In this document: piece by piece, positions 1 to 64,000 of the stretch
Numbering within the stretch: position 1 is the stretch's first letter
Layout of the letters: every line of letters starts with the position of its first letter
Virus record (IMG/VR): IMGVR_UViG_3300044568_003163
Span: 230,035-294,034 of that record
Reading direction: 5' to 3' (one strand)
Length of the DNA stretch: 64,000 bases
The notes under the pieces: generated by a model
Seen by the model: only the letters and a program-made list of their open reading frames with translations
Database searches by the model: none
What the model was told of the DNA's origin: nothing
Made by a program: the position numbers and the translations under genes

Positions 1-590
1 AGAGACAAAGAATCTACGATTCGGTTTGGTGATAATTTAGCTCGATATAAAATTTCGGCTTTGATGTAATTGCCTATACCACCTATCAATCCTTGATTCA
101 TTAGTACTTCTGGCAAAGTTTTATTTTTATATTTCATTAGACGAGTTTTAAATAAATCGTCTGAAATTTCATCGGCTAAATGATTAGGTCCTATCGAAGA
201 TTTTTTCTTTGTAGTTTCTACTTCGCTATCGACAAATTTCATTGTGCCAAAATTACGAGCATCAGTAAAGAAAACTGATCCATTAGCAGTTTTAAATTCG
301 ACATGTCCATGCTTTGAATGTTGGTATCGCCATCCACCTGACATTCCTAGAGTATTCCAAACCCACCATTTCTTGCCAGTCTTTCCGGTAAATTCAAATA
401 CTATGAGTTTACCGCAAAATTCAACTTTATCTACGTTTGCAGGTAAGTCTTCTTGGAATTGGTCTAAGCCAACAGGATTACCATGCTTAGCATATCGACC
501 AGAGTGAACTATTACTTCATTTAATTGTTTTCCTTGAATTGCGCTATTTAATGATAATGCAGTTCTTGCTACTTCTGGTAATTCTGGCAT
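1..590 (-). CDS. mutM: Formamidopyrimidine-DNA glycosylase (Fpg/Nei family), C-terminus runs off the window
   Basis: Not in the ORF track. Manual translation from ATG at 590 gives MPELPEVART (catalytic Pro2/Glu3 motif), then LGMSG, FTDARNFG and the H2TH motif GIGNYIKAEILY. Confidence 0.9.
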   Translation of the reverse strand, partial: MPELPEVARTALSLNSAIQGKQLNEVIVHSGRYAKHGNPVGLDQFQEDLPANVDKVEFCGKLIVFEFTGKTGKKWWVWNTLGMSGGWRYQHSKHGHVEFKTANGSVFFTDARNFGTMKFVDSEVETTKKKSSIGPNHLADEISDDLFKTRLMKYKNKTLPEVLMNQGLIGGIGNYIKAEILYRAKLSPNRIVDSLS

Positions 591-594
591 ATTT

Positions 595-906
595 TTAAAG
601 TTTATCGTATTCTGTTAAATTTAATTCAGTTCCATCAGCGCATTTAGCTACAACAAATTCACCAATTCCGGTAACCATAAATTCTACTGAAAAATGACCA
701 CCTATAGCACCGATATATTTTAGTTTTTTAGTTCTTTGCCAAGCAACAAACTTAGCATTTTGTTCAGGCGACAAATAGAAATTTCTTTCAGTTTCGATTT
801 CATCAATTACTTCTGGCAAACATTTTTCACTACAAGTTTTACCATTGCATAAAGTGCAACTATTTGTTCGACCAGTTTTCTTGAAGAGATTCAGTATTTT
901 TAGCAT
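595..906 (-). CDS. Hypothetical protein with Cys cluster
   Basis: ORF in the co-oriented array; contains CTLCNGKTCSEKC; overlaps the upstream ORF by 47 nt. Confidence 0.55.
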   Translation of the reverse strand: MLKILNLFKKTGRTNSCTLCNGKTCSEKCLPEVIDEIETERNFYLSPEQNAKFVAWQRTKKLKYIGAIGGHFSVEFMVTGIGEFVVAKCADGTELNLTEYDKL

Positions 907-1078
907 TTGAATTTCGTTTTTCGTTTAAGAATCTTTTTTGTTCTAATACTAATTTCTTTTCTTCGATTTTATTAGATTCAGTCATAGCTTCGGCTAGTCT
1001 TTCTAGCGCATCGGCTAATTTAGGAATGTCCATTTCTAAGAACTTTTTTCCTGCTCGGGTTTTTGCAAAGTCTTCCAT
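860..1078 (-). CDS. Small hypothetical coiled-coil protein
   Basis: 72 aa ORF abutting its neighbours; charged helical composition. Confidence 0.55.
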   Translation of the reverse strand: MEDFAKTRAGKKFLEMDIPKLADALERLAEAMTESNKIEEKKLVLEQKRFLNEKRNSNAKNTESLQENWSNK

Positions 1079-1079
1079 A

Positions 1080-1349
1080 TTAATTTGTGTATTTTTTTAT
1101 TTTATTTACGAGACTAGTATATGAGAAATAGATTATATGAAAAGGAATGTAAATAGGCCAAGCAAAAGACCACGAAATATAGGCTTCTGCATTGCTATCA
1201 TAATCATCGTAATCGGAATAGCCTCGAATTCTGTTAGAATCATATTTGTCAAATCCAAATTTCTTACCAAAGGTAATTAAAAATCCAAGCATCGAAACAT
1301 ATCCTAAAATATAGATGCCAACTATAATTGCTAAATTTACGTAATTCAT
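1080..1349 (-). CDS. Small membrane protein
   Basis: Two hydrophobic segments; start moved to ATG 1349, which forms an ATGA overlap with the upstream stop at 1346-1348. Confidence 0.6.
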   Translation of the reverse strand: MNYVNLAIIVGIYILGYVSMLGFLITFGKKFGFDKYDSNRIRGYSDYDDYDSNAEAYISWSFAWPIYIPFHIIYFSYTSLVNKIKKYTN

Positions 1350-1741
1350 TGTTCTATTTTTGTTAATTCCCAGCAAACATCGGTTAAGAACCTATGATTT
1401 TCCGGTAGTTTTAATAATTCGTTTTTATGTAGTATACAATGTTTTTTTGCTTCTTCGAGCAAATTAGAGTTAGTCCATCGATCAATTAAATCGTAATGAT
1501 TGAGATATGCCAATCTAACAAGCTCATTATAATCTTCGTTTCGTAAATAACCTTTGAGTGGCATAATTGGACCAACACAGGTATTCCATTTGAATTTTCT
1601 ACCGTCGTAAGTAATCCAATAGTAATCCATATCATCTTCACCAACTGCTACTAATCTTTGAATTTCCCAACAACCATTAATAACGAATTGACCTTTTAGT
1701 TCTTCAAACTTCCGAATGATGAGTGTTTTATTATCTTCCAT
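1346..1741 (-). CDS. Hypothetical protein
   Basis: ORF track; likely start MEDNK at 1741, immediately after the upstream stop at 1743-1745. Confidence 0.6.
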   Translation of the reverse strand: MEDNKTLIIRKFEELKGQFVINGCWEIQRLVAVGEDDMDYYWITYDGRKFKWNTCVGPIMPLKGYLRNEDYNELVRLAYLNHYDLIDRWTNSNLLEEAKKHCILHKNELLKLPENHRFLTDVCWELTKIEQ

Positions 1742-1742
1742 C

Positions 1743-1979
1743 TTATACTTTAAATAATTTATAAAAAACGCTTCTATCAATACGTTTACTTAGATAAGCT
1801 GCATTTATTGCAGGAAAACCTGTAATCCCTTCAGACTCGATGATGGCATAAACTTCTTTATCCCACTGTGAGATTTCTAAGTCTGTCATTTTGTTCATCC
1901 ATTCCTCATCAAAATCTTCTCGGATGATAGGACGTTTGATTAATTCTGGAATGGTTATTGAGTATGTAATGTTATTCAT
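1743..1979 (-). CDS. Hypothetical protein
   Basis: ORF track; likely start MNNIT at 1979, overlapping the upstream stop at 1972-1974. Confidence 0.55.
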   Translation of the reverse strand: MNNITYSITIPELIKRPIIREDFDEEWMNKMTDLEISQWDKEVYAIIESEGITGFPAINAAYLSKRIDRSVFYKLFKV

Positions 1980-2325
1980 ATCGATAGATTGCAGTTTTGT
2001 CTTTATATGTGAGCGTATAGAAGTTTTTTGGTGTAGTTTCTTTAGCAATCTCTTCTACAATATAAAGATTTTCTAATTCAACATCGGTATTTCTCATAAC
2101 CCATTGAACTTGCTCTTCCCATGTCATTGCTTGTTTTCCTAAAATAACATTGTGCTTCTTACCAAAATATTCCGGTTGTATTTTGCACATATAAGCGAAT
2201 TCACTCTCGGAAAGCATTCGCATTAGGTATGGTCCTCCAAAGGGTGGATTTTCTAAATTCCATTCAATCACATAATCTTTATATGCTTCTTCAAATAAAA
2301 TATCAAGTTCAGTTTTAGTATTCAT
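1972..2325 (-). CDS. Hypothetical protein
   Basis: 117 aa ORF with a short overlap to its neighbour. Confidence 0.6.
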   Translation of the reverse strand: MNTKTELDILFEEAYKDYVIEWNLENPPFGGPYLMRMLSESEFAYMCKIQPEYFGKKHNVILGKQAMTWEEQVQWVMRNTDVELENLYIVEEIAKETTPKNFYTLTYKDKTAIYRYE

Positions 2326-2689
2326 TTACTTCTAAATTAAATTTTTCAAATATTTTTAAGGCTTCTTCAATGGTAACTTTTATCCAAATGAAAACTTCAC
2401 CATAGGCATTTTCACCTATATTACAGCCACCAAATTCCCAATAATCATCTTCTCTGCTCACATAAGAAGCATTTCGAAAGGAAACTACCCAATGAGGTTT
2501 GTTTGCTTCTATAATATTATATGCTTCTTCGTAGGTTAAGTCACTTGGTTGTCTTTGCCAAACCGAAGGATGCTTTGCAGTTCCTTTCTCATCAACCCAA
2601 AAGTCAAAAGATTTACTCAGTGCATAATCAAAAATCTCCTTAGGGTTGCTAGGGAGATTCTTTATATTTGCATGTTTATAGTGTGACAT
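2315..2689 (-). CDS. Hypothetical protein
   Basis: 124 aa ORF starting 1 nt after the RNase H stop. Confidence 0.65.
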   Translation of the reverse strand: MSHYKHANIKNLPSNPKEIFDYALSKSFDFWVDEKGTAKHPSVWQRQPSDLTYEEAYNIIEANKPHWVVSFRNASYVSREDDYWEFGGCNIGENAYGEVFIWIKVTIEEALKIFEKFNLEVNEY

Positions 2690-2690
2690 A

Positions 2691-3959
2691 TTATTTCATT
2701 AGGTCTTCCCAAAATGATGGATTGAATCCATCACCTGCCGGAGTTGAAGTTATTACTACATCCTTATTTACCATTGGATCGGCTTTTGGCATTGCCGAAC
2801 GGAAAATTCCAGATTCATTAAATGATTCGGCTTTTTCTTTTGTGTATGTGGTACCTTCAAGAATTTTATCTTTGCTCATAAGCGAATGTAAAGCCATTGC
2901 AGAAAACGAACTTAATGGAATAGATTCGATGTGTTCGAACATATCGCTAATAACCTTTTCCGGAATGCAACGTTTATGTAGCATCATTAAATCTCGATTC
3001 AATAACCAACGTTCTTTGATTTCGGCTAATGGTTTGTCGATTTTAATTACTCGTTGAGCAATTGAAACGATTTGGTCGATATATTCTTCGTTAAAGAAAT
3101 GTGATTGATTGATGTAAATTTTATCATCTTTAAATTCGGACATAATTGCAGCAGCATGAGTATCAGTTACTTTGAATGTGCGTTCTTTACCAGATTTATC
3201 AGTTTTAATTGTAGTGTGTAATGGTGGAACGTTATCGCCTGAATCGCCTACTAAGATTTTTCTAAAGACAAATTCATTGACATTGACTTCGTCTAATTTC
3301 ATTTTATTTAAGCGTACAATATCCTTAAGGTGAGATTTTGCATTTGATACAATATCCTTAGGTAAGTTAAAGATATCGGTAGGCATTTCTTCGACTTCAA
3401 TCCATTGTTTAAATCCTGGAAAAACATGAAGGTCTTTGTCGAATTTATTGTAATAAACAGTATTTGCACCTGATGAATTGTCCTTATTTACTAATTGAAG
3501 TAAATCATTATCGCCTGAGATAATTAAAGCATTTTGACCATTTTGATTTAAGTAAGAAGACCAAGCAAATATTAAATCATCGGCTTCGGCACCTTTAACT
3601 CGAGAAATAATAACACCTAGTTTTTCAAGTGCTTTAGCAAATTCATCGTGAACTTCATAAATCATAGACCAATTGATTTCATTGGTTTTGATGCGATTTG
3701 CTTTGTATTCGGCAGCTGGATGATAAGATTTACGCCATGAGCTTGAATCGACGGTATATACGATTCGATGAGTAATTCCTTCGAAACGTTTTATTTCGGC
3801 AGCAAAATCGACAGCTAATTTCCATAGCAATAGATTTTTATCTTCTTCAGGTTCGTCAATAAAATTAAAAGGTTTTCCTTGTTTAATTTTTTGACCGATA
3901 TGAAAAGTTTTATGAAGCCAAAAATTGGCATCGAATTCCAAGGTATATTTACCTGTCAT
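2691..3959 (-). CDS. rnh: T4-like RNase H / 5'-3' flap exonuclease
   Basis: FEN-1 family acidic motifs FDAN, VDSSSWRK, EADD, SGDNDLLQL and GDSGDNVP. Start moved to MTGKY (3959) because a promoter motif lies in the track's extra N-terminus. Confidence 0.88.
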   Translation of the reverse strand: MTGKYTLEFDANFWLHKTFHIGQKIKQGKPFNFIDEPEEDKNLLLWKLAVDFAAEIKRFEGITHRIVYTVDSSSWRKSYHPAAEYKANRIKTNEINWSMIYEVHDEFAKALEKLGVIISRVKGAEADDLIFAWSSYLNQNGQNALIISGDNDLLQLVNKDNSSGANTVYYNKFDKDLHVFPGFKQWIEVEEMPTDIFNLPKDIVSNAKSHLKDIVRLNKMKLDEVNVNEFVFRKILVGDSGDNVPPLHTTIKTDKSGKERTFKVTDTHAAAIMSEFKDDKIYINQSHFFNEEYIDQIVSIAQRVIKIDKPLAEIKERWLLNRDLMMLHKRCIPEKVISDMFEHIESIPLSSFSAMALHSLMSKDKILEGTTYTKEKAESFNESGIFRSAMPKADPMVNKDVVITSTPAGDGFNPSFWEDLMK

Positions 3960-3980
3960 AATGATTTTGTTTAATGTGTT

Positions 3981-3992
3981 ATACAAATATAA
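3981..3992 (-). promoter_or_regulatory. Bacteroidota-type sigma70 -7 element (TATATTTG), putative early promoter
   Basis: Minus strand reads TTATATTTGTAT, matching the TAnnTTTG consensus, about 25 nt upstream of rnh. Confidence 0.55.
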
Positions 3993-4033
3993 CAAAATTA
4001 AGTGTTATATAAAAATGTTTTAATGGAAAGTTA

Positions 4034-4519
4034 TTAACAAATAACAACTGCTCTAGTTCGTGTAGAGTTTACTAAACGATAGGTTAAGTCAATATAAATA
4101 GCTCCAGTATCTCCATTTATGTTTACAATATAATCAGTAGGTCTAATTAATTCCCAGAAGATCGAAGTATTTTCTTCGGTTTCAGGATCTATGAACGCGG
4201 AATTAACTCTCCATAATTGAATTTGAACATCCGCTAAGGAAGGAGCCATCCTTCTACCGATTAAAAATCCTGGAGTATATAGAGATATTTCTGCCGCTTC
4301 GATTATAAGTCTTTGATTTCCTGCAGAAATCCATTCCTTAATAAATTTTGATGTTGCTGCAGTGGATCCAGTAGGTCCAGTAATTCCAGGTAATCCATTT
4401 ATACCGGTTGCTCCTTGCGGACCAGTAGGTCCTTCTGATGATGGTAAGTATACCGGATTTCCAAAAAAATCTACTAGGATTCCATTTATTAAATATACTT
4501 GTTGACTACTTGTAGGCAT
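4034..4519 (-). CDS. Putative virion protein with short collagen-like segment
   Basis: G-X-Y run GPTGPQGATGINGLPGITGPTGS; preceded by late-motif variant GATAGATATAA at 4532-4542. Confidence 0.6.
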   Translation of the reverse strand: MPTSSQQVYLINGILVDFFGNPVYLPSSEGPTGPQGATGINGLPGITGPTGSTAATSKFIKEWISAGNQRLIIEAAEISLYTPGFLIGRRMAPSLADVQIQLWRVNSAFIDPETEENTSIFWELIRPTDYIVNINGDTGAIYIDLTYRLVNSTRTRAVVIC

Positions 4520-4542
4520 ATGTTTCTTTTCTTATATCTATC

Positions 4543-5496
4543 TTACGAACGAACTATATGCTGAATTTTATAAACTAATGAAAGCATACAAATTACCGGA
4601 TCGATAACAAATCGAAGTTCATATGAATGTCGATTAACTTCATAACATATTTCACCGGCTTTTCTCATTAATTGAGGACGTTCTAATTGAATGTATTCGA
4701 TGAAATCTGTACCTAAAGATTGAACCACATCATCGACTTTTGATGAGTAATTAGAAACTAAGTATTGATAGTTTTTAACTTCATCATTTGAAGGATTGAA
4801 GATGTGTTCGTAAAGGTCTTTGAAAACTCCGTGGAATTTTTTGACATCTTCGGCAGTAATTTTAGTTTTGCCTTCAGCATGATAACCTTGTAAGATATTG
4901 ATAATTGAACGCAAATCTGGAAACTTACGCTTAACTAATTCAACTAAAGCTTCTTTCTCAATATCCATACCTTCGGTTTTGATGATATCGTAAACTCGCT
5001 TATAGTATTTCTTTTCAATTTCAGCTTCTTCCTCTTCGGAGAAATCAAAATTAAAGCATTCAAAACGAGATTGAATGTTGTCTGGAATTTTATTGATGTA
5101 ATTGCAGGTAGCAATAAAACGAGCAGTTTTTTCAAATTGTTCAATTGTGCCACGTAAAGCTTTCATGTATGCATCAGAGACACCATCGAACTCATCTAAT
5201 ATAACCACTTTTAATTTTCTTTCGCCATCAATAACAGATAACGTAGAACAGAATTCAGATATTTTTGTACGAACAGTATCTACACCGGTTTCAACTGAAC
5301 AGTTGATGTACATAGTTGGATTATCTTTTGAAATAGCTTTTGCAGTCGATGTTTTACCTGTGCCTGGAGAACTATGAAATAAGAAATTCATATACAAACC
5401 ATTTCTAAGTTTGGTTGCAATTCTTTCAGGTAATATCAATTCATCTAATGTGGATGGACGATATCTTTCGGTCCATAGAGCTTTTTTAGGATTCAT
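4543..5496 (-). CDS. gp44: Clamp loader large subunit (gp44/RFC-like AAA+)
   Basis: LWTERYRP N-terminus, Walker A SSPGTGKT, Walker B ILDEFD, ATCNY and QSRF sensor motifs. Confidence 0.93.
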   Translation of the reverse strand: MNPKKALWTERYRPSTLDELILPERIATKLRNGLYMNFLFHSSPGTGKTSTAKAISKDNPTMYINCSVETGVDTVRTKISEFCSTLSVIDGERKLKVVILDEFDGVSDAYMKALRGTIEQFEKTARFIATCNYINKIPDNIQSRFECFNFDFSEEEEAEIEKKYYKRVYDIIKTEGMDIEKEALVELVKRKFPDLRSIINILQGYHAEGKTKITAEDVKKFHGVFKDLYEHIFNPSNDEVKNYQYLVSNYSSKVDDVVQSLGTDFIEYIQLERPQLMRKAGEICYEVNRHSYELRFVIDPVICMLSLVYKIQHIVRS

Positions 5497-5549
5497 ATAA
5501 ATAGTTTAGAGTTATTATATGATAGTAATCCTAAAAGGTATTAACAAAT

Positions 5550-5951
5550 TTATGAGTTCAGCTCTTGTAAAACTTCCTTAAGATTTCTAGCAGTTCGATC
5601 ATTGTATTTTTGTTGAGAGATTCTATCTCTTTTTTCAATTACTCTATTGAAAAGAGCTTTGACTTCGTCCACTTTTTTCTCTGGTAAATCTACATGATAG
5701 GAAAATTTACCATTTTGAAGAATAATGAATTTGTCGAAAATTTGAACATAGTATTTTGAAGTTTCTACCGTGTATTTTTTCTTGTCGAAGATATAACGTA
5801 AAGCAGTATTAGGTTCACAAATCAATTTATTGACGATCCGCAAACAATCAATTTGTTTATCTTCGGTTAATTCATTATTAGAAACCGTTAATAATTTTAC
5901 AATTTTTCTCTTTACTCTTCGTGCTCTTACTTGTAATCTTACCGGTCTCAT
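5550..5951 (-). CDS. Hypothetical basic protein
   Basis: 133 aa ORF whose start overlaps the upstream stop by 1 nt. Confidence 0.6.
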   Translation of the reverse strand: MRPVRLQVRARRVKRKIVKLLTVSNNELTEDKQIDCLRIVNKLICEPNTALRYIFDKKKYTVETSKYYVQIFDKFIILQNGKFSYHVDLPEKKVDEVKALFNRVIEKRDRISQQKYNDRTARNLKEVLQELNS

Positions 5952-6145
5952 TATTTGTTAATTTTTTCAAATGAGCAAAATAATAAGAAAGCACCTATCA
6001 AAGTAGTGCACATTGCAGTTGCAAGTTCATTAAGGGTACCAGCGAACGGTATGTATTTTTGAGCGGTTCCAGTTAATAAGGAATATGTAACCCAAAACGC
6101 GATTAATGAACCTAAGGCCGGAAAGATGTTGATGGTGATTTTCAT
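5951..6145 (-). CDS. Small membrane protein
   Basis: 64 aa with two hydrophobic helices; directly behind a conserved upstream motif. Confidence 0.65.
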   Translation of the reverse strand: MKITINIFPALGSLIAFWVTYSLLTGTAQKYIPFAGTLNELATAMCTTLIGAFLLFCSFEKINK

Positions 6146-6153
6146 AGTTCTTT

Positions 6154-6178
6154 GTTTTAATTAGATATGTAAATATAA
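6154..6178 (-). promoter_or_regulatory. Putative early promoter block, copy 1
   Basis: TTATATTTACATATCTAATTAAAAC; near-identical copies at 6715-6739 and 7267-7291, each 8 nt upstream of an ATG. Confidence 0.65.
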
Positions 6179-6229
6179 TCAATATTGCGGAAACTAAAAA
6201 ACTTTAAATGTTAAAAATCTGTTAAAGTT

Positions 6230-6706
6230 TTATGCAGCCTTTTCATATTGGAACAATGCTTTACCCCATATAGGAGCAATTTTCTGGGCAATTCTCTTAC
6301 CGTAAGCTGAGTACAAAATACCTTGATTCCAAAGAAAGTGCTCATAATCATAACCGTATTGTTCTACCGCTCCTTCAGCGATCCAACGTAAGGCAGTAAT
6401 CTCATCATTAGCACCCATTTGGATAGTATTAGTAATAAGGGTTTGGAAGGCTTTATCAGCTTCAAATTCAGCAGCCAATTCCTCTTCACGATTATCAGCA
6501 CAAACCTGTTCGAAACGATCAAAATCAGCCTCTAACTCCTCAGTGGTTAATGCATGTACATTAATAGTACGAGGACGGAAACCATAAGCATCTTTATGGA
6601 AATCCGAATATAAGAGAAGCATATTCTCTCGATGAGACAACTCATAGTTATGAGCTAATTTAGATTCAAGTTCTTTTTGTTCGTGGATTTGTGATTCTGT
6701 CATCAT
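6230..6706 (-). CDS. Phage hypothetical protein (YSDFHKDAYGFRPR motif)
   Basis: 158 aa ORF; motif recalled from T4-like phage hypotheticals; has its own promoter block. Confidence 0.7.
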   Translation of the reverse strand: MMTESQIHEQKELESKLAHNYELSHRENMLLLYSDFHKDAYGFRPRTINVHALTTEELEADFDRFEQVCADNREEELAAEFEADKAFQTLITNTIQMGANDEITALRWIAEGAVEQYGYDYEHFLWNQGILYSAYGKRIAQKIAPIWGKALFQYEKAA

Positions 6707-6714
6707 AATGTGTA

Positions 6715-6739
6715 GTTTTAATTAGATATGTAAATTTAA
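6715..6739 (-). promoter_or_regulatory. Putative early promoter block, copy 2
   Basis: TTAAATTTACATATCTAATTAAAAC; one mismatch to copy 1. Confidence 0.65.
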
Positions 6740-6788
6740 TCAAATAATTAGAAACAAGGAAATTTATTTCAATAAAGTTATTAACAAT

Positions 6789-6962
6789 TTATAGACACCA
6801 TTTTATGCTTTTAACTTCGGATTCATACGAAAGCCTATATTCAAGTTCTTTCCAAATCTTAGTAAGTGAAGGACATTTGCAATACTTAGTAGCAATAAGT
6901 GTTTCTACGTTGTTTATTGTAATGTAAAAATTCCAATTTTTAGGTTCGTTAAATCCTTTCAT
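6789..6962 (-). CDS. Small hypothetical protein (57 aa) missed by the ORF track
   Basis: Manual translation MKGFNEPKNWNFYITINNVETLIATKYCKCPSLTKIWKELEYRLSYESEVKSIKWCL*; fills the gap and starts 5 nt after the upstream stop. Confidence 0.6.
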   Translation of the reverse strand: MKGFNEPKNWNFYITINNVETLIATKYCKCPSLTKIWKELEYRLSYESEVKSIKWCL

Positions 6963-6967
6963 AATAC

Positions 6968-7258
6968 TTAGTATATGTAGTTAAGAGCAATATTCATAGA
7001 AGTTGAATTGAAATCTGATGGTATTGGTTTGATTACTTCCCAAACTCCATATTTAACGTTTTTGATAAATTCTAATCTTCGTAAATTTGATAGATATTGA
7101 CGAGTACGATATCCAGGATTATTGTTCCATCTCTTCCAATTAGTAACATTTTCGATACCAGTGGTATGTTCGATTAAATCTGATACCTTAAATTGTTGAC
7201 CGTTACGTTCGTTTAAAAATGTTTTAACTGACGTGAATAATGAATTTTGATTTGACAT
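6968..7258 (-). CDS. Hypothetical protein, possible winged-helix DNA-binding domain
   Basis: 96 aa; RTRQYLSNLRRLEFIKNVKYGVWEV resembles a recognition helix plus wing. Confidence 0.55.
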   Translation of the reverse strand: MSNQNSLFTSVKTFLNERNGQQFKVSDLIEHTTGIENVTNWKRWNNNPGYRTRQYLSNLRRLEFIKNVKYGVWEVIKPIPSDFNSTSMNIALNYIY

Positions 7259-7266
7259 AATGTGTA

Positions 7267-7291
7267 GTTTTAATTAGTTATGTAAATATAA
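7267..7291 (-). promoter_or_regulatory. Putative early promoter block, copy 3
   Basis: TTATATTTACATAACTAATTAAAAC; one mismatch to copy 1. Confidence 0.65.
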
Positions 7292-7293
7292 GC

Positions 7294-7323
7294 AAAAAAT
7301 CCGACACTAGGAAATGTCGGATT
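7294..7323 (-). terminator. Rho-independent terminator
   Basis: 9-bp stem AATCCGACA/TGTCGGATT with an 8-nt loop and T-run on the minus strand, 27 nt after the stop of 7351..7578. Confidence 0.75.
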
Positions 7324-7350
7324 AATTATTTTCAAAAAGTTATTAACAAT

Positions 7351-7578
7351 TTATTGTTCGTTAGTAAAGAATTTTGTTACTTGGTCTAAGTTTTCGTTTG
7401 CTACTGAGATGTGGTCTTCTGCCCAATCATGTCCATTCTTTAAGATTTCGTCCATTTTAATAGGATCCATAGCTAAAAGAATTTCAACATTTCTTTTGAT
7501 GGTTTTAAGATTTCCAATTGTCATATAGTTTTCAGCCTTTTCGTTTACAAATTCACTGAATGTAGGTAAGTGTTCCAT
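7351..7578 (-). CDS. Putative internal head protein (CTS-like N-terminus)
   Basis: Starts MEHLPTFSEFVNE. Confidence 0.65.
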   Translation of the reverse strand: MEHLPTFSEFVNEKAENYMTIGNLKTIKRNVEILLAMDPIKMDEILKNGHDWAEDHISVANENLDQVTKFFTNEQ

Positions 7579-7986
7579 TTACTTCAATAATTTTCTAATA
7601 TTTTCAATAACTATTGATCGATGATTGATAACTGCCTGAGCTTCTTTAGGATGTCTTTGCATAAGTTTTATCGTTTCTCTTGCCCAATTTTCTATTTCCT
7701 TTGTTAGCTCAAGAGTTTTAGGCCAGGTTGAATCGTTAACGACATCAAAATCTGGATTACCTTCTAGTGATTCAATTCCAGTTTCTACGCTTTTATCGAT
7801 GTTCGACCAATATCCACCTCCTTTAGAACTTATGATAGTTCCAACTGATACTTTTACTTTTCTAGTTCCTCTGATATTTTTAACTTCAGTGTCTTTATTA
7901 GCAATATATACATTCCAATATTCTCCACCTTTATCTAAAAATGTAGATTCATTTAAGAATTCTTCGTATGTAGGTAGTTTACTCAT
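7579..7986 (-). CDS. Putative internal head protein (CTS-like N-terminus)
   Basis: Starts MSKLPTYEEFLNE. Confidence 0.65.
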   Translation of the reverse strand: MSKLPTYEEFLNESTFLDKGGEYWNVYIANKDTEVKNIRGTRKVKVSVGTIISSKGGGYWSNIDKSVETGIESLEGNPDFDVVNDSTWPKTLELTKEIENWARETIKLMQRHPKEAQAVINHRSIVIENIRKLLK

Positions 7987-9482
7987 TATTTCTTTGTTTT
8001 CTTATTTTCAAATGTTATTCCAGCATGTGCACTTCCTTTAGCTTCACCTGGATGATATTCACCATCAAATGAAGTTACTACGAAAGTTTTATATGGCGAT
8101 ACTGAACAACCAATTCTTTCCATAAATTTACGATTAACTAAAAATTTAGTAGATTTATCTGTTCTATTAACTAATGAAACCTGAACCTCTTTGTAAGTTT
8201 TACCTGCAAATGCAATATCCATTTCAATTATAGGCCTTTCATCTATATCGTTACCAACTTCTGCGTTAGAAATTCCAATTATCTGATGTACGTATTTTTT
8301 GCCGTTCAATTCCCAATTACACTGTTTACCATCTTCGCTAATTTTCATTTTATCATAAGTCATAGAACATGAAAGTGAACCGTTTCCAGTATCAAATTTA
8401 GCAACAACATCACCAATTCCAGGAATTGTAATTACTTCTCTAAATCCAATAACTCTACGAGAACGAATCCAATTTTGTCTATCTGATAGAAAATCGATGA
8501 TGTCTTTAATAACATCTACACCAGTAGCTTTTTTTAATCCTTGTGTACCTGGAGATGAGTTAACTTCCAGTACATAGTTTTTACCTGTTTTCTCATCAAC
8601 GATAATATCAACTCCACACCAATTACAACCTACTGCCTTAGCCGATTCGATTGCAATTCTTTCTTGTTCTGGTGTTAATTTAGTTTTTTCAACAGAACCA
8701 CCTAATGAATAGTTAGTTCTAAAGTCTTTATCGACTTTGTTTCTTCTCATATAACCTAAAAGTACCGAGTCAGTATCTTCTGGTTTAGGCGAATTGAAAC
8801 GTTTAGTTAAAACGTGAATACGTAAGTCATATTCTGATTCGATTTTTTCTTGTATAAGAGTTTCTACAGTTGGATCTACTTTCCATAAAGTTTGTAATAC
8901 TGATTTAAGAGATGCCAATGAATCTATAATAGAAACTCCAATTCCTTGAGAACCAGAAAGCATTTTAAGAATTACAGGAAATTGTCCGCCGATTTGTTCA
9001 ACTGCCGGTTCGATAGAATCTTCTCCATCGACCATTGCCATTTTAGGAACTGGAAGACCAGCATCCATAAGCATTTTCGAAGTAACGTATTTGTTTTCGC
9101 ATGCTAAAACTGAACTTAGTGTGTTTACTACAAAAAAGTTATTGTCTTCTAATTGAGATACAATATCTCGAGTATAAGTATTTCTAACGATTCCTCTACG
9201 AGTTAAAATCGCAGTATCTTCGGAATCAATTTTAAAGGGTTTCTTGGTTTTATCAACGATAGTAAAATAATCTCCATCAGTACTTTTAGTTAACGAACAT
9301 GTGTTAACGTCAATGATACGGAATTCAATTCCACGTTTTTTACATTCTTTCTCAACTGCAGGAACGGTATATGATTCCTCACTGATATTTGAAAGGAGTA
9401 CAACCTTAACAGGATTTTTAGGTGTTGATTTTGTAGCCTCATTAATTACAAATTCGTTAAAGTATGCGAGACGGTTTTTCAT
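7986..9482 (-). CDS. rimK: RimK-family ATP-grasp ligase fused to a RimB-like (retropepsin-type) protease, CTS-like N-terminus
   Basis: ATP-grasp motifs ENKYVTSKML, PVILK...GSQGIGV, LIQEKI, DLRIHV, GVDII and EVNSSPG; C-terminal domain with AKFDTGNG (Asp364). Confidence 0.85.
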   Translation of the reverse strand: MKNRLAYFNEFVINEATKSTPKNPVKVVLLSNISEESYTVPAVEKECKKRGIEFRIIDVNTCSLTKSTDGDYFTIVDKTKKPFKIDSEDTAILTRRGIVRNTYTRDIVSQLEDNNFFVVNTLSSVLACENKYVTSKMLMDAGLPVPKMAMVDGEDSIEPAVEQIGGQFPVILKMLSGSQGIGVSIIDSLASLKSVLQTLWKVDPTVETLIQEKIESEYDLRIHVLTKRFNSPKPEDTDSVLLGYMRRNKVDKDFRTNYSLGGSVEKTKLTPEQERIAIESAKAVGCNWCGVDIIVDEKTGKNYVLEVNSSPGTQGLKKATGVDVIKDIIDFLSDRQNWIRSRRVIGFREVITIPGIGDVVAKFDTGNGSLSCSMTYDKMKISEDGKQCNWELNGKKYVHQIIGISNAEVGNDIDERPIIEMDIAFAGKTYKEVQVSLVNRTDKSTKFLVNRKFMERIGCSVSPYKTFVVTSFDGEYHPGEAKGSAHAGITFENKKTKK

Positions 9483-9966
9483 TTTTGCGTATATATTTTA
9501 TGAATGATTTCTGATTATCTATCATCATTCTCTTACATTTTTCAGTAAAAGCTAATGAAGATTCAATAACTCGTTGGTCTATTTTTTCGTTACCTTTAAG
9601 GTAGTATTTAAAACATTTTTCACAAGTAAAATTACTTGGAATGTATGTATCTATTCGAGATTGAATCTCTTTATTGCAATAAGCACAGTTCCAATCAAAT
9701 ATCTTATACGAATCTTTTACTAATGAATAAGAAGATATGTCTTTTGACCCTGGTTGAACAAATGGCCTATTCAAATGAGATACTCTTATTCTTCCATCTT
9801 CGATCCTAAAGATGGCATTTATAAAAAGGTCATCATCAGCATATTTCTTAACTACTGGATTTTCCTTTAGTATTCGTTGATGCCTAGGTGGAAGTCCTTT
9901 AAGTACGATTCCATATTTAGTAGGAGTTTTACCTAAGTTCTGTCTTTTTATATGATAATTAGCCAT
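9457..9966 (-). CDS. Hypothetical protein with two CxxC motifs (Zn-binding)
   Basis: CAYC and CEKC. Confidence 0.6.
   Translation of the reverse strand: MANYHIKRQNLGKTPTKYGIVLKGLPPRHQRILKENPVVKKYADDDLFINAIFRIEDGRIRVSHLNRPFVQPGSKDISSYSLVKDSYKIFDWNCAYCNKEIQSRIDTYIPSNFTCEKCFKYYLKGNEKIDQRVIESSLAFTEKCKRMMIDNQKSFIKYIRKNEKPSRIL
9489..9497 (-). promoter_or_regulatory. Putative late promoter (AATATATAC) upstream of the RimK fusion
   Basis: Same 9-mer as upstream of the portal gene (18780-18788); 6 nt before the ATG, inside the end of the upstream ORF. Confidence 0.4.
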
Positions 9967-12070
9967 TTATAGGATATTCATTCCATAAATTATTTAATCG
10001 TTCCTCTGCTAATGAAAGTATTGCGGATATTGTCCATAAATCAGTAGAATTACCTTCTTCGGCAGTTTCTTTATATTTATCGATAGCTGCTTTAGCTATA
10101 TCTAAATTAGCTTGAATTTTATCTACTTCAGTTTGTAGGATTTCCTTTTTAGCTTCATCGGTTTCATTCTTAAGCTCTTCTTTCTTTGAATCTAATCCGG
10201 TTTTGATTGCATCGTACTTTTCAGTTGCAGTACGAAGTTTAAATTCTTCGATAGTTTCTGTTTGTTCTTCTTCAGGAGCTTCTTTAGGAGATTCACTAGT
10301 AGCTTTCTCTAATTTTTCTGGATCAGTCTTTTTTGCTGATGCTTCACCTTGCTTTTCTGCTTCGTCTGACTTTTTTTCTAAGTCCTTCATCATTTCTATA
10401 GCCTTGTCTAATTGACCTTTAAGAGCTTTTTTCTTTTTATCACTAGGAATTAAAGTAGCAAGTTGAGTAAGAAATTCAACACGATTTTTAGCACGTTGTT
10501 TCGATATGTACAACCACGAAAAGAAATTAGCTTTACCTAATAGACCTCCAACTAATTCGTTGGTAGCATCTTTTTGATTTTCTACTGCTGAATCAATATC
10601 TTTCAATTGAGAAACATATGAATCGGTAGCAATTTCTACTTGTTCTCTAAAAGCTTCAAGTTTTTCTTCGTCAGTCATATCCGTATCTTCGCTTTTGAAA
10701 TTATCTTTAACGTCATCAACTTCTACTTGTGCCTTTCTTTTAGCAGTAGCCGCATCAGATATTTCCTTTTCTAGAGCTCTAATTTCAGCAGCATCTTCTT
10801 TTGGATCTAAATTAGCCTTTTCTTTTCTAAGTCTATTAAGTTTTTTATCGGCATTAGATAAATTAGACTTAGCTTGCTCTAATTTTTCTTTTGTCTTTTC
10901 GTTAGACTTTTTAATGTTTTTAAGTTCTTCTTCGTCTGAATCTTCTTCCTCTTCGGCATTTATATCGTCAGCAGTATCATCAGTTGCAGTTGCACCAGTA
11001 GGTCCAGTAGTTCCTTCTGGTTCTTTTTCGGTCGATGTAGTTGATCCGGTAGGACCTGTAGTTCCATCAATTGCAGTAGTTCCTTCTGGTTCCCTTTCAG
11101 AAGATGAAGTTGCACCAGTAGGTCCAGTAGTTCCTTCTGGGTTTTTAACTTCTGGCTCTTCTGCTGGAGTTTCTTCTTGCTTTAATTTTTCTATTTCGGC
11201 TTTAAGATTATCATAAGCTTCTTTTGCAGATTGTTTACCTTCAACAGATGAATTATCTAATTCTAATTTAAGTCGATCTAAATCAGCTAATTTAGACGCA
11301 AGTAAAGCTTCTTTTGCTTTTTTCTCTAATTCGGCTTTATCTAATTGGTCTTCTCCATCTTCTTTAAGATTAGAAATTTCCTTTTTGATTTTAGCAAATT
11401 TTTCATAGTTAACATAAGATTCCTGTCTTGCTTTTGCTATTTTCTTAGCGTCATTAGCATCGTCAGCCTTCTTAATGTCTTTCTGTTCAGCAGATAATTT
11501 AGCATTTTCTGCTTGATATTTTTTATGAGTTACTTCTAATTCTCGTCTCTTTTCTGGATCGTCGACAACAGAAGTTATTTTTTTCTTAATTGATTGAATT
11601 TCGTCTTTAACCTTAGCCTTAATTTTACTAATCTTTTCTAATTTATCAGTATCTGAAGCACCTTTAGGTTGTGGAGTAGTTTTAGGTTCAGTTGGTTTAG
11701 GAGTTTCCTTTGCCTTAGGTTCTACCTTAGGCTTAGGTGCATCTTTTTTCTTTGGTTCAACTTTGGCTTTCTTTGCAGGAGTTTTATCCGGTGCTTTAGG
11801 TTTAACTTTTTTAGATACCTTCCTAGCTTGTTTTCTTGCTGCTCTTTTTTGTGCAGCAGTTTGAACTTCAACTAAAGCAATATATTGTGGTAGACTTGAA
11901 AAGTCATATTCTTTTAATGATTCAAATACATCTCCTAATGTGGCATCCTCATCGACAAAAATATCGAAATCTTCACATATCGTTTCAAAAAGAGATTCTA
12001 ACAGATCTAAGTATATTTGATCGTTTACTTCTTCTTCGTATTTTTCTAATAAATAGTTGTTTAATTTCAT
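9959..12070 (-). CDS. Large Lys/Glu-rich low-complexity coiled-coil protein, putative head component
   Basis: 703 aa; K/P-rich linker, EGTTGPTG repeats and acidic tracts; downstream of the capsid gene. Confidence 0.7.
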   Translation of the reverse strand: MKLNNYLLEKYEEEVNDQIYLDLLESLFETICEDFDIFVDEDATLGDVFESLKEYDFSSLPQYIALVEVQTAAQKRAARKQARKVSKKVKPKAPDKTPAKKAKVEPKKKDAPKPKVEPKAKETPKPTEPKTTPQPKGASDTDKLEKISKIKAKVKDEIQSIKKKITSVVDDPEKRRELEVTHKKYQAENAKLSAEQKDIKKADDANDAKKIAKARQESYVNYEKFAKIKKEISNLKEDGEDQLDKAELEKKAKEALLASKLADLDRLKLELDNSSVEGKQSAKEAYDNLKAEIEKLKQEETPAEEPEVKNPEGTTGPTGATSSSEREPEGTTAIDGTTGPTGSTTSTEKEPEGTTGPTGATATDDTADDINAEEEEDSDEEELKNIKKSNEKTKEKLEQAKSNLSNADKKLNRLRKEKANLDPKEDAAEIRALEKEISDAATAKRKAQVEVDDVKDNFKSEDTDMTDEEKLEAFREQVEIATDSYVSQLKDIDSAVENQKDATNELVGGLLGKANFFSWLYISKQRAKNRVEFLTQLATLIPSDKKKKALKGQLDKAIEMMKDLEKKSDEAEKQGEASAKKTDPEKLEKATSESPKEAPEEEQTETIEEFKLRTATEKYDAIKTGLDSKKEELKNETDEAKKEILQTEVDKIQANLDIAKAAIDKYKETAEEGNSTDLWTISAILSLAEERLNNLWNEYPING
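10989..11140 (-). repeat. In-frame direct repeats encoding PEGTTGPTGAT
   Basis: Identical 32-mer GTTGCACCAGTAGGTCCAGTAGTTCCTTCTGG at 10989-11020 and 11109-11140, with degenerate partial copies between. Confidence 0.85.
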
Positions 12071-12071
12071 T

Positions 12072-12641
12072 TTAGTTTTCTGAGTTTAATGATGGAGCTG
12101 ATGGTTTTTCTAATTCAGTCGAAGGAGGAGTCATTGAAGGTATAATACTTCCTAATTCAGGAATTTCTTTATTTTCTAATTCAGCTAATTTAACTTGCAA
12201 TTTAACCACTTTCTTAAAGCCTTTTAGTTTTTCTAGCTCTAATTTACGTTCTTGTTCTAAAGATGATTTAATTTTTCCTTTTTTAAATAAGAATGCAATG
12301 TAAATTCCAGTAAGTGCTGCACCGACGGCTAATCCTTTAACAATACCTTTAGCTGTACTAATTGCAGTTCCTGCAGCAGTATCAAATTCAGCTTCACCTC
12401 CGGCTTCAGCATAAGCTTCGTTTAAATCTTCTAAAAAAGATTCATATAGATAATCGTATGAGGATGAACTTTCGTTTATTACTGATTCACTAATTCCATC
12501 ACCAGAAAATAATAACAAAAATCTAACGATCTCTTCATATTCTTTTTGTGCCGGTGTATAATTATACTGAGTGCATAATTTTCGGTAATCTTTCATCTCG
12601 TTTTGAATTCCGAGAACGTTTGTAGGTAGGATAAAAGTCAT
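12072..12641 (-). CDS. Putative virion protein with one hydrophobic helix
   Basis: Acidic N-half with INE/LNE sites, then GIVKGLAVGAALTGIYIAFLF; late motif at 12672-12680. Confidence 0.65.
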   Translation of the reverse strand: MTFILPTNVLGIQNEMKDYRKLCTQYNYTPAQKEYEEIVRFLLLFSGDGISESVINESSSSYDYLYESFLEDLNEAYAEAGGEAEFDTAAGTAISTAKGIVKGLAVGAALTGIYIAFLFKKGKIKSSLEQERKLELEKLKGFKKVVKLQVKLAELENKEIPELGSIIPSMTPPSTELEKPSAPSLNSEN

Positions 12642-12671
12642 AATATGATGTAGGGTTACTATTCAATTTAA

Positions 12672-12680
12672 TTATATATC
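12672..12680 (-). promoter_or_regulatory. Putative late promoter GATATATAA
   Basis: Recurring intergenic motif just downstream of the capsid terminator. Confidence 0.6.
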
Positions 12681-12695
12681 TCTAAAATTTGTGAC

Positions 12696-12727
12696 AAAAA
12701 AAGAGCTCTTCGTAAGAAGAGCTCTTT
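12696..12727 (-). terminator. Rho-independent terminator after the major capsid gene
   Basis: Perfect 11-bp inverted repeat AAAGAGCTCTT/AAGAGCTCTTT around CTTACG, followed by a T-run. Confidence 0.85.
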
Positions 12728-12748
12728 GAAATATATGAAGTATAAAGA

Positions 12749-14371
12749 TTATACTAAAGAACCAAGAAGGTTAGACATAAATACACCTGAAGTGATATAC
12801 ATAGTTTCTGGTTTGAAACCTGCTTCAACTAAAGCGTATCTTGATTTAACAGCTACTTTAGGAGCCATAGTTCCTTCAGCAATTGTTTGTACTGATTCAG
12901 CCATTAAGTAAGGCATGAATACTAAACCTGGAGAGTTACCATCACCTTTACGTCCAACTAAGAAACGAGTATCGTTCCAAGCCATGTTAGGATCGTTGTA
13001 GATAGCAAGACCTGCAACAGTTCCAATTGGGTAAAGTGAACCACTCATTTGGTTAATAGTATTAGCCATAGGAGCAGGAACGAAACCAGCTATATCTTGT
13101 AGGGCAGAACATACTTGACCGTTTGTAACGATGAAAGTAGCTGGACCTCTACGACCTCTAATTGCAATAAGGTTAGCGATTGCAAGGATCTTAGACATAA
13201 TTTTTCTCTGACGAGTTGAAAGATTCTCAGAAGCTGAGTTTGTAACCTCAGAAGCAAGAATAGTTGCAGCTCTAAGAGTAGTATCTTGGATGTAAGCACC
13301 AAAGTTAGTTTGAGTGTTAGCAGATGTACCAGATACAACAATTGAAGTAGCACCAATGTTCAAGAAGAAGTTGATTCCTTGAGAGTTAACAACATTTTTG
13401 TGGTTAGTTTCTCCAAGAGCAAATAATCTAGAAAGGATGTTTTTGTTGATTGATTGAGTCAATTCATTGATAAGTACTGATTCTACTTGAGATACAGCAT
13501 CTACTCCGAATTGTTTCAAATCTTGAACTTGCTCTCTAGTAACAGCAGCTGCAACTTGGAAAGTTTTAGCTTCAACTGATTTGTTGAAAAGACTTAAGTT
13601 CATTACGTTGTCTGGAGTAGACTCACCTAAAGATCTAGAATATGGATCGTTAATATCATCTCCAGTATAATCGTTGTTAGTTAAAGCTTGACCTGAGAAT
13701 CCAGTGATGTGGTCTTCTAAAGCTTTTACTAATTCTACGTTTAATCCAGAAGTAGCACCAGTTACACCTGAGATACCTGAAGCACCTAAGATAGTAGTAA
13801 AAGTTGAAAGGATAGTAGCACCAGAAAGAGTACCTCTAACGTGGAAGATTGGATAACCATCTAAACGAGAAGATCCTACATAAGCAAGAGTAACTCCATT
13901 AGTTGAAGCAGAAGTTCCACCAACTACAAACGAAGGAACTGTAGCAGAACCATAGTTTACTTTGATTAATAATGGAGAATTTGTAGTAGAAGCAGTTTGA
14001 CCACCAGCATATACGAAGTCTAAGTAAGTTAATACTCCCATTGGACCAGGCATTGGTACAACAGGTACTAAGTCAAGACCAATAGTTTGAGCAGCAACTT
14101 GCATTGCTAATGGAAGAAGTGTGTGAGCTTTATCACCTGAACCAGCTTCTTGACCTGGGAAACCAGCTTGAGTACCTGGATCTCCAGGGAAACGAGTTGC
14201 ACCCATACCGTTTACAGAACCTAATTGAGCTAAGCTATTGTTTTCATACAATTCATGATAATGACAGTATTTAGACATCCACTCTACTCTATTACGCTCT
14301 TGAATTCCTGTAGTAGACTCAATGATTGGAGCCCATTTACCGAATATTTCTTGTTCGTTAATTAAATACAT
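12749..14371 (-). CDS. gp23: Major capsid protein (gp23-like)
   Basis: KWAPI, DLVPVVPMPGPMG, SVEAKT, VLINELTQSINK, GLVFMPY and PKVAVKSRYAL motifs; biased codon usage; strong terminator. Confidence 0.95.
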   Translation of the reverse strand: MYLINEQEIFGKWAPIIESTTGIQERNRVEWMSKYCHYHELYENNSLAQLGSVNGMGATRFPGDPGTQAGFPGQEAGSGDKAHTLLPLAMQVAAQTIGLDLVPVVPMPGPMGVLTYLDFVYAGGQTASTTNSPLLIKVNYGSATVPSFVVGGTSASTNGVTLAYVGSSRLDGYPIFHVRGTLSGATILSTFTTILGASGISGVTGATSGLNVELVKALEDHITGFSGQALTNNDYTGDDINDPYSRSLGESTPDNVMNLSLFNKSVEAKTFQVAAAVTREQVQDLKQFGVDAVSQVESVLINELTQSINKNILSRLFALGETNHKNVVNSQGINFFLNIGATSIVVSGTSANTQTNFGAYIQDTTLRAATILASEVTNSASENLSTRQRKIMSKILAIANLIAIRGRRGPATFIVTNGQVCSALQDIAGFVPAPMANTINQMSGSLYPIGTVAGLAIYNDPNMAWNDTRFLVGRKGDGNSPGLVFMPYLMAESVQTIAEGTMAPKVAVKSRYALVEAGFKPETMYITSGVFMSNLLGSLV

Positions 14372-14446
14372 TTAAAATGTTTTATTTTGTTTTATGTTTT
14401 GATTTACGCTGATGCTTTTTGTGTTTTAGCAGTATTTAGCGTTTAA

Positions 14447-14455
14447 GTATATATC
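14447..14455 (-). promoter_or_regulatory. Putative late promoter GATATATAC for the capsid gene
   Basis: Motif 75 nt upstream of the gp23 ATG. Confidence 0.65.
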
Positions 14456-14481
14456 TAAGTCTCCTTAGATTTTTATCTATT

Positions 14482-15102
14482 TTATAATAAGTTAACCTTT
14501 TCTAAAGATTCTAAGTTAGATTCAATTCCGTCTATTAGATTCGATATTAAAGTTTCGTATTGTTTAACATATTCATCAGTTAATATAGAAGCTCTTTCTG
14601 GATTATTTGCAAACATACTCCAATCAATACCTGAAGGTTTTAATAAAGGAGAATTTTCATCTGCAGCCGGTTTAGAATTTACTGAACCTTTTCTCATTTC
14701 TAACCCAAAATCATTATACCAGAAAGTCATTGCATTTCTTACATCAGTTATGTCTAACCTTGGTTCTTTTGATCGGTTTAAATTAGGAGCAAGAGTTCCG
14801 TAATTTTGATGTTCTTTGACAATTACTTTACGAATTTTAATAAGTTTTGAATATCCCATCATTGGTGAATATTCGATACAAAAAAGAGCTTGACCCTTAG
14901 AATTGTAAAGTTGTACACTTTCATAAGAAGGAGCTGTTTGTATACCATATTTAGAAAATATTCTTTTCAAATCTTTTCCTAGAAAATCTTTTGTGATTTT
15001 CGAAACTTGTTTGGCTATATCTAATTGATTAGGTTCTAACGAAGCTTTTTCATTAAGAATGGATTCATTAATAAATTCAGCAAATGTTAATAAATTCTTC
15101 AT
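14482..15102 (-). CDS. Putative internal head protein (CTS-like N-terminus)
   Basis: Starts MKNLLTFAEFINESILNE; lies between the protease and capsid genes. Confidence 0.7.
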   Translation of the reverse strand: MKNLLTFAEFINESILNEKASLEPNQLDIAKQVSKITKDFLGKDLKRIFSKYGIQTAPSYESVQLYNSKGQALFCIEYSPMMGYSKLIKIRKVIVKEHQNYGTLAPNLNRSKEPRLDITDVRNAMTFWYNDFGLEMRKGSVNSKPAADENSPLLKPSGIDWSMFANNPERASILTDEYVKQYETLISNLIDGIESNLESLEKVNLL

Positions 15103-15128
15103 TTATGTTGTTTTTTTTTACTTAGCAC

Positions 15129-15156
15129 AAAAACTCACTCTTTCAAATGAGTTTTT
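15129..15156 (-). terminator. Putative terminator after the prohead protease gene
   Basis: Stem AAAAACTCA/TGAGTTTTT with a 10-nt loop. Confidence 0.5.
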
Positions 15157-15173
15157 ATAAATTTTAATATTTA

Positions 15174-17087
15174 TTATCTGTTAAATCTTCTTCTTAATTC
15201 AGCTTCTACGGTTTCCATGTAATTAGCCGGAGTTTTATATTCTGCAGTTTCATTAACAATTGCTGGTGCAGCACCTTCATTTAATGGAGCATCAATTTTA
15301 ACTGATCTTAAATCTCTAGTAGCCCAGAAATCATCGATTTTATATTGATTATCTAAAACTTTTACTGAAGCTTGAGCCTTAATTGAATTTCTTTGAGATT
15401 CATTTAAGTTATTCCAAGAGTCTTTGTATTTAGCTGGCATATTAGTTAACCAATTTGTAACTGGTCTAAATGCAATAAATGCAGATTCATATAATCTTTC
15501 AGCATCAACTGAACCATAGAATTTGTTATTTTCAAAAACTGCAATAACTTCGTCTTTTTTCTCAGGAGTTAATGCATCAAATTGATTTCTCTTGTTTTCT
15601 GATAGGAAATTCAAGAAGTGTAATTTGTTAGCATCTACTGATTCATTAACAGTTTTTGCATTTTCTAAAATAGTATTTAATTTGTCGGTTAATGTCTTTT
15701 GGAAAGCATCTTCTTCATTACCTTCAATTTTATCTACGATAGTTCTTTTTGGATTTGAATGTAATACTAAGTTTTCGTCGATTGATTGAGTACCTTCTAA
15801 ACCAGTAACTTTACCTTCATTAATTTCTTTAACGATGTGATTAAGATAACCTGCAAGATTTTGTGTATTTTCTTTTAAGTACTCAGTATATTCAATGATT
15901 GATGATGTACCTTCAACAATATAATCGTTATGAGAAATTACATTATCTAATTGCTCATTCATATGTTGTTGATAAGCCCAACGTGAGTTAGATTCATTAG
16001 CAAGATATTTACTAAATTCAATATTTTGATCTGCCTTTTCTGCAACAACTTTAGTATATTCAATACCTCTATCGCTCATTTCAGCAACTAATTTAGTATA
16101 CTCAATTAAGTGGTCAACCGATTCAGAAAGTTTTTCTGAGTAGTTAATTCCTTGATTAGATTTTTCACCAACTAATTCTGCATAATTTTTAACTCTTTCA
16201 AGATTTTCAATGATATAATCATTATGAGAAATTAAGCCATCAACTGATTCTGCTAGTTTTTCAACATAAGAATTAATTTGATTAACTCTTTTTGCAGTTT
16301 CTTCGGTGTAACGTATCAATCCTTCATTAACAGATGAAGAATCTTTAGCTGATGATTCGGTTAAAGACTTTTTAAGATTTTCTACTTCGTTTTTAACATG
16401 TTTAGTATATTCGTTAAAATCTTCAACGGTAATGTATTTTTTAGGATCCATTTTGTCGTTTTTTGTTTCGTTTATTGGGTTTGGGGTTGGTTCTTCTTGT
16501 TGATAGATTAAAACAGGCATATCAGATTCGCTCAAATCAGACTCTATTTCATAGATCTGTGTTAATGAATCGTTGTCTAATCCAAAAGATTCGTTTACTC
16601 TTTTCAATTCGGCATTAGCAAATCCAGGATCTGCAACTAAATCGTAAGTAAACATTTTTTTAATTTTAACATGGCCATTAGATTCAACAACACCGGCAGC
16701 TCTAGAAGAAATATGAAGAGGTACACCAGCATCTACTAATGCCATTGCTTGTTTTCCAGCATCAGTATTAAGTAATCTGATTCTACCAGTAACTTTTTTG
16801 CTAGCTTTATCGTATTGAATGTCTTCAATAATATGTGAAGCATTCTTTAACGATATATCAAAAGATTTAGGGTGGTCAAGTTCTCCAAGAAGTTTATTAC
16901 CTTTAAGTTTTTCTTGTAAGTCTTGTATGTGTGGCATTAACTCAGCTTCATCGTAAATACGATTATTCTTGTTTCTAATGCCTATTTCGGTGAAAACACC
17001 TTCCAACACATATTTATCTCCATCCTTAGAAGATGTAAGATTTCCTTCCGATCTTTCTAATACAAGTAGATATTTATTATTGCTCAT
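15174..17087 (-). CDS. gp21: Prohead protease (gp21-like) fused to a scaffold-like repeat domain
   Basis: N-terminal RNKNNRIY, GELDHP (His), ISSRAAG (Ser) and TYDLVADPGF; long helical C-terminal extension. Confidence 0.9.
   Translation of the reverse strand: MSNNKYLLVLERSEGNLTSSKDGDKYVLEGVFTEIGIRNKNNRIYDEAELMPHIQDLQEKLKGNKLLGELDHPKSFDISLKNASHIIEDIQYDKASKKVTGRIRLLNTDAGKQAMALVDAGVPLHISSRAAGVVESNGHVKIKKMFTYDLVADPGFANAELKRVNESFGLDNDSLTQIYEIESDLSESDMPVLIYQQEEPTPNPINETKNDKMDPKKYITVEDFNEYTKHVKNEVENLKKSLTESSAKDSSSVNEGLIRYTEETAKRVNQINSYVEKLAESVDGLISHNDYIIENLERVKNYAELVGEKSNQGINYSEKLSESVDHLIEYTKLVAEMSDRGIEYTKVVAEKADQNIEFSKYLANESNSRWAYQQHMNEQLDNVISHNDYIVEGTSSIIEYTEYLKENTQNLAGYLNHIVKEINEGKVTGLEGTQSIDENLVLHSNPKRTIVDKIEGNEEDAFQKTLTDKLNTILENAKTVNESVDANKLHFLNFLSENKRNQFDALTPEKKDEVIAVFENNKFYGSVDAERLYESAFIAFRPVTNWLTNMPAKYKDSWNNLNESQRNSIKAQASVKVLDNQYKIDDFWATRDLRSVKIDAPLNEGAAPAIVNETAEYKTPANYMETVEAELRRRFNR
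15810..16313 (-). repeat. Twelve tandem 14-aa repeats in the scaffold domain
   Basis: Units such as SYVEKLAESVDGLI, NYSEKLSESVDHLI, EYTKLVAEMSDRGI and EYTKVVAEKADQNI; SHNDYI occurs twice. Confidence 0.85.
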
Positions 17088-17105
17088 TATGGCTTCTATT
17101 TTTAG

Positions 17106-17114
17106 TTATATATC
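17106..17114 (-). promoter_or_regulatory. Putative late promoter GATATATAA
   Basis: 18 nt upstream of the protease start. Confidence 0.65.
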
Positions 17115-17143
17115 AATGACGTTTGGAAACAATTGAAATTCAA

Positions 17144-18757
17144 TTACATTCCTGTTGCTTCGGCATCCTTTTTGGCTGCTTCTCTTCTTTCTACATCTTC
17201 GATGTCTTTTAGTTTCTTGTTAAGACGTAAATCGTCATTAGATAAACCTAAGAATCTTTGTATTAAGAATTCAGAAGCAAAGTATTTTACTTCGTTCATG
17301 TTTGCATCAGTATCAACAAGACCATCTTTCATCGAAGTTACGAAGTCTAATCTTTTCTGTAAGATTTCAATTTCTTTCATCTCTTCAAAGATGTTCATTG
17401 TGTTATATTTTACACCGATTTGGGCTTTAAACGCATCGTCTTCTTTTATTTCAGGAAAGTCTAAACACATTTGAATCCAAAGTGGTTTTGTAAGTATTTC
17501 TTGGAAAACTGAACGTAAACGAGTAACAAAACGTCCAAATTTAATCTCGTCTCTAGTCATACCCTCGGCATTCATTTCCCATGAAGGTGGGGATTCCATA
17601 TCAAAACGGGAAAGTGGAATTTTAGATACTTTAATTAATTTCTCTCTGAAGTATTTAAGAGCATCAGTATCTGAAAGGTCTGGACCATCGTTTCCAATAG
17701 TCTCTATTGTAGGTTCACCAGCATCACCTGATGGCAACCAATATTCTTTGTTAAATGGCATCATTGCTTTACCATTAACTTTTAATTCACCAGATTCAGT
17801 ATCAAAATCTATTTGCTCTCGGTAGTTTTGCATTAAAACTCCAAGAGATTGTTTTGCTCTAGTTTTTGATTTACCACCAACCGGAATTACAAATTTAGTT
17901 TTAAACGAAGCATTAACAGTAGCCCAAATAACTCTTGAGTGTTCCATAATTCTAAGTAAGTTAAAAGAACGAATAAGTCTTTCAACATAAGAAACTCGAT
18001 TTACAGTATTAACGTTAGCATAAGAGATGTAAATAACTTGAGAATCATAAACAACTCTTTCCTTATTTGGCATACCTTTAAATTGTTTCCAAATTTTCTT
18101 ACCTTCTTTATCGATTCCAGGTTCAAGATTTATTGGATCTAATTCTTTAAATCCTATAATTCTTGATTGTTCTTTGTCGTAAATTATCTCAAATGCAAGA
18201 TAACCATCAACTAACCATTTTCTAAAGTAAGACCAAGCGGCAATATCATTATTGAATCCAAAGTATTGATAGATTCTTTTAAAATTAGTATCTAAAGCGA
18301 TTTTAACTGCTTCTAATGTTGTAGGTTCTAATGTATCATCATCAAAAGATAATGGCATACAAAAGTAATTTTTATCATCATAAACTACACATTCATCACA
18401 AAGAGTATCAAGAATATCTTCTATCTCATCTTGGATAGCGAATTTTCTAAGGTCTTCTCTTTTCTTAGGATATGATTTATCAAAGATGGAAATTGATTTA
18501 CGAAGATTGATATCGGTCATCGATAGATTAGCGAAAAGTGCATAATCATCGTATTCTCCTCCAGCAACATTTCTCGGATCAAGTCTCCAACCATATTGGT
18601 CTTCGTTGATACCGATAGCTTTGGAATTCTTCAGCACCATATCATCATACATCATTCCAAAGGAAGATAATGATTTAAGTGCTTTGCTGACGATATTTCT
18701 CGAAGCCGGTGTTGGTTTACCGTTTGAGGTTTCGTCTCTATTTACAAATCCTGGCAT
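17144..18757 (-). CDS. gp20: Portal vertex protein (gp20-like)
   Basis: FRKWLVDG, LRIMEHSRVIW, EYWLP and ETI motifs; order portal-protease-capsid as in T4. Confidence 0.93.
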   Translation of the reverse strand: MPGFVNRDETSNGKPTPASRNIVSKALKSLSSFGMMYDDMVLKNSKAIGINEDQYGWRLDPRNVAGGEYDDYALFANLSMTDINLRKSISIFDKSYPKKREDLRKFAIQDEIEDILDTLCDECVVYDDKNYFCMPLSFDDDTLEPTTLEAVKIALDTNFKRIYQYFGFNNDIAAWSYFRKWLVDGYLAFEIIYDKEQSRIIGFKELDPINLEPGIDKEGKKIWKQFKGMPNKERVVYDSQVIYISYANVNTVNRVSYVERLIRSFNLLRIMEHSRVIWATVNASFKTKFVIPVGGKSKTRAKQSLGVLMQNYREQIDFDTESGELKVNGKAMMPFNKEYWLPSGDAGEPTIETIGNDGPDLSDTDALKYFREKLIKVSKIPLSRFDMESPPSWEMNAEGMTRDEIKFGRFVTRLRSVFQEILTKPLWIQMCLDFPEIKEDDAFKAQIGVKYNTMNIFEEMKEIEILQKRLDFVTSMKDGLVDTDANMNEVKYFASEFLIQRFLGLSNDDLRLNKKLKDIEDVERREAAKKDAEATGM

Positions 18758-18779
18758 AAGTTTATTATTATGGGTTTAA

Positions 18780-18788
18780 GTATATATT
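18780..18788 (-). promoter_or_regulatory. Putative late promoter AATATATAC
   Basis: 22 nt upstream of the portal ATG. Confidence 0.5.
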
Positions 18789-18801
18789 CGTGTTGAAATG
18801 A

Positions 18802-19545
18802 TTACTTTATAAATTTGAATTTATTACTACTTTTTGATTTTTCTCTAGTAATTTTAACTTCGGATACGTTAGATTTTTGATATATGATATATTTCTTATA
18901 GTCTTCGTAAATACTATTTAAACTTGTCCCAGCAGCATTTATCCTAAGTTCTGGAAAAATTCTAGGCTGATCTAATTTTATTGCTTTATCCCAATCTTCG
19001 TAACAAACGCAAACTTTTGGTGAGAGTACTCTAGATGGTATATATTGTCTTAAGGCAAAAGATAACCCAAACTGATCTAAAGCTACTTTTAATTGATATA
19101 AATCTAACATAACTGGACCTTGTTCTTTAGCATTAAAAGATTTACCCTTTATGTTTTTTTCGTAACTAGATTTGTATAAATGCCTAATCTTTTCTACAAT
19201 ATATTTTCTAGCAGCTGGAGGATACCAACTAATGTTAAGGCCTACCATTAGTTTTCCTTTATTTGCTTGAACCATACCTAAACATAAAACAATAGGATGT
19301 TTATCCCAATAATCTAATGTAGTTTTTCCTTTAGCATCGTATTTAAAAATATAAATCTTACCAGGTTGAAAATTAGGGTCTCGGTCTACTTGTACTCGAG
19401 TACTCTTTTTATTATTAGATTCATCAAGAAACCATTGATATGCTGCCTTAGAATCTAAAACCGTCTTTGGTTCTTCTGAACCCATTTTAGATTGAAGGTT
19501 CAGTAACTTAATAATGTCTTGTAAAAAATCTAAAACTAAGCTCAT
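18802..19545 (-). CDS. gp2: DNA end protector protein (gp2-like)
   Basis: PGKIYIFKYDAK, YWDKHP and GLNISWYPP resemble gp2 motifs; adjacent to gp4 as in T4. Confidence 0.75.
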   Translation of the reverse strand: MSLVLDFLQDIIKLLNLQSKMGSEEPKTVLDSKAAYQWFLDESNNKKSTRVQVDRDPNFQPGKIYIFKYDAKGKTTLDYWDKHPIVLCLGMVQANKGKLMVGLNISWYPPAARKYIVEKIRHLYKSSYEKNIKGKSFNAKEQGPVMLDLYQLKVALDQFGLSFALRQYIPSRVLSPKVCVCYEDWDKAIKLDQPRIFPELRINAAGTSLNSIYEDYKKYIIYQKSNVSEVKITREKSKSSNKFKFIK

Positions 19546-20018
19546 GATTTACCGGCAAAAAAATCTTCCGTAACATACATAAATTTCCAACCTCTAGCTT
19601 TAGAATAGGCTTCAGCGGCATTCTTTTTACTTAGATTAGTAATCCAAGTTTCGTAACTCCATTTATAGGAATTTAATGCCTTAGCGGTTTTTCTAATAGG
19701 TAAAGTTGGCTTTAGTAATTGAGATTTTGGTTTAATTTCTACGATGATAATTTCACCACTAGAAAGCCTCAATATGTAGTCAGGGAAGTATTTATGATAT
19801 TTGTTGTCCAATGGAAGGAAATAAGGTATCGAAAAAGATTCCGAAGACCAACTAAGTATCTCCGGATTTCTTTCACAATATAGACAAAATTTCTTTTCCC
19901 AAGAAGATCGGTATATGATAGGACCACTTCCTGAATATTTCTTGCATTCATTAATAGGAAAATATCCTTGAATAAACCCTGATTTTTTAGAAGGTTTATT
20001 ACCTTTTATTGAATGCAT
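19542..20018 (-). CDS. gp4: Head completion nuclease (gp4-like, TnsA-type PD-(D/E)xK)
   Basis: YRSSWEKKF, WSSE, YFPDY, VEIKP and K...A...Y...GWKF. Confidence 0.88.
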   Translation of the reverse strand: MHSIKGNKPSKKSGFIQGYFPINECKKYSGSGPIIYRSSWEKKFCLYCERNPEILSWSSESFSIPYFLPLDNKYHKYFPDYILRLSSGEIIIVEIKPKSQLLKPTLPIRKTAKALNSYKWSYETWITNLSKKNAAEAYSKARGWKFMYVTEDFFAGKS

Positions 20019-20026
20019 ATTTTAAT

Positions 20027-20770
20027 TTAGAATTTAGATTTAGCAGTAAACCAATAGATTTCAAAGCCTCCGTATTTCTCTCCCATACATAATACATTCA
20101 TTGTCGAATCAAAAGTTATATAATCATCTGCTTCTGCCTTTGGGAAATCCTTGATTTCCGCACCTCTAAATTTAGATTTCAACGCTTTATATGTGTCATA
20201 TAAATCATCGTCAAAATTTTCATCGAGACCAAATACATCTTTTGGTTCGGCTCCTAAATGTTTACATATTTCTCTTACTAATTCCTGTAACGGTTTGTCA
20301 TCACCTTTCTCATCAATATAAGTTTGAGCATCGAATTCTCCACTTAATTCAGCGATGGCTTTAGCAACACTTAGTTTACCTTCGTTAATCGTAGAAGAAC
20401 TAGAAGTTCTTACTAATCTACGAGAGTTTTTTTTAGAGGTAGAAACACCTTCTAAAACTTGTACAAAACCACCTTTAGCAATAACATCAGCAATTTCAAC
20501 ATCGGTCATCTGAACGTCATTAGCTTTGTCTTCACCATTAAATAAGTGAACTCCATCGGTTACACCTGCATAGTACATGTCAGTGTTAACGTTTCCATCT
20601 ACTGTGATAACATATTCTTTACCAGGTAACAATTCAGAAACTGAAGTTAAAGCTGGACCAGTTGGATCTTGTCCTGTAGTATTTTGTGGGTTGAATCCAT
20701 CAGCATCAGTAGCCTCCTGAATCTTGTAATGTTCGTTTACGAACTCGTCAAATGATAATAATTTTTTCAT
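20027..20770 (-). CDS. Putative internal head protein (CTS-like), two-domain
   Basis: Starts MKKLLSFDEFVNE; ends FTAKSKF like the neighbouring gene. Confidence 0.7.
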   Translation of the reverse strand: MKKLLSFDEFVNEHYKIQEATDADGFNPQNTTGQDPTGPALTSVSELLPGKEYVITVDGNVNTDMYYAGVTDGVHLFNGEDKANDVQMTDVEIADVIAKGGFVQVLEGVSTSKKNSRRLVRTSSSSTINEGKLSVAKAIAELSGEFDAQTYIDEKGDDKPLQELVREICKHLGAEPKDVFGLDENFDDDLYDTYKALKSKFRGAEIKDFPKAEADDYITFDSTMNVLCMGEKYGGFEIYWFTAKSKF

Positions 20771-20795
20771 TTTTAATTTATTGTTGTTTTTATTT

Positions 20796-21203
20796 TTATT
20801 TGATAAATTTAGATTTAGCAGTAAAGAAATAACTAATCATTCCATTATCTTCTGCTCTAACTACATTAGATTTTGTAAAATGATTTAAGTCTTCTCCCAT
20901 ACTGAAATCATTACTTGCAATAGATTTTGTTTCCGGAGTCATTCCGTTATATTCACTATCGATTTCATCAAAAAGCTGAACAAGATCGTCTTCCATTTCT
21001 TCTGAGCTTACCATAAAAATTTCAGTTGGTTTTGCTTTAAGAGCTTTAATTATTAAGTCGTATCCGTGATATTCACCTTCTATCTCTGTTATGTTCGGTA
21101 AATCTCTTGATTTTATAGCATCTTTGAAGAATGTTTCTTCATTTAGTGAGTTTAATTTGCTTGATTCATTTATAAATTCAGCAAAAGATAGTAAATTTTT
21201 CAT
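20796..21203 (-). CDS. Putative internal head protein (CTS-like), paralogue of the 20027..20770 C-domain
   Basis: Starts MKNLLSFAEFINE; ends FTAKSKFIK; late-motif variant at 21220-21229. Confidence 0.7.
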   Translation of the reverse strand: MKNLLSFAEFINESSKLNSLNEETFFKDAIKSRDLPNITEIEGEYHGYDLIIKALKAKPTEIFMVSSEEMEDDLVQLFDEIDSEYNGMTPETKSIASNDFSMGEDLNHFTKSNVVRAEDNGMISYFFTAKSKFIK

Positions 21204-21224
21204 TTGTTGTTTTTGTTTTTATAT

Positions 21225-21749
21225 TTATCCAATGTATGTTGGGTAACTTCCTCCAGATGCAGAATCCGTAGTGTTTCGATACCCTTTAACTTTTGGATTA
21301 GAATCTGCAGCAGATACAGGATTTAATGTACCAGTACCAACCATTTCCGCTTCTTCAACTTCTTCTCCTTCTTTTTTCTTAGGAGGATTTTCTTCTAATT
21401 CCTTTTTTAATTCCTTTTGAGCAACTACAGCTTCTGGATTTTGAATCTTTTCAGCTTTATCTCTGATTTTATTCATTTCTTCTTGACTTAATTCATCCTT
21501 AAGAATAAAAGTAGAAGGCTTTTCATTAGTAAATATTTTACTTCGGAAATAATCAAATACAAAAACTAATTTGTCTTGATCGTATACATTAAAAGTTTTA
21601 GAAAATGCGTCTTGTTCAAATCTATATTTTTCTAGATTTTCTATTTTCCATGCAGACCACCATTCTGGAGTCATAGCATATACTCGATTTAGATTAGATA
21701 GGCTAACGGATTCATTAACAAAATCTGCAAATTTTAAAAGACGATTCAT
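21225..21749 (-). CDS. Putative internal head protein (CTS-like)
   Basis: Start moved to MNRLLKFADFVNE (21749), which removes the overlap with gp55. Confidence 0.65.
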   Translation of the reverse strand: MNRLLKFADFVNESVSLSNLNRVYAMTPEWWSAWKIENLEKYRFEQDAFSKTFNVYDQDKLVFVFDYFRSKIFTNEKPSTFILKDELSQEEMNKIRDKAEKIQNPEAVVAQKELKKELEENPPKKKEGEEVEEAEMVGTGTLNPVSAADSNPKVKGYRNTTDSASGGSYPTYIG

Positions 21750-21762
21750 TTTGTTTATTATT

Positions 21763-22122
21763 TTAAACGGAATAAATACCTTCAGAATCACCATTACCTC
21801 CACTTAGAGAAATAGTTCCTTTGTATTTTCCTGGATGTAATTTATTCCATCCTTTTGCATATCCATTTTTTGCTATTTGAGTAAAATATGAAAATGCGTT
21901 TTTTGTTTTTTCTGGCTTAAATGATTTCCAGTATTTAAACAAATCCAAAAGGGCAAAAGCTATACAATCTTCTCTGTCCATCGGATCTTCATACGTTAAT
22001 CGTGTATTAGCTCGATAGGCAATTAAGATCAGCATTTCTTCTGCCTTCTTGGTTAATTTTTCTTGTTTTAAGGAAATGCATATTTCCTCGTAGAGTTCTT
22101 TTGGTTTTACGTAAATTGACAT
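21763..22122 (-). CDS. gp55: Late-transcription sigma factor (gp55-like), minimal
   Basis: YVKPKELY, DREDCI and FKPEKTKNAFSYFTQI (sigma region 2 core). Confidence 0.85.
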   Translation of the reverse strand: MSIYVKPKELYEEICISLKQEKLTKKAEEMLILIAYRANTRLTYEDPMDREDCIAFALLDLFKYWKSFKPEKTKNAFSYFTQIAKNGYAKGWNKLHPGKYKGTISLSGGNGDSEGIYSV

Positions 22123-22134
22123 TGATTTGAGGTT

Positions 22135-22356
22135 TTAAAATTTAACGTCTAAAAACTTTCTTTCAATTAACTCCTTTTTACCTGTCGGAAGAACGATTTC
22201 AACTTTATCAGAATTTCCACTTTTAGTGTATTGTAAAGCATTAACTTTAACCACATCTCCTTTTTTATAATTTTTAAAAGGAGATGTAATCGAAGCGTTT
22301 ACGTATTCATCTGATTTTGATTCATTCAACCATTCATCAAATGTAGATAGTTTCAT
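22135..22356 (-). CDS. Small putative internal head protein (CTS-like)
   Basis: Start moved to MKLSTFDEWLNE (22356). Confidence 0.6.
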   Translation of the reverse strand: MKLSTFDEWLNESKSDEYVNASITSPFKNYKKGDVVKVNALQYTKSGNSDKVEIVLPTGKKELIERKFLDVKF

Positions 22357-22370
22357 ATTAGAATATGTTT

Positions 22371-24035
22371 TTAGCAGCAAGTGATTTGTCCGCTTTTAAT
22401 TAAGTCGGTCACCTCTATCTCAGTCATATGCAAAGGTTGTGCATTAGTTTCAAGATCTTTCTGATTGAATATATAAGCTCCACCAGTTTCACCTACAAAT
22501 ATGTAACCTGCAACACCTTTAACGGTATATTCTTTACCTGCGGTTAAATCAGTAATTGATTGTACTGGAATATTTCCAGGAACTGCAGTTTCTCCAGCTT
22601 TAGGTAAGAAAGGAGTTTCAACACCTTCAACAACTTCTCCTTTTAATTTAGCAAGAATTACGTTTTGTTCTTTGATTTGTGATTCTAATAAAGATTTTGC
22701 TTGATCGATAAACTCAGATTTCCCTAAAGTTCTTTCTGCAGCATCAATATCCGCAAGTTTTTCGATGATAAATTTGATTCTACCTTCAACTTTTCCAAGT
22801 TCAGCATTTTTTCTAGAGATTTCAGCCTTTTCGTTTTCAACTAAATGAGATAATGATTCAGTTATATCGTAGTTCATAAAATCTTTTACCATTTCAACTG
22901 CTTCATTAGCAGAAGAAGCTTCAACAAGAGAATTTTCTTTCATTCCTTTGTTTATCTTTTGTACAAATACTCTATCTTCAACATTGAAGATAGAAACTGA
23001 AAGACCTTCAAAAACTGAAGATGATACTTTATAACCAAAGTCAAGTTCTTTAACTTTAGCACCTTCATTTACTGCTCTTTGAATAAGAGCAAGTTTATCT
23101 TGCTCATTAAATCTAACAAATCCAGAAGTAACTAATTGAGTAGCAAGTGAAGTAGATTCAACAAGTTTACCATTAAGAGTAACTTTAGGTTGTTCACCAA
23201 ATGTAATATCTAATACTGAGTTAGGATTAGGGTACATTCTCATTTGATTATCTCCAAATTTAGCAGATTCAGTAATCTTAACTAAAGAATTAAAATCGTT
23301 ATTACCAGCAAAAGCAGATTCAGAAATTGTATTTCCTTTAATTTCTAAGAATTTACCAGAAGAGTAAAAAGCAAAAGTATTTTCATCAATAGTTTCGATT
23401 GGTGAATATATTTTTTGAACTTTAAAATTAGGGTTTTGTCCATTTACTGCACCTTTTTGTGCTGAACAATACTCATAAAGTCTTTTAACAATAGGAATCC
23501 AAACTTCAGTTTCTAAACCTTCAACTACAGCAAATGTAGGATTTTCAGCATTAGAAGCTTCTCTAAGAGAATTAATTGCTTTTGTGTAATAAGCTTTGTT
23601 TCTATCTAATTCTAAGTCTCTAATTATAGACTCAATAAGAATATAAGTTTGATTAGCTTTGATAAATTCTTGACCTTCAGTGATGAAAGTTTTGATTTGT
23701 GGCATCCAAGAATAAGCATTTAATTCTTTGATCGCTGACTCAAGAATAGCAATTCTACCTAAAAGGTAAGAATCTGCGATTTGAGTTTTAGCTTCCGATA
23801 AAGTTGAAGCAGTAGCAATATGTTTAGCTCTGTTTTGTTCAACACCTTTACCGATTAATTCAGCATAAGCATCTTTAGCAGAAACCGAACCTTCAGCAAT
23901 TTCTAATGAAGCTATGTTACCGTAGTGTCTTTCAACAATCAATTTCGATGTATTGTTTCTGTCGATACTTTCAAGTAATTCAGAGAATTTAGCTTTAAGA
24001 GATGCAGAATCAAAGGTAGTTTTTAATTTTGACAT
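22371..24035 (-). CDS. Hypothetical putative virion protein
   Basis: Likely start MSKLKTT (24035); C-terminal module resembles the N-domain of 20027..20770. Confidence 0.7.
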   Translation of the reverse strand: MSKLKTTFDSASLKAKFSELLESIDRNNTSKLIVERHYGNIASLEIAEGSVSAKDAYAELIGKGVEQNRAKHIATASTLSEAKTQIADSYLLGRIAILESAIKELNAYSWMPQIKTFITEGQEFIKANQTYILIESIIRDLELDRNKAYYTKAINSLREASNAENPTFAVVEGLETEVWIPIVKRLYEYCSAQKGAVNGQNPNFKVQKIYSPIETIDENTFAFYSSGKFLEIKGNTISESAFAGNNDFNSLVKITESAKFGDNQMRMYPNPNSVLDITFGEQPKVTLNGKLVESTSLATQLVTSGFVRFNEQDKLALIQRAVNEGAKVKELDFGYKVSSSVFEGLSVSIFNVEDRVFVQKINKGMKENSLVEASSANEAVEMVKDFMNYDITESLSHLVENEKAEISRKNAELGKVEGRIKFIIEKLADIDAAERTLGKSEFIDQAKSLLESQIKEQNVILAKLKGEVVEGVETPFLPKAGETAVPGNIPVQSITDLTAGKEYTVKGVAGYIFVGETGGAYIFNQKDLETNAQPLHMTEIEVTDLIKSGQITCC

Positions 24036-24063
24036 GTTTTTATATTGGTTTTTTTGTATTTTA

Positions 24064-24741
24064 TTATTTATACACAGCACATGTAATAGATTTACCATAT
24101 AGTGGTATTAATGCTTCCATGTGTGCAGATTCAATGTAATCAACCATAGTACCAGTAAATAATGGTCTACCGGTTTGATCGTGACTGAAATGTCCTTGAG
24201 TTCCTATTTGCCATAATGGATTAGAACCTGAAGTAATTACTGCTCTGTATTTTTCGTCTCCATTAGTTTTCCAAATTTCAATAGTAGAAGCACCATTAGT
24301 TTTTACGTTGAAGTACTTATTTTCACCTGAAGTAAGATTTAAACTACCACAAGGTAAAATAGCACAACCACCACCTCGATAACCACTACTAAATTGTCTA
24401 GTAGTTTTGAATTGTTCAGAAGAAGGTCTTTTTGAGCCAGGTAAAACGTTGATGGAATTCATCGATTTATCAACATCCATTCCTAATGAACCAGCTCGAT
24501 CAAAGAATACCTTTGTTACTGGATGATCTGATCCGAGAATTTGATCTGCGGCAACACCTCTATCGAATGCTTTATTTTTGTCTGTAATTAACTTACACAT
24601 TGTGTTAGCTAACATTAACATTTTAGATTCATCTCCTTTAGATTTTGTAACAATATCATTAATTCGTTGTAGGTCTTTTTGAGTAGCTTCAAGAACTAAA
24701 GACTCTAAAATAAAATCTTCGTATGTTTGTAAATTTTTCAT
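24064..24741 (-). CDS. Putative internal head protein (CTS-like)
   Basis: Starts MKNLQTYEDFILESLVLE. Confidence 0.7.
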   Translation of the reverse strand: MKNLQTYEDFILESLVLEATQKDLQRINDIVTKSKGDESKMLMLANTMCKLITDKNKAFDRGVAADQILGSDHPVTKVFFDRAGSLGMDVDKSMNSINVLPGSKRPSSEQFKTTRQFSSGYRGGGCAILPCGSLNLTSGENKYFNVKTNGASTIEIWKTNGDEKYRAVITSGSNPLWQIGTQGHFSHDQTGRPLFTGTMVDYIESAHMEALIPLYGKSITCAVYK

Positions 24742-24742
24742 G

Positions 24743-25732
24743 TTATTTAGCAGCTCCTACACCTTTAAGGTTAGGATATCTTTTTAAAACTGATGCAACT
24801 ACTTGTTTTTTCAAGTCTGCATATTGTGGCCATGTAGCCCAAACTAATGCAGTTTTTGCATGTTTCTCGTCGTGTATTGGCCATGCTTTACGATCAGGAA
24901 ATACAAAATCTGTAGGTTTCAATTTATCCTTTTCGGTTTGAGATAACTTCTCAAGAACTTTATGATAGTCTAAAACAGATTCTAAAACCTCATCTTCAAG
25001 ACCAGTCATATCAAATCCCATAGATTCAGAAAGAATCTTTTTGATTTTTTCCATTTTCTGAGCATCTTTTAGAGCATCTTTTAGAGCATCAATTTTTGCA
25101 GTATCTTCAGAACTTTCTCCTTCAGGTTTTTCTTCACCTTCTTTAGATTTTTCTTCATCATCTTTAAGTTTATCTAAAGCTTGTTTAACTCCGTCATCAG
25201 TTTTTGCTTTTGATGGGTCAATTCCTTTAGCTAAATCTTTTGTGTCAGCTTTAAGGATATCGTCCTCTTCTTCATAGAGACCACCTTTAGATTCTTGTAT
25301 GAAATCGATATCTTCAACATCAAATTCGTAATCTGAACCATCTTCGGTATATCCGGTAAATTGAGTTCCCTTTTCACCTTTTAATTCTTTTGGATCGACA
25401 CTATACCAATCGTTCTTAATGAAAACGGTTACTGGCTTTCCATTAGTTTGAGTATATAGGTCATGAGCAGTTTTTCCTTTGAATCTACTTCTAGATGCTT
25501 CACTTAATGCATCAGTGTCTATTGATTCGTTTAAGAATACCTTTTTAAGTACATTTATTTTTCTCTCTTCATCGACTCCAATTGTAGTCAAGAAAAGATA
25601 TATTTGTTCTGGATTTTTTCCTTCAGATGCTAGTTTCTGAACAATTGGAAATAAAGAACCAGCTCCGTAATACGAATATTGACCGAATAGATTCTCATTT
25701 ACGAATTCTTCGTATGATTTAATTTTTGACAT
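24743..25732 (-). CDS. Putative internal head protein (CTS-like), modular
   Basis: Starts MSKIKSYEEFVNE; acidic linkers; C-terminal FVFPDRKAWPIHDEKHA module; late motif at 25752-25760. Confidence 0.7.
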   Translation of the reverse strand: MSKIKSYEEFVNENLFGQYSYYGAGSLFPIVQKLASEGKNPEQIYLFLTTIGVDEERKINVLKKVFLNESIDTDALSEASRSRFKGKTAHDLYTQTNGKPVTVFIKNDWYSVDPKELKGEKGTQFTGYTEDGSDYEFDVEDIDFIQESKGGLYEEEDDILKADTKDLAKGIDPSKAKTDDGVKQALDKLKDDEEKSKEGEEKPEGESSEDTAKIDALKDALKDAQKMEKIKKILSESMGFDMTGLEDEVLESVLDYHKVLEKLSQTEKDKLKPTDFVFPDRKAWPIHDEKHAKTALVWATWPQYADLKKQVVASVLKRYPNLKGVGAAK

Positions 25733-25751
25733 TGATAGACTAAATTTTTAT

Positions 25752-25760
25752 TTATATATC
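25752..25760 (-). promoter_or_regulatory. Putative late promoter GATATATAA
   Basis: 19 nt upstream of 24743..25732. Confidence 0.65.
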
Positions 25761-25772
25761 TTAGTTAATATG

Positions 25773-26969
25773 TTAGTTAGGTGTTGTGGATGGATTATCT
25801 CCAGTTGGCCATGGATTATCTCCAGGGAAAGGTCGATTATATGGTGTTGCTGGTGCAACATAAAGACCCCAGTATGTAGGATTAAGTGATGGCGGTATAG
25901 CTGCAATTGTTGGATCTGTTACGTCGGCAATGCAATTATAAGAAACTCCATTATAAACTACTAAATCTCCTACAATCACAGAAGCATAAACTCCGGTTCC
26001 TCCAATTGTTCCAGGAGTAGGTAATCCACTCGGAGTAGGAGTTCCTATCGGTATACTTGTAGTAGAAGAATATGTAGCACCTGGAGACCAAGGTCCTTTC
26101 CAGTTATATCCGGATTGTCCAATATAGCTATTAGAAAGTGGATCAGAATTTATACCACTCATTTCACCTATAGTTGTACTATCACCAGCTACTGCATTGC
26201 CTCCTATTCTCGGTCCTGGATCGTTAGTAGTCATTGAAGTTGAACCTTGAATATCTCCTGAAAGTAAGATATTAGATTGAATATTACCCATATTGTTTCC
26301 GGCAAATAATGTAGTTCCATCTTTGAATACTGGTATATGAGATTTAATTTCTAAATCAAAAGTTAGTTTAAATTCTTTCTTTTCAGTAAAAGAAAATTCA
26401 ACAGATCTTTCTGATGTTATTTCATCCGGAAATAACATCAGACATGGAATTCGAGTATATCCAATATCTACATTATAGGCTTTTGCTTTAAAGAAAGTTC
26501 TAATAATAGCTTCTGAACATTTTAACTGATCTAAAATTGAGTCTAAATAAATTTCGACACTCAGATTCATTAATATAGGAACCATAAAGGCTTCAGAATT
26601 ATATTGGTTTAAAGTTCCATCGTCTTCTTGGACGATATGGTCCATTCTAACATATTTATTAGTTATAGATTGAGTTTCAATAGAAAACGAGCTAAAATCT
26701 ACAATACCTCTAGGAATTTGATTGTAAAATGTTTCTGCCTGTAAAAATTCAGGATCGAAATCAATATTATTAAGGAAATTATCATTTAAGTATCTTTCAG
26801 CACCAGTTGTACTAAAATAGAAAGGAACCTTAATAGGCATTTTTTGCTCTATTGAGGTCCCTATTTGGTTATTCCACCCTATATGATCTGATAAGGTAGC
26901 TAAACTTCCTACTAAAATGTTACGTAAAGCAACATTGTCTTTATTAAAATGTAAATCGTATGCTGACAC
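25773..26969 (-). CDS. gp15: Tail completion / sheath stabiliser (gp15-like) with C-terminal extension
   Basis: IKVPFYFS, QIPRG and VPILMNLSVEIY...DQLKCSEAI pattern; GTG start; P/G/T-rich tail. Confidence 0.65.
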   Translation of the reverse strand: MSAYDLHFNKDNVALRNILVGSLATLSDHIGWNNQIGTSIEQKMPIKVPFYFSTTGAERYLNDNFLNNIDFDPEFLQAETFYNQIPRGIVDFSSFSIETQSITNKYVRMDHIVQEDDGTLNQYNSEAFMVPILMNLSVEIYLDSILDQLKCSEAIIRTFFKAKAYNVDIGYTRIPCLMLFPDEITSERSVEFSFTEKKEFKLTFDLEIKSHIPVFKDGTTLFAGNNMGNIQSNILLSGDIQGSTSMTTNDPGPRIGGNAVAGDSTTIGEMSGINSDPLSNSYIGQSGYNWKGPWSPGATYSSTTSIPIGTPTPSGLPTPGTIGGTGVYASVIVGDLVVYNGVSYNCIADVTDPTIAAIPPSLNPTYWGLYVAPATPYNRPFPGDNPWPTGDNPSTTPN

Positions 26970-26986
26970 TAATTGTACTTATTTTA

Positions 26987-26995
26987 GTATATATC
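26987..26995 (-). promoter_or_regulatory. Putative late promoter GATATATAC
   Basis: 17 nt upstream of the gp15-like gene, between it and gp46. Confidence 0.65.
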
Positions 26996-27003
26996 CACTT
27001 TTC

Positions 27004-28674
27004 TTATGTGATGTTTTCGATTATCAATTTAGAGAATCCACCTTCTTTGATTGCTTCTACTTTTTTATCAAAAAGTTCCATCGGTAATTCAGTGTGATTG
27101 ATTACCCATGTATTTAAGTTGTTTTCTTTTGATACTTCATTTAGGATTTTAACAATCTCGTAAACACCGGCAGAATCAACTGAAGAAAAAATCTCATCCA
27201 AGAAAAGAATATTTAATGAAGGATATCTAATCTTAAGAATTTTAAGTAAGGCAATAATGATAATAAAATCAGCTTTCTTTCTTTCACCAGTAGACATACT
27301 TCGAGGATTAATTTCTTCACCTAATGCATTTATTACACAATCAAATTTGTCGTTAAATTTAACCGAATACGGCAAGTGCATTTGTTTGCTCATATTAGAG
27401 ATGTTTTGATTTAATGAAGGTAGAATTGTTTTCATTGCTAAATTCTTAACACCATCTTCGCCAAGAACAGCTTCAACCGTTTCTAGGAAATTATCTTCCA
27501 TAGATTTAGCTGAGTGTGATTTTCTTTTGTCTTCTCTTTTCGTAACGTTTTCAACAACTAATTGTTGAAGATATTCTGAATCTAGCTCTTTACTTTCAGT
27601 TACCGCCTTTTCTACTTCTCGTTTATATTGATTAACGAGCATAGTTATTCTAGTCATACTCGCATCCATTTCTTTTACTTTCTCTTTTACCGAATCGATT
27701 TTAGTTTTACTTTCAGTAAGATCAGCTTTTAGGATATCAAATTCTGTTTTCTTAGTAGATTTACTTTCGGATAACAATTCTTGTGTATGGATATGATCGG
27801 CAGTATCAAAAGAAGATCCACAGGTAGGACATTGAGAGTTTTCATACAGGTTTATTTTTTCGTCAATCGATTTTAGCTCATATCCTAAAGCTCCAAATTC
27901 GGTTTTCTTTTCATCAAATACTTTCGATATGTTCTTTTCAGCTGCTTTTAATTTAGTAAGATTGTCTTCAATTTTCTTTTTAGATTCAATCAATTCAACG
28001 ATTTTATCTCTAAATTCTTGAGCTAATTTAGTTTTGTCTTCTTTCTTAGTTTCTTCTAGATTTTTTATTTTTTCGTTGATAGACTCGATTCCTTCTTCAA
28101 TAACACCTAATTCATCTTGTAGAGTTTTTACTTGTTCTCGGATTTCTTTACGTTCATTTCTTACAGAATCTTTCATTTGGTTAATTAAAGTGAAACCAAA
28201 AAGCCTATCTATAATGTTTCTCTTGTCCCCAGGAGACATCGTAAGGAACGATCTAAAATCGTTAATGGACAATACAATAATATTTTTAAAGACCTGATAT
28301 GGTATGTCAAACATTTCAAGTTCTAAATAATCTTGTACATTTGAATTACCTGCAGTTTCGTATGGTAGACCGTCGATAAGTACTTCAAATAAACCTGGAG
28401 AAACTCCTCTACTTATTTCTACTTTTTTATTTTTACAACGAAGAACTATTTTACACCAAAGGTTTTTGTTAATCCGATTCGGTAAATCGGATTTGTTTTT
28501 CTTTTCGATTCTACCGTAAAGAGCAAAAGTAATTACTTCAGCGATTGTTGATTTTCCATGGCCATTACCACCTAAAAGGAGATATAAATCTCCTCTAGTT
28601 TCGGCAAATTCAATATGTTGTAATTGATTACCGTATGAATTAAAATTCTTAAATGATATTGATTCGATTCTCAT
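27004..28674 (-). CDS. gp46: Recombination endonuclease ATPase subunit (gp46/Rad50/SbcC)
   Basis: Walker A GGNGHGKST, CPTC zinc hook, signature MSTGE and Walker B LFLDE. Confidence 0.95.
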   Translation of the reverse strand: MRIESISFKNFNSYGNQLQHIEFAETRGDLYLLLGGNGHGKSTIAEVITFALYGRIEKKNKSDLPNRINKNLWCKIVLRCKNKKVEISRGVSPGLFEVLIDGLPYETAGNSNVQDYLELEMFDIPYQVFKNIIVLSINDFRSFLTMSPGDKRNIIDRLFGFTLINQMKDSVRNERKEIREQVKTLQDELGVIEEGIESINEKIKNLEETKKEDKTKLAQEFRDKIVELIESKKKIEDNLTKLKAAEKNISKVFDEKKTEFGALGYELKSIDEKINLYENSQCPTCGSSFDTADHIHTQELLSESKSTKKTEFDILKADLTESKTKIDSVKEKVKEMDASMTRITMLVNQYKREVEKAVTESKELDSEYLQQLVVENVTKREDKRKSHSAKSMEDNFLETVEAVLGEDGVKNLAMKTILPSLNQNISNMSKQMHLPYSVKFNDKFDCVINALGEEINPRSMSTGERKKADFIIIIALLKILKIRYPSLNILFLDEIFSSVDSAGVYEIVKILNEVSKENNLNTWVINHTELPMELFDKKVEAIKEGGFSKLIIENIT

Positions 28675-29765
28675 TAGTCTCGTGTTTCTTTTATTACGTT
28701 TGTATATAGGGAATTGATTTTTGCCAAAACTCGCTCTTTTGTAGTATCATCTAACGTAGATATATTTTTCACATATCTTTCACATAAACCATAGATATTA
28801 TATGATTGTTCAACGTCATCGGATAAATCTAAGTCTGATGTCAAATCATCCTCGAATGGTATTACTTCTAGTTTTTTAGTTATCAAACTTAAAATATCAA
28901 TGATAGGATTTATTTGATATTTGATTAAGAAACTCGAAGGAACATACAAATCTACTCTATTGTTTCTACATATATCTTCTAATTCTTTAGTAGTTTTATC
29001 TAAGAATTTATTCAAATATACTCTAACGAACTTAGGAGAGTATTCATTTTCATAAAAAGTTTCTTCTGCCTTTTCGAAATCTAAGATATAAAATCCCTTT
29101 TTGTTTCCAGCATCAGAGCGAGTCATTTGATATGGATTACCTACCATTGTGACGTTTCTTCTGGATTGACCCCAATGAATATGTCCTGAATATACTCGTT
29201 TAAAGTCGTTCAATTCAGAAATATTTAAGCCTTCTTCGACATCTCGATTATTATCAAATTTTAAATTTCGAATATTTGTATGACAGAATAAATATTGCAA
29301 TTCATGAACATTATGAGATTTGATACACTCTCGTTCTTCTTCGTCATTAGTTCTCCATGGCATAAAAAGTGCTTTAACTTCACCAATTTCTGCAATTACA
29401 GGTTCTTTGATAATGTTGATTCGTGGAATGTATTTTAGAGAATCTAATGAAGAAACATCATTTGTTGTTTTTCTCATCACATCATGATTACCAGCAATAA
29501 CATACACACCATCAGCAAATATTCTTGAAAATTCTTCAAATAATCTAATGCCTTCATGAAGTACTAACAAGTTAACTGATTGTCGATTATCAAAAACATC
29601 ACCACAATGAATAAGAATATCTCCTGGTCGATATTCCTTTTCTACTCTAGGTAAAAAATCAGAATAGAACCAATCTCGCATTACTTCTAACCACTCAACC
29701 GAATTCGAACGAGCTCCTAAATGAGTATCGGATATAATAAATGCTCTTTTAGCTTTAATCTCCAT
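28674..29765 (-). CDS. gp47: Recombination endonuclease nuclease subunit (gp47/Mre11/SbcD)
   Basis: Metallophosphoesterase motifs ISDTHLG, GDVFD, GNHD and SGHIH. Confidence 0.95.
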   Translation of the reverse strand: MEIKAKRAFIISDTHLGARSNSVEWLEVMRDWFYSDFLPRVEKEYRPGDILIHCGDVFDNRQSVNLLVLHEGIRLFEEFSRIFADGVYVIAGNHDVMRKTTNDVSSLDSLKYIPRINIIKEPVIAEIGEVKALFMPWRTNDEEERECIKSHNVHELQYLFCHTNIRNLKFDNNRDVEEGLNISELNDFKRVYSGHIHWGQSRRNVTMVGNPYQMTRSDAGNKKGFYILDFEKAEETFYENEYSPKFVRVYLNKFLDKTTKELEDICRNNRVDLYVPSSFLIKYQINPIIDILSLITKKLEVIPFEDDLTSDLDLSDDVEQSYNIYGLCERYVKNISTLDDTTKERVLAKINSLYTNVIKETRD

Positions 29766-29768
29766 ATT

Positions 29769-30239
29769 CTAAAATAATGTGTTTCTATCTTTTAAATAAC
29801 CTCTACCTCTTAGTTCAGTTATTAATTCGGTTTTAAATGAATTTGATAATGAATCGTAAAATTTCTCAGAATTTATATCAAACATTGAAGATACAATCGA
29901 GAATATTTCAATTCGAGGTTCATTTGGTAATTTAGTAGTAACATAAAGATAAATTTCGTTTATGTCGCTTTTGTGCATTTTCCTGTAATTTCCTAATTCA
30001 TCAGGTATTTGAAACTTTGAAAACTTAGTTTCTTCTGATAAAACTTCTTCTACCTTTTCGAGAATCATTTTCTCGTCGATAGTGTATTCGTAAGTTTTAG
30101 GTTGATATGCTGGATCTACCGCAAAATTGATTTCTGAAGTATCAATCTCTATTTCATCGTATGAATTATCAAATATCTTGTCTTTTTTATGACCGTCATT
30201 TTCAAATTCATCCGGAATTACTTCTTCTGGATTTATCAT
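29769..30239 (-). CDS. Hypothetical acidic protein
   Basis: 156 aa, tightly packed between helicase and gp47. Confidence 0.65.
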   Translation of the reverse strand: MINPEEVIPDEFENDGHKKDKIFDNSYDEIEIDTSEINFAVDPAYQPKTYEYTIDEKMILEKVEEVLSEETKFSKFQIPDELGNYRKMHKSDINEIYLYVTTKLPNEPRIEIFSIVSSMFDINSEKFYDSLSNSFKTELITELRGRGYLKDRNTLF

Positions 30240-30240
30240 A

Positions 30241-31539
30241 TTAAATTGATGTGTTTATGATGTCAGTAGTTTCTAGAAGTCTCATATATGAGTAATCTAT
30301 ATTGTACCTGCATCGACTGTTTTTACCTGATCCATTTCTCACTTTCAATAGCTTCAACCAATACTCATTACTAATGTGCATTGACGAATCTTGAATGATA
30401 CCATAAATGATATCGGCAGTATGAGAAAGGCCTGCTGATTCTGCAATATTTCCTAGAGAGATTTCAGTTGAATCGTAACCACCTCTATTGATTTGCGTTG
30501 CTGATATAACTATCCAATCATTTCTTACAGCCATTGCTCTTAAATCTTCAGCAATTTGTTTGATTTTCATGTAGGTATTTTCAGTATTTGGATTTCTGTA
30601 ATTTGCAAGAATATTGATGTAGTCAATAATAATTGCTTTTAATTTTATTCCATTGACTGTTTCTAATTCTTTTAAGTATGTTTCTATATCCGGCACTGTT
30701 GCTTGTGAAGTTGGATATTCTTTAACGAAAAGATTTCCAGGTGGAATTACACCATTCGTTAAATTTGATAATCGACCTTTAATGAAGTTAGGTTGTTTTG
30801 ATAGCTTTTCGTATTCGGAAACTTTAACACTCAGTAAATTTGAACCAATACGGTGAATAAAATCAATATCTGCCATTTCGGCAGTAATTACTGCAACATC
30901 ATAACCTGCTTTAACATAATTTACTGCATCATTAGCTAACCATATAGATTTACCGATGTTTTGTTCACCTGCATAAATTACAAGGGATTTTGTACGATAA
31001 CCACCGGTGTATTGGTCAATCCAATTATGACATGTAGTAATTTTCGAATTTGCTTCGGGTATGTGAGAAGCGGCTTCAAAGAAATTCTTACCTAAGTCTT
31101 GATTAAATGTGATGTTGTTTCTCTCATTAATCAGAGTTTTAACCTTTTGAATTATTTCCTTAACATTGTTTGGATTAACTTTAACTGTTTTTACATATTC
31201 TAAAGTATCAATCAATGATTTATCTAAAGACTTCCATAAAATCCAAGATTGACAAGTTTCTTCAACCCATTCTTGATCGTATGAAGCTATAGGTTCATCA
31301 AATATTAAATTGATAATAGATTCAGTAACGTTGTCTTTAAATTTATCTTGTTTTGCTACAATTTGCAATTGTTCTTGCGAAGGAACTTGATTAAATCTAT
31401 CATAAAATTGTTTAGTGATTGTATGTAATGTACCTATTTGGTCATTTTCATAAAATGCTTCACTAATGTTTCTTAGATATTTAGGGTTCTGTAGTGTGTA
31501 AAGATAAAAGACCTTTTCGAATTCGGTTGCACCAATCAT
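30241..31539 (-). CDS. gp41: Replicative DnaB-like helicase (gp41)
   Basis: AGEQNIGKS, IIIDYI, SATQINR and AESAGL. Confidence 0.93.
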   Translation of the reverse strand: MIGATEFEKVFYLYTLQNPKYLRNISEAFYENDQIGTLHTITKQFYDRFNQVPSQEQLQIVAKQDKFKDNVTESIINLIFDEPIASYDQEWVEETCQSWILWKSLDKSLIDTLEYVKTVKVNPNNVKEIIQKVKTLINERNNITFNQDLGKNFFEAASHIPEANSKITTCHNWIDQYTGGYRTKSLVIYAGEQNIGKSIWLANDAVNYVKAGYDVAVITAEMADIDFIHRIGSNLLSVKVSEYEKLSKQPNFIKGRLSNLTNGVIPPGNLFVKEYPTSQATVPDIETYLKELETVNGIKLKAIIIDYINILANYRNPNTENTYMKIKQIAEDLRAMAVRNDWIVISATQINRGGYDSTEISLGNIAESAGLSHTADIIYGIIQDSSMHISNEYWLKLLKVRNGSGKNSRCRYNIDYSYMRLLETTDIINTSI

Positions 31540-31557
31540 AGTTTTTATATAATATGC

Positions 31558-31893
31558 CTAAATAGGCATTTTGGTTTTAAGTATTTCATAATATGAAGTA
31601 AAACGAGTTTCTTTCAAAACTTGAATTACACCTTCAGTGATTAAAGTTTCTATAAGTTTTTTAGATAGAGCTTCATCACCATTAAGTTTTTCTGTAAGAA
31701 TTGAACCAGTGAAAACTGGATTTGTAGTTTGAGTTTCATCGATTCTACGATATTCCATAAAATCCTTACCACCTTCATTGAAATACCAATTAAGTATTAG
31801 GTATTCGAAATCTTCTTGAGATGGGTATTGAGGGTCATCGCGAAATGACCCCATCAAATACTTTATTTTTATCGAATCTTTATTCATCGTCAC
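31558..31893 (-). CDS. Hypothetical protein
   Basis: 111 aa between uvsX and helicase. Confidence 0.6.
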   Translation of the reverse strand: MTMNKDSIKIKYLMGSFRDDPQYPSQEDFEYLILNWYFNEGGKDFMEYRRIDETQTTNPVFTGSILTEKLNGDEALSKKLIETLITEGVIQVLKETRFTSYYEILKTKMPI

Positions 31894-33064
31894 TTCCTAT
31901 AAGGAATTCTTCGAATTCTTCAATTTCATTAGCATCAATACCATAACTAAATTTAGGTTTGATTTTCTTTTCGTTGATTTCAGTAAGAACTTCTGTCGTA
32001 AATACGGTTTCAGTAAATAATTCGTAAGGACTTACACCTTTACCTAAGTGCTTAACAATAAAATTACGAGCAGTATCTCTAGCTACGAAATAATGAGTTA
32101 CACCTTCGATTTCGAAAGGTTTAGCGGATGGACGATCCTTTTCGGTAAGTTTATCATAATCTTTTTGAGTGATGATGTTACCTTTTTGAATTCCGCAAGT
32201 TTCCCATGAGATGTACTCTTCCATTCCAATGAATCGATTCATACCTTTATCCCAACGAATATGGAATTTGATTGGAATTGGTTTACCGAAACGATTCTTA
32301 AGAGTCTTAACCGATACGATGATTCCTGTCTGTACAGTACCTTCTTTGATTTGCGCTTTAGAAAGAGCTAAAATTACTGAAGCTGAATAAACTAATCCAC
32401 CACCTCCTGAAAGGTTAATCGTTGGAAACATACCAGTAGATGCATATGTGTGGTTTGTGAATAAGAAAGGTATTCCAAGACCAGTTAAATCCGATGTAAT
32501 GATACGGAATAATGAACGAACCATTTTAGCACGAGTCATATCCGCTGCACTATTTCCTGATTGTGCATCGTCAATTTCTTTTGTAGTTGCAAGCATACCT
32601 AATGAATCTAGGCAAATTGCGATTTTAGGAGTTTTGTGACCTTTCTCTTTAGCTTCCATCATCTTCTTACATAAAGTTGTAATTGATGTACGGAATCTAG
32701 CTAAATCAGACATTGGTTGATGATCGAATCTTTCTGGATCTACACCAAAATTCTTAATATTATCGATATCTACTGCACCTTCAGTATCGTAATAAATCAC
32801 GTAATAACCTTTCATTTGCATTTCTCTTACCATGTTAAGCATCAAGAAGGTTTTACCTGTTCCTGATTCACCTGCTAAACAGATAGTTCGATTGTTTGGG
32901 ATTCCACCGAAAAGATCGCCTGAAAATACCGCATTTAAGTGATAGTTTCCTGTGTCGATCCATTCATAAATTTTTGAGAAGTCATTTTTACTGATGACAT
33001 CTCCAAATGGATTAATTTTCTTTAATTCCTTTTGTAGTTCTAAGATTGAATACTCTTTACTCAT
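31880..33064 (-). CDS. uvsX: RecA-like recombinase (UvsX)
   Basis: Walker A AGESGTGKT, YDTEGA, LDSLGML, TNHTY and SGGGG. Confidence 0.93.
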   Translation of the reverse strand: MSKEYSILELQKELKKINPFGDVISKNDFSKIYEWIDTGNYHLNAVFSGDLFGGIPNNRTICLAGESGTGKTFLMLNMVREMQMKGYYVIYYDTEGAVDIDNIKNFGVDPERFDHQPMSDLARFRTSITTLCKKMMEAKEKGHKTPKIAICLDSLGMLATTKEIDDAQSGNSAADMTRAKMVRSLFRIITSDLTGLGIPFLFTNHTYASTGMFPTINLSGGGGLVYSASVILALSKAQIKEGTVQTGIIVSVKTLKNRFGKPIPIKFHIRWDKGMNRFIGMEEYISWETCGIQKGNIITQKDYDKLTEKDRPSAKPFEIEGVTHYFVARDTARNFIVKHLGKGVSPYELFTETVFTTEVLTEINEKKIKPKFSYGIDANEIEEFEEFLIGSDDE

Positions 33065-33092
33065 GTTTTTACTTACTTTTTATTTTAGTTTT

Positions 33093-34286
33093 CTAGAATA
33101 ATCCACCAATCGTATATGCTAATGAAGGATGCAAAGGAGGCAATCCAGCAGGAACAATGATTCGATTAAGAGGATCTAGAATAGTTTTTTGGAATTGATG
33201 TTCGAGGTCCATCTTAGGTGCAAATTCAATAGGATAATTTCCAGAAGTATAGGCAAATACATCGCAGAATTGATCTGATGAATGATACCATTTTACTTTG
33301 TCACCAGCTTGTATTAGTTGATATTTACCTTTTAATTTAGCATCCTGATTAAGCAAATAGTTATGATAACCGCCTGCTCTGACGTGAATTGGACAACCTG
33401 ATTTCATTTCAAAGGACGTTTGGTCGTTGATAATGAATTTATTGTAATCAGAGATTCCTCGAGACATTGATATTTTTTCAATGTTTGAAAGTTTAAACTC
33501 TTTCTTAATTTCTTTGATAATTTTTACTAATTCAGCATTATCTTTTGGTGTGATTTTTTTCTTTGTGAAAATAAATCTTACGGCATCGGTGAGTTTTTGT
33601 CTACAAAATACCGGAGTTGATGATTGAATAATCTCTAGACCAGTAGTTTTCACATAGGATAGATTATCATAATCTTTACCATCTTTCCAGATGATGTTTT
33701 GGATGTATTTCTTTTTAGCAACCCATATTGCATTTTCTGCAATTGTTTCTAGTTCGAAATCTAAGTAATTTTCAGTATTACGTTGTTTTGCATAATCGTC
33801 TAATACCTTTTTGATATATGCAGCAAGTCGATTTGCGTTAATATTTAATACGAAATCCTTAACTGTACCTTGCCAATCGACGGAATCCATAACTTCTTCG
33901 AAAATAAGATAACCGGAATCGGTATCGGTGTATTTCCATACCTGACCTTTGATTGGTTTTACTTGAACGCCTTCGGGAACACCTAACTTTTCTAATAAAG
34001 CTCGGTCTTTATGAAAGAATTCTTTAAAGTACTTGTCAACCATTACTTCAGTAAAACGAATAGCATCTTGTCCTTGTAATGTTACAGTTTCAGCAATTGC
34101 AATATTATAGAAATGAAAGTACTCGTTAGCGAATGCACCATAAATTGAATTAATGATTAGCTTTATTGCCTGTTCAGAAGATGCACATCGTAAGGATTCA
34201 TTTTTAAATTCATTTAGTTCTTCAGGACTTAAAGTCGAGAAATCTAAATTTTGTATATCTTCTAAGGTAAGTTTTTCTATATTCAT
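33093..34286 (-). CDS. gp43: Family B DNA polymerase, C-terminal subunit (gp43B-like)
   Basis: Motif B KLIINSIYG, motif C YTDTDS and KKKY; lacks exonuclease and motif A. Confidence 0.93.
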   Translation of the reverse strand: MNIEKLTLEDIQNLDFSTLSPEELNEFKNESLRCASSEQAIKLIINSIYGAFANEYFHFYNIAIAETVTLQGQDAIRFTEVMVDKYFKEFFHKDRALLEKLGVPEGVQVKPIKGQVWKYTDTDSGYLIFEEVMDSVDWQGTVKDFVLNINANRLAAYIKKVLDDYAKQRNTENYLDFELETIAENAIWVAKKKYIQNIIWKDGKDYDNLSYVKTTGLEIIQSSTPVFCRQKLTDAVRFIFTKKKITPKDNAELVKIIKEIKKEFKLSNIEKISMSRGISDYNKFIINDQTSFEMKSGCPIHVRAGGYHNYLLNQDAKLKGKYQLIQAGDKVKWYHSSDQFCDVFAYTSGNYPIEFAPKMDLEHQFQKTILDPLNRIIVPAGLPPLHPSLAYTIGGLF

Positions 34287-34304
34287 ATTTAAGTTATATG
34301 CAAT

Positions 34305-35003
34305 TTATTGTCTTTGGAATTTCCAAATAGATGCAAGATGTTTATTGAAGACTCTTATTACACGCTCTTCACCGTGACCAAATAATTTAGTAAATCTATC
34401 TCCAATTCGCATATTCCATTCAATGCCATATTCTTTGTCTCGGTCTAAGTGCAATTCAACATAAAATATTCTAACGCCATCAAATACTGAATCTTCGACG
34501 TTATTAAGAATATCAATTTCAGCACCTTCAATATCCATTTTGATGATAGTAGGTTTTATTCTTTTAACTTCTTCGGTAAAAGAAATAGTAGGAACAGTTA
34601 CTTCAATTTGAGTTTTTACTCTTCGTTTATACATTGAAGCAGTAACATGGCAACATTTAGCCGCATCGTTCAAGTACATTGTCAATGTTCCGTTATTCGT
34701 AGATATAGCAGAATTAGAAATTTCACAATTAGCATAACCGTTTACTTCTACATTCATCTTTAAAATATCAAATGTATCTGGTATTGGTTCATAGCTATAA
34801 ATTTTACCTACCTTATTTGCAAATCTTAATGGTATATCACCCATATTAGCACCAACATCCATCATTACATCTTCCTGAGTTAAATTAGGAAGTTTGTATT
34901 GATTTTCTAAGTAAGCATATAAGTCAGATGAGTTTTCTCGATAATAAATTCGAGTACCATCTTTTACCTCTTTTAGCATTAAGTTTCTTTCGTACTTACT
35001 CAT
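34305..35003 (-). CDS. FkbM-family SAM-dependent methyltransferase
   Basis: MDVGANMG, YSYEPIP and IKMDIEGAE. Confidence 0.88.
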   Translation of the reverse strand: MSKYERNLMLKEVKDGTRIYYRENSSDLYAYLENQYKLPNLTQEDVMMDVGANMGDIPLRFANKVGKIYSYEPIPDTFDILKMNVEVNGYANCEISNSAISTNNGTLTMYLNDAAKCCHVTASMYKRRVKTQIEVTVPTISFTEEVKRIKPTIIKMDIEGAEIDILNNVEDSVFDGVRIFYVELHLDRDKEYGIEWNMRIGDRFTKLFGHGEERVIRVFNKHLASIWKFQRQ

Positions 35004-35007
35004 GGCA

Positions 35008-35754
35008 TTAATCTAATATAGCTAAATTTAAAGCAATTTTAGAATTTGATTCAGTAGAAATAAGCAAGATTTTGTTTTCACATACAACTGCATCGTATGT
35101 TTCTTTGTCGACTCTTGCTAAGAAAGATTTGAAAATTGCTGAAGGTGCATTTACGGTTTTGACATGGTCGTCGATAATGATATCGAAAGATTCTGATTTT
35201 ACATGAACACCTTGTTCATCTGAATAAATTGTAAACAATTCGCTTTTATCTAAGGTTTGTAGTGATAAAAGTTTATTGAAATCTTCGGATGCAAGTTTGA
35301 ATTTGAATTTTTCTGAAGATGTATCAAAGGCTCTTTTGATTTGGTCTTCGGACATTGCAGTGAAACCTAAAGAAATATCTTGACAATATACTTCAATTTT
35401 AAGTTGGTTATCTCTAAAGATAATTTTTTCGGCATATACAATACCATCATCTTCATCTTTAAATGCGCTAATTTCGGCAGTTAAATTATGTGGATCGAAA
35501 TATCCAAGACAATTTAATAATTTTTGGCCAGAGTGAAACGACAATTTAATCGTTTCGGTTAGCGGTGTATCGAAGGTAAATACATCTTTTGCTGGTAGGT
35601 GAATTGATTTTACAACATCTTTAGTTGGTGTAAATACACTTGACCATACATGGTCTGGATCTACGTTTAAGTAAATCGACGTATCCATCAATAACATCTT
35701 CTTACATAGAGACATTAAATTAGGAACAGATACTTTAGTAATTTTTATTTTCAT
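35008..35754 (-). CDS. gp45: Probable sliding clamp (gp45-like)
   Basis: 248 aa, clamp-like alternating beta/alpha pattern, replication-cluster context; no diagnostic motif. Confidence 0.55.
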   Translation of the reverse strand: MKIKITKVSVPNLMSLCKKMLLMDTSIYLNVDPDHVWSSVFTPTKDVVKSIHLPAKDVFTFDTPLTETIKLSFHSGQKLLNCLGYFDPHNLTAEISAFKDEDDGIVYAEKIIFRDNQLKIEVYCQDISLGFTAMSEDQIKRAFDTSSEKFKFKLASEDFNKLLSLQTLDKSELFTIYSDEQGVHVKSESFDIIIDDHVKTVNAPSAIFKSFLARVDKETYDAVVCENKILLISTESNSKIALNLAILD

Positions 35755-35803
35755 TCTTTAAATGTTAAGGTTATTTGTTATATGCCATTTTTAGATATTT
35801 GGT

Positions 35804-36049
35804 TTATTCTTCGTAATGCGCAAGAGATTTCATAAAACTTCCAGGAGCAAGTTGAGCAAATTTCATATACGAATCCCAATGCCCTTGAATTTGAAATGTG
35901 TAATAACCGTTAGGGTCATCAAATTCATTTAGAATTTCTACTTTGAATTTCCAATCACAATGAGCATCGTCGTTTAGATAATCAACATACTCTTCGAATT
36001 TTTCTCGATCTTCAGGCAGAATGCCTACGTAATACTCTACTTTTGCCAT
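35804..36049 (-). CDS. Hypothetical protein
   Basis: Likely start MAKVEYY (36049), just after the upstream stop at 36051-36053. Confidence 0.6.
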   Translation of the reverse strand: MAKVEYYVGILPEDREKFEEYVDYLNDDAHCDWKFKVEILNEFDDPNGYYTFQIQGHWDSYMKFAQLAPGSFMKSLAHYEE

Positions 36050-36050
36050 A

Positions 36051-36416
36051 TTATTTAGTTTCTTCGTTTTCTTCATAATCATCATACCAAGCGAAATTAT
36101 CTTCTTCTTGATCGTAATCGTATTCAACACAAGGCCAAGGTCTGCCTTTCTCGTCAAGTTTTACCCAAACTTTATCTTCGAGTGTAATAGGACCTAAATA
36201 TGCATCTCCTTCTTGTACAACCCATTTCCAATCTACTCCTTCAATTCCTTCTGGATTTTCACCATATTCACCTTTTACATATTCCCAATTACATGAACAC
36301 CCCATACTATCTACTGAAGATATGCAATCATCACATAAAAACGGATTAGCACCGCTCGAATATCCAGGTGCATAACACCATTTAGCTGGTTTGCCGCAAT
36401 CACAATGTTTTGCCAT
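36051..36416 (-). CDS. Cys-rich hypothetical protein
   Basis: CDC, C, CDDC, CSC and C; acidic tail. Confidence 0.65.
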   Translation of the reverse strand: MAKHCDCGKPAKWCYAPGYSSGANPFLCDDCISSVDSMGCSCNWEYVKGEYGENPEGIEGVDWKWVVQEGDAYLGPITLEDKVWVKLDEKGRPWPCVEYDYDQEEDNFAWYDDYEENEETK

Positions 36417-36448
36417 ACTATTTTATTTTTAAGTTATATGAAGACAAC

Positions 36449-36481
36449 AAAAGCGAAAATCAACTAAATGACTTTCGCTTT
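36449..36481 (-). terminator. Putative terminator after nrdA
   Basis: Stem AAAGCGAAA/TTTCGCTTT with an internal TCA/TGA pair and a T-rich 3' end. Confidence 0.6.
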
Positions 36482-36506
36482 AAATTTGTTAACAATTTTA
36501 ATTTTA

Positions 36507-38132
36507 TTAGCTGTGACATGAAGCACAATCTAAAATATCTCTAGCAAAAGATTGAGCAGAACTTTGACTAAATTGATAGTATAAAGTTTTAACTCCTTCT
36601 TCGTGGGCATAAAGATACAATGCATTAATATCCTTAGCCGAAACTGATGGATGTATCATTAAATTTAATGATTGTGATTGGTCAATGAATTTCTGTCTTT
36701 GAGCCGCTTGTAGTACTATTTCTTTTGGAGAGATTTCAACAAAAGATTTAAAAACTTCTTTAGTAGGAAAGTCTAAATGTTGAACACTTCCGTCTCTTTT
36801 TAATATTCCTTCCCAAACATCTGGAGTATTTAAACTGTATTTGTCTAGCTCTTGAATTAAGAAAGGATTTTTATAAATTGTTTTTGATTTGGCTAAATCT
36901 TTAATAAAATAATTAGATTTGATTGGCTCAATTCCCATACTTACCTGTCCTAAAATAAATGAACTGCTTTTGGTTGGAGCAATTGCAACTAAAGTAGTGT
37001 TAGCATAACCCGGTCTAATTGAACGGTAACCTTTCTCATCATGTAACCATTTTGAAGCTGCTTCACTCTTTTCTTTTAGTGTTGAGAAGATTTCATGATT
37101 TAATTGTTTTGCTTGAAGAGAATCAAATGTAATTAATTTAGCCTGAAATAGTGAATGGTAACCCAATACTCCAAGACCCAATGCTCTGTGGTCATTTGCA
37201 AATCTCCATGCTCTTTTCATTCCAGGCATATTATAAGACTTATTAACGAATTCGTCCATAACTGCGTTTAAGAACATTGTATAAACTTCAATTGCATCAG
37301 TTTCTTTAATTTCTTCCCAATGTAATAAATTGATAGAACCTAAACAACAAACAAATGAATTAAAACTGTCGGTTGGTAATTGAATTTCACTACATAGATT
37401 ACTTGCAGTGATTTCTAAGCCTAACTCTTTATATGGTGAATTAGAGTTTGAGTTGTCTTTAAACATAATGTAAGGAAAACCAAATTCATTACGTCTTTGA
37501 ATTATTTTAGCCCAAATTTTACGTTTGTCTGCGTCTCCAGCTTTCATTTCAGCAATCCAAGCGTCAGTAACGGTAACTCCATATTGTAGGTTTTGAATTG
37601 GATTTCCTTCAGTTCCAATATCTAAAAATTCTAAAATGTCATTATGCTCGACCGGTAACCAAACTGCACATGCGCCTCTTCTAGCCTCTGATTGTTTACA
37701 TACATCAACTGTTGTATCGTATAATCTGGCATAATGTACAGGACCATCGGCAAATCCGCCCGTCGAAATTTTAGTACCTCGTGCTCGGATGTTTCCTAAA
37801 AATGCAGAAGTTCCTCCTCCGTATTTTGACATCATTCCAACTTCTCTACTTCCATTTAAAATACTATCTAAAGTATCAGATACGTTACTCCCATAACAAC
37901 TAACTGGAAGTCCTTTGTCTTTTCCAAAATTAATCCAAACTGGAGTTGATAAACTATAGAATCCTCTACTCATATAGTCCTCAAACTTTTTTGCAAAACC
38001 TTCGATTTTTAAGTATTTTTCTGCGGTGTTTGCTACATCTTTAATTCTCTGCTCTGGAGATTCCGTAATATAACCTCTAGATAAAAATGTTCTACTGTCT
38101 TCATTAAGCCAGTAATTCTTTTCATATTCCAT
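36507..38132 (-). CDS. nrdA: Ribonucleotide reductase class I alpha subunit (no ATP cone)
   Basis: LPVSC, GGGTS, ASNLCSEI, IAPTKSSS, TLYY and C-terminal CASC. Confidence 0.95.
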   Translation of the reverse strand: MEYEKNYWLNEDSRTFLSRGYITESPEQRIKDVANTAEKYLKIEGFAKKFEDYMSRGFYSLSTPVWINFGKDKGLPVSCYGSNVSDTLDSILNGSREVGMMSKYGGGTSAFLGNIRARGTKISTGGFADGPVHYARLYDTTVDVCKQSEARRGACAVWLPVEHNDILEFLDIGTEGNPIQNLQYGVTVTDAWIAEMKAGDADKRKIWAKIIQRRNEFGFPYIMFKDNSNSNSPYKELGLEITASNLCSEIQLPTDSFNSFVCCLGSINLLHWEEIKETDAIEVYTMFLNAVMDEFVNKSYNMPGMKRAWRFANDHRALGLGVLGYHSLFQAKLITFDSLQAKQLNHEIFSTLKEKSEAASKWLHDEKGYRSIRPGYANTTLVAIAPTKSSSFILGQVSMGIEPIKSNYFIKDLAKSKTIYKNPFLIQELDKYSLNTPDVWEGILKRDGSVQHLDFPTKEVFKSFVEISPKEIVLQAAQRQKFIDQSQSLNLMIHPSVSAKDINALYLYAHEEGVKTLYYQFSQSSAQSFARDILDCASCHS

Positions 38133-38155
38133 TCTGTATTTGTTGTTTTTTAATT

Positions 38156-39133
38156 TTAAAATAAGTCGTCTTCAGTAATTGCCTTAGACTTTTTGTTGTA
38201 GTCAATTGATTTTTTGTAGAAGAAATCACCTTCTTTAGTTGAAAGAATCTCAACATCAAACCACAAAGTCTTTTCAATTTCTGTAAAATCAACCTCAAAT
38301 ACAGGTTTCATTCCTATTCGTTGTAAAGAGTTATTGAAACGATTTTGAATGAATTGCTTGATAGTTTCTTTCGATAGGAAATCGAGTTCACCCTTTTCGA
38401 AAATCCAATCAAGAATTTTAACCTCTGCTATGTATGCTTTTTTACAGGCAGAATCTATAAGATTTTCAAATTCTTCATCAAACCATTCTGGGTTTTCTGC
38501 CTTAATAATATTGATTAATTCCGATCCAAAGTTTCCGTGGATCTCCTCTTCTTTACTTGTTGCCTCTACCACATTTGAAATACCTTTAAATAGGTTTTTC
38601 TCCTTGTTAAAAGACATCATAATAAAGAATTGGCTAAATAGACTAACATGTTCTATAAACAATGAAAATAGTAATACGGATTTTGTATACATTTTATTGT
38701 CCTTACTTCTTGTACCGTCCAAATACTTACTTAAGTATGCAATTCTATCTTTAATTGCCGGAATCTCTATTACATGTTGGAATTCATCTTCTAATCCTAA
38801 GATTCTTAATAATTGTGCGTAAGCATCTTTATGTCTTACTTCACTTTCGGCAAAAGTCATACCGACATCTCCGATTTCGGTGATTGGCATTCTTTTATAA
38901 AGGTCCGCCCAAAAGGTTTTAACGTTAACCTCGATTTGTGCAATTGCAAGCATCGATCTTTTAATTACTTCACGTTCTGAATCGGTTACTTTAGTCATAA
39001 AGTCATCGATATCAGTTGTAAAGTTAAATTCTGTGTGAATCCAATATGAATGTCGGATTGCGTCTTTGTACGCTAATAATGAAGGGTATTCGTATGGTAA
39101 AATATTTACCCTTTTTTCAAAGATGTTGCTCAT
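38156..39133 (-). CDS. nrdB: Ribonucleotide reductase class I beta subunit (class Id-like)
   Basis: AQIEVNVKTFW, ESEVRHKDAY, IEHVSLFSQF and KEEEIH metal-ligand motifs. Confidence 0.93.
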   Translation of the reverse strand: MSNIFEKRVNILPYEYPSLLAYKDAIRHSYWIHTEFNFTTDIDDFMTKVTDSEREVIKRSMLAIAQIEVNVKTFWADLYKRMPITEIGDVGMTFAESEVRHKDAYAQLLRILGLEDEFQHVIEIPAIKDRIAYLSKYLDGTRSKDNKMYTKSVLLFSLFIEHVSLFSQFFIMMSFNKEKNLFKGISNVVEATSKEEEIHGNFGSELINIIKAENPEWFDEEFENLIDSACKKAYIAEVKILDWIFEKGELDFLSKETIKQFIQNRFNNSLQRIGMKPVFEVDFTEIEKTLWFDVEILSTKEGDFFYKKSIDYNKKSKAITEDDLF

Positions 39134-39134
39134 T

Positions 39135-40520
39135 TTAATTTTTTAATTTTGACATTTTTCTTTCAATCTCTAAATGTATGTTCTTTTTTCTCTTTCTCTC
39201 TGAATATAACGTAGTAAGAATTTCCTTAAGTACGGAAACTTCTTGATTGTCATATATTGCGCCTGTAGTAGAAACTATAAAGTTCGGATCTGCTTTATGT
39301 TTTTCTAGTTTGTCTGTATCTTGGGTTTTTGTTATAAATGATTCCGGAGAAACATTAAATTGTCTCATAATTGAAGGGTATAGGGAAGCGTAATCAAAAC
39401 ATGTTACAGCTCTAAACATACCTGCTTCAGGTTCTTTAACATAAGCACCTTCATACGAACCTTTTGGTGTATCTACTTTCTTATCGGCAATTACCATGTT
39501 TCTTTTAAAATAACCTTTCCATAAAAGAGCTTCAGTTAAATTTACTGCAGAAGAAGCTTTATAAATAGACAAATCACATAAACAAGAGACAGACAATACT
39601 GAGTTAAGTGTCTTTAATTTTTTGTGAATTAAGCACACTAACGCAGCATCTATGGCATTGTAGAGAATATATTTATCATAATCGTTTTCATACAGCTCTT
39701 GTAAAGTTCCACTATAATGTAATTTAGTTACACCTAATACCGAATTAGCAACCCAATCAAGTTTATTGCTTTCTTTGATCGCTACGGTTCTATCCCATCT
39801 ACGATATACGTCTAGATAATCAATAATTCCGATGTGTAATGGTATTAGATCGTTTCCTTGTAGTTTTCCAGAGGGTGAAGCCTTGGATACGTCGATGTTT
39901 AATCTTTTGCATCGATTAGAAATATATTTCCAGTCAAATCCCATAAAGTTCCAACCGATAGCTAATGAGAAATTAGGTAAAAATTTGTTGATGAAAGTAT
40001 ACATCATATTGTACTCATCTTCAAAGTACATATATTTAAAATTCCAATCGCCGAATTCTTTAAGATATTCTCGATGCTTGTCGAAGATTTCTTTCTCTTG
40101 TTCTTTTGATATTTTTTTCCAACCTAGAACTAATGTGGAATTTGCTTCTGTTGCAATCGCAATAGTAGTTATTCTTTCTCTAGCTATTTCTGGTTTAGGG
40201 AATCCATCAATAACCTCGGTTTCGATATCTATTGATTGTACTTTAGGAAAGTTTAATGCGGAAAGTTCTTCTCTTTCATCTGGTGGTAGAGTATTAATGA
40301 ACTCGTAAACCGACCATTTATTAAGTCTTTTTTCGGCAATCTTTTTAACGGGTTTGCCATCCCAATTCTGAAAATCTGGATTTCTTCGAGGATCTGTTAT
40401 TGAACAAACAGTCCAATTCAATATATGAGGAATTTCGAATTTTTTAATTTTAACTCGACCTTCTTTGTCATAGTAGGAGATGACTAATTCGCTTTCGTTA
40501 TTTTCTACGTCTAATATCAT
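39135..40520 (-). CDS. gp43: Family B DNA polymerase, N-terminal subunit (3'-5' exonuclease plus motif A; gp43A-like)
   Basis: Exo I SIDIET, Exo II GWNFMGFD, Exo III YNAID and motif A FDYASLYPSI; ends in the first fingers helix. Confidence 0.93.
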   Translation of the reverse strand: MILDVENNESELVISYYDKEGRVKIKKFEIPHILNWTVCSITDPRRNPDFQNWDGKPVKKIAEKRLNKWSVYEFINTLPPDEREELSALNFPKVQSIDIETEVIDGFPKPEIARERITTIAIATEANSTLVLGWKKISKEQEKEIFDKHREYLKEFGDWNFKYMYFEDEYNMMYTFINKFLPNFSLAIGWNFMGFDWKYISNRCKRLNIDVSKASPSGKLQGNDLIPLHIGIIDYLDVYRRWDRTVAIKESNKLDWVANSVLGVTKLHYSGTLQELYENDYDKYILYNAIDAALVCLIHKKLKTLNSVLSVSCLCDLSIYKASSAVNLTEALLWKGYFKRNMVIADKKVDTPKGSYEGAYVKEPEAGMFRAVTCFDYASLYPSIMRQFNVSPESFITKTQDTDKLEKHKADPNFIVSTTGAIYDNQEVSVLKEILTTLYSERKRKKNIHLEIERKMSKLKN

Positions 40521-40523
40521 TAA

Positions 40524-40745
40524 TTAAATTTTAGGAATGAATTCTTTATTTATATGACCGCATTTCGAACATTGGAATGTTGGAATTGGAACAAATGAAT
40601 CTTTTGGTGCTCCAGTAACTAACTTAGAAACTTTACGAATAAAAACTACTTCAGTAAAGGTTTCACTGGCACAATTTTCAACTTCACATATAACGGCAAT
40701 AGAATTTTTCTTAATGTCTATGCCTGGTGCTATTAAATTTTCCAT
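40524..40745 (-). CDS. Small Zn-ribbon protein
   Basis: CEVENC and CSKC. Confidence 0.7.
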   Translation of the reverse strand: MENLIAPGIDIKKNSIAVICEVENCASETFTEVVFIRKVSKLVTGAPKDSFVPIPTFQCSKCGHINKEFIPKI

Positions 40746-40747
40746 AA

Positions 40748-41191
40748 CTAATTAATTCCAGTTGAACCAAAACCACCTTCACCTCTTTCGGTAGCCTTAC
40801 CATTCCATAAAGTATTTTCGTCTTCTACAACTTCTACTGGTGCATATACAATAGGCATCAATAAACATTGTGCAATTTTTTCTCCAGGACTTAATGCAGT
40901 TGAATCATTACCGACATTCATTAAGTGGATATGAATTTCACCTTGGTAATCCTCGTCTATAACACAAGCACCTACGTCGAGATGCTTTTTAGTGGCTACA
41001 CCAGATTTGTTCATCATAAGAAATACATGATTTTCTGGTACATTAATTTTTAATCCTGCTGGAATTAAGATAGAATCACCTGGACGCAAAAATTGCGGAG
41101 TGAAATCGTTTGGTATAAATAGGTCGATGCCGGCAGATTGAGGAGTGCCTCTTGACGGATCTTTGACGTCTCTAACTTTTAAGAACTTCAT
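40748..41191 (-). CDS. dut: Trimeric dUTPase
   Basis: SAGIDL, NKSG, VIDEDYQGEI, IAQ and RGEGGFGSTG. Confidence 0.95.
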   Translation of the reverse strand: MKFLKVRDVKDPSRGTPQSAGIDLFIPNDFTPQFLRPGDSILIPAGLKINVPENHVFLMMNKSGVATKKHLDVGACVIDEDYQGEIHIHLMNVGNDSTALSPGEKIAQCLLMPIVYAPVEVVEDENTLWNGKATERGEGGFGSTGIN

Positions 41192-41235
41192 AATGACATT
41201 GTTTTATCATTATATGTAAGACGAATCACGAAGAT

Positions 41236-41457
41236 TCAGTCTTTGTTAGATCGAGACGTAAAGTAATATGCTCCAAAAAATAAGAGTGATAGGGCATAAA
41301 AGATAGCGTCCGTAAGCCAAAATGAGCCTGTCCACTTCATTATCAGAGCGAATAGGGCATCGAATCCAAGAGGGTTGAAGAAGGTTGCCAATATAAGAAA
41401 TATTGTCGCAACATGTTTTCTTGTTGGTTTTTTTGTTTTTTTGCTTGGGATAATCAC
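41236..41457 (-). CDS. Small membrane protein
   Basis: Frame of track ORF 41236..41592 with probable GTG start at 41457; FFNPLGFDALF...FYALSLLFFGAYYF hydrophobic helices. Confidence 0.55.
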   Translation of the reverse strand: MIIPSKKTKKPTRKHVATIFLILATFFNPLGFDALFALIMKWTGSFWLTDAIFYALSLLFFGAYYFTSRSNKD

Positions 41458-41494
41458 TGTCCATTTTATGGTTTTGTTATTTGAGCCGCAAACC

Positions 41495-42208
41495 TTAAAA
41501 GGCAGCTCGTACGGTTGTTTGTCCTTTAATAAAATCTTTGAAATTCTTAAAGGCTTTTTTCTTTTTAGAAGAAGGATTTGGATTATCTCCACTTCCTATT
41601 TTATCTCCTTGAGGTAATGCAATAGGACCCATACCATTAACTGAACTTAATGTAGCTATAGGTGAATTTTCATCTAGCTCAACGTATTCTTTTAATATAG
41701 AATTTTTTGCTTTTTTTCTAAATTCTAAGCTTTTTTCGTTATCGGTTTCCAATTGTTTTTTATTAGTTTTATAAATTTTTAAATTTGAAAGTGCATCTTT
41801 TAATTGTTTATCTGTTGCAAATTCAATAAAAGGACTTTTTATTACGGTATTCCATTTAGCATTAGCCGCATTATCATAGGCAATCCTCAAGTAACAATGA
41901 TTCCTCCAAGTAGTTTCTTTTCGATATTGTACATCCAATTCATCAGCAAGCTTTTTAATCTTATCAGCTAACTCATTTTTTTCTTGATTTGTAGAATTTT
42001 CATTAATCTCATTTGATTCTTTCGTAACAGGTAAATCATCATGTTTAGTTTTAGCAAAGTCTCTTAAATCTTTAAGAGACATTCCATCTGCTAAATCTTG
42101 TATTTGTTTTCTGTACTCTGCATCAATGTCTTTAGCTTGAATATCTCCTTTTTTAAGAGCATAAGCCTGACCCATTAATCTTTGTTGTGATTGAGATAAT
42201 GCCGGCAT
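41495..42208 (-). CDS. DUF3008-like N-terminal domain protein, putative virion cargo
   Basis: MPALSQSQQRLMGQAYALKKG...MSLKDLRDFAKTKHDDLP matches my recollection of DUF3008. Confidence 0.65.
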   Translation of the reverse strand: MPALSQSQQRLMGQAYALKKGDIQAKDIDAEYRKQIQDLADGMSLKDLRDFAKTKHDDLPVTKESNEINENSTNQEKNELADKIKKLADELDVQYRKETTWRNHCYLRIAYDNAANAKWNTVIKSPFIEFATDKQLKDALSNLKIYKTNKKQLETDNEKSLEFRKKAKNSILKEYVELDENSPIATLSSVNGMGPIALPQGDKIGSGDNPNPSSKKKKAFKNFKDFIKGQTTVRAAF

Positions 42209-42214
42209 AATTAA

Positions 42215-42784
42215 TTACGATTCTTGAGCTATCATTGCATCAATAACGTCTGAGCAAATATATCCTTTTGCTTTAGCGAATTGTTTTGCTAATGCTAAAA
42301 CTTTCTTTTCTCCGGCAGAAGTTACTTCATTTTCCTTACCCATTTCATTATTATCATTCCATTCTTCAACGGAAGCTTCTACTTCTTGTTGTATTTGGAT
42401 GGCAGTTGGATTTTGTATTTTTGCAGATTTTTCGTGATAATCTTCCCAATAGTTTGCATCGAAACCTTCATTAACTGGTTTGTTGATTGTAGTTTTTAAA
42501 GTATCTAATTGTACTTTCAATTTTGGATCTAATCCTCTTTCGATACCCCAATTAAATGAAGCTTTAATTAGCATATGTAAAGGAATATCAGCATTTTTCT
42601 TACCGTAAGGAGAAGTTTTTAGCCAATTTAAGTAATGTTCTGCTAAGTCTACTGACATTTTGATGCCTTCTGCTCTAGAAGTATTACCTGCTATTATTTC
42701 TTCAAGTAGTGTTGCAGCTTTAACTCTAGCTTCGTTTAGCATCGATTCATTTACGAATTCTTCGTAGGTTGGGATGTGTTTCAT
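42215..42784 (-). CDS. Putative internal head protein (CTS-like)
   Basis: Starts MKHIPTYEEFVNESMLNE; internal PVNE site. Confidence 0.7.
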   Translation of the reverse strand: MKHIPTYEEFVNESMLNEARVKAATLLEEIIAGNTSRAEGIKMSVDLAEHYLNWLKTSPYGKKNADIPLHMLIKASFNWGIERGLDPKLKVQLDTLKTTINKPVNEGFDANYWEDYHEKSAKIQNPTAIQIQQEVEASVEEWNDNNEMGKENEVTSAGEKKVLALAKQFAKAKGYICSDVIDAMIAQES

Positions 42785-42785
42785 A

Positions 42786-43448
42786 TTATTTGCAGTTGTA
42801 TATTGTTTTTTTGTATTGTCTAGCCATTTGATTGAAATGAGATTCTCTACCGTTATAAAAAGTAAGAGAATAACTTCCTGGTTTTAATTTTTTCTTTAAT
42901 GTATCGTAACCTAAAGTAGCGTAACAAACTACAATATTAGCTTGAGTTGTTATAGCTGCAAAAATACCAAATGTAGTTGCAGAGATGCCAGCAATTTTAA
43001 GGTTTTTATCGTCTGGATTTAATCCAAATGCTCCTGAAGCTCTAGCAAATCCATCTACGGAAACTTCACCAGAAACAAATCCCTTTTCTTTATGTAATTT
43101 AGTAAGACGCTTGATTTCGTCAAAAATTTCTTCTGCTTCTGTATCACTTATTGTAATGTCTTTAAGGGCCTCATTTAAAAAATTTTCATTTTCTAGAATT
43201 CCTTCTACTACTTGTGGCATACCATTATAGAATGCAGCATAAGTATTTCCCTTTTCGAAATATTTAGATAATTTATAAGATCCGTTTTTAGCACCTACCA
43301 CATAAACAGTTTCACCTCTTTCACTTTTCTTTGAAGCCTCTCGTTTTATGTTATCTAGGTCATTTGCTCGAACATTACCTGAACCAGCTAAAGGACCGAA
43401 TTCATTTAAGTTCTCATTAAGATATTCATCGAATGTCGTTAATTTCAT
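42786..43448 (-). CDS. Putative internal head protein (CTS-like)
   Basis: Starts MKLTTFDEYLNENLNE; internal FLNE site. Confidence 0.7.
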   Translation of the reverse strand: MKLTTFDEYLNENLNEFGPLAGSGNVRANDLDNIKREASKKSERGETVYVVGAKNGSYKLSKYFEKGNTYAAFYNGMPQVVEGILENENFLNEALKDITISDTEAEEIFDEIKRLTKLHKEKGFVSGEVSVDGFARASGAFGLNPDDKNLKIAGISATTFGIFAAITTQANIVVCYATLGYDTLKKKLKPGSYSLTFYNGRESHFNQMARQYKKTIYNCK

Positions 43449-43458
43449 TGTTATATTT

Positions 43459-43710
43459 TTATTTTGCGTAAGCTTTTTGGGTTTTACGTAATTTAGTTTG
43501 AATGTTGATAACGTTAATTTTAGCGTTTATTAATTCAAGTTGAACCTTAAACAGACCAATCTTTTCAGGATGTTCCTTTATAGATTTTTGTATCTTTGCG
43601 GCTGACATTTTTAATGCAGCAATAGAATCCGAAGTTTTTTGTTCAGGTGTTCTTCGATCTTCAGAAGCTTCGTTAAGATATTCATCGAATGATGGTATGT
43701 AATTAAGCAT
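43459..43710 (-). CDS. Putative internal head protein (CTS-like)
   Basis: Starts MLNYIPSFDEYLNE. Confidence 0.65.
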   Translation of the reverse strand: MLNYIPSFDEYLNEASEDRRTPEQKTSDSIAALKMSAAKIQKSIKEHPEKIGLFKVQLELINAKINVINIQTKLRKTQKAYAK

Positions 43711-43714
43711 TGTA

Positions 43715-44047
43715 TTAAATTGTTTTTCCTATTATTATTTTGCAATCTTGATCGAAATTTCGTTTCTCATCGTCAGGATATGAATTTGAAATAATTATCT
43801 TTCCATTTTCTCTTACTATGATATTATACGAGATTCCTTCTCCATAAGATATAAAACGATAAGTTTCTTCTCGATCTTCGTCTTTAGTCATGAATGCATT
43901 GATGTTCTTAGCATCTTTATTCTTTTTAGCAAATTTTTCTTTTGCCTCATCATCAGGACTCCAAGTCTTTTTGGCTAATTGAAGTCTTTCGATAGAATAC
44001 CTAACCTCGGCTTCATTAACAAAGTCACTGAATTTTTTAAGTTTCAT
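43715..44047 (-). CDS. Putative internal head protein (CTS-like)
   Basis: Starts MKLKKFSDFVNE. Confidence 0.65.
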   Translation of the reverse strand: MKLKKFSDFVNEAEVRYSIERLQLAKKTWSPDDEAKEKFAKKNKDAKNINAFMTKDEDREETYRFISYGEGISYNIIVRENGKIIISNSYPDDEKRNFDQDCKIIIGKTI

Positions 44048-45102
44048 TATAGCCCTAAGTCTCTTTTGGCCATCATGATAGCAACTTTATAATATTGAGC
44101 AGTTCCTTCGTCGGATGTAGAAGTAAGAGCTTTTGTAAGTTCTTTAATATTATCATTTCCATCAAATTTGAATTTAGTTAATGCATTTGCAGGAACTCTA
44201 AAGAAATCTGAAAGTCTAGAAATACATTCTTTTTTAATTTGTTCTTCCGGATATACAATTCTTGATTCAGAAATAACATCTTCATTTTCAGATTTATTCT
44301 GTAAAGCAATAAGATCGTTTATTTGTTTTCTTTTACCGTTAGTCAATTCAACTACTTTATGAGAGATTCCGTAATATTTCTTGTCTCCTGGAGAAAGTGA
44401 TTTATTCATACGAGATTTCATTGCAACTAATGCATCTTTGTCATCGCCAGTTTCTATAACGTTACCCATATCTCTACCTACAAAAATAGGAAATGAATTT
44501 CGAGTTCCAATAGATCCACCGGTTCTAACTAATGCAAATTGTTTAGATAAATCAACAGCACCTTCAAAAATAGGCTCAGTTTTTGATTCATTAATTGTAT
44601 TGAACTTAAAAAGTCCGATTGATTCTTTAACCATTTCGTTGGTAGTTTTTTTATTTTGTAAAATGTGTTGTAATACTCGTTTTCCGTAAATTGAAAGGGT
44701 TAATAAAGGCTTTCCTGCATTTTTAAATGATTGGAAATATTTTTCATTTCGATCAAACCATTGCTTTTGGTTGATAGTCTTTCCTCTATTCTTCGACAAA
44801 TCTAAAAAGAAATGGTCTAAGTCTTCTTTAGTTACGAACTGTGCACCTACAAATTCAATTACTTTGTCTCGTATAGGTGCTGAACTGTTTGCAAGTTTAG
44901 ATGCATATTGCCCGTATTTTCTTTTAATTTGTACTCTTTCTCCTATGTAATCTCCATAGTTTTCACTTATTGCAACAATGTCATTTATTCGAGTAAATTC
45001 ATCACCAGAATTAATAGTCACAACCGTACCTTCTTCTAAAAGTACTTTGATAGATTCTCTACAAATAAGAATTTCATTTAGAAAGTCTCTGGTAAAATTC
45101 AT
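44047..45102 (-). CDS. Hypothetical modular protein, putative virion cargo
   Basis: Starts MNFTRDFLNE; several internal hydrophobic-x-E sites; AATATATAA motif at 45118-45126. Confidence 0.65.
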   Translation of the reverse strand: MNFTRDFLNEILICRESIKVLLEEGTVVTINSGDEFTRINDIVAISENYGDYIGERVQIKRKYGQYASKLANSSAPIRDKVIEFVGAQFVTKEDLDHFFLDLSKNRGKTINQKQWFDRNEKYFQSFKNAGKPLLTLSIYGKRVLQHILQNKKTTNEMVKESIGLFKFNTINESKTEPIFEGAVDLSKQFALVRTGGSIGTRNSFPIFVGRDMGNVIETGDDKDALVAMKSRMNKSLSPGDKKYYGISHKVVELTNGKRKQINDLIALQNKSENEDVISESRIVYPEEQIKKECISRLSDFFRVPANALTKFKFDGNDNIKELTKALTSTSDEGTAQYYKVAIMMAKRDLGL

Positions 45103-45125
45103 AAGGTTGTTGTTTTTTTATATAT

Positions 45126-46358
45126 TTAATCTTTGATCGTTCTCATCTTCTCTTCTTTCAAAGCTAAATAATCTTCAAATGTCATCATACCTTCGTTAGT
45201 AGTAGACTTTGGCATATCTATTTTCGTTTTGATTCTATCACTTAACGTTTTCAAATCATCGACCAACAATTGAGTCATTGTTCCAGTAGGTTTTCTTTTA
45301 GGTTTTGAAAACGATGAAACAATTATCTTAAATAGATTTTTATTAATAGTAGTTTTTGCTATAGATTCTCGAGTTTCTAAATTAGGAATGAAACCGGAGT
45401 TTAAATCAAATTTAGGTATTGTAGTAAATGAAAGTGCATCTAATTCAACGCCTTCAAATTTATACTCATTCTTTTTGATATAATCATTGTAAATTAGACA
45501 CATTAGCTTAACGAATTTTTCGTCAGGCATACCATCTTCTAATTTATATTTATTGATTCCGTTTATTTTAACAAATTCAACTATATCAGATAGGATTATT
45601 CCGTACATATCCTGAGGTTCTCTTTCCTCGTCGTTAGTACGAATTATTTGTTGAATTACAGGGTCAACGGCCTTTGCATACATTATATCTGAAGTAGAAT
45701 TTCCGATGAATTTAAAGATTATAGAATCTACCGGTTTCTCAATATCATCGTTTAAAGCAGTTTTCTTCAATGAAGGATTAACAATCGAAATAAAGTATTT
45801 AGTAAAAGATGTAGTTTGAAATTTAGCAAGTAAATTTTCTTCAGATGTTCTTAGGTAATCCGTTAATAGAGTTTTCTGTACATCGTCTAATTTACCATAC
45901 CAAAGCACTGGAGGTTTATCAACCATCAACAAATCAGCAATTCCATTTTGTACTACGATATCATCAATAACTTTAGTTTTATTTCCATCCATCTTAATAA
46001 TGTCAGTAAGTACTAAACCGTTAAGAGGTATTTTATCATATTTGATGTTAATAGGTTCAGTCGAATGAAAATATCTAAAGCCGTATCGATATCCTACTGG
46101 TATCTTTGAGAGTATTTCTGGAGAAAGATTTTGGATGTAATTTATAGGCTCTTCAAATATTTGATTAAGAGTTCTCTCGATAGCAGTTATCTTTCCATCT
46201 TTACGATAGAAGTCGATAGTACCATCGATATTTTTTTCGAAAGCGAACCTAGTTGCATTAAGCTTTTCGCTCACTATTACAAAGTTATCGAAAAGTTTAT
46301 GTACAAACTGAAGTCCTTCTTTACGAAATACCTCTCTTAATGTTTGAATCTCTGCCAT
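45126..46358 (-). CDS. Divergent ligase-fold nucleotidyltransferase (Rnl2-like), possibly degenerate
   Basis: Motif I-like SEKLNAT, motif IV-like DSIIFK and motif V-like YAK. Confidence 0.45.
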   Translation of the reverse strand: MAEIQTLREVFRKEGLQFVHKLFDNFVIVSEKLNATRFAFEKNIDGTIDFYRKDGKITAIERTLNQIFEEPINYIQNLSPEILSKIPVGYRYGFRYFHSTEPINIKYDKIPLNGLVLTDIIKMDGNKTKVIDDIVVQNGIADLLMVDKPPVLWYGKLDDVQKTLLTDYLRTSEENLLAKFQTTSFTKYFISIVNPSLKKTALNDDIEKPVDSIIFKFIGNSTSDIMYAKAVDPVIQQIIRTNDEEREPQDMYGIILSDIVEFVKINGINKYKLEDGMPDEKFVKLMCLIYNDYIKKNEYKFEGVELDALSFTTIPKFDLNSGFIPNLETRESIAKTTINKNLFKIIVSSFSKPKRKPTGTMTQLLVDDLKTLSDRIKTKIDMPKSTTNEGMMTFEDYLALKEEKMRTIKD

Positions 46359-46592
46359 TTATAGTATTTCTGAAGGTTCGGATTTAGTTTTAGGTTTTTG
46401 TCTATACGTCTTCATATCTTCTAAGAATTCTTCTAACTGCATATCATCAAGATGTGCAGCATCAGTAACTCCGTAAGATTGAAGTTTTTCTAAATAGACT
46501 TTTTTATATTCTGAAGCTTTTTTCTCTAAGTCTTTTTGGATTTTTTCTTCCTTTAGTGATTTAGAAAAGGCTTTAAATTTAAGTAATGCCAT
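46359..46592 (-). CDS. Small putative late protein
   Basis: 77 aa behind late motif 46613-46621; weak CTS-like start. Confidence 0.6.
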   Translation of the reverse strand: MALLKFKAFSKSLKEEKIQKDLEKKASEYKKVYLEKLQSYGVTDAAHLDDMQLEEFLEDMKTYRQKPKTKSEPSEIL

Positions 46593-46608
46593 TAGAGTTA
46601 GATACTTT

Positions 46609-48126
46609 TTAGTTATATATCTTTCCTACATCTACGGTCTTCACTTGAAAAGGGAACTTCTGATCGTCATAGATTTCTTGTCTAGCTAAACCGTGTTTGT
46701 ATAGGTAGTTGTTGTATCGACCAACTCTAAAATCATCAATAAAATCAATGATAAGAAGTTTCTTTTTGTCTTCGTGTTTTCTAAGTCCTCTACCAATAGA
46801 TTGACGAATGATAACTTCTGACTTGAAAGATTCCGTAAGATATATGGTATGGATATTTGTAACGTTAATACCAGTTGAGAATGTACCATAAGATGCAATC
46901 ATAATTTTACCTTCACCTTCTTCAAGACCTTCTTTGTGACTTGAACGAATGTCTTTATCGGTTCCACCATCAATATAGAATACTCGTCTTACGGTTTTTT
47001 GTCTTAGCATATCGTAGATTTTATTACCGTATTCAATTCTAAAGAAAAGCACAAGTGAATTTTTATGATTCTTTAAAATCATATCAGTGATAAATTGCAG
47101 TCTAGCATTTGATTGAATCGCATAATCTTGTTCAAGTTTAAGCAATTTCTTTCTATCTTCTTCGGATCTAGCATGTAAAATTTTAAAGCCTTCTTTTACT
47201 TCTTGAGGTGCATAATCCATTTCAATTGCATATACTTCACATGGAGTAATATGTCCCTTTTCAATTAAGAAATCTGCGCTAATAGAAGAAATAATAGGTC
47301 CGGTGTAAGCCATAATAGTCAATCTATCTAAAGTTCCTTCTTTAGGGATTGTACCAGAAAGACCAAATCTTCTATCTGCATTTTCACATTTTTCTAAAAT
47401 AGTTTTGATTGATTGTGATTTCGCCTTATGAGTTTCATCAACAATAACCGTATCAAATGAATCAAAATATTCTTTGTCTTTTTTAACTAAGGATTGGTAA
47501 GTACCTACAACGATATTAGCACCATCTCTAATAACAGAGCCTGCAAATATTTGTTGTATTTGTAGTTTCATGTTAACTGAATCTGTATTGTACTCATAAA
47601 AGTCTTCAGACGATTGAACCACTAAATCTACCGTAGGTACAATCATTAACACTTTATGGCTTTTTCTAGTTTCTAAAAGAAAAGAAATTACCATAAAAAT
47701 AATCAATGTCTTACCTGCTGATGTTGCTAATTCGGCTAAACAACTTTTATATTTAATGATTTGAAATGCAGTTTCTATTTGATAATCTCTAGGCTTTCTA
47801 GCAGAATTAGCAAATTTAAGATTTACCCATTCGGTAAAGTCCTGTTTGTTTATATCTGCATCAAATTTACGTTCAATTCCGTTGATACCTACTTCAAAAT
47901 TGTATTGCTTACCAACATTCACAACTTCGTTCCAAAGGCCTGAAGGCAAATATCTACCACCTTTGAAGTAGCTTATTTTACCATCCCACCATCCTTTTTT
48001 AACACGAGGATCCCATTTGGCATTAGCCGCTTCTCTAGTAAATGAAAGCTTTATTTGCTCCATTTCTATTTCTGAGGCTGACGTCAGAGTAAGTAGTTTG
48101 TCGTTATGTGTTAAATCCCATTGCAT
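46609..48126 (-). CDS. uvsW: SF2 DNA helicase (UvsW)
   Basis: PRDYQ, ATSAGKT, IVDETH, GLSGT, FSTGINV and QSIGRGLR. Confidence 0.95.
   Translation of the reverse strand: MQWDLTHNDKLLTLTSASEIEMEQIKLSFTREAANAKWDPRVKKGWWDGKISYFKGGRYLPSGLWNEVVNVGKQYNFEVGINGIERKFDADINKQDFTEWVNLKFANSARKPRDYQIETAFQIIKYKSCLAELATSAGKTLIIFMVISFLLETRKSHKVLMIVPTVDLVVQSSEDFYEYNTDSVNMKLQIQQIFAGSVIRDGANIVVGTYQSLVKKDKEYFDSFDTVIVDETHKAKSQSIKTILEKCENADRRFGLSGTIPKEGTLDRLTIMAYTGPIISSISADFLIEKGHITPCEVYAIEMDYAPQEVKEGFKILHARSEEDRKKLLKLEQDYAIQSNARLQFITDMILKNHKNSLVLFFRIEYGNKIYDMLRQKTVRRVFYIDGGTDKDIRSSHKEGLEEGEGKIMIASYGTFSTGINVTNIHTIYLTESFKSEVIIRQSIGRGLRKHEDKKKLLIIDFIDDFRVGRYNNYLYKHGLARQEIYDDQKFPFQVKTVDVGKIYN
46613..46621 (-). promoter_or_regulatory. 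Putative late promoter GATATATAA
   Basis: Overlaps the uvsW stop region, 20 nt upstream of 46592; heads the 41.5-46.6 kb cargo cluster. Confidence 0.6.
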
Positions 48127-48143
48127 AGGTTAAATTTTATTTT

Positions 48144-48590
48144 CTATGAGTTTCTATGATTCATTTCAGCTATTGAAACTACATTTTTTATAGAATATCC
48201 CATTCGATCTAACGTTTCAATACATTGTGTATAGAAAGTTAATTGATTCTCTAAAAGGTTAGTTTGTCTAATCCTTAAAGACATATCAGAATTTATAAAG
48301 TCGTTTATTTCTTTATAGTCTAATTTTATATTATGTGCTGTCTTATAGTACTCGTATCGGAGCTTCCTAAAGTTTGCATCATTTGATTTCTTGTTATATA
48401 TCGCAGATCGATATTTGGCTAATTTCTCAACCATCATATGCCTAAACGACAACATTAAGACCTGAGCTTCTGCAACTCGGTCTATTTTGTATATCATCTT
48501 AATGATTTCACTAATCTTTCTAGCGTATTCTCCTCTTTCAGTTTCTAATGCCGTTTCGAGATCAGATACCTTTTGTTCTTCGTCTGTCAT
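48144..48590 (-). CDS. uvsY: Probable recombination mediator (UvsY-like)
   Basis: 148 aa all-helical protein adjacent to uvsW as in T4-like phages. Confidence 0.55.
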   Translation of the reverse strand: MTDEEQKVSDLETALETERGEYARKISEIIKMIYKIDRVAEAQVLMLSFRHMMVEKLAKYRSAIYNKKSNDANFRKLRYEYYKTAHNIKLDYKEINDFINSDMSLRIRQTNLLENQLTFYTQCIETLDRMGYSIKNVVSIAEMNHRNS

Positions 48591-48865
48591 TAGAATAAGT
48601 CGTTAGAATTTTTTGATTTCTTTTTACGAAAGTTTATTACCTCCTTAGTCTTAGGTTTTTCTTTCTTTTTATATTTTATGCTGCCAATGTCAATTTGTTT
48701 TCCCTTGAATTCTACTTCTAGTTGATTAAAATCAACTATTAGTTTAAAGTTACCTTTACTGTCGGCAACTCGTTTATCGAATTTATCAAGTTCTTCTTCC
48801 ACTTTACACTGATCTAATATCCAACGGGTTTGCCGTAAAATATTCGTTGTATTTTCTTGCTGCAT
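48590..48865 (-). CDS. Hypothetical protein
   Basis: 91 aa; overlaps the primase end by 62 nt, so the start is uncertain. Confidence 0.5.
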   Translation of the reverse strand: MQQENTTNILRQTRWILDQCKVEEELDKFDKRVADSKGNFKLIVDFNQLEVEFKGKQIDIGSIKYKKKEKPKTKEVINFRKKKSKNSNDLF

Positions 48866-49886
48866 CGTTTTTCTGTAACCAGCTGTACTTTATTAAGTCG
48901 TTAAAATCTTTAACTTCTTTCATGTCGGCTAATCTAGGTTGAACTTTGAAGTCTCTTACTAGCTTATTCCACATAAAAACAGTTTTTCTTCTTTTTAGTT
49001 TTTCTTCCATTTTGCGACGACCTACATAGTCGTTGTCAAATAAATATCTAACTGTTGGAATTTCGTCGAACATATCGGTTGGTTTATCTAATCCGGAGAT
49101 AGACACAGAATTAGGACATAAAAGTGAATCGATAGGTCCTTCAAAAATCGTAACAGGTTTCATAAAATCTACAAGGGCAATATTGAAATAAATGCTAAGC
49201 GTATTCATTCGAATTGCTTCGTCATTTGGCATTTTTAATTCTCGGTCTAAAATCAATAAGTTGATTTTCTCTATATTGTAACTGACGTATTTCTCACGCT
49301 TTGGTTTGAAATTACGAATCTGCCAACCGAAAGTATGTTGTTTATCTGGTGTAAGATTGAAAATATAAAGTTGTTCTTCTTTTGGATCGTATAAAAAATA
49401 CTCTAGCTTATTATGCAGAAATCTACCTTTTAGATACCTTTCGATTTTGAAATTTTCTTTAGGCGATACTAAATTAAGTTTTTTCTTAATCACATCTAAC
49501 GGTATGGAATATTCCTTAAGATTTTCAAAAACACTAAGTTCCATGTAATCTTTTGTAGGTGTGATTACTTGGTTTTCTCGAATATAATCGAGATAGAACA
49601 TTAAGTCGTCTTTATTGGTAACTGATTGGTCAAAGTCTCTAAGAAATTCTACGACATTAGCATGTCGCTTTTGACAGCCACCATTATAACAATGAAATGA
49701 TAGAGACTTCCAATAGATATTTCCACGCTTTTTGTGTATATCTGAACCATCACCACAATAAGGACATGCAAAATTAATTCGATCTCTATTTATTTTAATA
49801 GAAGATTTAGGACCCGAGAAATTACTAAGAAGTATTTTCTGAACTTTTGCCGTTATTTCGTCTTGTTTTTGTTTTGTTAATTCCAT
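48804..49886 (-). CDS. gp61: DNA primase (gp61-like)
   Basis: Zn finger CPYCGD...HCYNGGC; TOPRIM FEGPIDS and LFDND; KDFND. Confidence 0.92.
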   Translation of the reverse strand: MELTKQKQDEITAKVQKILLSNFSGPKSSIKINRDRINFACPYCGDGSDIHKKRGNIYWKSLSFHCYNGGCQKRHANVVEFLRDFDQSVTNKDDLMFYLDYIRENQVITPTKDYMELSVFENLKEYSIPLDVIKKKLNLVSPKENFKIERYLKGRFLHNKLEYFLYDPKEEQLYIFNLTPDKQHTFGWQIRNFKPKREKYVSYNIEKINLLILDRELKMPNDEAIRMNTLSIYFNIALVDFMKPVTIFEGPIDSLLCPNSVSISGLDKPTDMFDEIPTVRYLFDNDYVGRRKMEEKLKRRKTVFMWNKLVRDFKVQPRLADMKEVKDFNDLIKYSWLQKNDAARKYNEYFTANPLDIRSV

Positions 49887-49897
49887 GAGTAGAGAGT

Positions 49898-49928
49898 AAA
49901 AAAGGCACTCATCGAAATGAATGCCTTT
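49898..49928 (-). terminator. Rho-independent terminator after the SSB gene
   Basis: AAAGGCATTCAT-TTCG-ATGAGTGCCTTT followed by a T-run; UUCG loop. Confidence 0.85.
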
Positions 49929-49948
49929 GAGTTATTAAAAAAGAAATC

Positions 49949-50881
49949 TTAGTTAATATCAAACTCTTTTAACCAATCTTCGATGTCGCCATCATTACCA
50001 GATACCGCATCAGAAGATACTTCAGCAAGGTTTTGAGTTTTAACAGGTGCAGATTGTGCAGGTGCAGATTGTTGTGAAGGAGCTGATGGTGAACTTACTG
50101 CAGCATATGCAGCACCTGGATTACCAGTTAATTCGCCTAAGAATTTATTAACTCTGTCTCTTTGTTCGTCTGACCATGGTTTAAAGTCAAATTCTTCAAG
50201 TGGTTGTAATCCTTCATAAAGAGAAAGAATTAAGTTACGAGATTCAGCATTATTTTCCATTTTAACTCCTTTAACAGAGATTGGAGAATTAGCTGTTGCG
50301 AATTTACATTCGTCATAATTCCAATAACCACCTTTAAGTGTAACTTTGATTGAGAAATCTTTACCATCGAAGAAATCGAAGATATTTGTTGGTGTTGTAC
50401 CCATTTCGATCTCAGTAGCATCCGGTTGGATTTGAGCGTCGATTAGCTTTTTAACAGCTTTTGGATATCTGAAAATTTGAATTGTTCCTTCTAATTCAGG
50501 ACGTTGTGGGTCTTTCACGATCTCAACATAAGAATAGTAGTACTCTTTACGCTTGATGTGTTCTGCTTGTTTTTTGTCAAATGCTGATTCAGATTTGAAC
50601 AATTTCCAGAATGTGTCTTGAATTACTGATTTTTCATTAACTGAAGAAGGACAGTCAACGTAGAATCCTTCACCTTCGTGCAATTCTAACCAATAGGAGA
50701 ATTTCTTAACGATAGATTTTTTAGGGTTCTTGATGTTTGGTACGAATCGTACGATTGCTCTGTAGATAGAGTCTTTAGATAGCTTAGGGTCAGTTTTAAA
50801 CTCTGAGCTCTTTGATGCGGTTTTTGCTTCTTCTTGGTATGCGTCGATGCCAATGTTGAAGATGTCGAAATTGTTTTCCAT
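49949..50881 (-). CDS. gp32: Single-stranded DNA-binding protein (gp32-like)
   Basis: AIVRFVP, IVKDPQRPELEG..QIF, NIFDFFDGKDF, YWNYDEC and acidic C-tail DIEDWLKEFDIN. Confidence 0.9.
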   Translation of the reverse strand: MENNFDIFNIGIDAYQEEAKTASKSSEFKTDPKLSKDSIYRAIVRFVPNIKNPKKSIVKKFSYWLELHEGEGFYVDCPSSVNEKSVIQDTFWKLFKSESAFDKKQAEHIKRKEYYYSYVEIVKDPQRPELEGTIQIFRYPKAVKKLIDAQIQPDATEIEMGTTPTNIFDFFDGKDFSIKVTLKGGYWNYDECKFATANSPISVKGVKMENNAESRNLILSLYEGLQPLEEFDFKPWSDEQRDRVNKFLGELTGNPGAAYAAVSSPSAPSQQSAPAQSAPVKTQNLAEVSSDAVSGNDGDIEDWLKEFDIN

Positions 50882-51030
50882 TTTACTTACGTTTTATTTA
50901 CTTTGTTTATTTAATATGACCTACTTATTAGATAGATTCAATCTACTTTCTTAACTTACTTCCGGACTAAAATTAATCAGTCGATTTTTACTTACTAGTT
51001 GTTAGGGTCTTTACTTACTTGTTATATGAG

Positions 51031-51039
51031 TTATATATC
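51031..51039 (-). promoter_or_regulatory. Putative late promoter directly followed by a CATATAA motif (51022-51028)
   Basis: Reads GATATATAACTCATATAAC, about 150 nt upstream of gp32. Confidence 0.55.
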
Positions 51040-51051
51040 CTCTTGGATTCA

Positions 51052-51402
51052 TTAAACATCACCAAAATGTGATATTTTTTCATTCAGCTCTTCTGTTGTA
51101 TGACCGCATCTAGCATTTTTCTTTTTGTTTTCTCGCGCTTTTAGCATTTGTAAATTGCATGGATGTGCTAAGAAAAAAGGATCCATTTTATCTTTGAATC
51201 CTTGTGATATTGAATAGATGTGGTCTAAATGATTAGCTTTCCAGCTTCTCTTTAAATTTTTAGGATTAATGATATTTTTAAAAAGATCGTAATTTCTTTC
51301 CGTTAAAGCTCGGACAAATATAAAATAATCTTCTTTGTTGTCTAATAGCTCTTGATAATTATTTCGATATGTTTCAAAATTTATTAAATTAGGATTTAGC
51401 AT
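51052..51402 (-). CDS. Small HNH-like endonuclease domain protein
   Basis: HLDHIYS...NLQML...ENKKK pattern. Confidence 0.65.
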   Translation of the reverse strand: MLNPNLINFETYRNNYQELLDNKEDYFIFVRALTERNYDLFKNIINPKNLKRSWKANHLDHIYSISQGFKDKMDPFFLAHPCNLQMLKARENKKKNARCGHTTEELNEKISHFGDV

Positions 51403-51715
51403 CTTTTATTTTTTCATATTTATAATCTTCTCGTCTAATCATTTTCCAAAATCGAGTACCATAAGTTTTCATCTTTTCTCTGGAAAATAAATTTTGAACT
51501 CCACTAGTTAATGAATCAAGCTTAGTCTTTTCATCACCAAAAATTCTAAATACTCTAGGTGGTACATCAAAATAACGATAGACTGAACCATCCCAAAATT
51601 CAATTTCTAACTTTCTAGTTTCAGAATCATATTTGATGTTTTCTAAATGCGAAGAATCAACCGGCTTATTATACGCCGCTTCATTCAAGAAATCTTCGTA
51701 TTTCAAAAAGTTCAT
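51389..51715 (-). CDS. KTSC-domain protein with CTS-like N-terminus
   Basis: MNFLKYEDFLNE, then VDSSHLENIKYDSETRKLEIEFWDGSVYRYFDVP. Confidence 0.8.
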   Translation of the reverse strand: MNFLKYEDFLNEAAYNKPVDSSHLENIKYDSETRKLEIEFWDGSVYRYFDVPPRVFRIFGDEKTKLDSLTSGVQNLFSREKMKTYGTRFWKMIRREDYKYEKIKDAKS

Positions 51716-52042
51716 TTATGTAGTTCTATTTTTCTCGATCCAAGCTTTATAAACTTTGATTGCATCTCGCATACCTTCAGTTTGGTGTTCATGTTTAGCT
51801 GCTCTATTCATCATTGTAGTAGCTATCGACATAGCCCATTGGTGTTCGCCTTTCTTTTCTAATCCATCTAATTGCTTACAACTAGATTCGGCCTTTTCTT
51901 TATCGGCATATCCAGTTCCCTTTAAGGCTCTTCTACCACCTTTGCTATATAAACCAATATCCGGTGGATTTTTGTTTTCTTCGTCTAATTCAAAAGTTTC
52001 GAATATTTCAACGAATTCTGCGTAATTTAAGAATGTTTTCAT
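51716..52042 (-). CDS. Putative internal head protein (CTS-like)
   Basis: Start moved to MKTFLNYAEFVE (52042), 3 nt after late motif 52046-52054. Confidence 0.65.
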   Translation of the reverse strand: MKTFLNYAEFVEIFETFELDEENKNPPDIGLYSKGGRRALKGTGYADKEKAESSCKQLDGLEKKGEHQWAMSIATTMMNRAAKHEHQTEGMRDAIKVYKAWIEKNRTT

Positions 52043-52045
52043 ATA

Positions 52046-52054
52046 GTATATATC
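52046..52054 (-). promoter_or_regulatory. Putative late promoter GATATATAC
   Basis: Reads GATATATACTATATG. Confidence 0.6.
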
Positions 52055-52175
52055 TTGAAAATAAGTTGATTTTATGAAACAGCACAAGACCTCGAGTCAT
52101 ATAATGATTACTTGTATTCAAGGAAATTGAAGAAGTTTATTCCGAGGTGGCCAAGGGAAACCCAAGGTTTGCTTA

Positions 52176-52781
52176 CTACAATGAAACCCAAGACAGAGCA
52201 ATAGCATCAGTAATATCATCAATAGGTTTTGGTAGAGTAAATTCCTCTGCTCGATCAAGTCCTAATTCTACAAGTCTTAATTTGAAAGGAGTGTCTTTTA
52301 CTTCCAAGAACTTACGTAACATATCACATTTTGAAGCGTTTCCATTTCCAGTGTATATTTTCTTTAGAGACTTTGGTGGCACTACATCAATACAATGTCC
52401 ATAAATTTGAATCAATTTAACTTTTAGGAAAGTATTGAATGATACTAAATCAATAAAGGAATTTCCCTTAGAACCAAAAGAAAAACCTTCAATTCTAATT
52501 TGTGGAGTTTCTGAGATATAAGGATTTATTGCTTCTATTATTTGATCTGATAGATTATCGGCATTTTGAAGTTTTATTCGTTGATCAGCTAACGCATCTT
52601 TAGTGTTACCTCCTTTTTCATAAGAAATAACACTAATCATATCAGATAAAGCTTTATGCATTTTAGATCCAGCAAGCTCAGAACGATAATTAGGAACAAA
52701 AGAAAAGATAGTAAGTTCACCATCTTTGTTTATTGCTACGGCAGTGGAGTTTATAGAGAAGTCAATTCCTATTGTAGTCAT
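52176..52781 (-). CDS. ruvC: RuvC-like Holliday junction resolvase
   Basis: IGIDFS, IEGFSFG, PPKSLKK...GNGNASK and DDITDA. Confidence 0.8.
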   Translation of the reverse strand: MTTIGIDFSINSTAVAINKDGELTIFSFVPNYRSELAGSKMHKALSDMISVISYEKGGNTKDALADQRIKLQNADNLSDQIIEAINPYISETPQIRIEGFSFGSKGNSFIDLVSFNTFLKVKLIQIYGHCIDVVPPKSLKKIYTGNGNASKCDMLRKFLEVKDTPFKLRLVELGLDRAEEFTLPKPIDDITDAIALSWVSL

Positions 52782-52782
52782 A

Positions 52783-53145
52783 TTATATTTTTTTGCCTAA
52801 AGCAGCACCTAAAGCAGCACCTACTAAACGACTAGTTAACATATCAAAAACTACACCTTTCTCTATTCCTAGAACATTAGCAATAATTTTTCCGATCGAT
52901 GAACCTAAAGCAAATCCTGTAAGTCCTCCTAGGATAGATCCTAAAAATCCTTCATTTGTAAGTTCTTCATTAAGGTCTTTAATAGTTTTAGTGTCCATAT
53001 ATTCTTCGCAAAAAGCTTTGATTGCGGCATCTACCTTAGCTTCTTCTTCTGTCGTAAGTTCGGATTTTAAATTTTCATTAAGTTCTAATAATTCAGCTTC
53101 GGTAAATCTACCTTCCGATAAAAGATGTTCTTTAAATGTTTTCAT
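52783..53145 (-). CDS. CTS-like protein with C-terminal glycine-zipper hydrophobic peptide
   Basis: MKTFKEHLLSE, acidic pro-region, then GFLGSILGGLTGFALGSSIG...GAALGAALG. Confidence 0.7.
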   Translation of the reverse strand: MKTFKEHLLSEGRFTEAELLELNENLKSELTTEEEAKVDAAIKAFCEEYMDTKTIKDLNEELTNEGFLGSILGGLTGFALGSSIGKIIANVLGIEKGVVFDMLTSRLVGAALGAALGKKI

Positions 53146-53445
53146 TTAGTTTTTAAATTCTTTTAAAAGTGAATCTGCTAAATATCTAGCGTTTATTCTA
53201 AAAATTAATCCAGCTGCTACGTGATTTTTTTCCCATTCCATGCAATCTCTAAAAAAATCCATGTTATTAAAGTACTTTTCAATAAAAGATGCCATTTCTT
53301 CTTTAGGATAATTATCAACAGTTTTTCCATCTGGGATGAATTGAATATAAGATCCGGCATGGTCTTGATTACCTATCATAGTAAAGGTAAATCCACTAGA
53401 AGAAAATCTATTAGCTTCTAGTATAAGTTCGTTAAATGTTTTCAT
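53146..53445 (-). CDS. Putative internal head protein (CTS-like)
   Basis: Starts MKTFNELILE; upstream reads GATACATATACTATATG. Confidence 0.65.
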   Translation of the reverse strand: MKTFNELILEANRFSSSGFTFTMIGNQDHAGSYIQFIPDGKTVDNYPKEEMASFIEKYFNNMDFFRDCMEWEKNHVAAGLIFRINARYLADSLLKEFKN

Positions 53446-53460
53446 ATAGTATATGTATCT

Positions 53461-54027
53461 TTATTGTAATTGGAAGTCTATTCTCATATCGTTGAAAGCA
53501 AACGTAGCTTCAAAAGTTCTAAATTCTGGAGTTACTTCAGAATACGACATTGTAAATTCGTTCAATCCGGTAAATAAACAATCCGTAAATATTGAAGAGT
53601 ACATTGCATTACCTTCCGCATCAAATATTCTAATAGGAACATCAACAGTATATGGTTTTGAAGTAGAGAACGAATAGTAATAAAAGAAAGTTTCTAACAT
53701 AATCCAATAATTGACATTTCCGTCAAATAATTGAAAAGTGATGGTAAAATTACGATCGATTAAAGTCTCTTGTGATAATGCCTGTCTAAATTTACGAGTA
53801 GTACCTTTTGCTGCATCTTGATATCCGGGTTTAACTTGCTCGATAGGAGAATAATTAAAATTAGGTATCGTAATTGATTGTATCGAGTAATTTACTAAGT
53901 CGGAAACATTCCTAACCGGAGTTGGCATTCGATGTATATATGGCAAATACCTTTGCTTAATTTCTTCCGGTATAAAAGTCTTTGGTAGTTCGACTTTAAA
54001 TAAGTCGTTTCTATTTTGTAAAATCAT
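53461..54027 (-). CDS. Tail tube-fold protein (gp3 tail-tube terminator-like)
   Basis: YSIQSITIP, ITFQL..NYWIM and FTDC...L..F...Y...F.ATF pattern of the gp3/gp19 fold. Confidence 0.55.
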   Translation of the reverse strand: MILQNRNDLFKVELPKTFIPEEIKQRYLPYIHRMPTPVRNVSDLVNYSIQSITIPNFNYSPIEQVKPGYQDAAKGTTRKFRQALSQETLIDRNFTITFQLFDGNVNYWIMLETFFYYYSFSTSKPYTVDVPIRIFDAEGNAMYSSIFTDCLFTGLNEFTMSYSEVTPEFRTFEATFAFNDMRIDFQLQ

Positions 54028-54033
54028 ATGTTA

Positions 54034-57000
54034 TTAAAATCTATCGTTATTATCATCTCCGAGTAAATCTCCAGGTACATCATCGAAATTTAGTGATAGA
54101 GCTACTTTGTTGTGTACTAAAATACCATTTGCATAGTATGTGTGATTGTCTTCTATTTCTAAGTTGTATACTTTAGTAGGTTTCTTAGAGACTATTTCCG
54201 TAATTCCTTCAATTGTTATATGTTCATCGAATTCATTTAACGCGATATCGCCTTCGATTAATTGAGCCACTTCTAAATCATGTAATTCCATAGATGAAGT
54301 AGGGTCGAATGAACACCAACCTTTATCAATAATCCAGAATGGATGCTCAGGTGTACATTGTATTGAAGTTCCATCAGCAAAATCTAATAAGATAAATTTA
54401 GAAGCAGATGGTTGTATAAGAGATTTTACAATTCCTATTTCAGTTTCTTCGTAATCTTCGTTATATGTTAAAATTTCCATTCCAACTTTAACTTCTTCGA
54501 TTAACATTTTAATTCCATCCGGTAAAGTAATGTAAGTTCCTTCAACGAAACATCCACCTCCACCTCCACCTGAACCACTAGCCTGTCCAGTATTTTGCAC
54601 TGGAGCGGTAGGAATTGGAGCTGGATTAATTGGCGCTGGTTGAGGATTAACTACTGGTCTAACTGGCGGAGCCGTTACGTTAGGTGCATTTTGAGAGACA
54701 CCACCTCCACCACCTTGTTGTGTATATGTTGTTGCCGGAGTAACATTTATATTAGCAAGATTTGCATTTAATTCTAATTCAACAAAAGAAGGAGTTGGTA
54801 CAGGAGTAGGAGCTTGTACTACTACCGGTTCACTACTAACAGGAGCAACATAAGTAGTAGCTGCTTGACTAGTAACCGGAGTTGGTAATGGAGCTGGTGC
54901 TGATATCGTTATTTGTTGAGTGTTAATTATTTGACTTTGTGTTGCTAATTGACTTTGTAATGTAGATAATAAACCTTGTTCCATTAACATTTTAGATTGA
55001 CATAAAGATAAAGCTGCATTCAATTCCTTTACTTGATTGTTTAAAGACGATATCGTTGATTGAGATGAATCTAATTGTTGGTTTAAATTTGATATTTGTT
55101 GATTTAAAATCGATATGGTTGCTAATTCTGCTGCATTAGTTGATGTTAATTTAGTTATTTGAGCTGCATCTGATGCATCATTAGCCGAAAGCTGAGCATT
55201 AAGCTTTGAATAATCATTTATTTGCTGAGTTAATAGTTGATTTTGTTCTAATGATTTAGTTAAATTATCTGCTTGAATTTTTATTTGATTGTTCAAACTA
55301 GTATTTTGCGAAACGAATAGATTGATAGATGATTCTAACGAAGCAATTTTATTAGCTTCATTCATATTCAACCACTCATCATTATTATAGAATCTACCGT
55401 TATATAAAAAGGTCTTATCTCCTTTGATATTCAATAAGAATATTCTAAATTGACGATTAGAAAATCCAAGTATAGTATTTGCTTGTGTTTCTGTTAATCT
55501 AAATACAATTTCACCTTTACTTTTCGAAGTAAACGTGCTAGGATATTCTTTTATTTCGACATTCTCACCGGTATTAGACGTAAAAGTAAGTATCAATTCA
55601 CCTATACCGGATAGATTAAGAGCCGTATTTTGTCCTTTTCGTGAGTCTTTTTGAAATATTACAAACTTTAAGAAAGTTACTGAATTTGTAATTAAAATTC
55701 TAGCTAATCCATTACTATAAATAGTAGAATTGTTATTACTAACTAATGCTTGTCGAGAAACCTTAATTAAATTACTTCTTTCTGAGAGTGTATCAACATC
55801 CGGATTTATTGAACTATAAGATACAGAAATTTGAGTATTATCTAAAAACGATGTGATGTACTTAAAGTTATCTAAAACTGGCTCAACAATTCTATTAAGT
55901 TGAATGTCTTTAATAACGTTCTTATTGTAAATTACAGATTGAATTGGATTTTCTCCTAGATTAAGTTGTAGTAATTTTCTGCCGTACTTAGCAACTGAAT
56001 ATGATGTTAACGAAGAAGCTTTCCATACTTGAGAATTATCGTTACGGTTATACATACGAACTACGTAATCAATTTTAAAGGCTATTGCCGATGAATTCTT
56101 AATTATCGGTCTAAAAGTATTAACTAAATCATAATTAGTTGTCTGTGACATTTGGATATCATCGGTTTTAACCCAATAATACGATTGACTAGATGAATCA
56201 TATATGTATTCAGATATTACTAAATCATGAAGTAGCATATAATTATATCCATTAGAATTTAAGTCATTAATGAATTGCTCGATAATAGCTCCATTGTATG
56301 TACCATAAAACTCGATATAATCTCCGTTACTTGATTCCTGAATAGTAGCTGCAACCGTACTAAATTGGTCTTGTGTTGCTAAATCAAATTGAGTAGTTTC
56401 TTGTAGATAAATGTAATCTTGTCCGTCAATTTCTCTTCGTTCATTAATCCAAGCAAAAGTTGCTTGAATAGTTTGGTCACGCTTTATTCCTATGATAGTT
56501 CCATTATTAGGCTCTTGAGTAATTCTCTCTACCACAGTGTCGCCGGTTAGATTGCCTATCCAGTAATCAATAATAAGGTTATGTAATGAAAGTACTCTAA
56601 ATTCTAAATAAGAATCATAAATACGTCCTCCGAAAAAGAATGAATTTGGATTTAATGTTTCGTATGTATCGTTTCGATTAAATACGAAATTTGCAAGATT
56701 AAAAAGTTTTCCGTTTTTCTTTGCAGCTTTAAGATTAAATATAAGTCCTTGATATTGCTCATAATTAAATCCTTGAACTAAGTGAAGTCTAACTGTATCA
56801 TATACAGGAGCTTGTGGTGTAGTAAATACAATAGGTAAATTCGCAGTAGATGTTAAATTATCATCGTAGTCGTTGTAAAAAATAGCTTTATCAATATCTA
56901 ATAAAGCTGATCTGTACGGATCAACATACGCATAAGATCGGTTTCTGACGTTACCAGTACCTAAAGGCAATCCGAGCTGTATTAATTCATTTGCGTCTGA

Positions 57001-57171
57001 ATTAAGTATTATATCTTGTCCATCATGAGCATTTCTCATCTTCCAAATAGGATTGGTAGTTGTGCTTAGACGATAAGGATTTCCTAACGTGTTAATTTCT
57101 GATTGGTCAGCATAAATGTACTCTAAAAGGACAGATGATGATATACCGATAAATTTTGAAGATGTTGCCAT
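54034..57171 (-). CDS. Large putative structural protein with coiled coil, P/T/Q linker and C-terminal Hint domain
   Basis: 1045 aa; GGGGGG-CFVEGT...TPEHPF...VYNLEI...ILVHN-K. Confidence 0.8.
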   Translation of the reverse strand: MATSSKFIGISSSVLLEYIYADQSEINTLGNPYRLSTTTNPIWKMRNAHDGQDIILNSDANELIQLGLPLGTGNVRNRSYAYVDPYRSALLDIDKAIFYNDYDDNLTSTANLPIVFTTPQAPVYDTVRLHLVQGFNYEQYQGLIFNLKAAKKNGKLFNLANFVFNRNDTYETLNPNSFFFGGRIYDSYLEFRVLSLHNLIIDYWIGNLTGDTVVERITQEPNNGTIIGIKRDQTIQATFAWINERREIDGQDYIYLQETTQFDLATQDQFSTVAATIQESSNGDYIEFYGTYNGAIIEQFINDLNSNGYNYMLLHDLVISEYIYDSSSQSYYWVKTDDIQMSQTTNYDLVNTFRPIIKNSSAIAFKIDYVVRMYNRNDNSQVWKASSLTSYSVAKYGRKLLQLNLGENPIQSVIYNKNVIKDIQLNRIVEPVLDNFKYITSFLDNTQISVSYSSINPDVDTLSERSNLIKVSRQALVSNNNSTIYSNGLARILITNSVTFLKFVIFQKDSRKGQNTALNLSGIGELILTFTSNTGENVEIKEYPSTFTSKSKGEIVFRLTETQANTILGFSNRQFRIFLLNIKGDKTFLYNGRFYNNDEWLNMNEANKIASLESSINLFVSQNTSLNNQIKIQADNLTKSLEQNQLLTQQINDYSKLNAQLSANDASDAAQITKLTSTNAAELATISILNQQISNLNQQLDSSQSTISSLNNQVKELNAALSLCQSKMLMEQGLLSTLQSQLATQSQIINTQQITISAPAPLPTPVTSQAATTYVAPVSSEPVVVQAPTPVPTPSFVELELNANLANINVTPATTYTQQGGGGGVSQNAPNVTAPPVRPVVNPQPAPINPAPIPTAPVQNTGQASGSGGGGGGCFVEGTYITLPDGIKMLIEEVKVGMEILTYNEDYEETEIGIVKSLIQPSASKFILLDFADGTSIQCTPEHPFWIIDKGWCSFDPTSSMELHDLEVAQLIEGDIALNEFDEHITIEGITEIVSKKPTKVYNLEIEDNHTYYANGILVHNKVALSLNFDDVPGDLLGDDNNDRF
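54109..54552 (-). other. Hint (intein/Hedgehog-like) autoprocessing domain, 148 aa
   Basis: Block A Cys1, block B TxxH, block F VYNL and terminal His-Asn; +1 residue is Lys; no endonuclease insert. Confidence 0.9.
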
Positions 57172-57957
57172 TTAAAATATTTTGAATATGCTCTTTATGA
57201 TTTTACTAACGTTGAGGGTAGCTCCAACGCCAATAGTTATTTGAGGTCCTTGTGTTTGATTGATTGGATTAATACCCCAACCAGCATTGATGGTAGGACC
57301 CCATATGATTGTAGGTTCTGACTTTTTAAGGAATCGATCTTTGTCTAAGATAGCTCCATCTATTTTATCAAATTTTACTCCAGGATAATCAGTAGTTACG
57401 TATATTTGATATGATTTATCTAACTCAGTTAATCCAGTAGTTAGTTTAATTTTCATTTCATCTTTAGTTATCGTAGTTCCTTTATCGTTGATTGTAAATG
57501 TATTATTTATAGTATCTATCGTGAACTTGGAATTACCTTCTAAAGTTTTTGAATTATCTTTGTCAAAATCTTTATGATATGCCCAATTTAGTTCTTTAGT
57601 TCCGTCAGGATATTCTTTAATTGTATTGCTTACAACTATAGGCTCTTGACTTTTTATCGATGCAACAGTAGAAGCAATATAAAGTACATTGCCTTCTAAT
57701 TTTTTTAGGTCTTTCGCTAATCCGGCATTGAGGTCTTTTAGATTACGTCGATCGGCGATAAGTACATTTTTTAAACTTACTTCATTGCCATATTTAGTTT
57801 TAATCGTTCTTACTGAATCGGTTAAAGCTAATTGGTTTTGACGATCTACTATTGCTTGCTGTTTTAGATTTGCATTATCAGAACATTGCTTAGCCATAAG
57901 CAATGCAAAAATAATTAATGCTCCTATTAAAATTTGATTTAAGCTAGGTAATTTCAT
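57172..57957 (-). CDS. Membrane-anchored coiled-coil protein (possible spanin-like lysis accessory)
   Basis: N-terminal TM helix ending KQC, coiled coil, beta-rich C-terminus. Confidence 0.45.
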   Translation of the reverse strand: MKLPSLNQILIGALIIFALLMAKQCSDNANLKQQAIVDRQNQLALTDSVRTIKTKYGNEVSLKNVLIADRRNLKDLNAGLAKDLKKLEGNVLYIASTVASIKSQEPIVVSNTIKEYPDGTKELNWAYHKDFDKDNSKTLEGNSKFTIDTINNTFTINDKGTTITKDEMKIKLTTGLTELDKSYQIYVTTDYPGVKFDKIDGAILDKDRFLKKSEPTIIWGPTINAGWGINPINQTQGPQITIGVGATLNVSKIIKSIFKIF

Positions 57958-60900
57958 TATATTGAATTTCTTTTTATTATCGCTGAACCTTCGATCGAAT
58001 ACGTTAATTTATTTGCGTAAAGGACGCCAGGAGTAGTAGATAAGCTTATTGCAGTTCCACCAGTAGTTATTACTACATCTTTTAATATAGTAGAAGTATT
58101 TGCAGTCATAACATCGGTAGATATAACTTTACATCTAGCTTCTAAAGAATTATCAGTTCCACCAACTGCGTTCATAGTTATAGTAACCACAAAATTATTT
58201 GCATATGATATAAATCCACTTTCAGTTTGGGTGATTGTTTTTACTAGAGAACCTGCAGAAAGTATTTGCATTGTTCCTTCTCCAGTAGGATTGTAAAATG
58301 AATATGCGATTCTTTGACTAGAATTTTCTAAGTTAGTACCCATAGTGAAATCTGGAGTTAAATTCTGACCGTCATTATCATCGCTATATATATCTCCTAA
58401 TTCGCCAGAACCTGAATATGCTCTAAGTTTTCGAGAAACTAAATTTTCTCTAGCAATTTCGTACCAACAACCTCTACCGTAATCGTTTGCTCCAGAACCG
58501 TCATCTCCGTGCCATTGGAGGGTTATTGACCTCCAAGGAGTAATTTTAAATGCACCAATTCCTTGCATATCACCAGCTTCAGCTTGACTATTTTGTACGA
58601 AACTACTAGCTATAACTCCATGTGCACCATTACTATTAGTAATATCCGGATCATAGCCTCCATATGAAATAGAAGTCCACGATTGGTTTTGTATAATATT
58701 GTATTGATTGATTGCATTATTTATTGCCGCATCTATTGCGGGAGTTGTCGTTGACAATGTTGCTGGAGTGATTCCGAGAGGTGCTTGTTTAGCATTACCT
58801 GGCATAGGCCAAGGTCTTTGGTTTGTGAATCCATTTTCTGTTCCATTTACTCCAGCTCCTGGTAAAGGCCATGATACACCACCGCCAGCTGCTAATCCAT
58901 TAAATTTCTCGGCAGCCATAGCAATATTATCTTTACTAATTATACTACTTTGAACTTGTGGTGACGGTGTTGTATTATATGCAGTATATCTTTTAATAGC
59001 GTTAGGTACTAAAACTGAATAATTTCTAGGATCTACGTCAAGAATCATAATTCTAAGTATTTGGCCTTCGTAATATCCATCTTCGATCGTAAATTGTTGA
59101 GAATTCGTAAGTGGATTTATTGGTACAGATCCACCAGGAACTTGTCCACTTAAAAAAGTAGGAGTCGAAGATAATTGTAGACCGGTAATGAAACTAGATG
59201 AGAATATTGGGCAATTAGTTTTAGGCTTCGTTAAGTCTAAAAATACAGTAGAACTTGTAGCAGGTATTTCGTGATATACTATTCGATGATAAGCATTAGC
59301 AACATTGGTAGATTGACCATTATAAGTTGCGATGATATTTACTGCATACCAAGGAAGTGTATTAATATCATAATATTTTGGTAATAAGGCAAAAGTATTA
59401 TTAATAGTAAATCCTCCTACATTAGATCTACCTCCTGGTAAATTTTTACTAGGACCATCTCCCATAGAACTCCATTTAGCAACAACTATAGGGCTTACAG
59501 TATTACTTATAGTAGTTGCACCAATAGGAACGGATCTATCTGCAAATAATGCACCTACTGAGGTTTCTCCAGGCATTCTACCCATACCAGTCTTGGCATC
59601 TGGTAATGCAAAATCCGGATACATTGAACTTGCCATTCCTTTAGCTAAAAATTGTTTAGCCATTATAGTTTTTTCTGTAACAAATCCTATTTGCAATCTA
59701 TAACTATAATCATCTGGGGTGTACGAAAAATTCCTAAAAGTAGAGTTAATTGATGGTCCATCCCAACGAATTGTATCTAAACCTTGAGTTTTGGTTTCGC
59801 CTTGAACGATAAGTCCACCAATTAACATTCCATTAATTGGAACGTTATTAAAAAATTTATGATATCCGGAATTAGTAGATCCTATAGTAATCGATCCATT
59901 AATTGCAAGTTTAGATTTAGCATACGAAATTTGATTTATATTGATCGATCCTAATACATTATAAGCGGTTGAACCTGGAACAAATCCAATACCAACATTA
60001 CCGGTCGTATCTTCTTTTCCTGGCTGAATGTATATATGAGGATTTTCATATCCTTGAACTTGAGCATACGATAGCGTTATATTAAAATCCGGTAATGCTT
60101 TCCCACCACCATCATCTAACCCTCCACTCACTGATCCGTAGAAAGAAGTAGTAGCCGAAGAATCTCTTCTAACGTAAGTTTTTAATACTGGATTAGTTAA
60201 TGAAATAGGTGCAGGATTATATACTGGAATCTGGATTCCTCCTTTCCCACCACCAGGCGTAGTATAAGTTGTAAATTGTTGATCGTCTTTCCATGTAGTA
60301 TTACCAAATGCAATACCTCCATTACGTGAAGATGCAGTTTCTCGAGAATCAAAACCGGCATACCAATTAGTAATATAATCACCTGGTTTAGCAGAATCTC
60401 CGTCCCACATAAATTTTCGAGTAGCAACATCAGGAATCGCTGATATATGTATAGGAAATTGAGGTTTATTTATTGTACGAGTATTATTAGATAGACCTAA
60501 TCTACCACCATTATATGCAGTAACTCCAGTAGTAGAAACAGTTGAGTTATTAATATCGTAGCTACCAGCATTAATCATTAATGAATCTAGCACTACTCCA
60601 ACATTTCCACTAACATTAACTGAGTTTTCTGTAGTTCTAACCGGAGTAATAGATCCAGCTAAAGTAAGAAACTTAGCATTTTTTAAATTTTGATTACCTA
60701 TTTGTACAGAATCTTGAAAGAATTTAATAGCTGAATCAACTGTATTAAATCTTGTTATTTTTCTAACAATACCTAAACCTTGAAAATTATTTGTTGCTAT
60801 AGGTATTCCTTGAGAAGCGTTATAAGTAGGTCCTATAATAACTGAACCTGAACGATGTTCTGGATATCCATCAGTATAACTAGTTCCTGCTCCTTGTTGA

Positions 60901-61991
60901 TTTTGTAATGCTATATATCCATATGTATTAGCAGCTCCAGAGCTACCTGGTAATGTTTCTATCGATGGAATAGAATTTATTATAATTTCTTTTAAATTAT
61001 CAGACGAGCCTTCAGTTCCGTTATTAAAGGAAAAATCTCTTTCAATATTAACAAATTTCGTTCTATCATAATTACTAATCTTAACGTCAGCTGCCATAAT
61101 TTCAATCGTAGCAGGTTTAACTATATAAGGAGCAGTTCCAGATGTAGCACCACCAGCTTGAATTTTTATATTTGATTGATACGAATGAACTTTCCATTTA
61201 GTTGTAAAAGTTCCACCTGACTGATCCTGTTCAGTAGCAAACGCTGCATGAACAAAATTATACGCACTATTTGTTCCTCCAGCCGAAGTACTCCCAGAAT
61301 TACCGTAAATATCAGAAGAAGTTCCGCCTTCAGGTAAAGGTCCACCAAAAGAAACCCCGTTTTGACCGTTTGGATTAACATTATTTTGAATTATTGTAAA
61401 TTTCGGTACACTTGCAGTATCTCGTGTACCAGAAATATTAGTACCAAAATTCTTAAGATTAAAATAAGCCCAATTAGCATCTCCTAAGAAAATCGAATTT
61501 TTGAAGGTTTCGTTAGGAATTAAGAAATCTATTTCATTATTTGTAAAACCTACATTAGGAGTAGGTGAATATCCTTGACCATCTATTGGATTACCACCAG
61601 TAGCTGGTAAATAATATTTCCATTCGAGTGAACCACCAGCAGTTCCTGGTATACCTTGAGGACCTGTAAGATTTATACCTGAAGCAGTCCATCCAGTTGC
61701 TCCTCCTATGTTATAAAACTCATATACATTACCGCTACTATCAAGAAAATGGTCTTGTATTCTTAACGAAGTGCCATCATGGTCAGCAGTTTGGCCGAAT
61801 GCGGAAGGACCAACAAACCAATGGTCTCCTCTAAATCCTTGAGGACCTACTGGTCCAATTTCACCTTGAATTCCTTGAATTCCAGGAGGTCCACCACCAG
61901 CTAATATTAGCTGATCGAAGTTAAAATTTACTTTTTCTATTACACCAGACATTGAGTCTGATGATATAATTTCTTTAATTGTAATTGGCAT
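57957..61991 (-). CDS. Tail fibre / baseplate-associated protein
   Basis: 1344 aa; N-terminal DSMSGVIEKVNFNFDQL fibre-type anchor, collagen-like GIQGIQGEIGPVGPQG run, G/T/N-rich body. Confidence 0.7.
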   Translation of the reverse strand: MPITIKEIISSDSMSGVIEKVNFNFDQLILAGGGPPGIQGIQGEIGPVGPQGFRGDHWFVGPSAFGQTADHDGTSLRIQDHFLDSSGNVYEFYNIGGATGWTASGINLTGPQGIPGTAGGSLEWKYYLPATGGNPIDGQGYSPTPNVGFTNNEIDFLIPNETFKNSIFLGDANWAYFNLKNFGTNISGTRDTASVPKFTIIQNNVNPNGQNGVSFGGPLPEGGTSSDIYGNSGSTSAGGTNSAYNFVHAAFATEQDQSGGTFTTKWKVHSYQSNIKIQAGGATSGTAPYIVKPATIEIMAADVKISNYDRTKFVNIERDFSFNNGTEGSSDNLKEIIINSIPSIETLPGSSGAANTYGYIALQNQQGAGTSYTDGYPEHRSGSVIIGPTYNASQGIPIATNNFQGLGIVRKITRFNTVDSAIKFFQDSVQIGNQNLKNAKFLTLAGSITPVRTTENSVNVSGNVGVVLDSLMINAGSYDINNSTVSTTGVTAYNGGRLGLSNNTRTINKPQFPIHISAIPDVATRKFMWDGDSAKPGDYITNWYAGFDSRETASSRNGGIAFGNTTWKDDQQFTTYTTPGGGKGGIQIPVYNPAPISLTNPVLKTYVRRDSSATTSFYGSVSGGLDDGGGKALPDFNITLSYAQVQGYENPHIYIQPGKEDTTGNVGIGFVPGSTAYNVLGSININQISYAKSKLAINGSITIGSTNSGYHKFFNNVPINGMLIGGLIVQGETKTQGLDTIRWDGPSINSTFRNFSYTPDDYSYRLQIGFVTEKTIMAKQFLAKGMASSMYPDFALPDAKTGMGRMPGETSVGALFADRSVPIGATTISNTVSPIVVAKWSSMGDGPSKNLPGGRSNVGGFTINNTFALLPKYYDINTLPWYAVNIIATYNGQSTNVANAYHRIVYHEIPATSSTVFLDLTKPKTNCPIFSSSFITGLQLSSTPTFLSGQVPGGSVPINPLTNSQQFTIEDGYYEGQILRIMILDVDPRNYSVLVPNAIKRYTAYNTTPSPQVQSSIISKDNIAMAAEKFNGLAAGGGVSWPLPGAGVNGTENGFTNQRPWPMPGNAKQAPLGITPATLSTTTPAIDAAINNAINQYNIIQNQSWTSISYGGYDPDITNSNGAHGVIASSFVQNSQAEAGDMQGIGAFKITPWRSITLQWHGDDGSGANDYGRGCWYEIARENLVSRKLRAYSGSGELGDIYSDDNDGQNLTPDFTMGTNLENSSQRIAYSFYNPTGEGTMQILSAGSLVKTITQTESGFISYANNFVVTITMNAVGGTDNSLEARCKVISTDVMTANTSTILKDVVITTGGTAISLSTTPGVLYANKLTYSIEGSAIIKRNSI

Positions 61992-62003
61992 TCGGAGAAT
62001 GTT

Positions 62004-64000
62004 TTATTTTTTCTCAAGCACTATAGAAAATGCTATAGAATAGTTCTTGTCTGTTGGTATATTATATATCAACTGGAAATCCAAGTCTTCAGGAGATTGG
62101 AATATTGTTTGGAAGTTTTTAGTCTTTTGATATCCGTTAGCAATTTTTTGTTCGTCGGTTAATAGATATGCGATATTAGGTAGAGAACTACCTTTCTTCC
62201 AGAATTTCTCCCATAAAATTATTTCTTTGATTACATAACGTTCTAGTATGTTTTCTGATATGTAAGTTTTTATGTCATCATCTTGATTAGGATTACCGAA
62301 AGAATATGCAGGATTCATATATGCATAGAAATCTTGACCAAAACCGTCTATGATTAATTGGTCTTGTAAAGCTAACGAAGTAAATATTTTCACATTTAAA
62401 GTTTTACTTCTTTCAAATGTTGTTTCTTCTTCAACAATATTTTGAGGAATTCTAGTAATTTTAGACAACTGACCTATAACAGATCGTTTAATTACTCCGC
62501 TAGGAAAAGTTTCTAAATTTATAGTATTTGGTATTGCAATAACTTTAGATCCAAAGAAAGATTTAATTTCTTTAGGTTCTCTAGTACCTATTACTCCAGA
62601 TTGAATATTAGACTTTATAAATTTATTGTAAAAATTAGTATCCCAATTGCTTTTAAACAAAAACATATCTTTATTATAAATAGCGGTTTCGTCTATTAAA
62701 GGATATACTGAAGAATTTTTCGTCAATGTAGAACGCAAAATAACATTCGGACTTTCCGTATTTACTTTATTGAAATGTAAGTTTTTAAGCATAAATAGAT
62801 TATCATCGGCAAATGTAGGTTGAGACGTCATCAACTGTATATTATTATACGTTAAAGAATTTCCATTCAACGCAGTCATTCCTTTGATGTCATCAGTATC
62901 AATAAATGAAACTACGTCTTTCCACTTAGGATTATAAGGACCACGATATCTAGATAATTGTTGTAATTCAACTCTAGGTTTCGCAGTAAGTTCATAACCT
63001 ATTATTTTAGAAGAACTTACTAAGTCAGTTGGTTTTTGTTTTATTACATCATATTTTAAATACGTAGACTTAACCGGATAATCAGGTCTAGTAAGTTCCA
63101 CCAAATATTCGTTTTCTGAAATTTCTCCAATTTCGCTCACATTTAAGTACCTAACATTAGGATTTCCACTATTTATTTGATCTGATATCGACGCAAAAGA
63201 AATAGATTCCATAATAGGAATGTATGCATTATATCCACCTCCTTTATATTTAGGAACTTGTGTTATTATTGCAGGATACGAATTATAAGGTATTGTAGTA
63301 GTAAACCAAGCCGAAGGGCATTTACCTAAGACGTAATTATAATATCCAGCAGGATTCAAAGGAAGGAGTTCTAGATCGTTTAAATTAGGATTTCCTTGAG
63401 CTATCGGGGCAAGTATTGATGGACCTATTATGCCCACGTCATATAACAATATATCTTTACATCTAAATGTGTTAGCCGTAGGTCGAGTAATATCGTTGAA
63501 TGTGATTACTCTATTTCCTAATGTTAAGGTAATATTATTATAGCCACCATTTTCATTGAGATTTAATTCTGATGAGTAATTTGGACTGGTTCCATTTTGA
63601 TCGGTTCTACCATATACCGTCCATTGAAAACTGCTATCACCAGGAATATTACCTATCGTATCCCATTTGTATATTTGACCTGATAGATTTATATCTTTGT
63701 AGTCTAAATATCCAGCAGTAGCACCATCTGGAGCTGTATACTCTAATTTATGATTTAATGTATATAAAGAAGATCGATCAATAAAATTATAAGCAGTTCC
63801 TCCTTGCATATATTCTAATAAGACTGGATCTTTAAGATCTGATCTTACTACTAAAGTAAGAGCTTTAAATTTGTCATTTTTAATAAATGTCAATTCTGTA
63901 CCATAATCACTATACGTTAATACACATGAAAATTTATATCCATTGTATAGAGGATTAGGTAAGAATTTTAAAGATTCTGTATTATAATTGATATTAGAAT
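62004..64000 (-). CDS. Large putative baseplate/structural protein, N-terminus beyond the window
   Basis: The frame stays open past the track's TTG at 63893 to the window edge (manual translation ...SNINYNTESLKFLPNPLYNGYKFSCVLTYSDYGTEL). Confidence 0.65.
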   Translation of the reverse strand, partial: SNINYNTESLKFLPNPLYNGYKFSCVLTYSDYGTELTFIKNDKFKALTLVVRSDLKDPVLLEYMQGGTAYNFIDRSSLYTLNHKLEYTAPDGATAGYLDYKDINLSGQIYKWDTIGNIPGDSSFQWTVYGRTDQNGTSPNYSSELNLNENGGYNNITLTLGNRVITFNDITRPTANTFRCKDILLYDVGIIGPSILAPIAQGNPNLNDLELLPLNPAGYYNYVLGKCPSAWFTTTIPYNSYPAIITQVPKYKGGGYNAYIPIMESISFASISDQINSGNPNVRYLNVSEIGEISENEYLVELTRPDYPVKSTYLKYDVIKQKPTDLVSSSKIIGYELTAKPRVELQQLSRYRGPYNPKWKDVVSFIDTDDIKGMTALNGNSLTYNNIQLMTSQPTFADDNLFMLKNLHFNKVNTESPNVILRSTLTKNSSVYPLIDETAIYNKDMFLFKSNWDTNFYNKFIKSNIQSGVIGTREPKEIKSFFGSKVIAIPNTINLETFPSGVIKRSVIGQLSKITRIPQNIVEEETTFERSKTLNVKIFTSLALQDQLIIDGFGQDFYAYMNPAYSFGNPNQDDDIKTYISENILERYVIKEIILWEKFWKKGSSLPNIAYLLTDEQKIANGYQKTKNFQTIFQSPEDLDFQLIYNIPTDKNYSIAFSIVLEKK

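What the first reader, a model, noticed from the sequence alone, without database searches (positions are those of the whole stretch)
7351..53445. About 18 unrelated proteins share a T4 capsid-targeting-like N-terminal peptide: a large virion cargo programme
Seen: ORF starts at 7578 (MEHLPTFSEFVNE), 7986 (MSKLPTYEEFLNE), 9482 (MKNRLAYFNEFVINE), 15102, 20770, 21203, 21749, 22356, 24741, 25732, 42784, 43448, 43710, 44047, 51715, 52042, 53145 (MKTFKEHLLSE) and 53445 (MKTFNELILE) fit M-K-x-[FY]-x-[ED]-[FYW]-x-x-E. Most of the bodies that follow are unrelated. None of the replication enzymes has it, and several of these genes sit directly behind the late-promoter motif. Known: T4 internal proteins IPI/II/III carry a short N-terminal capsid targeting sequence (MKTYQEFIAE-type) that is removed by gp21 after hydrophobic-x-Glu, and they are injected with the DNA. 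Inference: this phage uses a portable address tag to package and inject a far larger and more diverse payload than T4, including enzymes.
Basis: partly seen in the sequence, partly recalled or inferred. Interest (0 to 1): 0.9.

Follow-up and report, generated by a model that had tools for sequence, protein, structure and literature searches.

The report
Capsid address tag on many phage proteins
A huge T4-related phage puts the same 10 to 13 residue N-terminal peptide, a close match to phage T4's capsid targeting sequence, on about 18 unrelated proteins in this window and on well over 100 protein families in its relatives, so its packaged and probably injected proteins can be read from sequence.

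Summary
Fourteen ORFs start with M-K-N-[LI]-x-[TS]-[FY]-x-[ED]-F-[LVI]-N-E, against 0.04 expected. The other four claimed ORFs carry family-specific, short or decayed versions, and 45102 is a nineteenth candidate.

The protein bodies are unrelated, and conservation is at the amino-acid level. The window is from a huge phage with a T4-type head module: Gp23 capsid protein, T4-type portal, and an S77 (gp21-family) prohead protease fused to a long helical repeat domain.

Evidence that the peptide is a capsid-targeting propeptide:
- The four best-conserved tag positions are the four mapped in the T4 targeting sequence: Y4 and F7 for targeting, I8 and E10 for processing.
- A matrix trained only on relatives' tags ranks T4 IPII and IPIII first in 32 kb of T4 DNA, and the gp23 maturation site third.
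- [LIV]-N-E also occurs invariantly at the end of the protease domain and at the capsid protein's N-terminus.
- Weaker tag-like units repeat in the protease's scaffold-like helix.

In 2.4 Mb of related contigs, 482 tagged ORFs fall into 147 body families, including Acb1, Tad3, an ADP-ribosyltransferase, NUDIX and a RimK-like ligase.

Packaging, cleavage and injection are inferred, not shown. I rate it a new variant of a known kind.

The parts
7351..7578 (-). tagged gene, 75 aa, long-form tag ending FVNE|K
   Evidence: 28.0 bits; orthologues tagged in L003, L005, L029
7579..7986 (-). tagged gene, 135 aa, long-form tag ending FLNE|S
   Evidence: 31.5 bits; no Pfam or PHROG family
7986..9482 (-). 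tagged RimK-like ATP-grasp ligase, 498 aa, variant tag YFNEFVINE|A
   Evidence: Pfam RimK 119 bits; the pre-ATP-grasp domain starts at residue 26; the variant tag is conserved in the 120 best homologues
14482..15102 (-). tagged gene, 206 aa, between protease and capsid gene
   Evidence: 28.8 bits; close relatives hold a tagged gene at this position, LR756500.1 holds none
20027..20770 (-). tagged gene, 247 aa
   Evidence: 29.6 bits; weak C-terminal paralogy with 20796-21203
20796..21203 (-). tagged gene, 135 aa
   Evidence: 28.5 bits
21225..21749 (-). tagged gene, 174 aa, true start at 21749
   Evidence: 25.5 bits; the same start is conserved in L002-L005
22135..22356 (-). tagged gene, 73 aa, tag ending WLNE|S
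   Evidence: 25.1 bits
24064..24741 (-). tagged gene, 225 aa, tag ending FILE|S
   Evidence: 25.2 bits
24743..25732 (-). tagged gene, 329 aa, first gene behind a late-like promoter motif
   Evidence: 29.1 bits; 115 of 120 database homologues are tagged; the model shows the tag as a short helix at residues 7-14 followed by a disordered linker; motif 28 nt upstream
42215..42784 (-). tagged gene, 189 aa
   Evidence: 31.0 bits
42786..43448 (-). tagged gene, 220 aa
   Evidence: 22.0 bits; a second weak tag-like site starts at residue 84 (7.8 bits)
43459..43710 (-). tagged gene, 83 aa
   Evidence: 26.7 bits
43715..44047 (-). tagged gene, 110 aa
   Evidence: 27.0 bits
44047..45102 (-). candidate nineteenth tagged gene, 351 aa, short form ending FLNE|I
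   Evidence: parts of it are homologous to proteins with short or long tags in L164, L170, L176; weak
51389..51715 (-). tagged KTSC-domain gene, 108 aa
   Evidence: 23.6 bits; the KTSC domain starts at residue 20
51716..52042 (-). gene with a decayed tag, 108 aa
   Evidence: -0.4 bits here, but orthologues in L175 and L190 have canonical tags; late-like motif 12 nt upstream
52783..53145 (-). gene with a short, T4-length tag, 120 aa
   Evidence: orthologues start MKTF-x-[ED]-Y-L-x-E; 2.1 bits on the long-form matrix
53146..53445 (-). gene with a short tag ending LILE|A, 99 aa
   Evidence: 12.6 bits; a homologue in L181 has a canonical tag; late-like motif 14 nt upstream
15174..17087 (-). prohead protease (gp21 family) fused to a helical repeat (scaffold-like) domain, 637 aa
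   Evidence: Peptidase_S77 47.8 bits, phrog_207; invariant V-N-E at residues 164-166; 6 of the 10 best internal tag-matrix hits lie in residues 260-500, p about 1e-9; the model has one helix spanning 253-423
12749..14371 (-). major capsid protein, Gp23 family; N-terminus has L-I-N-E and P-I-I-E|S
   Evidence: Pfam Gp23 125 bits; L-I-N-E is kept behind a leader of variable length in 33 relatives
17144..18757 (-). T4-type portal protein
   Evidence: Portal_T4 245 bits; phrog_213
21763..22122 (-). late sigma factor (gp55-like), lying among the tagged genes
   Evidence: phrog_234, E 9e-12

Best explanation
The peptide is a capsid targeting and processing propeptide of the T4 kind. I infer four steps.
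1. Late in infection each tagged protein is made with an N-terminal amphipathic helix. The two aromatic residues at -6 and -3 from the terminal Glu, together with the aliphatic residue at -2, form its hydrophobic face.
2. This helix binds the assembling prohead core. The core is built here from the long helical repeat domain fused to the prohead protease, whose roughly 14-residue units resemble weak copies of the tag. The protein is therefore enclosed when the Gp23-type shell closes.
3. The S77 protease then cuts after the Glu of [LIV]-N-E. This frees the mature protein inside the head and degrades the scaffold.
4. The cargo stays with the DNA and is delivered into the next host cell.

Shown: the motif, its position, its portability, its match to the T4 targeting sequence and to likely protease sites in the same phage, and the T4-type head genes. 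Inferred: binding to the core, cleavage, retention in the virion and ejection.
For: - Strict N-terminal position and enrichment.
- Both synonymous codons are used at every conserved position.
- The bodies are unrelated. There are 147 body clusters among 350 unique tagged proteins in 2.36 Mb of related contigs.
- The tag sits about 10 residues ahead of complete Pfam domains: RimK, KTSC, NUDIX, P-loop kinase and nucleotidyltransferase.
- T4 ipII and ipIII, read from NC_000866, start MKTYQEFIAE. The T4 review maps targeting to residues 4 and 7, processing to residues 8 and 10, and cleavage to after L/I-X-E (PMC9026906). These are tag positions -6, -3, -2 and 0.
- The matrix trained on huge-phage tags scores the T4 targeting sequence at 21.1 bits. 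In 39,259 six-frame positions of T4 DNA its top two hits are ipII and ipIII. The third ends at Glu65 of gp23, the end of the 65-residue propeptide.
- The head genes are Peptidase_S77, Gp23 and Portal_T4.
- V-N-E is invariant at the end of the protease domain in 41 orthologues, and L-I-N-E is invariant at the capsid protein's N-terminus.
- Tag-like units are enriched in the protease's helical extension.
- Cargo in relatives includes Acb1, Tad3, ART-PolyVal, NUDIX and pentapeptide proteins.
- A late-like motif is shared with the portal and protease genes, and a gp55-like sigma factor is present.
Against: - There is no virion proteome, N-terminal sequencing or expression data for this uncultured phage.
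- The scaffold-repeat matches are weak, at most 5 bits.
- Most tagged genes lack a late-like motif of their own, and some clusters sit among replication genes.
- The mature proteins are not basic, unlike the T4 internal proteins.
- 16 of the 18 window proteins have no recognisable function, so host-directed roles rest on relatives.
- The nearest GenBank relative, LR756500.1, shows no tag in 41 kb around its capsid gene.
Confidence: 0.72

Rival explanations
1. The tag does send proteins into the prohead and is cleaved. However, most of the proteins are internal structural or assembly components, such as an inner body, DNA-condensing proteins or auxiliary scaffold, and are not effectors injected to act on the host.
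For: The tag resembles scaffold repeats. One tagged gene sits between the protease and capsid genes. Most window cargo has no known function. The phiKZ group packs abundant inner-body proteins (PMC13282480).
Against: Tagged families in relatives include Acb1, Tad3, an ADP-ribosyltransferase, NUDIX and a kinase. These make sense only in a host cell. The families are highly variable and occur in arrays, like accessory genes rather than core structure. The gene between protease and capsid is absent in LR756500.1.
Confidence: 0.14
2. The peptide is a propeptide or degron recognised by the phage protease or a host protease for timing or inactivation, or a localisation signal for another site. It has no role in encapsidation.
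For: It ends in a protease-type site. Nothing here shows packaging directly.
Against: The residues beyond the cleavage site that are conserved are the ones that mediate targeting in T4. The prohead protease is expected to act inside proheads. There is no hydrophobic signal-peptide-like stretch.
Confidence: 0.07
3. The shared N-terminus is a leftover of common descent, from one expanded gene family or a recombination hot spot, without a function of its own.
For: Some tagged proteins are paralogues. One body cluster has 60 members, and two weak pairs occur in the window. Shared 5' ends could promote recombination, as proposed for the T-even internal-protein loci.
Against: There are 147 unrelated body clusters with different Pfam folds. 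The tag stays conserved while the bodies diverge beyond recognition. 115 of 120 homologues of one family keep it. Its distance from the Met is fixed, with the Glu at residue 13 in 87 of 128 tags.
Confidence: 0.04
4. The conservation lies in the DNA or mRNA, as a translation-initiation enhancer or regulatory site, and not in the peptide.
For: It lies directly after the start codon. Lys and Asn codons rich in A are common there.
Against: Both synonymous codons are used at each conserved residue in 222 tags with distinct DNA. Leu, Ser and Thr codons also vary. Short and long forms and the RimK variant keep the residues but not the spacing in bases.
Confidence: 0.03

Closest known systems
Capsid targeting sequence (CTS) of phage T4 internal proteins IPI, IPII and IPIII
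   Same: It is N-terminal and about 10 residues long. It has the same pattern: aromatic, x, acidic, aromatic, aliphatic, x, Glu, then a small residue. It ends in a gp21-type site, is carried by unrelated mature proteins, and the phage has a gp21-family protease, Gp23 capsid and T4 portal. The short form here (MKTF-x-[ED]-Y-L-x-E) has the same length as the T4 sequence.
   Different: The main form is 13 residues and has Asn before the Glu. There are at least 18 carriers in 64 kb against three internal proteins in T4. Cargo includes enzymes of up to about 570 aa and is not basic. The scaffold is fused to the protease and carries tag-like repeats. The phage is a distant, uncultured huge phage whose capsid protein found only matches below 60% identity in the phage collection. 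No experiment has been done.
Hypervariable internal-protein loci of T-even phages with CTS-like sequences
   Same: Arrays of fast-evolving small genes share only the leader (review PMC9026906). Here too there are arrays, for example 14 tagged genes in 12.5 kb in L087.
   Different: The scale differs: 147 body families in the sample. The loci are spread through the genome, and the clade is different.
Propeptide-bearing head and ejection proteins of phiKZ, 201phi2-1 and SPN3US, cleaved by gp175 or gp245
   Same: These are giant phages in which many head proteins are processed after Glu by a gp21 relative, and several are injected. The protease here also matches Peptidase_S80.
   Different: In those phages the propeptides are long and diverse, and only a minimal cleavage motif is shared. 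No short shared address peptide is described. Here one short peptide is reused.
T4 Alt and the polyvalent proteins of phages
   Same: Host-directed enzymes such as ADP-ribosyltransferases are delivered with the DNA. One tagged relative carries the ART-PolyVal domain.
   Different: Polyvalent proteins join many domains in one giant protein. Here each domain is a separate small protein with its own tag.
Cargo-loading peptides of encapsulins
   Same: A short portable peptide loads unrelated enzymes into an HK97-fold shell (my own knowledge, not tested here).
   Different: Encapsulin peptides are usually C-terminal, bind the shell directly and are not cleaved. There is no sequence similarity.

Membership tests
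T4-type capsid targeting sequence | Located at the extreme N-terminus, directly after the Met, about 10 residues long | tested here: met
   The terminal Glu is at residue 13 in 87 of 128 distinct tags, with most others at 12-14. The short form is 10 residues.
T4-type capsid targeting sequence | Aromatic residues at the two positions that mediate targeting in T4 (residues 4 and 7 of IPIII) | tested here: met
   Position -6 is F or Y and position -3 is F in 110 of 128 tags. The T4 mapping is from PMC9026906. The T4 sequence scores 21.1 bits on the tag matrix.
T4-type capsid targeting sequence | Ends in the gp21 cleavage motif, aliphatic-x-Glu followed by a small residue | tested here: met
   [LVI]-N-E followed by S, A or N. 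The same site is invariant in the protease and the capsid protein.
T4-type capsid targeting sequence | The phage encodes a gp21-family prohead protease and a scaffolding core | tested here: met
   Peptidase_S77 scores 47.8 bits against a cut-off of 27. A long helical repeat domain is fused to it.
T4-type capsid targeting sequence | Portable: carried by mature proteins that are otherwise unrelated | tested here: met
T4-type capsid targeting sequence | Carriers are present in the virion with the leader removed | not testable with these tools
   The phage is uncultured and no proteome exists. The nearest cultured relative fetched, Tenacibaculum phage PTm1 (capsid 32% identical), lacks this tag in the 25 kb read, and its paper is not in the library.
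T4-type capsid targeting sequence | The leader alone is sufficient to package a foreign protein | not testable with these tools
   Needs an experiment.
T4-type capsid targeting sequence | Common descent with the T4 leader, as opposed to convergence on the same protease and scaffold | tested here: inconclusive
   The head genes are homologous and the short form is nearly the T4 leader. Ten residues cannot separate descent from convergence, and LR756500.1 shows none near its capsid gene.
Injected (ejection) proteins | Delivered into the host cell with the DNA | not testable with these tools
   The only support is indirect: Acb1, Tad3 and ART-PolyVal domains on tagged relatives.
phiKZ-type processed head proteins | Long, diverse propeptides with only a minimal [SAG]-x-E site and no shared address peptide | tested here: not met
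   The leader here is short and shared, with an aliphatic residue at P3. The phiKZ description is from PMC9026906.

The most novel reading that the evidence does not exclude
A widespread clade of uncultured huge phages labels its whole packaged and injected protein set with one short peptide that is readable from sequence. The peptide works by mimicking a unit of the scaffold repeat fused to the prohead protease. The payload runs to dozens of proteins per genome and well over 100 families across the clade. It includes ready-made anti-CBASS and anti-Thoeris proteins and enzymes such as a RimK-type ligase, so counter-defence arrives before any phage gene is expressed.
Probability: 0.45. Interest if true: 0.85.

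Novelty: new variant of a known kind. Interest (0 to 1): 0.7.

Why it matters
If the tag works as in T4, it gives a sequence-only way to list what a large group of uncultured huge phages carries into the cell. That kind of list normally needs virion proteomics of a cultured phage.

The list already contains known counter-defence proteins (Acb1, Tad3), an ADP-ribosyltransferase and many orphan families. The orphans therefore become candidates for new early-acting anti-defence or takeover functions.

It also shows that the T4 targeting rule, two aromatic residues followed by an aliphatic-x-Glu cut site, extends far beyond the T-even phages. It suggests a testable mechanism: the tag acts as a mimic of a scaffold repeat.

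The peptide could also serve as a packaging handle in phage engineering.

Tried and rejected
- Megablast of 20 kb against GenBank phages found no match.
- PHROGs on ten tagged proteins gave one faint hit (phrog_16160, unknown function) on the 329-aa protein and nothing for the other nine. Pfam gave only RimK and KTSC.
- Sequence search of solved structures with four tagged proteins found nothing.
- An AlphaFold model of the 329-aa tagged protein had mean pLDDT 65. A Foldseek search against PDB found nothing below E = 0.2, so its function stays unknown.
- I asked whether the cargo is basic like the T4 internal proteins. It is not: median pI is 7.1 against 5.8 for other proteins, p = 0.99.
- I looked for the tag in the nearest GenBank relative LR756500.1 (41 kb) and in Tenacibaculum phage PTm1 (25 kb). 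Neither has it. The PTm1 virion-proteome paper is not in the library.
- Literature searches linking capsid targeting with huge, jumbo or mega phages found nothing relevant. The paper on aquatic 'moraphages', possibly the same clade, does not mention an N-terminal motif.
- I could not count tags over the whole 294-kb source contig, because only pieces of up to about 21 kb can be fetched.
- I considered 6968-7258 (ending FLNE|R at residue 17) as a further carrier and dropped it. It scores -1.9 bits and only near-identical orthologues were found.

Full report
**What the window is.** All called genes lie on the minus strand and G+C is about 32%. The window has no close DNA relative among GenBank phages.

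Its capsid protein (12749-14371) is a Pfam Gp23 protein. The best GenBank match is the 462-kb uncultured huge phage LR756500.1 at 56% identity, followed by the Lak megaphages at 36%. In IMG/VR, 550 stretches encode relatives, and a 294-kb contig carries an identical copy.

The head module is T4-like:
- DNA end protector, 18802-19545
- head closure protein, 19542-20018
- T4-type portal, 17144-18757
- prohead protease, 15174-17087
- capsid protein, 12749-14371

Replication, recombination and nucleotide genes are also T4-like: clamp loader, gp46/47-type nuclease, DnaB-type helicase, UvsX, UvsW, UvsY, primase, gp32, a split family-B polymerase, ribonucleotide reductase and dUTPase. A gp55-like late sigma factor lies at 21763-22122.

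**The observation.**
- Fourteen fit aromatic-x-acidic-aromatic-aliphatic-x-Glu beginning at residue 6-8. Shuffled proteins give 0.037 such N-terminal hits, and the opposite strand gives one hit anywhere.
- From 128 distinct tags in relatives the consensus is M-K-N-[LI]-[KLP]-[TS]-[FY]-[ED]-[EQD]-F-[LVI]-N-E, followed by S, A or N. The Glu is at residue 13 in 87 of the 128.
- A matrix built from relatives alone separates the 14 window tags (22-31.5 bits) from everything else.
- The bodies behind the tags do not match each other, apart from two weak pairs.
- Codons vary freely at the conserved residues.

**The four atypical cases are variants, not errors.**
- The RimK-like ligase family (9482) has its own conserved version. 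The aromatic block and the L-N-E|A site are kept, with one or two extra residues between them.
- 52042 is a decayed copy of a family whose orthologues have canonical tags.
- 53145 belongs to a family with a 10-residue form, MKTF-x-[ED]-Y-L-x-E.
- 53445 is a short variant whose one homologue found has a canonical tag.
- 44047-45102 is a further weak candidate.

**Link to T4.** I read the T4 record rather than relying on memory. ipII and ipIII begin MKTYQEFIAE, ipI begins MKTFKEF, and gp24 begins MAKINELLRE.

The review PMC9026906 states four relevant points:
- gp21 cuts after L/I-X-E.
- The first ten residues of IPIII suffice for packaging.
- Targeting depends mainly on residues 4 and 7, and processing on residues 8 and 10.
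- Foreign proteins fused to the leader are packaged and delivered.

Those four residues correspond to tag positions -6, -3, -2 and 0, the best-conserved ones here.

The matrix trained on huge-phage tags gives the T4 leader 21.1 bits. Over the 32 kb of T4 DNA held, in six frames, its two best core hits are ipII and ipIII. The third ends at Glu65 of gp23, which is the end of the 65-residue propeptide named in the review. So the tag matrix behaves as a detector of real gp21 substrates.

**Link to this phage's own head proteins.** The protease has an S77 domain.

In 41 orthologues the residues V-N-E directly after that domain are invariant. This is the same P3-P1 as in the tag. The protease's N-terminus has L-V-L-E|R-S, which resembles the site near the T4 gp21 N-terminus noted in the review.

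The capsid protein begins with a leader of two to six variable residues, followed by invariant L-I-N-E and later P-I-I-E|S. This resembles the T4 gp24 leader.

Behind the protease domain come:
- a disordered linker;
- a region of roughly 14-residue units of the form I-x-Y-x-x-x-[LV]-A-E, whose number varies between orthologues, modelled as one helix spanning residues 253-423;
- a conserved site, H-F-[LM]-N-F-L-[SG]-E.

Six of the ten best internal matches to the tag matrix in the whole window lie in this 1.3% of positions (p about 1e-9), although each match is weak. I read this domain as the scaffold, and the tag as a stronger copy of its repeat. That reading is inference.

In the 201 related loci held (2.36 Mb) there are 482 tagged ORFs. 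Of these, 350 are unique, and they fall into 147 body clusters. They often occur in arrays, for example 14 in 12.5 kb.

A Pfam census of one representative per cluster found single members with Acb1, Tad3, ART-PolyVal, NUDIX, Zeta-toxin-type kinase, pentapeptide repeats, cytidylyltransferase-like, PG_binding_1, AAA_5 and KTSC. Six of these were located. In the NUDIX, kinase and nucleotidyltransferase proteins the domain starts at profile position 1-2 near residue 23, that is, the tag plus a linker of about ten residues. RimK and KTSC in the window behave the same way.

For the 329-aa window protein, 115 of 120 database homologues keep the tag. Its model shows the tag as a short separate helix before a disordered linker.

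**Expression.** The motif [AG]ATA[TC]ATA[ACT] lies 12-39 nt upstream of the portal gene, the protease gene and a few other genes. It also lies upstream of four tagged genes: 25732, 9482, 52042 and 53445. Replication genes instead have CATATAA.

The string from 25732 to the head genes runs in one direction with short gaps. This fits late, gp55-type transcription but does not prove it.

**Verdict.** Packaging, cleavage and ejection remain inferences.

The concept is known from T4 and its close relatives. Four things are new: the distant huge-phage clade, the scale, the enzyme and counter-defence cargo, and the tag-like scaffold fused to the protease. I found no paper describing this.

Noticed in passing
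window 54034-57171 (-): A 1045-aa protein next to the tail tube gene has a Hint/intein-type domain at residues 875-1021 (Intein_splicing, PT-HINT, AXH). It could be self-cleaving or could carry an intein.
   Followed up: no
window 33093-34286 and 39135-40520 (-): The family-B DNA polymerase is split into two genes about 5 kb apart: the exonuclease and N-terminal part upstream, the C-terminal part downstream. Ribonucleotide reductase, an FkbM-type methyltransferase and small ORFs lie between them.
   Followed up: no
window, upstream of 3959, 6145, 6706, 7258; of 5496, 34286, 35754, 36416, 40520, 41191; and of 17087, 18757, 25732: There appear to be three promoter-like motif classes. A long TATATTT[AG][CT]ATA...CTAATTAAAAC box lies 32 nt upstream of a few genes. 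CATATAA lies before replication genes. [AG]ATATATA[AC] lies before head genes and some tagged genes.
   Followed up: partly
tag codons at positions -4 and -3, 222 tags in the window and loci: Codon use at these two conserved residues is shifted towards GAG and TTC compared with the bodies of the same genes (p 1e-6 and 4e-17). The other conserved positions follow body usage. The cause is unknown.
   Followed up: no
L084 (Tenacibaculum phage PTm1) 18222-19916 and small ORFs at 9197-9886, 24580-24801, 24820-25014: The PTm1 protease is also fused to a repeat domain, but its units differ (W-I-x-x-x-[FY]-T-K-x-L-S-E). A few small ORFs there start with K-L-Y-x-x-I-S-E-N. This may be a lineage-specific tag that co-varies with its scaffold.
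   Followed up: no
L001 (LR756500.1) 18046-21644: In this 462-kb relative the capsid gene follows the protease gene directly, and no canonical tag occurs in 41 kb. One ORF at 32486 starts MKFLETYENHIEE, a possible divergent form.
   Followed up: partly
window 42786-43448 (-), residues 84-94; window 1972-2325 (-), residue 15: There is a second, internal tag-like site (7.8 bits) inside one tagged protein. A motif match also starts at residue 15 of an untagged 117-aa protein.
   Followed up: no
window 19542-20018 (-): The head closure (gp4-like) protein also matches the Pfam TnsA-like endonuclease N-terminal domain (59 bits).
   Followed up: no
L087 1594-12176; L139; L158; L167: Related contigs hold runs of 7 to 14 consecutive tagged genes, far longer than the internal-protein loci of T-even phages.
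   Followed up: partly

What the first reader, a model, noticed from the sequence alone, without database searches (positions are those of the whole stretch)
7986..9482. RimK ligase / RimB-like protease fusion carrying the packaging tag: candidate injected glutamylation writer-eraser
Seen: intact ATP-grasp motifs plus a C-terminal AKFDTGNG protease domain in one chain, with a CTS-like start and a late-type motif (9489-9497). Known: bacterial RimK adds Glu tails to ribosomal protein S6 and can make poly-alpha-glutamate; in Pseudomonas it is paired with the separate protease RimB. Inference: a virion-delivered enzyme that modifies host ribosomes, or phage proteins, immediately after injection. 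This would be conceptually like T4 Alt but using peptide ligation.
Basis: partly seen in the sequence, partly recalled or inferred. Interest (0 to 1): 0.82.

Follow-up and report, generated by a model that had tools for sequence, protein, structure and literature searches.

The report
Phage RimK-RimB enzyme with head-packaging leader
A large T4-like phage encodes, inside its head-gene operon, a single protein that joins a glutamate-adding enzyme (RimK) to a glutamate-tail-trimming protease (RimB) behind a short leader like the one T4 uses to load proteins into its capsid, so it is probably a packaged, injected host-modifying enzyme, though packaging and target are untested.

Summary
ORF 7986-9482 (-) is an intact 498-aa protein. 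Residues about 25-337 are a RimK-family ATP-grasp glutamate ligase: above NCBIfam's curated cutoff, Mg/ATP residues invariant, best structural matches solved RimK. Residues about 341-470 are a RimB-like (PF05618) retropepsin domain with invariant D364-T-G.

Its first 15 residues (MKNRLAYFNEFVINE|A) are a variant of a leader carried by about 15 other ORFs in the window. That leader mirrors T4's capsid-targeting sequence MKTYQEFIAE|A. The phage encodes a T4 gp21-type (S77) prohead protease.

The gene sits in a six-gene unit just downstream of the major capsid gene, and this synteny is kept in relatives down to 55% identity. A homologue in Yersinia phage YerA41 was detected in purified particles.

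The "late motif" at 9489-9496 is physically present but is not a convincing promoter.

RimB+RimK fusions are already published, in the opposite order (RimBK), and the K-B order is widespread in metagenomes. What is new is the packaging leader and head-module context.

Packaging, injection and the S6 target remain inferences. Verdict: new variant of a known kind, moderately high interest.

The parts
7986..9482 (-). Whole ORF, 498 aa: leader + RimK ATP-grasp ligase + RimB-like aspartic peptidase
9438..9482 (-). N-terminal leader, residues 1-15 (MKNRLAYFNEFVINE), with a putative prohead-protease site after E15 (INE|A)
   Evidence: In 121 family sequences: E15 119, N14 109, A16 110, F11 105. Disordered or low-confidence helix in the model. 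Resembles T4 IPII/IPIII MKTYQEFIAE.
8472..9410 (-). RimK-family ATP-grasp alpha-L-glutamate ligase, residues about 25-337 (pre-ATP-grasp, central and C domains)
   Evidence: TIGR00768 161 bits above its cutoff. PF08443 1.9e-34. Foldseek top hits are RimK 7qys, 5zct, 5zk6 and 4iwx, target TM 0.84-0.90.
8559..8609 (-). Codons of the Mg/ATP-binding residues D292, E306 and N308 (GVDI ... LEVNSSPG)
   Evidence: Invariant in A1. Aligned to D248/E260/N262 of 7qyr.
8073..8462 (-). RimB-like (PF05618) retropepsin-type aspartic peptidase domain, residues about 341-470
8385..8393 (-). Catalytic D364-T365-G366 codons
   Evidence: Invariant in 58 homologues. Aligned with the DTG of 9g59, 9g58 and 2pma and of a bacterial RimBK.
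9489..9496 (-). Present, but inside the upstream ORF and not conserved in the orthologue.
9457..9966 (-). 169-aa CxxC zinc-ribbon-like ORF. Its end overlaps the RimK-RimB start by 26 nt, which suggests translational coupling; it is the conserved upstream neighbour.
12672..12679 (-). ATATATAA promoter-like octamer at the head of the six-gene unit
12700..12727 (-). Terminator-like hairpin plus T-run after the major capsid gene (upstream boundary of the unit)
7298..7323 (-). Terminator-like hairpin plus T-run after ORF 7351-7578 (downstream boundary of the unit)
7579..7986 (-). 135-aa ORF with canonical leader MSKLPTYEEFLNE|S; its start overlaps the RimK-RimB stop (ATGA)
7351..7578 (-). 75-aa ORF with canonical leader MEHLPTFSEFVNE|K
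15174..17087 (-). Prohead maturation protease (T4 gp21 / Peptidase_S77 type), the enzyme expected to clip the leaders
   Evidence: phrog_207 2.1e-40. PF03420 on the orthologues.
12749..14371 (-). Major capsid protein (T4 gp23 type), immediately upstream of the unit

Best explanation
The gene encodes a single-chain RimK/RimB system with a head-packaging leader.

Shown:
- A complete RimK-family ATP-grasp ligase is joined to a RimB-like retropepsin domain with its catalytic DTG.
- In front of these is a 15-residue leader of the type shared by about 15 other proteins of this phage, resembling the T4 capsid-targeting sequence.
- The gene sits in the head-gene operon of a phage that has a T4 gp21-type prohead protease.

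Inferred:
- The protein is made late.
- The leader takes it into the prohead core.
- The prohead protease removes the leader after E15 (I-N-E|A).
- The mature enzyme of about 54 kDa stays in the capsid and leaves with the DNA at the next infection.
- In the new host it uses ATP to add alpha-linked glutamates to a protein C-terminus, or to make free poly-alpha-glutamate.
- The fused RimB domain, dimerising within a RimK-type tetramer, trims or paces the glutamate chains, as separate RimB does for Pseudomonas RimK.

By analogy the most likely target is ribosomal protein S6, giving an immediate change in host translation. The target is the weakest step.
For: Domains:
- Family HMMs identify both domains.
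- Catalytic residues are invariant.
- The full-length model has pLDDT 83 and its best hits are solved RimK structures.
- The C-terminal domain model has pLDDT 88 and its best hits are PF05618 peptidases, then HIV protease.
- Profile comparison to the RimB domain of a bacterial RimBK gives 95.7% probability, E = 9.9e-9.

Leader:
- 13 N-terminal and 0 internal strict matches in the window.
- It is conserved as a peptide with synonymous codon variation.
- T4 IPII/IPIII start MKTYQEFIAE.
- In the T4 CTS, residues 4 and 7 direct targeting and residues 8 and 10 direct processing (PMC9026906). These correspond to the aromatic, aromatic, [LIV] and E positions here.
- E15 is kept in 119 of 121 family members.
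- An S77 protease is encoded.

Context:
- Terminator-bounded six-gene unit after the capsid gene.
- Same order (gp2, portal, S77, gp23, x, x, 169 aa, this gene) in loci at 70% and 55% identity.

Beyond this clade:
- The Mosig homologue starts ...PFKNYLEE|A and the Melnitz RimK-only homologue starts ...KFSQFITE|E.
- The cyanophage S-CAM8 RimK next to psbA/psbD has no leader.
- 13 of 88 distant full-length representatives carry a strict leader, against 4 of 1546 internal 30-residue windows.
- YerA41 gene 112 (473 aa, the homologue) is marked as detected in purified particles.

Biochemistry of the parts: RimB is a polyglutamate-specific aspartic endopeptidase that also stimulates RimK, and a natural RimB-RimK hybrid is active (PMC11957791).
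Against: - There are no virion data for this phage.
- The YerA41 particle list holds 63 proteins, including ribonucleotide reductase and DNA polymerases, so carry-over is possible. There the gene is a middle gene, not in the head module.
- The leader here has one extra residue relative to the canonical in-window motif.
- The ligase is not an equivalog of S6 ligase (90 bits against a 331 cutoff) and scores comparably with MptN, LysX and CofF models, so neither the substrate nor even the amino acid is established.
- A RimK tetramer would have to refold after passing through the tail.
- The motif cited as a late promoter is not conserved.
Confidence: 0.5

Rival explanations
1. A cytoplasmic auxiliary enzyme that is not carried in the virion. 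It acts late in the producing cell, for example on host S6 or the glutamate pool, like the leaderless RimK genes of cyanophages. On this view the N-terminal motif is a shared family signature with some other role.
For: - Leaderless RimK homologues exist as ordinary auxiliary genes next to psbA/psbD in cyanophages.
- Leaderless K-B proteins exist (P0251, P0262, P0265, P0268).
- In Mosig and YerA41 the gene lies among replication or nucleotide-metabolism genes, and in YerA41 it is a middle gene.
Against: - The leader is shared by about 15 unrelated small proteins arranged in arrays and by the scaffold-position gene 14482-15102.
- It matches the experimentally defined T4 CTS (PMC9026906).
- It is nearly invariant at the E|A site across the family.
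- The gene is embedded in the head operon.
Confidence: 0.2
2. The protein is packaged but acts inside the prohead or capsid on phage components. It might extend the C-terminal glutamates created by the prohead protease (which cuts after Glu), or build polyglutamate as an internal polyanion. It would not be a host-directed effector.
For: - S77/gp21-type proteases cut after Glu (PMC9026906), so every cleaved leader or core fragment ends in Glu.
- RimK-family ligases extend C-terminal Glu.
- The gene shares an operon with a 703-aa K/E-rich protein of very variable length and two leader-bearing proteins.
Against: - No precedent was found.
- No protein in the window has a run of 5 or more Glu or a typical ...EE C-terminus, apart from one 93-aa ORF ending YEE.
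- An added polyanion next to packaged DNA has no obvious benefit.
- ATP access after head closure is doubtful.
Confidence: 0.1
3. The ATP-grasp domain ligates something other than glutamate onto S6. Candidates are a cofactor-type substrate (MptN/CofF-like), a carrier-protein substrate (LysX/ArgX-like), or another host protein. The protease domain would then have a different specificity.
For: - NCBIfam gives MptN 132 bits, LysX 103, CofF 92 and S6 ligase 90, all far below their equivalog cutoffs.
- The conserved, translationally coupled zinc-ribbon neighbour could be a partner.
- Distant relatives are fused to cytidylyltransferase-like domains.
Against: - The best sequence and structure matches are RimK proper.
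- The only characterised partner function of the fused PF05618/RimB domain is polyglutamate cleavage and RimK stimulation (PMC11957791).
- The neighbour's C-terminus is not acidic.
Confidence: 0.15

Closest known systems
Pseudomonas RimK / RimB (rimABK operon)
   Same: - Same two catalytic modules: a RimK ATP-grasp alpha-L-glutamate ligase and a RimB retropepsin-like DTG endopeptidase.
- Best structural matches are P. syringae and P. aeruginosa RimK.
- The catalytic Asp of RimB (D31) corresponds to D364 here.
   Different: - Here the two are one chain, carried by a phage.
- There is no RimA or c-di-GMP partner.
- Identity to RimK is only about 25%.
- It has an N-terminal leader.
- The target is not known.
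Bacterial RimBK hybrid (Desulfotalea psychrophila DP2392; mostly Flavobacteriales and Rhodobacterales; PMC11957791)
   Same: It is a natural single-chain fusion of the same two domains, shown to be proteolytically active. A Spirochaetales example (P0269) is detectably related.
   Different: - Domain order is reversed: RimB is N-terminal in RimBK and C-terminal here.
- Identity is only about 29%.
- RimBK is cellular and has no leader.
T4 internal proteins IPI-III and Alt (capsid-targeting sequence, gp21 processing, injection)
   Same: - A short N-terminal leader with the same residue pattern (T4 MKTYQEFIAE|A; here ...[FY]x[DE]F[VIL]NE|[SA]).
- A gp21-type protease is encoded.
- The leader is shared by many unrelated small proteins.
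- Alt is the precedent for an injected host-modifying enzyme.
   Different: - There is no sequence homology beyond the leader.
- The chemistry would be peptide ligation and trimming, not ADP-ribosylation.
- Packaging has not been demonstrated here.
Yersinia phage YerA41 gp112 (YerA41_066), Pelagibacter phage Mosig_00005, Methylophilales phage Melnitz RimK-like protein
   Same: - Homologues at 33-35% identity over both domains (YerA41, Mosig) or over the ligase only (Melnitz).
- The YerA41 protein was detected in particles.
- Mosig and Melnitz have CTS-like N-termini.
   Different: - They lie in replication or nucleotide-metabolism neighbourhoods; the YerA41 gene is expressed as a middle gene.
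- They are annotated only as 'structural protein', 'glutathione synthetase' or 'RimK-like'.
- None has been studied.
Cyanophage 'ribosomal protein S6 glutaminyl transferase' (phrog_2599)
   Same: A phage-borne RimK-family ATP-grasp.
   Different: About 296 aa, with no RimB domain and no leader. It lies among photosynthesis and purine auxiliary genes.

Membership tests
RimK family alpha-L-glutamate ligase (TIGR00768 / PF08443) | Family HMM score above the curated cutoff | tested here: met
   TIGR00768 161.2 bits against 143.4. PF08443 119.4 bits against 21.
RimK family alpha-L-glutamate ligase (TIGR00768 / PF08443) | ATP-grasp fold with an N-terminal pre-ATP-grasp domain | tested here: met
   The AF2 model's top 21 Foldseek hits are all RimK structures (7qys, 7qyr, 5zct, 5zk6, 4iwx), with target TM-scores of 0.81-0.90. 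Rimk_N itself scores only 23.4 bits against 26.4.
RimK family alpha-L-glutamate ligase (TIGR00768 / PF08443) | Mg/ATP-binding residues and glycine-rich loop | tested here: met
   K131, K173, R255, D292, E306, N308 and the SGSQGIGV loop are invariant. They align to RimK 7qyr.
30S ribosomal protein S6--L-glutamate ligase (equivalog NF007764) | Equivalog-level similarity to E. coli RimK | tested here: not met
   90 bits against a cutoff of 331.
30S ribosomal protein S6--L-glutamate ligase (equivalog NF007764) | Adds glutamate to the C-terminus of S6 | not testable with these tools
   Needs a biochemical assay. The host and its S6 are unknown.
RimB-like peptidase (PF05618) | Family HMM score above the gathering cutoff | tested here: inconclusive
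   This protein scores 14.9-18.1 bits against 27. However, 49 of 58 close homologues hit the model, best 1e-8. The family profile hits 9g59 at 2e-9, 9g58 at 4e-7 and 2pma at 4e-4. hhalign to a RimBK RimB domain gives 95.7% probability.
RimB-like peptidase (PF05618) | Retropepsin-like fold | tested here: met
   The domain model has pLDDT 88. Foldseek gives 9g59 at 9.5e-9, 2pma at 1.9e-8 and 9g58 at 2.7e-7, then HIV-1 protease.
RimB-like peptidase (PF05618) | Catalytic Asp in a D-T/S-G motif | tested here: met
   D364-T365-G366 is invariant in 58 sequences and aligns with the DTG of the solved homologues.
RimB-like peptidase (PF05618) | Cleaves runs of 5-6 or more glutamates and stimulates RimK | not testable with these tools
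   The property was defined biochemically for Pseudomonas RimB (PMC11957791). No run of 5 or more Glu is encoded in the window.
RimBK hybrid (Little et al. 2025) | RimB and RimK domains in one polypeptide | tested here: met
RimBK hybrid (Little et al. 2025) | RimB domain N-terminal to RimK | tested here: not met
   Here RimK is residues about 25-337 and RimB about 341-470. The reverse K-B order is common among metagenomic relatives.
T4-type CTS-bearing packaged head proteins | N-terminal leader of about 10-15 residues with aromatic, aromatic, [LIV] and E at the T4 CTS positions 4, 7, 8 and 10 | tested here: met
   YFNEFVINE|A against T4 TYQEFIAE|A, with one extra residue. Family members such as MMHLKYFSDFVNEA have the canonical spacing.
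T4-type CTS-bearing packaged head proteins | Same leader on several unrelated proteins of the same phage | tested here: met
   15-17 further ORFs carry it: 13 strict N-terminal matches and 0 internal.
T4-type CTS-bearing packaged head proteins | gp21/S77 prohead protease encoded | tested here: met
   ORF 15174-17087 hits phrog_207 at 2.1e-40. The orthologues hit PF03420.
T4-type CTS-bearing packaged head proteins | Protein present in the virion with the leader removed | not testable with these tools
   Only indirect evidence exists: the YerA41 homologue was detected in particle LC-MS.

The most novel reading that the evidence does not exclude
Phages with T4-type head maturation, including this large phage that probably infects Bacteroidota, SAR11 and Methylophilales myophages, and YerA41, package a RimK-RimB glutamylation 'writer-eraser' and inject it with their DNA. 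Host proteins (S6 or others) would then be polyglutamylated within seconds of infection, before any phage gene is expressed. This would be a new chemical class of injected takeover effector.
Probability: 0.35. Interest if true: 0.8.

Novelty: new variant of a known kind. Interest (0 to 1): 0.64.

Why it matters
Injected phage enzymes that rewrite host proteins are known for ADP-ribosylation (T4 Alt) and virion RNA polymerases, but not for peptide ligation.

If this protein is packaged and active, it would link the recently characterised RimK/RimB ribosome-modification system to phage takeover. It would also give a testable function to one member of the large, mostly anonymous class of leader-bearing internal head proteins. 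Finally, it would suggest that the many RimK-RimB fusions seen in aquatic and gut metagenomes are largely phage cargo.

The family is abundant: more than 120 close homologues and about 150 clusters at E below 1e-30. Cultured relatives exist (YerA41, Mosig, Melnitz), so the idea can be tested directly.

Tried and rejected
- Close DNA relatives: megablast of 7000-10500 against phage records found nothing, so there is no close cultured relative.
- PHROGs gave only the generic phrog_2599.
- The 'late-type motif' as this gene's promoter was rejected as evidence. It lies inside the upstream ORF, 6 nt from the ATG, and is changed to ATATATCC by a synonymous substitution in the orthologue. The overall count of the octamer is at chance (18 against 16 +/- 4.5); only its placement upstream of genes is non-random.
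- Phage-encoded substrates: there are no runs of 5 or more Glu, and no C-terminal EE tails except a 93-aa ORF ending YEE.
- Phage ribosomal protein S21 (present near the Mosig homologue): none in the window.
- tRNAs: none.
- Pfam on 20 neighbouring and leader-bearing ORFs gave nothing informative except a KTSC domain and weak zinc-finger hits.
- The Atlas search on the 169-aa neighbour was uninformative.
- Recent capture from a host RimBK was rejected. Cellular B-K proteins are only about 29% identical, far below the many K-B relatives.
- DNA hypermodification role, prompted by YerA41's modified thymidine: that modification is described as oligosaccharide-like (PMC9023294), so there is no support.
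- Literature searches for packaged RimK or ATP-grasp enzymes found no description.
Full report
**The object.** The window is 32% G+C and all its genes lie on the minus strand. ORF 7986-9482 (-) is an uninterrupted 498-codon frame that begins at the first available start codon. The operators' remark about read-through of stops therefore does not apply to it.

**Ligase domain.**
- Pfam gives RimK (PF08443) at 1.9e-34 over residues 129-331, with a weak Rimk_N hit over residues 26-121.
- NCBIfam gives the RimK-family model TIGR00768 at 161.2 bits, above its curated cutoff of 143.4.
- All function-specific equivalogs are far below their cutoffs: MptN 132 against 350, LysX 103 against 276, CofF 92 against 300, and E. 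coli-type S6 ligase 90 against 331.
- phmmer against PDB sequences finds Pseudomonas and E. coli RimK first, at 2.9e-24 to 1.8e-21. In that alignment D292, E306 and N308 fall on D248, E260 and N262 of 7qyr, and the SGSQGIGV loop falls on EGTQGIGV.
- These residues, plus K131, K173 and R255, are invariant in an alignment of 58 homologues of 53-81% identity (A1).
- An AlphaFold model built on that alignment has mean pLDDT 83, with residues 1-20 below 50.
- Its best Foldseek hits in the PDB are RimK of P. syringae, E. coli and P. aeruginosa, with target TM-scores of 0.81-0.90.
- The ligase domain therefore looks complete and catalytically competent. Its substrate cannot be read from sequence.

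**Peptidase domain.**
- The single sequence only grazes PF05618 (E = 0.025, 14.9 bits against a cutoff of 27). It hits NCBIfam's retropepsin-like RloA2 model at 2.4e-6.
- At family level the assignment is firm. 49 of 58 C-terminal domains hit PF05618, the best at 1e-8.
- The domain profile (A2) finds the solved PF05618 peptidases 9g59, 9g58 and 2pma at 2e-9, 4e-7 and 4e-4 across the whole domain, with AKFDTG aligned on AKMDTG/AKLDTG.
- A separate model of residues 338-498 has pLDDT 88. It matches these same structures at 9.5e-9 to 3.6e-7 and then dozens of HIV-1 protease entries.
- hhalign of A2 against the N-terminal RimB domain of a bacterial RimB-RimK hybrid (P0269) gives 95.7% probability and E = 9.9e-9.
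- D364-T365-G366-N367-G368 are invariant, so D364 is the expected catalytic aspartate.

**What the two domains do elsewhere.**
- Little et al. 2025 (PMC11957791) showed that Pseudomonas RimB is a retropepsin-like endopeptidase with catalytic D31 in a DTG motif.
- It cleaves runs of about 5-6 or more glutamates. It trims the polyglutamate tail that RimK adds to ribosomal protein S6 (RpsF) and stimulates poly-alpha-glutamate synthesis by RimK.
- The fusion as such is therefore known. Here the order is reversed (RimK then RimB).
- The exhaustive representative search shows that the K-B order is itself widespread: 5127 hits at E of 1e-3 or better and 148 at 1e-30 or better. Many clusters of 29-50% identity align in one stretch over residues about 20-470.
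- Pfam confirms the K-B order in P0251, P0262, P0265 and P0268, and the B-K order in P0269.

**The leader.**
- The protein starts MKNRLAYFNEFVINE|ATK.
- In this window, 13 ORFs begin with the strict pattern [FY]x[DE][FYW][LIV]NE within their first residues, and the pattern never occurs internally in 20,527 residues.
- A looser pattern collects about 16 ORFs, arranged in arrays at 7351-9482, 14482-15102, 20027-25732, 42215-44047 and 51389-53445.
- Codons vary synonymously among the copies, so it is the peptide that is conserved, not a DNA repeat.
- T4 IPIII and IPII start MKTYQEFIAE. This decapeptide is the experimentally defined capsid-targeting sequence. Residues 4 and 7 matter for targeting, and residues 8 and 10 for processing by the gp21 prohead protease (PMC9026906).
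- The window motif places aromatic, aromatic, [LIV] and Glu at exactly those positions.
- The RimK-RimB copy has one extra residue (FV-I-NE), but family members such as MMHLKYFSDFVNEA have the canonical spacing.
- Across 121 family sequences, E15 is kept in 119, N14 in 109, A16 in 110 and F11 in 105, while the following linker varies.

**Head machinery and context.**
- The phage encodes a T4-type head set: portal, gp21/S77 protease, gp23-type capsid protein, gp2 and gp4.
- The capsid protein's nearest database relatives are an uncultured 462-kb phage (56% identity) and the Lak megaphages (36%).
- The gene belongs to a run of six abutting or overlapping ORFs: 12641 to 7351, encoding 189 aa, a 703-aa K/E-rich protein, a 169-aa zinc-ribbon-like protein, RimK-RimB, and two small leader-bearing proteins.
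- This run is bracketed by terminator-like hairpins at 12727-12700 and 7323-7298. It is preceded by an ATATATAA octamer at 12672-12679.
- The same order (gp2, portal, S77 protease, gp23, two ORFs, a 167-169-aa ORF, then RimK-RimB, followed by the clamp loader) is found on a 261-kb contig at 70% identity and on a 64-kb contig at 55% identity.

**The octamer next to the ATG.**
- ATATATA[AC] is non-randomly placed: 8 of 16 minus-strand copies lie within 40 nt upstream of starts (p = 2.6e-7). Its overall count, however, is at chance.
- The copy at 9489-9496 encodes K-Y-I of the upstream protein and lies 6 nt from the ATG. It becomes ATATATCC in the orthologue.
- I do not count it as a promoter for this gene.

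**Evidence from other phages.**
- tblastn finds two-domain homologues in Pelagibacter phage Mosig (34.5% identity) and in Yersinia phages YerA41 and GN1 (33.5%). It finds ligase-only homologues in the Melnitz phages and many cyanophages.
- Mosig's protein begins MQVQPFKNYLEE|A and Melnitz's begins TQKFSQFITE|E. Both fit the CTS pattern.
- The cyanophage S-CAM8 protein starts directly with the ligase fold and lies next to psbA/psbD.
- Among distant representatives, 13 of 88 full-length K-B proteins carry a strict leader in the first 30 residues, against 4 of 1546 internal windows. Many others end their N-terminal extension in [LIM]-x-E-S-K-K.
- In YerA41 the homologue (gene 112, 473 aa, 'putative ribosomal protein modification protein') is a middle gene. 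It is flagged as detected by LC-MS/MS in purified particles and is annotated 'structural protein' in GenBank.
- That list has 63 proteins, including ribonucleotide reductase, so it is supportive but not decisive.

**Interpretation.**
- The best-supported reading is a head-packaged, protease-processed RimK/RimB single-chain enzyme delivered with the DNA.
- The biochemical class is well supported. Packaging is a reasoned inference from the leader, the protease, the operon position and one proteomic hint.
- The S6 target is only an analogy.

**Rivals:**
- A non-packaged late cytoplasmic enzyme.
- An enzyme acting inside the prohead on Glu-terminated cleavage products.
- A ligase with another substrate.

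Nothing in the window looks like an encoded substrate: there are no runs of 5 or more Glu and no acidic C-terminal tails.

**Host and literature.** Relatives turn up in metagenome bins labelled Saprospirales, Paludibacteraceae, Flavobacteriales and Bacteroidetes, several from lakes. This is a weak hint of a Bacteroidota host. I found no paper describing a packaged RimK or ATP-grasp enzyme.

**Verdict.** This is a new variant of a known kind. A published two-enzyme system, already known as a fusion in the other order, appears here on a phage with a T4-type packaging leader in the head operon. It is worth an experiment, because cultured relatives exist.

Noticed in passing
window 7351-9482, 14482-15102, 20027-25732, 42215-44047, 51389-53445 (all minus strand): About 16 ORFs in arrays share the T4-CTS-like leader M-K-x-(L)-x-[TS]-[FY]-x-[ED]-[FWY]-[VIL]-N-E-[SAN]. 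Nearly all lack any Pfam domain; one has a KTSC domain (51389-51715). This would be an unusually large set of presumptive internal head proteins.
   Followed up: partly
window 6154-6178, 6715-6739, 7267-7291 (minus strand): A 25-nt element, TTATATTTACATATCTAATTAAAAC, occurs three times with 1 mismatch or fewer (none expected by chance). Each copy lies about 10 nt upstream of a small gene (5951-6145, 6230-6706, 6968-7258). It is probably a promoter of a different class from the ATATATA[AC] sites.
   Followed up: partly
window 9457-9966 (-); L004 9523-10026; L019 7495-8004: A conserved 167-169-aa CxxC zinc-ribbon-like protein always sits immediately upstream of RimK-RimB and overlaps its start (26 nt in the window and L004, 4 nt in L019). 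It could be a functional partner. No family assignment was obtained.
   Followed up: partly
window 9959-12070 (-): A 703-aa lysine/glutamate-rich low-complexity protein with PEGTTGPTGAT-type repeats, with no family hit. The protein at the same position is 997 aa in L004 and 335 aa in L019, so its length is very variable. It may be a scaffold or internal head protein.
   Followed up: no
proteins P0139, P0159, P0163, P0167, P0181, P0184, P0185, P0196, P0199, P0206, P0221, P0245, P0264: Distant RimK-RimB relatives of 700-1300 aa carry an N-terminal FGRFxPPTxGHE nucleotidyltransferase motif. In P0185 the extra domains are CTP_transf_like and DUF6267. This extended architecture is unexplained.
   Followed up: partly
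window 15174-17087 (-): The prohead protease is 637 aa, but the S77-type match covers only residues about 17-294. The C-terminal half, about 340 residues, has no assignment.
   Followed up: no
window 12749-14371 (-): The major capsid protein is most similar to that of an uncultured 462-kb phage (LR756500, 56%) and to Lak Prevotella megaphages (36%). Close homologues of the RimK-RimB gene lie on contigs up to 261 kb, so the window probably comes from a jumbo phage.
   Followed up: partly
L002 2503-2712 (Pelagibacter phage Mosig): Mosig encodes a ribosomal protein S21 about 5 kb from its RimK-RimB homologue, with 10 annotated genes between them. S21, like S6, is a protein of the 30S subunit. No S21 is present in this window.
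   Followed up: partly
L012 (uncultured Firmicutes MAG, 410-kb contig), 2578-4221: A 547-aa K-B homologue (30% identity) sits among thymidylate-synthase-like and nucleotide-kinase-like genes. It starts MKKFKEHL..., like window ORF 52783-53145 (MKTFKEHL...). The context looks phage-like, and the 410-kb contig may be a megaphage rather than a chromosome.
   Followed up: no

What the first reader, a model, noticed from the sequence alone, without database searches (positions are those of the whole stretch)
15174..17087. Prohead protease fused to a scaffold built from twelve 14-aa units, most with a protease-type site
Seen: 15810-16313 encodes 12 exact-length 14-residue units. Nine have hydrophobic-x-Glu at positions 6-8 (LAE, IIE, VGE, LSE, VAE, VAE, MNE, IVE, LKE). 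No separate gp22 gene lies between protease and capsid. Known: T4 encodes gp21 and gp22 separately, and gp21 cleaves after (I/L/F)-x-E. Inference: a self-digesting scaffold whose repeat count might act as a ruler for head size.
Basis: partly seen in the sequence, partly recalled or inferred. Interest (0 to 1): 0.6.

Follow-up and report, generated by a model that had tools for sequence, protein, structure and literature searches.

The report
Protease fused to a repeat scaffold
A 294-kb phage encodes its T4-type capsid-maturation protease in one gene with a helical rod of twelve 14-residue units, and each unit carries the protease's cutting motif, which is also the short tag that phage T4 uses to load proteins into its head.

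Summary
Window 15174..17087 (- strand) is one 637-aa ORF. It has an N-terminal T4 gp21-type protease, then a disordered linker, then a helical region holding 12 in-register 14-aa units (aa 259-426). A second linker and a conserved helical C-terminal domain follow. Lag-14 self-similarity is 27 SD above shuffles. Nine units have hydrophobic-x-Glu at one fixed position, as do 85% of 2,319 units in relatives. The family is large (more than 4,000 metagenomic homologues) and reaches phages of 462-735 kb. No gp22-type scaffold was found in the genome.

Three points are new. The unit's first half (Y-S/T-E-Y/H-I/L/V-A-E) is the same motif as T4's capsid-targeting leader MKTYQEFIAE. Thirty-eight other ORFs of this genome start with such a leader. 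A Met at position 213 is conserved in relatives and has a gene-start-like A-rich context, which suggests a nested, protease-less scaffold product.

The best reading is a fused or nested protease-scaffold that is cut into 14-mers. No biochemical evidence supports it. The ruler idea is not supported. Unit number rises from 12 to 14 to 16 only across one clade of huge phages, and it varies from 5 to 13 among genomes of about 250-340 kb. This is a new variant of a known kind.

The parts
15174..17087 (-). Whole ORF, 637 aa: protease-scaffold fusion (P0001)
   Evidence: more than 4,239 homologues of similar length
16578..17054 (-). Prohead protease domain, about aa 12-170 (Peptidase S77/S80, T4 gp21 type). 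His72 and Ser127 are invariant.
   Evidence: Pfam PF03420 E 1.5e-12 and phrog_207 E 2e-40; BLASTP to T4 gp21 E 2e-12 aligns H72/S127 with H85/S140; Foldseek 5JBL E 1.6e-8; invariant columns in A2
16452..16577 (-). Variable linker aa 171-212, largely disordered (AF2 pLDDT <50 over aa 184-214), with candidate autocleavage sites IYE180, LSE187 and INE207 (VNE166 lies just upstream in the protease domain)
   Evidence: AF2 pLDDT <50 for 184-214; motif list; poor conservation in A1/A2
16449..16451 (-). In-frame ATG for Met213: candidate internal start of a nested 425-aa scaffold-only product (15174..16451)
   Evidence: Met present at or within a few residues of this column in all but 2 (L022, L024) of 49 aligned relatives, inside an otherwise variable linker. 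The 20 nt upstream are 63% A, like true gene starts (61%) and unlike other in-frame ATGs (41%), p 8e-36
16314..16427 (-). Helical segment aa 221-258 before the array, with invariant D223-F224
   Evidence: AF2 helix 221-247; A2 invariants
15810..16313 (-). Array of 12 x 14-aa units, aa 259-426. Family consensus is Y-[TS]-[ED]-[YH]-[VIL]-A-E-x-[LV]-D-x-x-[IW]-x. Two conserved 'SHNDY' units are units 3 and 10.
   Evidence: AF2 helices 251-287, 290-352, 359-423; indels between relatives come in multiples of 14 aa
15717..15809 (-). Second disordered, variable linker, aa 427-457
   Evidence: AF2 pLDDT <50 for 425-458; length-variable and low-complexity in relatives
15288..15716 (-). Conserved helical C-terminal domain, aa 458-600 (invariant Y582, F587, W588, R591). 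It has no Pfam family and no solved structural relative.
   Evidence: AF2 pLDDT 80.7 alone; Foldseek and VIA-align give no clear match, best Z 5.9; module shared with Tenacibaculum phage PTm1 ORF300, hhalign 93.7%, E 1.9e-7
15183..15227 (-). Terminal amphipathic basic helix, aa 621-635 (ends ...RRRFNR), conserved as ...RFKR/K in relatives
   Evidence: AF2 helix 621-635; A1/A2 consensus
17144..18757 (-). Upstream neighbour: T4 gp20-type portal
   Evidence: PF07230 E 1e-72
12749..14371 (-). Downstream: gp23-type major capsid protein. Its N-terminal region has invariant INE6 and LYE43 and nearly invariant IIE18.
   Evidence: PF07068 E 5e-36; A4 conserved columns
14482..15102 (-). 206-aa ORF between protease and capsid genes. 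It starts MKNLLTFAEFINES (CTS-like leader) and is one of 38 such ORFs in the genome.
   Evidence: absent at this position in relatives

Best explanation
The gene encodes a T4 gp21-type serine prohead protease fused in frame to this phage's head scaffold (core) protein. The scaffold part has three pieces. The first is a long alpha-helical rod built from twelve 14-residue amphipathic units. The second is a flexible linker. The third is a conserved helical C-terminal domain with a basic terminal helix, which probably anchors the protein to the capsid shell or portal. Each unit carries aromatic-x-acidic-aromatic-aliphatic-A-Glu. This is the same motif as the T4 capsid-targeting leader, which gp21 cuts after the Glu. 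After the prohead closes, the protease would therefore cut the rod once per unit into peptides of about 14 residues, small enough to leave the shell. It would also free itself at sites in the linker. A conserved internal Met213 with a gene-start-like context probably gives a second, protease-less product. That would let scaffold outnumber protease, as in lambda C/Nu3, Mu I/Z and herpesvirus UL26/UL26.5. Shown by computation: the domain architecture, the repeat, motif conservation, absence of a gp22 homologue, and the conserved Met. Inferred: the scaffolding role, cleavage at each unit, internal initiation, and the binding partner of the C-terminal domain.
For: Protease. Repeat and its significance. 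Helical prediction and domain layout. The fixed-position hydrophobic-x-Glu occurs in 9 of 12 units here and in 1,961 of 2,319 units in relatives. Site density is 5.65 per 100 aa, the highest of all ORFs of 250 aa or more in the genome (median 2.2); T4 gp22 has 8.55. No PF25623 or phrog_237 hit in the 294-kb genome. Gene order is portal, fusion, capsid, conserved in relatives of 462-735 kb. T4 IPII and IPIII start MKTYQEFIAE (read from the T4 record). Units read YSEYIAE in relatives. gp21 degrades gp22 to peptides and removes CTS leaders (PMC9958956, PMC5694885). Internal Met. A cultured relative, Tenacibaculum phage PTm1 ORF300, is also fused and shares the C-terminal module. It has different 16-aa units that each end in LSE, SAE or QAE, so it follows the same design independently.
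Against: There is no experimental data for this family. No sequence or profile homology to T4 gp22 was found or to the PAU gp152 scaffold. The C-terminal domain has no structural relative. AF2 confidence in the rod is low (pLDDT 41-68, monomer). The complex prediction of the C-terminal domain with the capsid protein gave no verdict. Hydrophobic-x-Glu is a short motif, and Glu-rich helices carry it often. CheckV rates the genome 91% complete, so a scaffold gene in a missing part cannot be fully excluded. A 703-aa charged protein (9959..12070) downstream of the capsid gene is unexplained.
Confidence: 0.68

Rival explanations
1. The C-terminal 450 residues are not the scaffold. They are only a tether that carries the protease into the prohead, like the C-terminal targeting tail of the HK97 protease. 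The real scaffold is another protein, or the capsid protein's own N-terminal propeptide.
For: Prohead proteases of T4, phiKZ and SPN3US have C-terminal parts that are auto-cleaved (PMC5694885). There is no homology to gp22. An unexplained 703-aa highly charged protein lies just downstream of the capsid gene. The complex test gave no verdict.
Against: A tether does not need about 450 residues, 12 conserved units, a conserved 140-aa domain and a conserved internal Met. The capsid propeptide is only about 43 aa up to the invariant LYE43. No gp22-family hit exists in the genome. In relatives the capsid gene follows the fusion directly, and the genes after the capsid gene differ between the relatives examined.
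Confidence: 0.17
2. The repeat rod is mainly a docking array for cargo. Its units pair helix-to-helix with the CTS-like leaders of the 38 leader-bearing proteins, so the protein loads internal or ejected proteins into the head. Shell scaffolding would be secondary.
For: The unit's first half and the leaders share one motif. T4 CTS-bearing proteins associate with the core through the CTS, and the localising mechanism is called 'mysterious' (PMC9958956, PMC5694885). The leaders also occur in relatives next to the head genes.
Against: The shared motif is explained as well by one protease recognising both. With the full 14-column unit profile, the leaders do not score above chance (2 of 38 above the 99.9% shuffle level). 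The resemblance covers only the seven residues before the cut.
Confidence: 0.1
3. The repeat number is a molecular ruler that sets head size.
For: Units are 12 (294 kb), 12 (462 kb), 14, 14, 14 (635-642 kb) and 16 (735 kb). Spearman rho is 0.84 for 7 near-complete genomes. Indels come in whole units in the middle of the array, between two conserved 'SHNDY' units. Coiled-coil length tracks T number in HK97, D3 and T5 (PMC12749128).
Against: The trend rests on one related clade. 294 kb and 462 kb have the same count. Among 17 relatives estimated at 250-345 kb, units range from 5 to 13 with rho 0. Close relatives (52-53% identity) carry 17-18 units. Twelve units as a helix are about 25 nm, well short of the roughly 65 nm inner radius expected for such a head. 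That radius is my estimate from phiKZ-size capsids, not a measurement.
Confidence: 0.12

Closest known systems
Phage T4 gp21 (prohead protease) plus gp22 (scaffolding core protein)
   Same: Same protease family, fold and catalytic His/Ser. Same gene neighbourhood (portal, protease, scaffold, capsid). The scaffold is helical, acidic and rich in hydrophobic-x-Glu sites, and gp22 carries several (L/I/V)-A-E motifs. gp21 degrades gp22 into small peptides.
   Different: T4 has two genes and here there is one ORF. No detectable homology to gp22 (PF25623 absent; hhalign 1-3%). T4 gp22 has no 14-aa array (best lag 8, score 57). The conserved C-terminal domain here has no T4 counterpart.
Nested or fused protease-scaffold genes: lambda C/Nu3, Mu I/Z, P2 gpO, herpesvirus UL26/UL26.5 (from my own knowledge of the literature)
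   Same: The protease is N-terminal and the scaffold C-terminal in one frame. A probable internal in-frame start gives scaffold alone. The scaffold is removed by its own protease.
   Different: Those proteases belong to other families and those capsids are not gp23-type. None is built from a regular short repeat with one site per unit. Internal initiation here is inferred only.
T4 capsid targeting sequence (CTS) of internal proteins IPII/IPIII, MKTYQEFIAE
   Same: The motif aromatic-x-E-aromatic-I/L/V-x-E is found at the N-terminus of 38 ORFs of this genome. One example is MKKLPTYEEFIAEAY, and relatives have MKRVKSYNEFIAES. The same motif forms the first half of each scaffold unit.
   Different: In T4 it is reported as conserved only in IPII and IPIII (PMC9958956) and is not known as a building block of the scaffold. 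Here it occurs 12 times in tandem inside the scaffold and on about 10% of the ORFs called here (38 of 390).
Tenacibaculum phage PTm1 ORF300 ('prohead core scaffolding protein and protease', 564 aa) and pT24 homologue
   Same: S77 protease fused to a long helical extension directly upstream of the capsid gene. It shares the C-terminal module MP-x-[KR]-Y...W..L.ES.K...FW (hhalign 93.7%). Its repeat units each end in x-x-E.
   Different: The units are 16 aa with an unrelated sequence (IEKWI...LSEG). There is no conserved Met at the domain boundary. The database name is the generic gp21 label, not a described fusion.
HK97/D3/T5 capsid-protein delta (scaffold) domains
   Same: A coiled-coil scaffold element removed by the protease. 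Its length correlates with T number (PMC12749128).
   Different: In those phages the element is fused to the capsid protein, not the protease, and is not a regular repeat.

Membership tests
Peptidase S77 (T4 gp21 prohead core protease) | Profile match above the curated threshold | tested here: met
   PF03420 47.8 bits against a cut-off of 27; also PF20034 (S80) and phrog_207 E 2e-40
Peptidase S77 (T4 gp21 prohead core protease) | gp21 / herpesvirus-protease-like fold | tested here: met
   The AF2 model matches 5JBL chains at E 1.6e-8, probability 1.00, TM 0.64 by target
Peptidase S77 (T4 gp21 prohead core protease) | Catalytic His and Ser conserved | tested here: met
   H72 and S127 align with T4 H85 and S140 and are invariant in 49 relatives. 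That these are the catalytic residues is from memory of the gp21 literature.
Peptidase S77 (T4 gp21 prohead core protease) | Cleaves after Glu in (L/I)-x-E | not testable with these tools
   Indirect only: conserved hydrophobic-x-E in the leaders, the units and the capsid N-terminus
T4_CASP / gp22 scaffolding protein (PF25623, phrog_237) | Sequence or profile similarity to gp22 | tested here: not met
   No Pfam or PHROG hit on the protein or in the genome. BLASTP E 0.3. hhalign probability 0.9% and 3%. The gp22 profile was shallow (70% identity or more), so distant homology is not excluded.
T4_CASP / gp22 scaffolding protein (PF25623, phrog_237) | Helical, site-rich protein encoded between protease and capsid genes | tested here: met
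   AF2 helices 221-423; 5.65 sites per 100 aa against a genome median of 2.2; position
Nested or fused protease-scaffold arrangement (lambda C/Nu3 type) | Protease and scaffold in one reading frame | tested here: met
   A single 637-aa ORF, conserved in length and architecture in over 4,000 homologues
Nested or fused protease-scaffold arrangement (lambda C/Nu3 type) | Internal in-frame start that yields scaffold alone | tested here: inconclusive
   Conserved Met213 with a start-like A-rich context. There is no protein or ribosome-profiling evidence, and the RNA runs found are assembled contigs that cannot show ends.
Nested or fused protease-scaffold arrangement (lambda C/Nu3 type) | Scaffold C-terminus binds the capsid protein | tested here: inconclusive
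   The complex prediction gave no verdict
T4-type capsid targeting sequence | Leader of about 10-14 aa at the N-terminus, ending in (I/L/V)-x-E | tested here: met
   38 of 390 ORFs. The T4 leaders were read from the T4 record.
T4-type capsid targeting sequence | Targets the protein into the prohead core and is removed by the protease | not testable with these tools
   Needs virion or prohead proteomics
Length ruler (tape-measure-like) | Unit number scales with head or genome size | tested here: inconclusive
   rho 0.84 for n=7 but one clade drives it; no relation below 350 kb (units 5-13). Most sizes are CheckV estimates.

The most novel reading that the evidence does not exclude
The T4-type capsid-targeting sequence is a detached scaffold unit. 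The scaffold rod is a tandem array of CTS modules, and the 38 leader-bearing proteins each carry one module. That module would let them co-assemble with the rod by helix pairing, and the same cut would release them. This would give a structural mechanism for how proteins are localised in the prohead core, which T4 reviews call unresolved. It would also make unit number a determinant of cargo load, and possibly of core size.
Probability: 0.2. Interest if true: 0.8.

Novelty: new variant of a known kind. Interest (0 to 1): 0.6.

Why it matters
[quoted passage not shown] This family offers a candidate scaffold for a very large, globally distributed group of jumbo and huge phages, including the 735-kb record holder. 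The design is simple and testable: one protease, a modular rod with one cut site per 14 residues, and a conserved anchor domain. The identity between the unit motif and the T4 targeting leader links scaffold, cargo loading and proteolysis in one sequence element. It also flags about 10% of this phage's ORFs as likely head-internal or ejected proteins. A cultured relative with the same architecture (Tenacibaculum phage PTm1) makes experiments possible.

Tried and rejected
1. Homology of the scaffold part to T4 gp22 was sought by BLASTP, Pfam and PHROG scans, and hhalign with a single sequence and with a 12-sequence gp22 alignment. Nothing was significant. A 22-column stretch (gp22 197-219 against aa 458-480) recurred at E 0.015-0.06 and was not accepted.
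2. Homology to the Sphingomonas phage PAU gp152 scaffold and to the extension of Listeria phage LIS04 was sought. None was found.
3. The C-terminal domain was searched for a structural relative with Foldseek PDB and VIA-align wide. The best hit was Z 5.9 (PDCD5), below what helical proteins reach by chance.
4. A complex of the capsid protein with the C-terminal domain was predicted. It gave no verdict (0.22 against a mark of 0.32), which is evidence neither for nor against binding.
5. ESM Atlas look-ups of the scaffold part and of the 703-aa neighbour gave no usable hits.
6. RNA evidence for an internal transcript was sought. Nine lake, freshwater or marine metatranscriptome runs hold small shares of the stretch, but only as assembled contigs, which cannot show ends.
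7. I tested whether the phage is one of the published bS21-encoding freshwater phages of 293-331 kb (PMC9723584). The gene cluster looks alike, but no S21 gene is detected in this genome, so identity is not claimed.
8. The leaders were scored with the full 14-column unit profile. They do not pass, so the resemblance is limited to the seven residues up to the Glu.
9. TRF on the window found no DNA repeat.
Full report
WHAT IS THERE. Window 15174..17087 on the minus strand is one 637-aa ORF. It lies between a T4 gp20-type portal gene (17144..18757, PF07230 E 1e-72) and a gp23-type major capsid gene (12749..14371, PF07068 E 5e-36). The window is the last 64 kb of a single 294,034-bp viral contig that CheckV rates 91% complete. 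Other T4-like head and late genes sit nearby: gp2 DNA end protector, gp4 head closure, a gp55-like late sigma factor and a gp46-like nuclease.

THE PROTEASE DOMAIN. Residues about 12-170 match Peptidase_S77 (47.8 bits against a cut-off of 27), Peptidase_S80 and phrog_207 (E 2e-40). BLASTP to T4 gp21, read from the T4 record, gives E 2e-12. It aligns His72 and Ser127 with gp21 His85 and Ser140. Both residues are invariant in 49 relatives. The AlphaFold2 model of the whole protein has pLDDT 79-87 over most of this domain and matches the gp21 crystal structure 5JBL (Foldseek E 1.6e-8, probability 1.00).

THE REPEAT. Cutting aa 259-426 (nt 16313..15810) into 14-mers gives twelve units in one register. 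The lag-14 self-similarity score is 175. The best lag that is not a multiple of 14 scores 40. Shuffles of residues 215-430 give 31 +/- 5.4 for the best of lags 3-59, so z is about 27. Nine units carry [LIVMF]-x-E at the same position, and no other offset has more than one. The region holds 13 such motifs against 5.6 +/- 1.9 expected. Tandem Repeats Finder sees nothing in the DNA, so the units are old and are kept alike at protein level. One statement needs correcting: a 206-aa ORF (14482..15102) does lie between this gene and the capsid gene. That ORF is not a gp22 relative, and relatives lack it at that place.

THE REST OF THE PROTEIN. AlphaFold2 (49-sequence alignment, mean pLDDT 62) predicts a disordered linker at 184-214. 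It predicts long helices at 221-247, 251-287, 290-352 and 359-423, with pLDDT 41-68 as expected for a monomer of something that probably oligomerises. A second disordered linker spans 425-458. A compact helical domain spans 458-600 (pLDDT about 80-89), and a terminal helix spans 621-635. Folded alone, the C-terminal 185 residues reach pLDDT 80.7. That domain has no Pfam family and no convincing solved relative: no Foldseek match at E 0.001 or better, and a best VIA-align Z of 5.9.

RELATIVES. The word-index search returned more than 4,239 homologues at E 1e-5 or better. The listed ones are 520-712 aa and carry only the S77/S80 Pfam labels. Some are mis-named 'methyl-accepting chemotaxis protein' by their sources. 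IMG/VR held 580 confirmed loci. In the phage collection, the full-length relatives are the huge phages LR756500 (462 kb), LR756504, LR756502 and LR745206 (635-642 kb) and LR756501 (735 kb). In all of them the order is portal, fusion, capsid with nothing in between.

THE UNIT ACROSS THE FAMILY. The 14-aa period is the top lag in every relative, and there the units are far more regular, for example YSEYIAENLDKNIA. In these relatives the array is also a 42-bp DNA tandem repeat, with 10.7 copies at 82% matches in LR745206. A profile built from about 1,400 distinct units gives the consensus Y-[TS]-[ED]-[YH]-[VIL]-A-E-x-[LV]-D-x-x-[IW]-x. Of 2,319 units counted in 207 proteins, 1,961 (85%) have hydrophobic-x-Glu at unit positions 5-7. 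Length differences between relatives are whole multiples of 14 residues. They fall in the middle of the array, between two conserved units that read SHNDY.

IS THERE ANOTHER SCAFFOLD? T4 gp22 belongs to PF25623 and phrog_237. Neither family has any match in the 294-kb genome, even at E 10. The scaffold part shows no significant similarity to gp22 by BLASTP (E 0.3) or by hhalign (probability 0.9% and 3%). It shows none to the annotated scaffold gp152 of Sphingomonas phage PAU, which keeps protease and scaffold as two genes. So the protein is not a member of the gp22 family on present evidence. It does behave like gp22 in three ways: where it is encoded, its helical character, and its site density. 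It has 5.65 hydrophobic-x-Glu per 100 residues, the highest of all ORFs of 250 aa or more in this genome (median 2.2 and 95th percentile 4.7, computed over ORFs of 150 aa or more). T4 gp22 has 8.55 and gp21 has 5.19.

FUSIONS IN CULTURED PHAGES. Long gp21-type fusions also exist in cultured phages. Tenacibaculum phage PTm1 ORF300 (564 aa) and Listeria phage LIS04 gp60 (559 aa) lie directly before their capsid genes. Flavobacterium phage MaF61 ORF140 is 1,404 aa. BFVD lists many 'prohead core protein serine protease' entries of 500-1,074 aa. PTm1 shares the C-terminal module of this family (hhalign 93.7%, E 1.9e-7). Its rod, however, has unrelated 16-residue units that each end in LSE, SAE or QAE. 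That is the same design reached with another unit.

THE MOTIF IS THE T4 TARGETING LEADER. Several neighbouring ORFs begin alike, so I scanned the genome. Thirty-eight of 390 ORFs, all on the minus strand, start with M-K-N-[IL]-[PQL]-T-[FY]-[ED]-[ED]-F-[IVL]-N-E. T4 IPII and IPIII, read from the T4 record, start MKTYQEFIAE. This is the capsid targeting sequence. It brings proteins into the prohead core, and gp21 removes it (PMC9958956, PMC5694885, PMC3012670). One ORF here starts MKKLPTYEEFIAEAY. Relatives have MKRVKSYNEFIAES beside the head genes, and in those phages the scaffold units read YSEYIAEN or YSEYVAEK. The first seven residues of the scaffold unit and the last seven of the leader are therefore one motif: aromatic-x-acidic-aromatic-aliphatic-x-Glu. 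The second half of the unit is not shared, and leaders do not pass the full 14-column profile. Shared recognition by one protease is the minimal explanation. A shared assembly interface is the more interesting one, and it is untested. The capsid protein's N-terminus also keeps INE6 and LYE43 invariant and IIE18 nearly invariant.

A PROBABLE NESTED GENE. This phage has no Shine-Dalgarno sequences, and its genes are preceded by A-rich runs. Met213 sits in the variable linker, yet a Met is present at or within a few residues of that column in all but two of 49 relatives. It is also present in the 462-735 kb phages. Across 74 distinct homologous genes, the 20 nt before this ATG are 63% A. That matches real gene starts (61%) and contrasts with other in-frame ATGs (41%) and random in-gene positions (40%). 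Mann-Whitney gives p 8e-36, with the caveat that the sequences are related. This fits an internal start giving a 425-aa scaffold without protease. In T4 the core holds about 580 gp22 but only 55-100 gp21 (PMC9958956, PMC5694885), so a 1:1 fusion alone would be an odd stoichiometry. Nested protease and scaffold genes are classical in lambda, Mu and herpesviruses; that point is from my own knowledge.

THE RULER IDEA. Unit counts by profile are 12 (this phage), 12 (462 kb), 14, 14, 14 (635-642 kb) and 16 (735 kb). For seven genomes at least 80% complete, Spearman rho is 0.84 (p 0.017). The four largest are one related clade, so this amounts to one or two independent contrasts. For 17 genomes under 350 kb (15 of them contig fragments), sizes came from contig length and CheckV completeness, except the window's 294 kb, which is its contig length. 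Among them, units range from 5 to 13 with rho 0. Across all homologues the count runs from 5 to 18 with modes at 9 and 11-12. Close relatives with 17-18 units exist on short contigs of unknown genome size. As an alpha-helix, twelve units would span about 25 nm. That is much less than the inner radius I would expect for a capsid of this genome size; this figure is my estimate. Scaffold coiled-coil length does track T number in HK97, D3 and T5 (PMC12749128), so the idea is reasonable in kind, but these data do not support a simple rule.

WHAT WAS NOT SETTLED. The one complex prediction allowed (capsid protein with the C-terminal domain) gave no verdict. It counts neither way. The RNA runs found hold the region only as assembled contigs, which cannot show transcript ends, so no reads were laid. 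No S21 gene is found in this genome. I therefore do not equate it with the published bS21 phages of 293-331 kb that have a similar head-gene cluster (PMC9723584).

VERDICT. The feature is real and conserved. It is best read as a T4-type prohead protease fused, and probably nested, with a modular, self-digesting scaffold. Protease-scaffold fusion is a known kind. The new elements are its occurrence with an S77 protease and a gp23-type capsid, a rod made of short regular units with one cut site each, and the identity of that unit's motif with the T4 capsid-targeting leader carried by about 10% of the genome's ORFs. The head-size ruler is not supported.

Noticed in passing
whole genome G000; in the window at 7351..7578, 7579..7986, 14482..15102, 20027..20770, 20796..21203, 21225..21749, 24064..24741, 24743..25732, 42215..42784, 42786..43448, 43459..43710, 43715..44047, 51389..51715: 38 of 390 ORFs begin with a shared leader, M-K-N-[IL]-[PQL]-T-[FY]-[ED]-[ED]-F-[IVL]-N-E, that closely matches the T4 capsid targeting sequence MKTYQEFIAE. 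They are likely head-internal or ejected proteins. Pfam finds almost nothing in ten of the larger ones; one has a weak cytidylyltransferase-like hit.
   Followed up: partly
window 14482..15102 (-): The 206-aa leader-bearing ORF between the protease and capsid genes is absent at this position in relatives, where the capsid gene follows the fusion within about 30-180 nt. It looks like a lineage-specific insertion.
   Followed up: partly
window 9959..12070 (-): A 703-aa protein that is extremely rich in K, E, D, T and P, with short PEGTTGPTGxT-like repeats and long charged helical stretches. It has no family, and the Atlas look-up gave nothing. Its function is unknown, and it remains a conceivable alternative core or decoration protein.
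   Followed up: partly
window, upstream of all gene starts (e.g. 14372..14401, 20771..20800, 21204..21233): There are no Shine-Dalgarno sequences. Gene starts are preceded by A-rich, G-poor runs, and nearly all genes are on the minus strand. This fits a Bacteroidota-type host, as do the nearest cultured relatives (Tenacibaculum, Flavobacterium and Prevotella phages).
   Followed up: partly
window 12749..14371 (-), first 45 codons: The capsid protein's N-terminus keeps hydrophobic-x-Glu motifs across relatives: INE6 and LYE43 are invariant in 26 and IIE18 is nearly invariant. LYE43 is a candidate maturation cut, analogous to T4 gp23 Glu65.
   Followed up: partly
L010 (Flavobacterium phage MaF61, PQ858689) 4908..9122: An annotated 'putative prohead scaffold' of 1,404 aa whose N-terminus is the gp21-type protease. 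It is an even longer fusion and has no strong short-period repeat.
   Followed up: no
G001 (IMGVR contig of 429 kb, same phage type as LR756500) 417679..417855: A second, weak S77 match (E 2.6e-4, 135-aa open frame) far from the head genes. It may be a diverged protease paralogue like the one reported in SPN3US-type giant phages.
   Followed up: no
window 7986..9482 (-): A 498-aa protein matching phrog_2599 ('ribosomal protein S6 glutaminyl transferase', RimK-like; E 5e-18). This genome has no S21 gene (PF01165 not found), although similar freshwater phages carry one next to the head genes.
   Followed up: no
L004 6867..7314 and L005 6871..7265: In the 635-735 kb relatives the scaffold array is a 42-bp DNA tandem repeat (72-82% matches). 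This points to recent amplification or homogenisation, whereas the window's array has diverged beyond DNA-level detection.
   Followed up: yes
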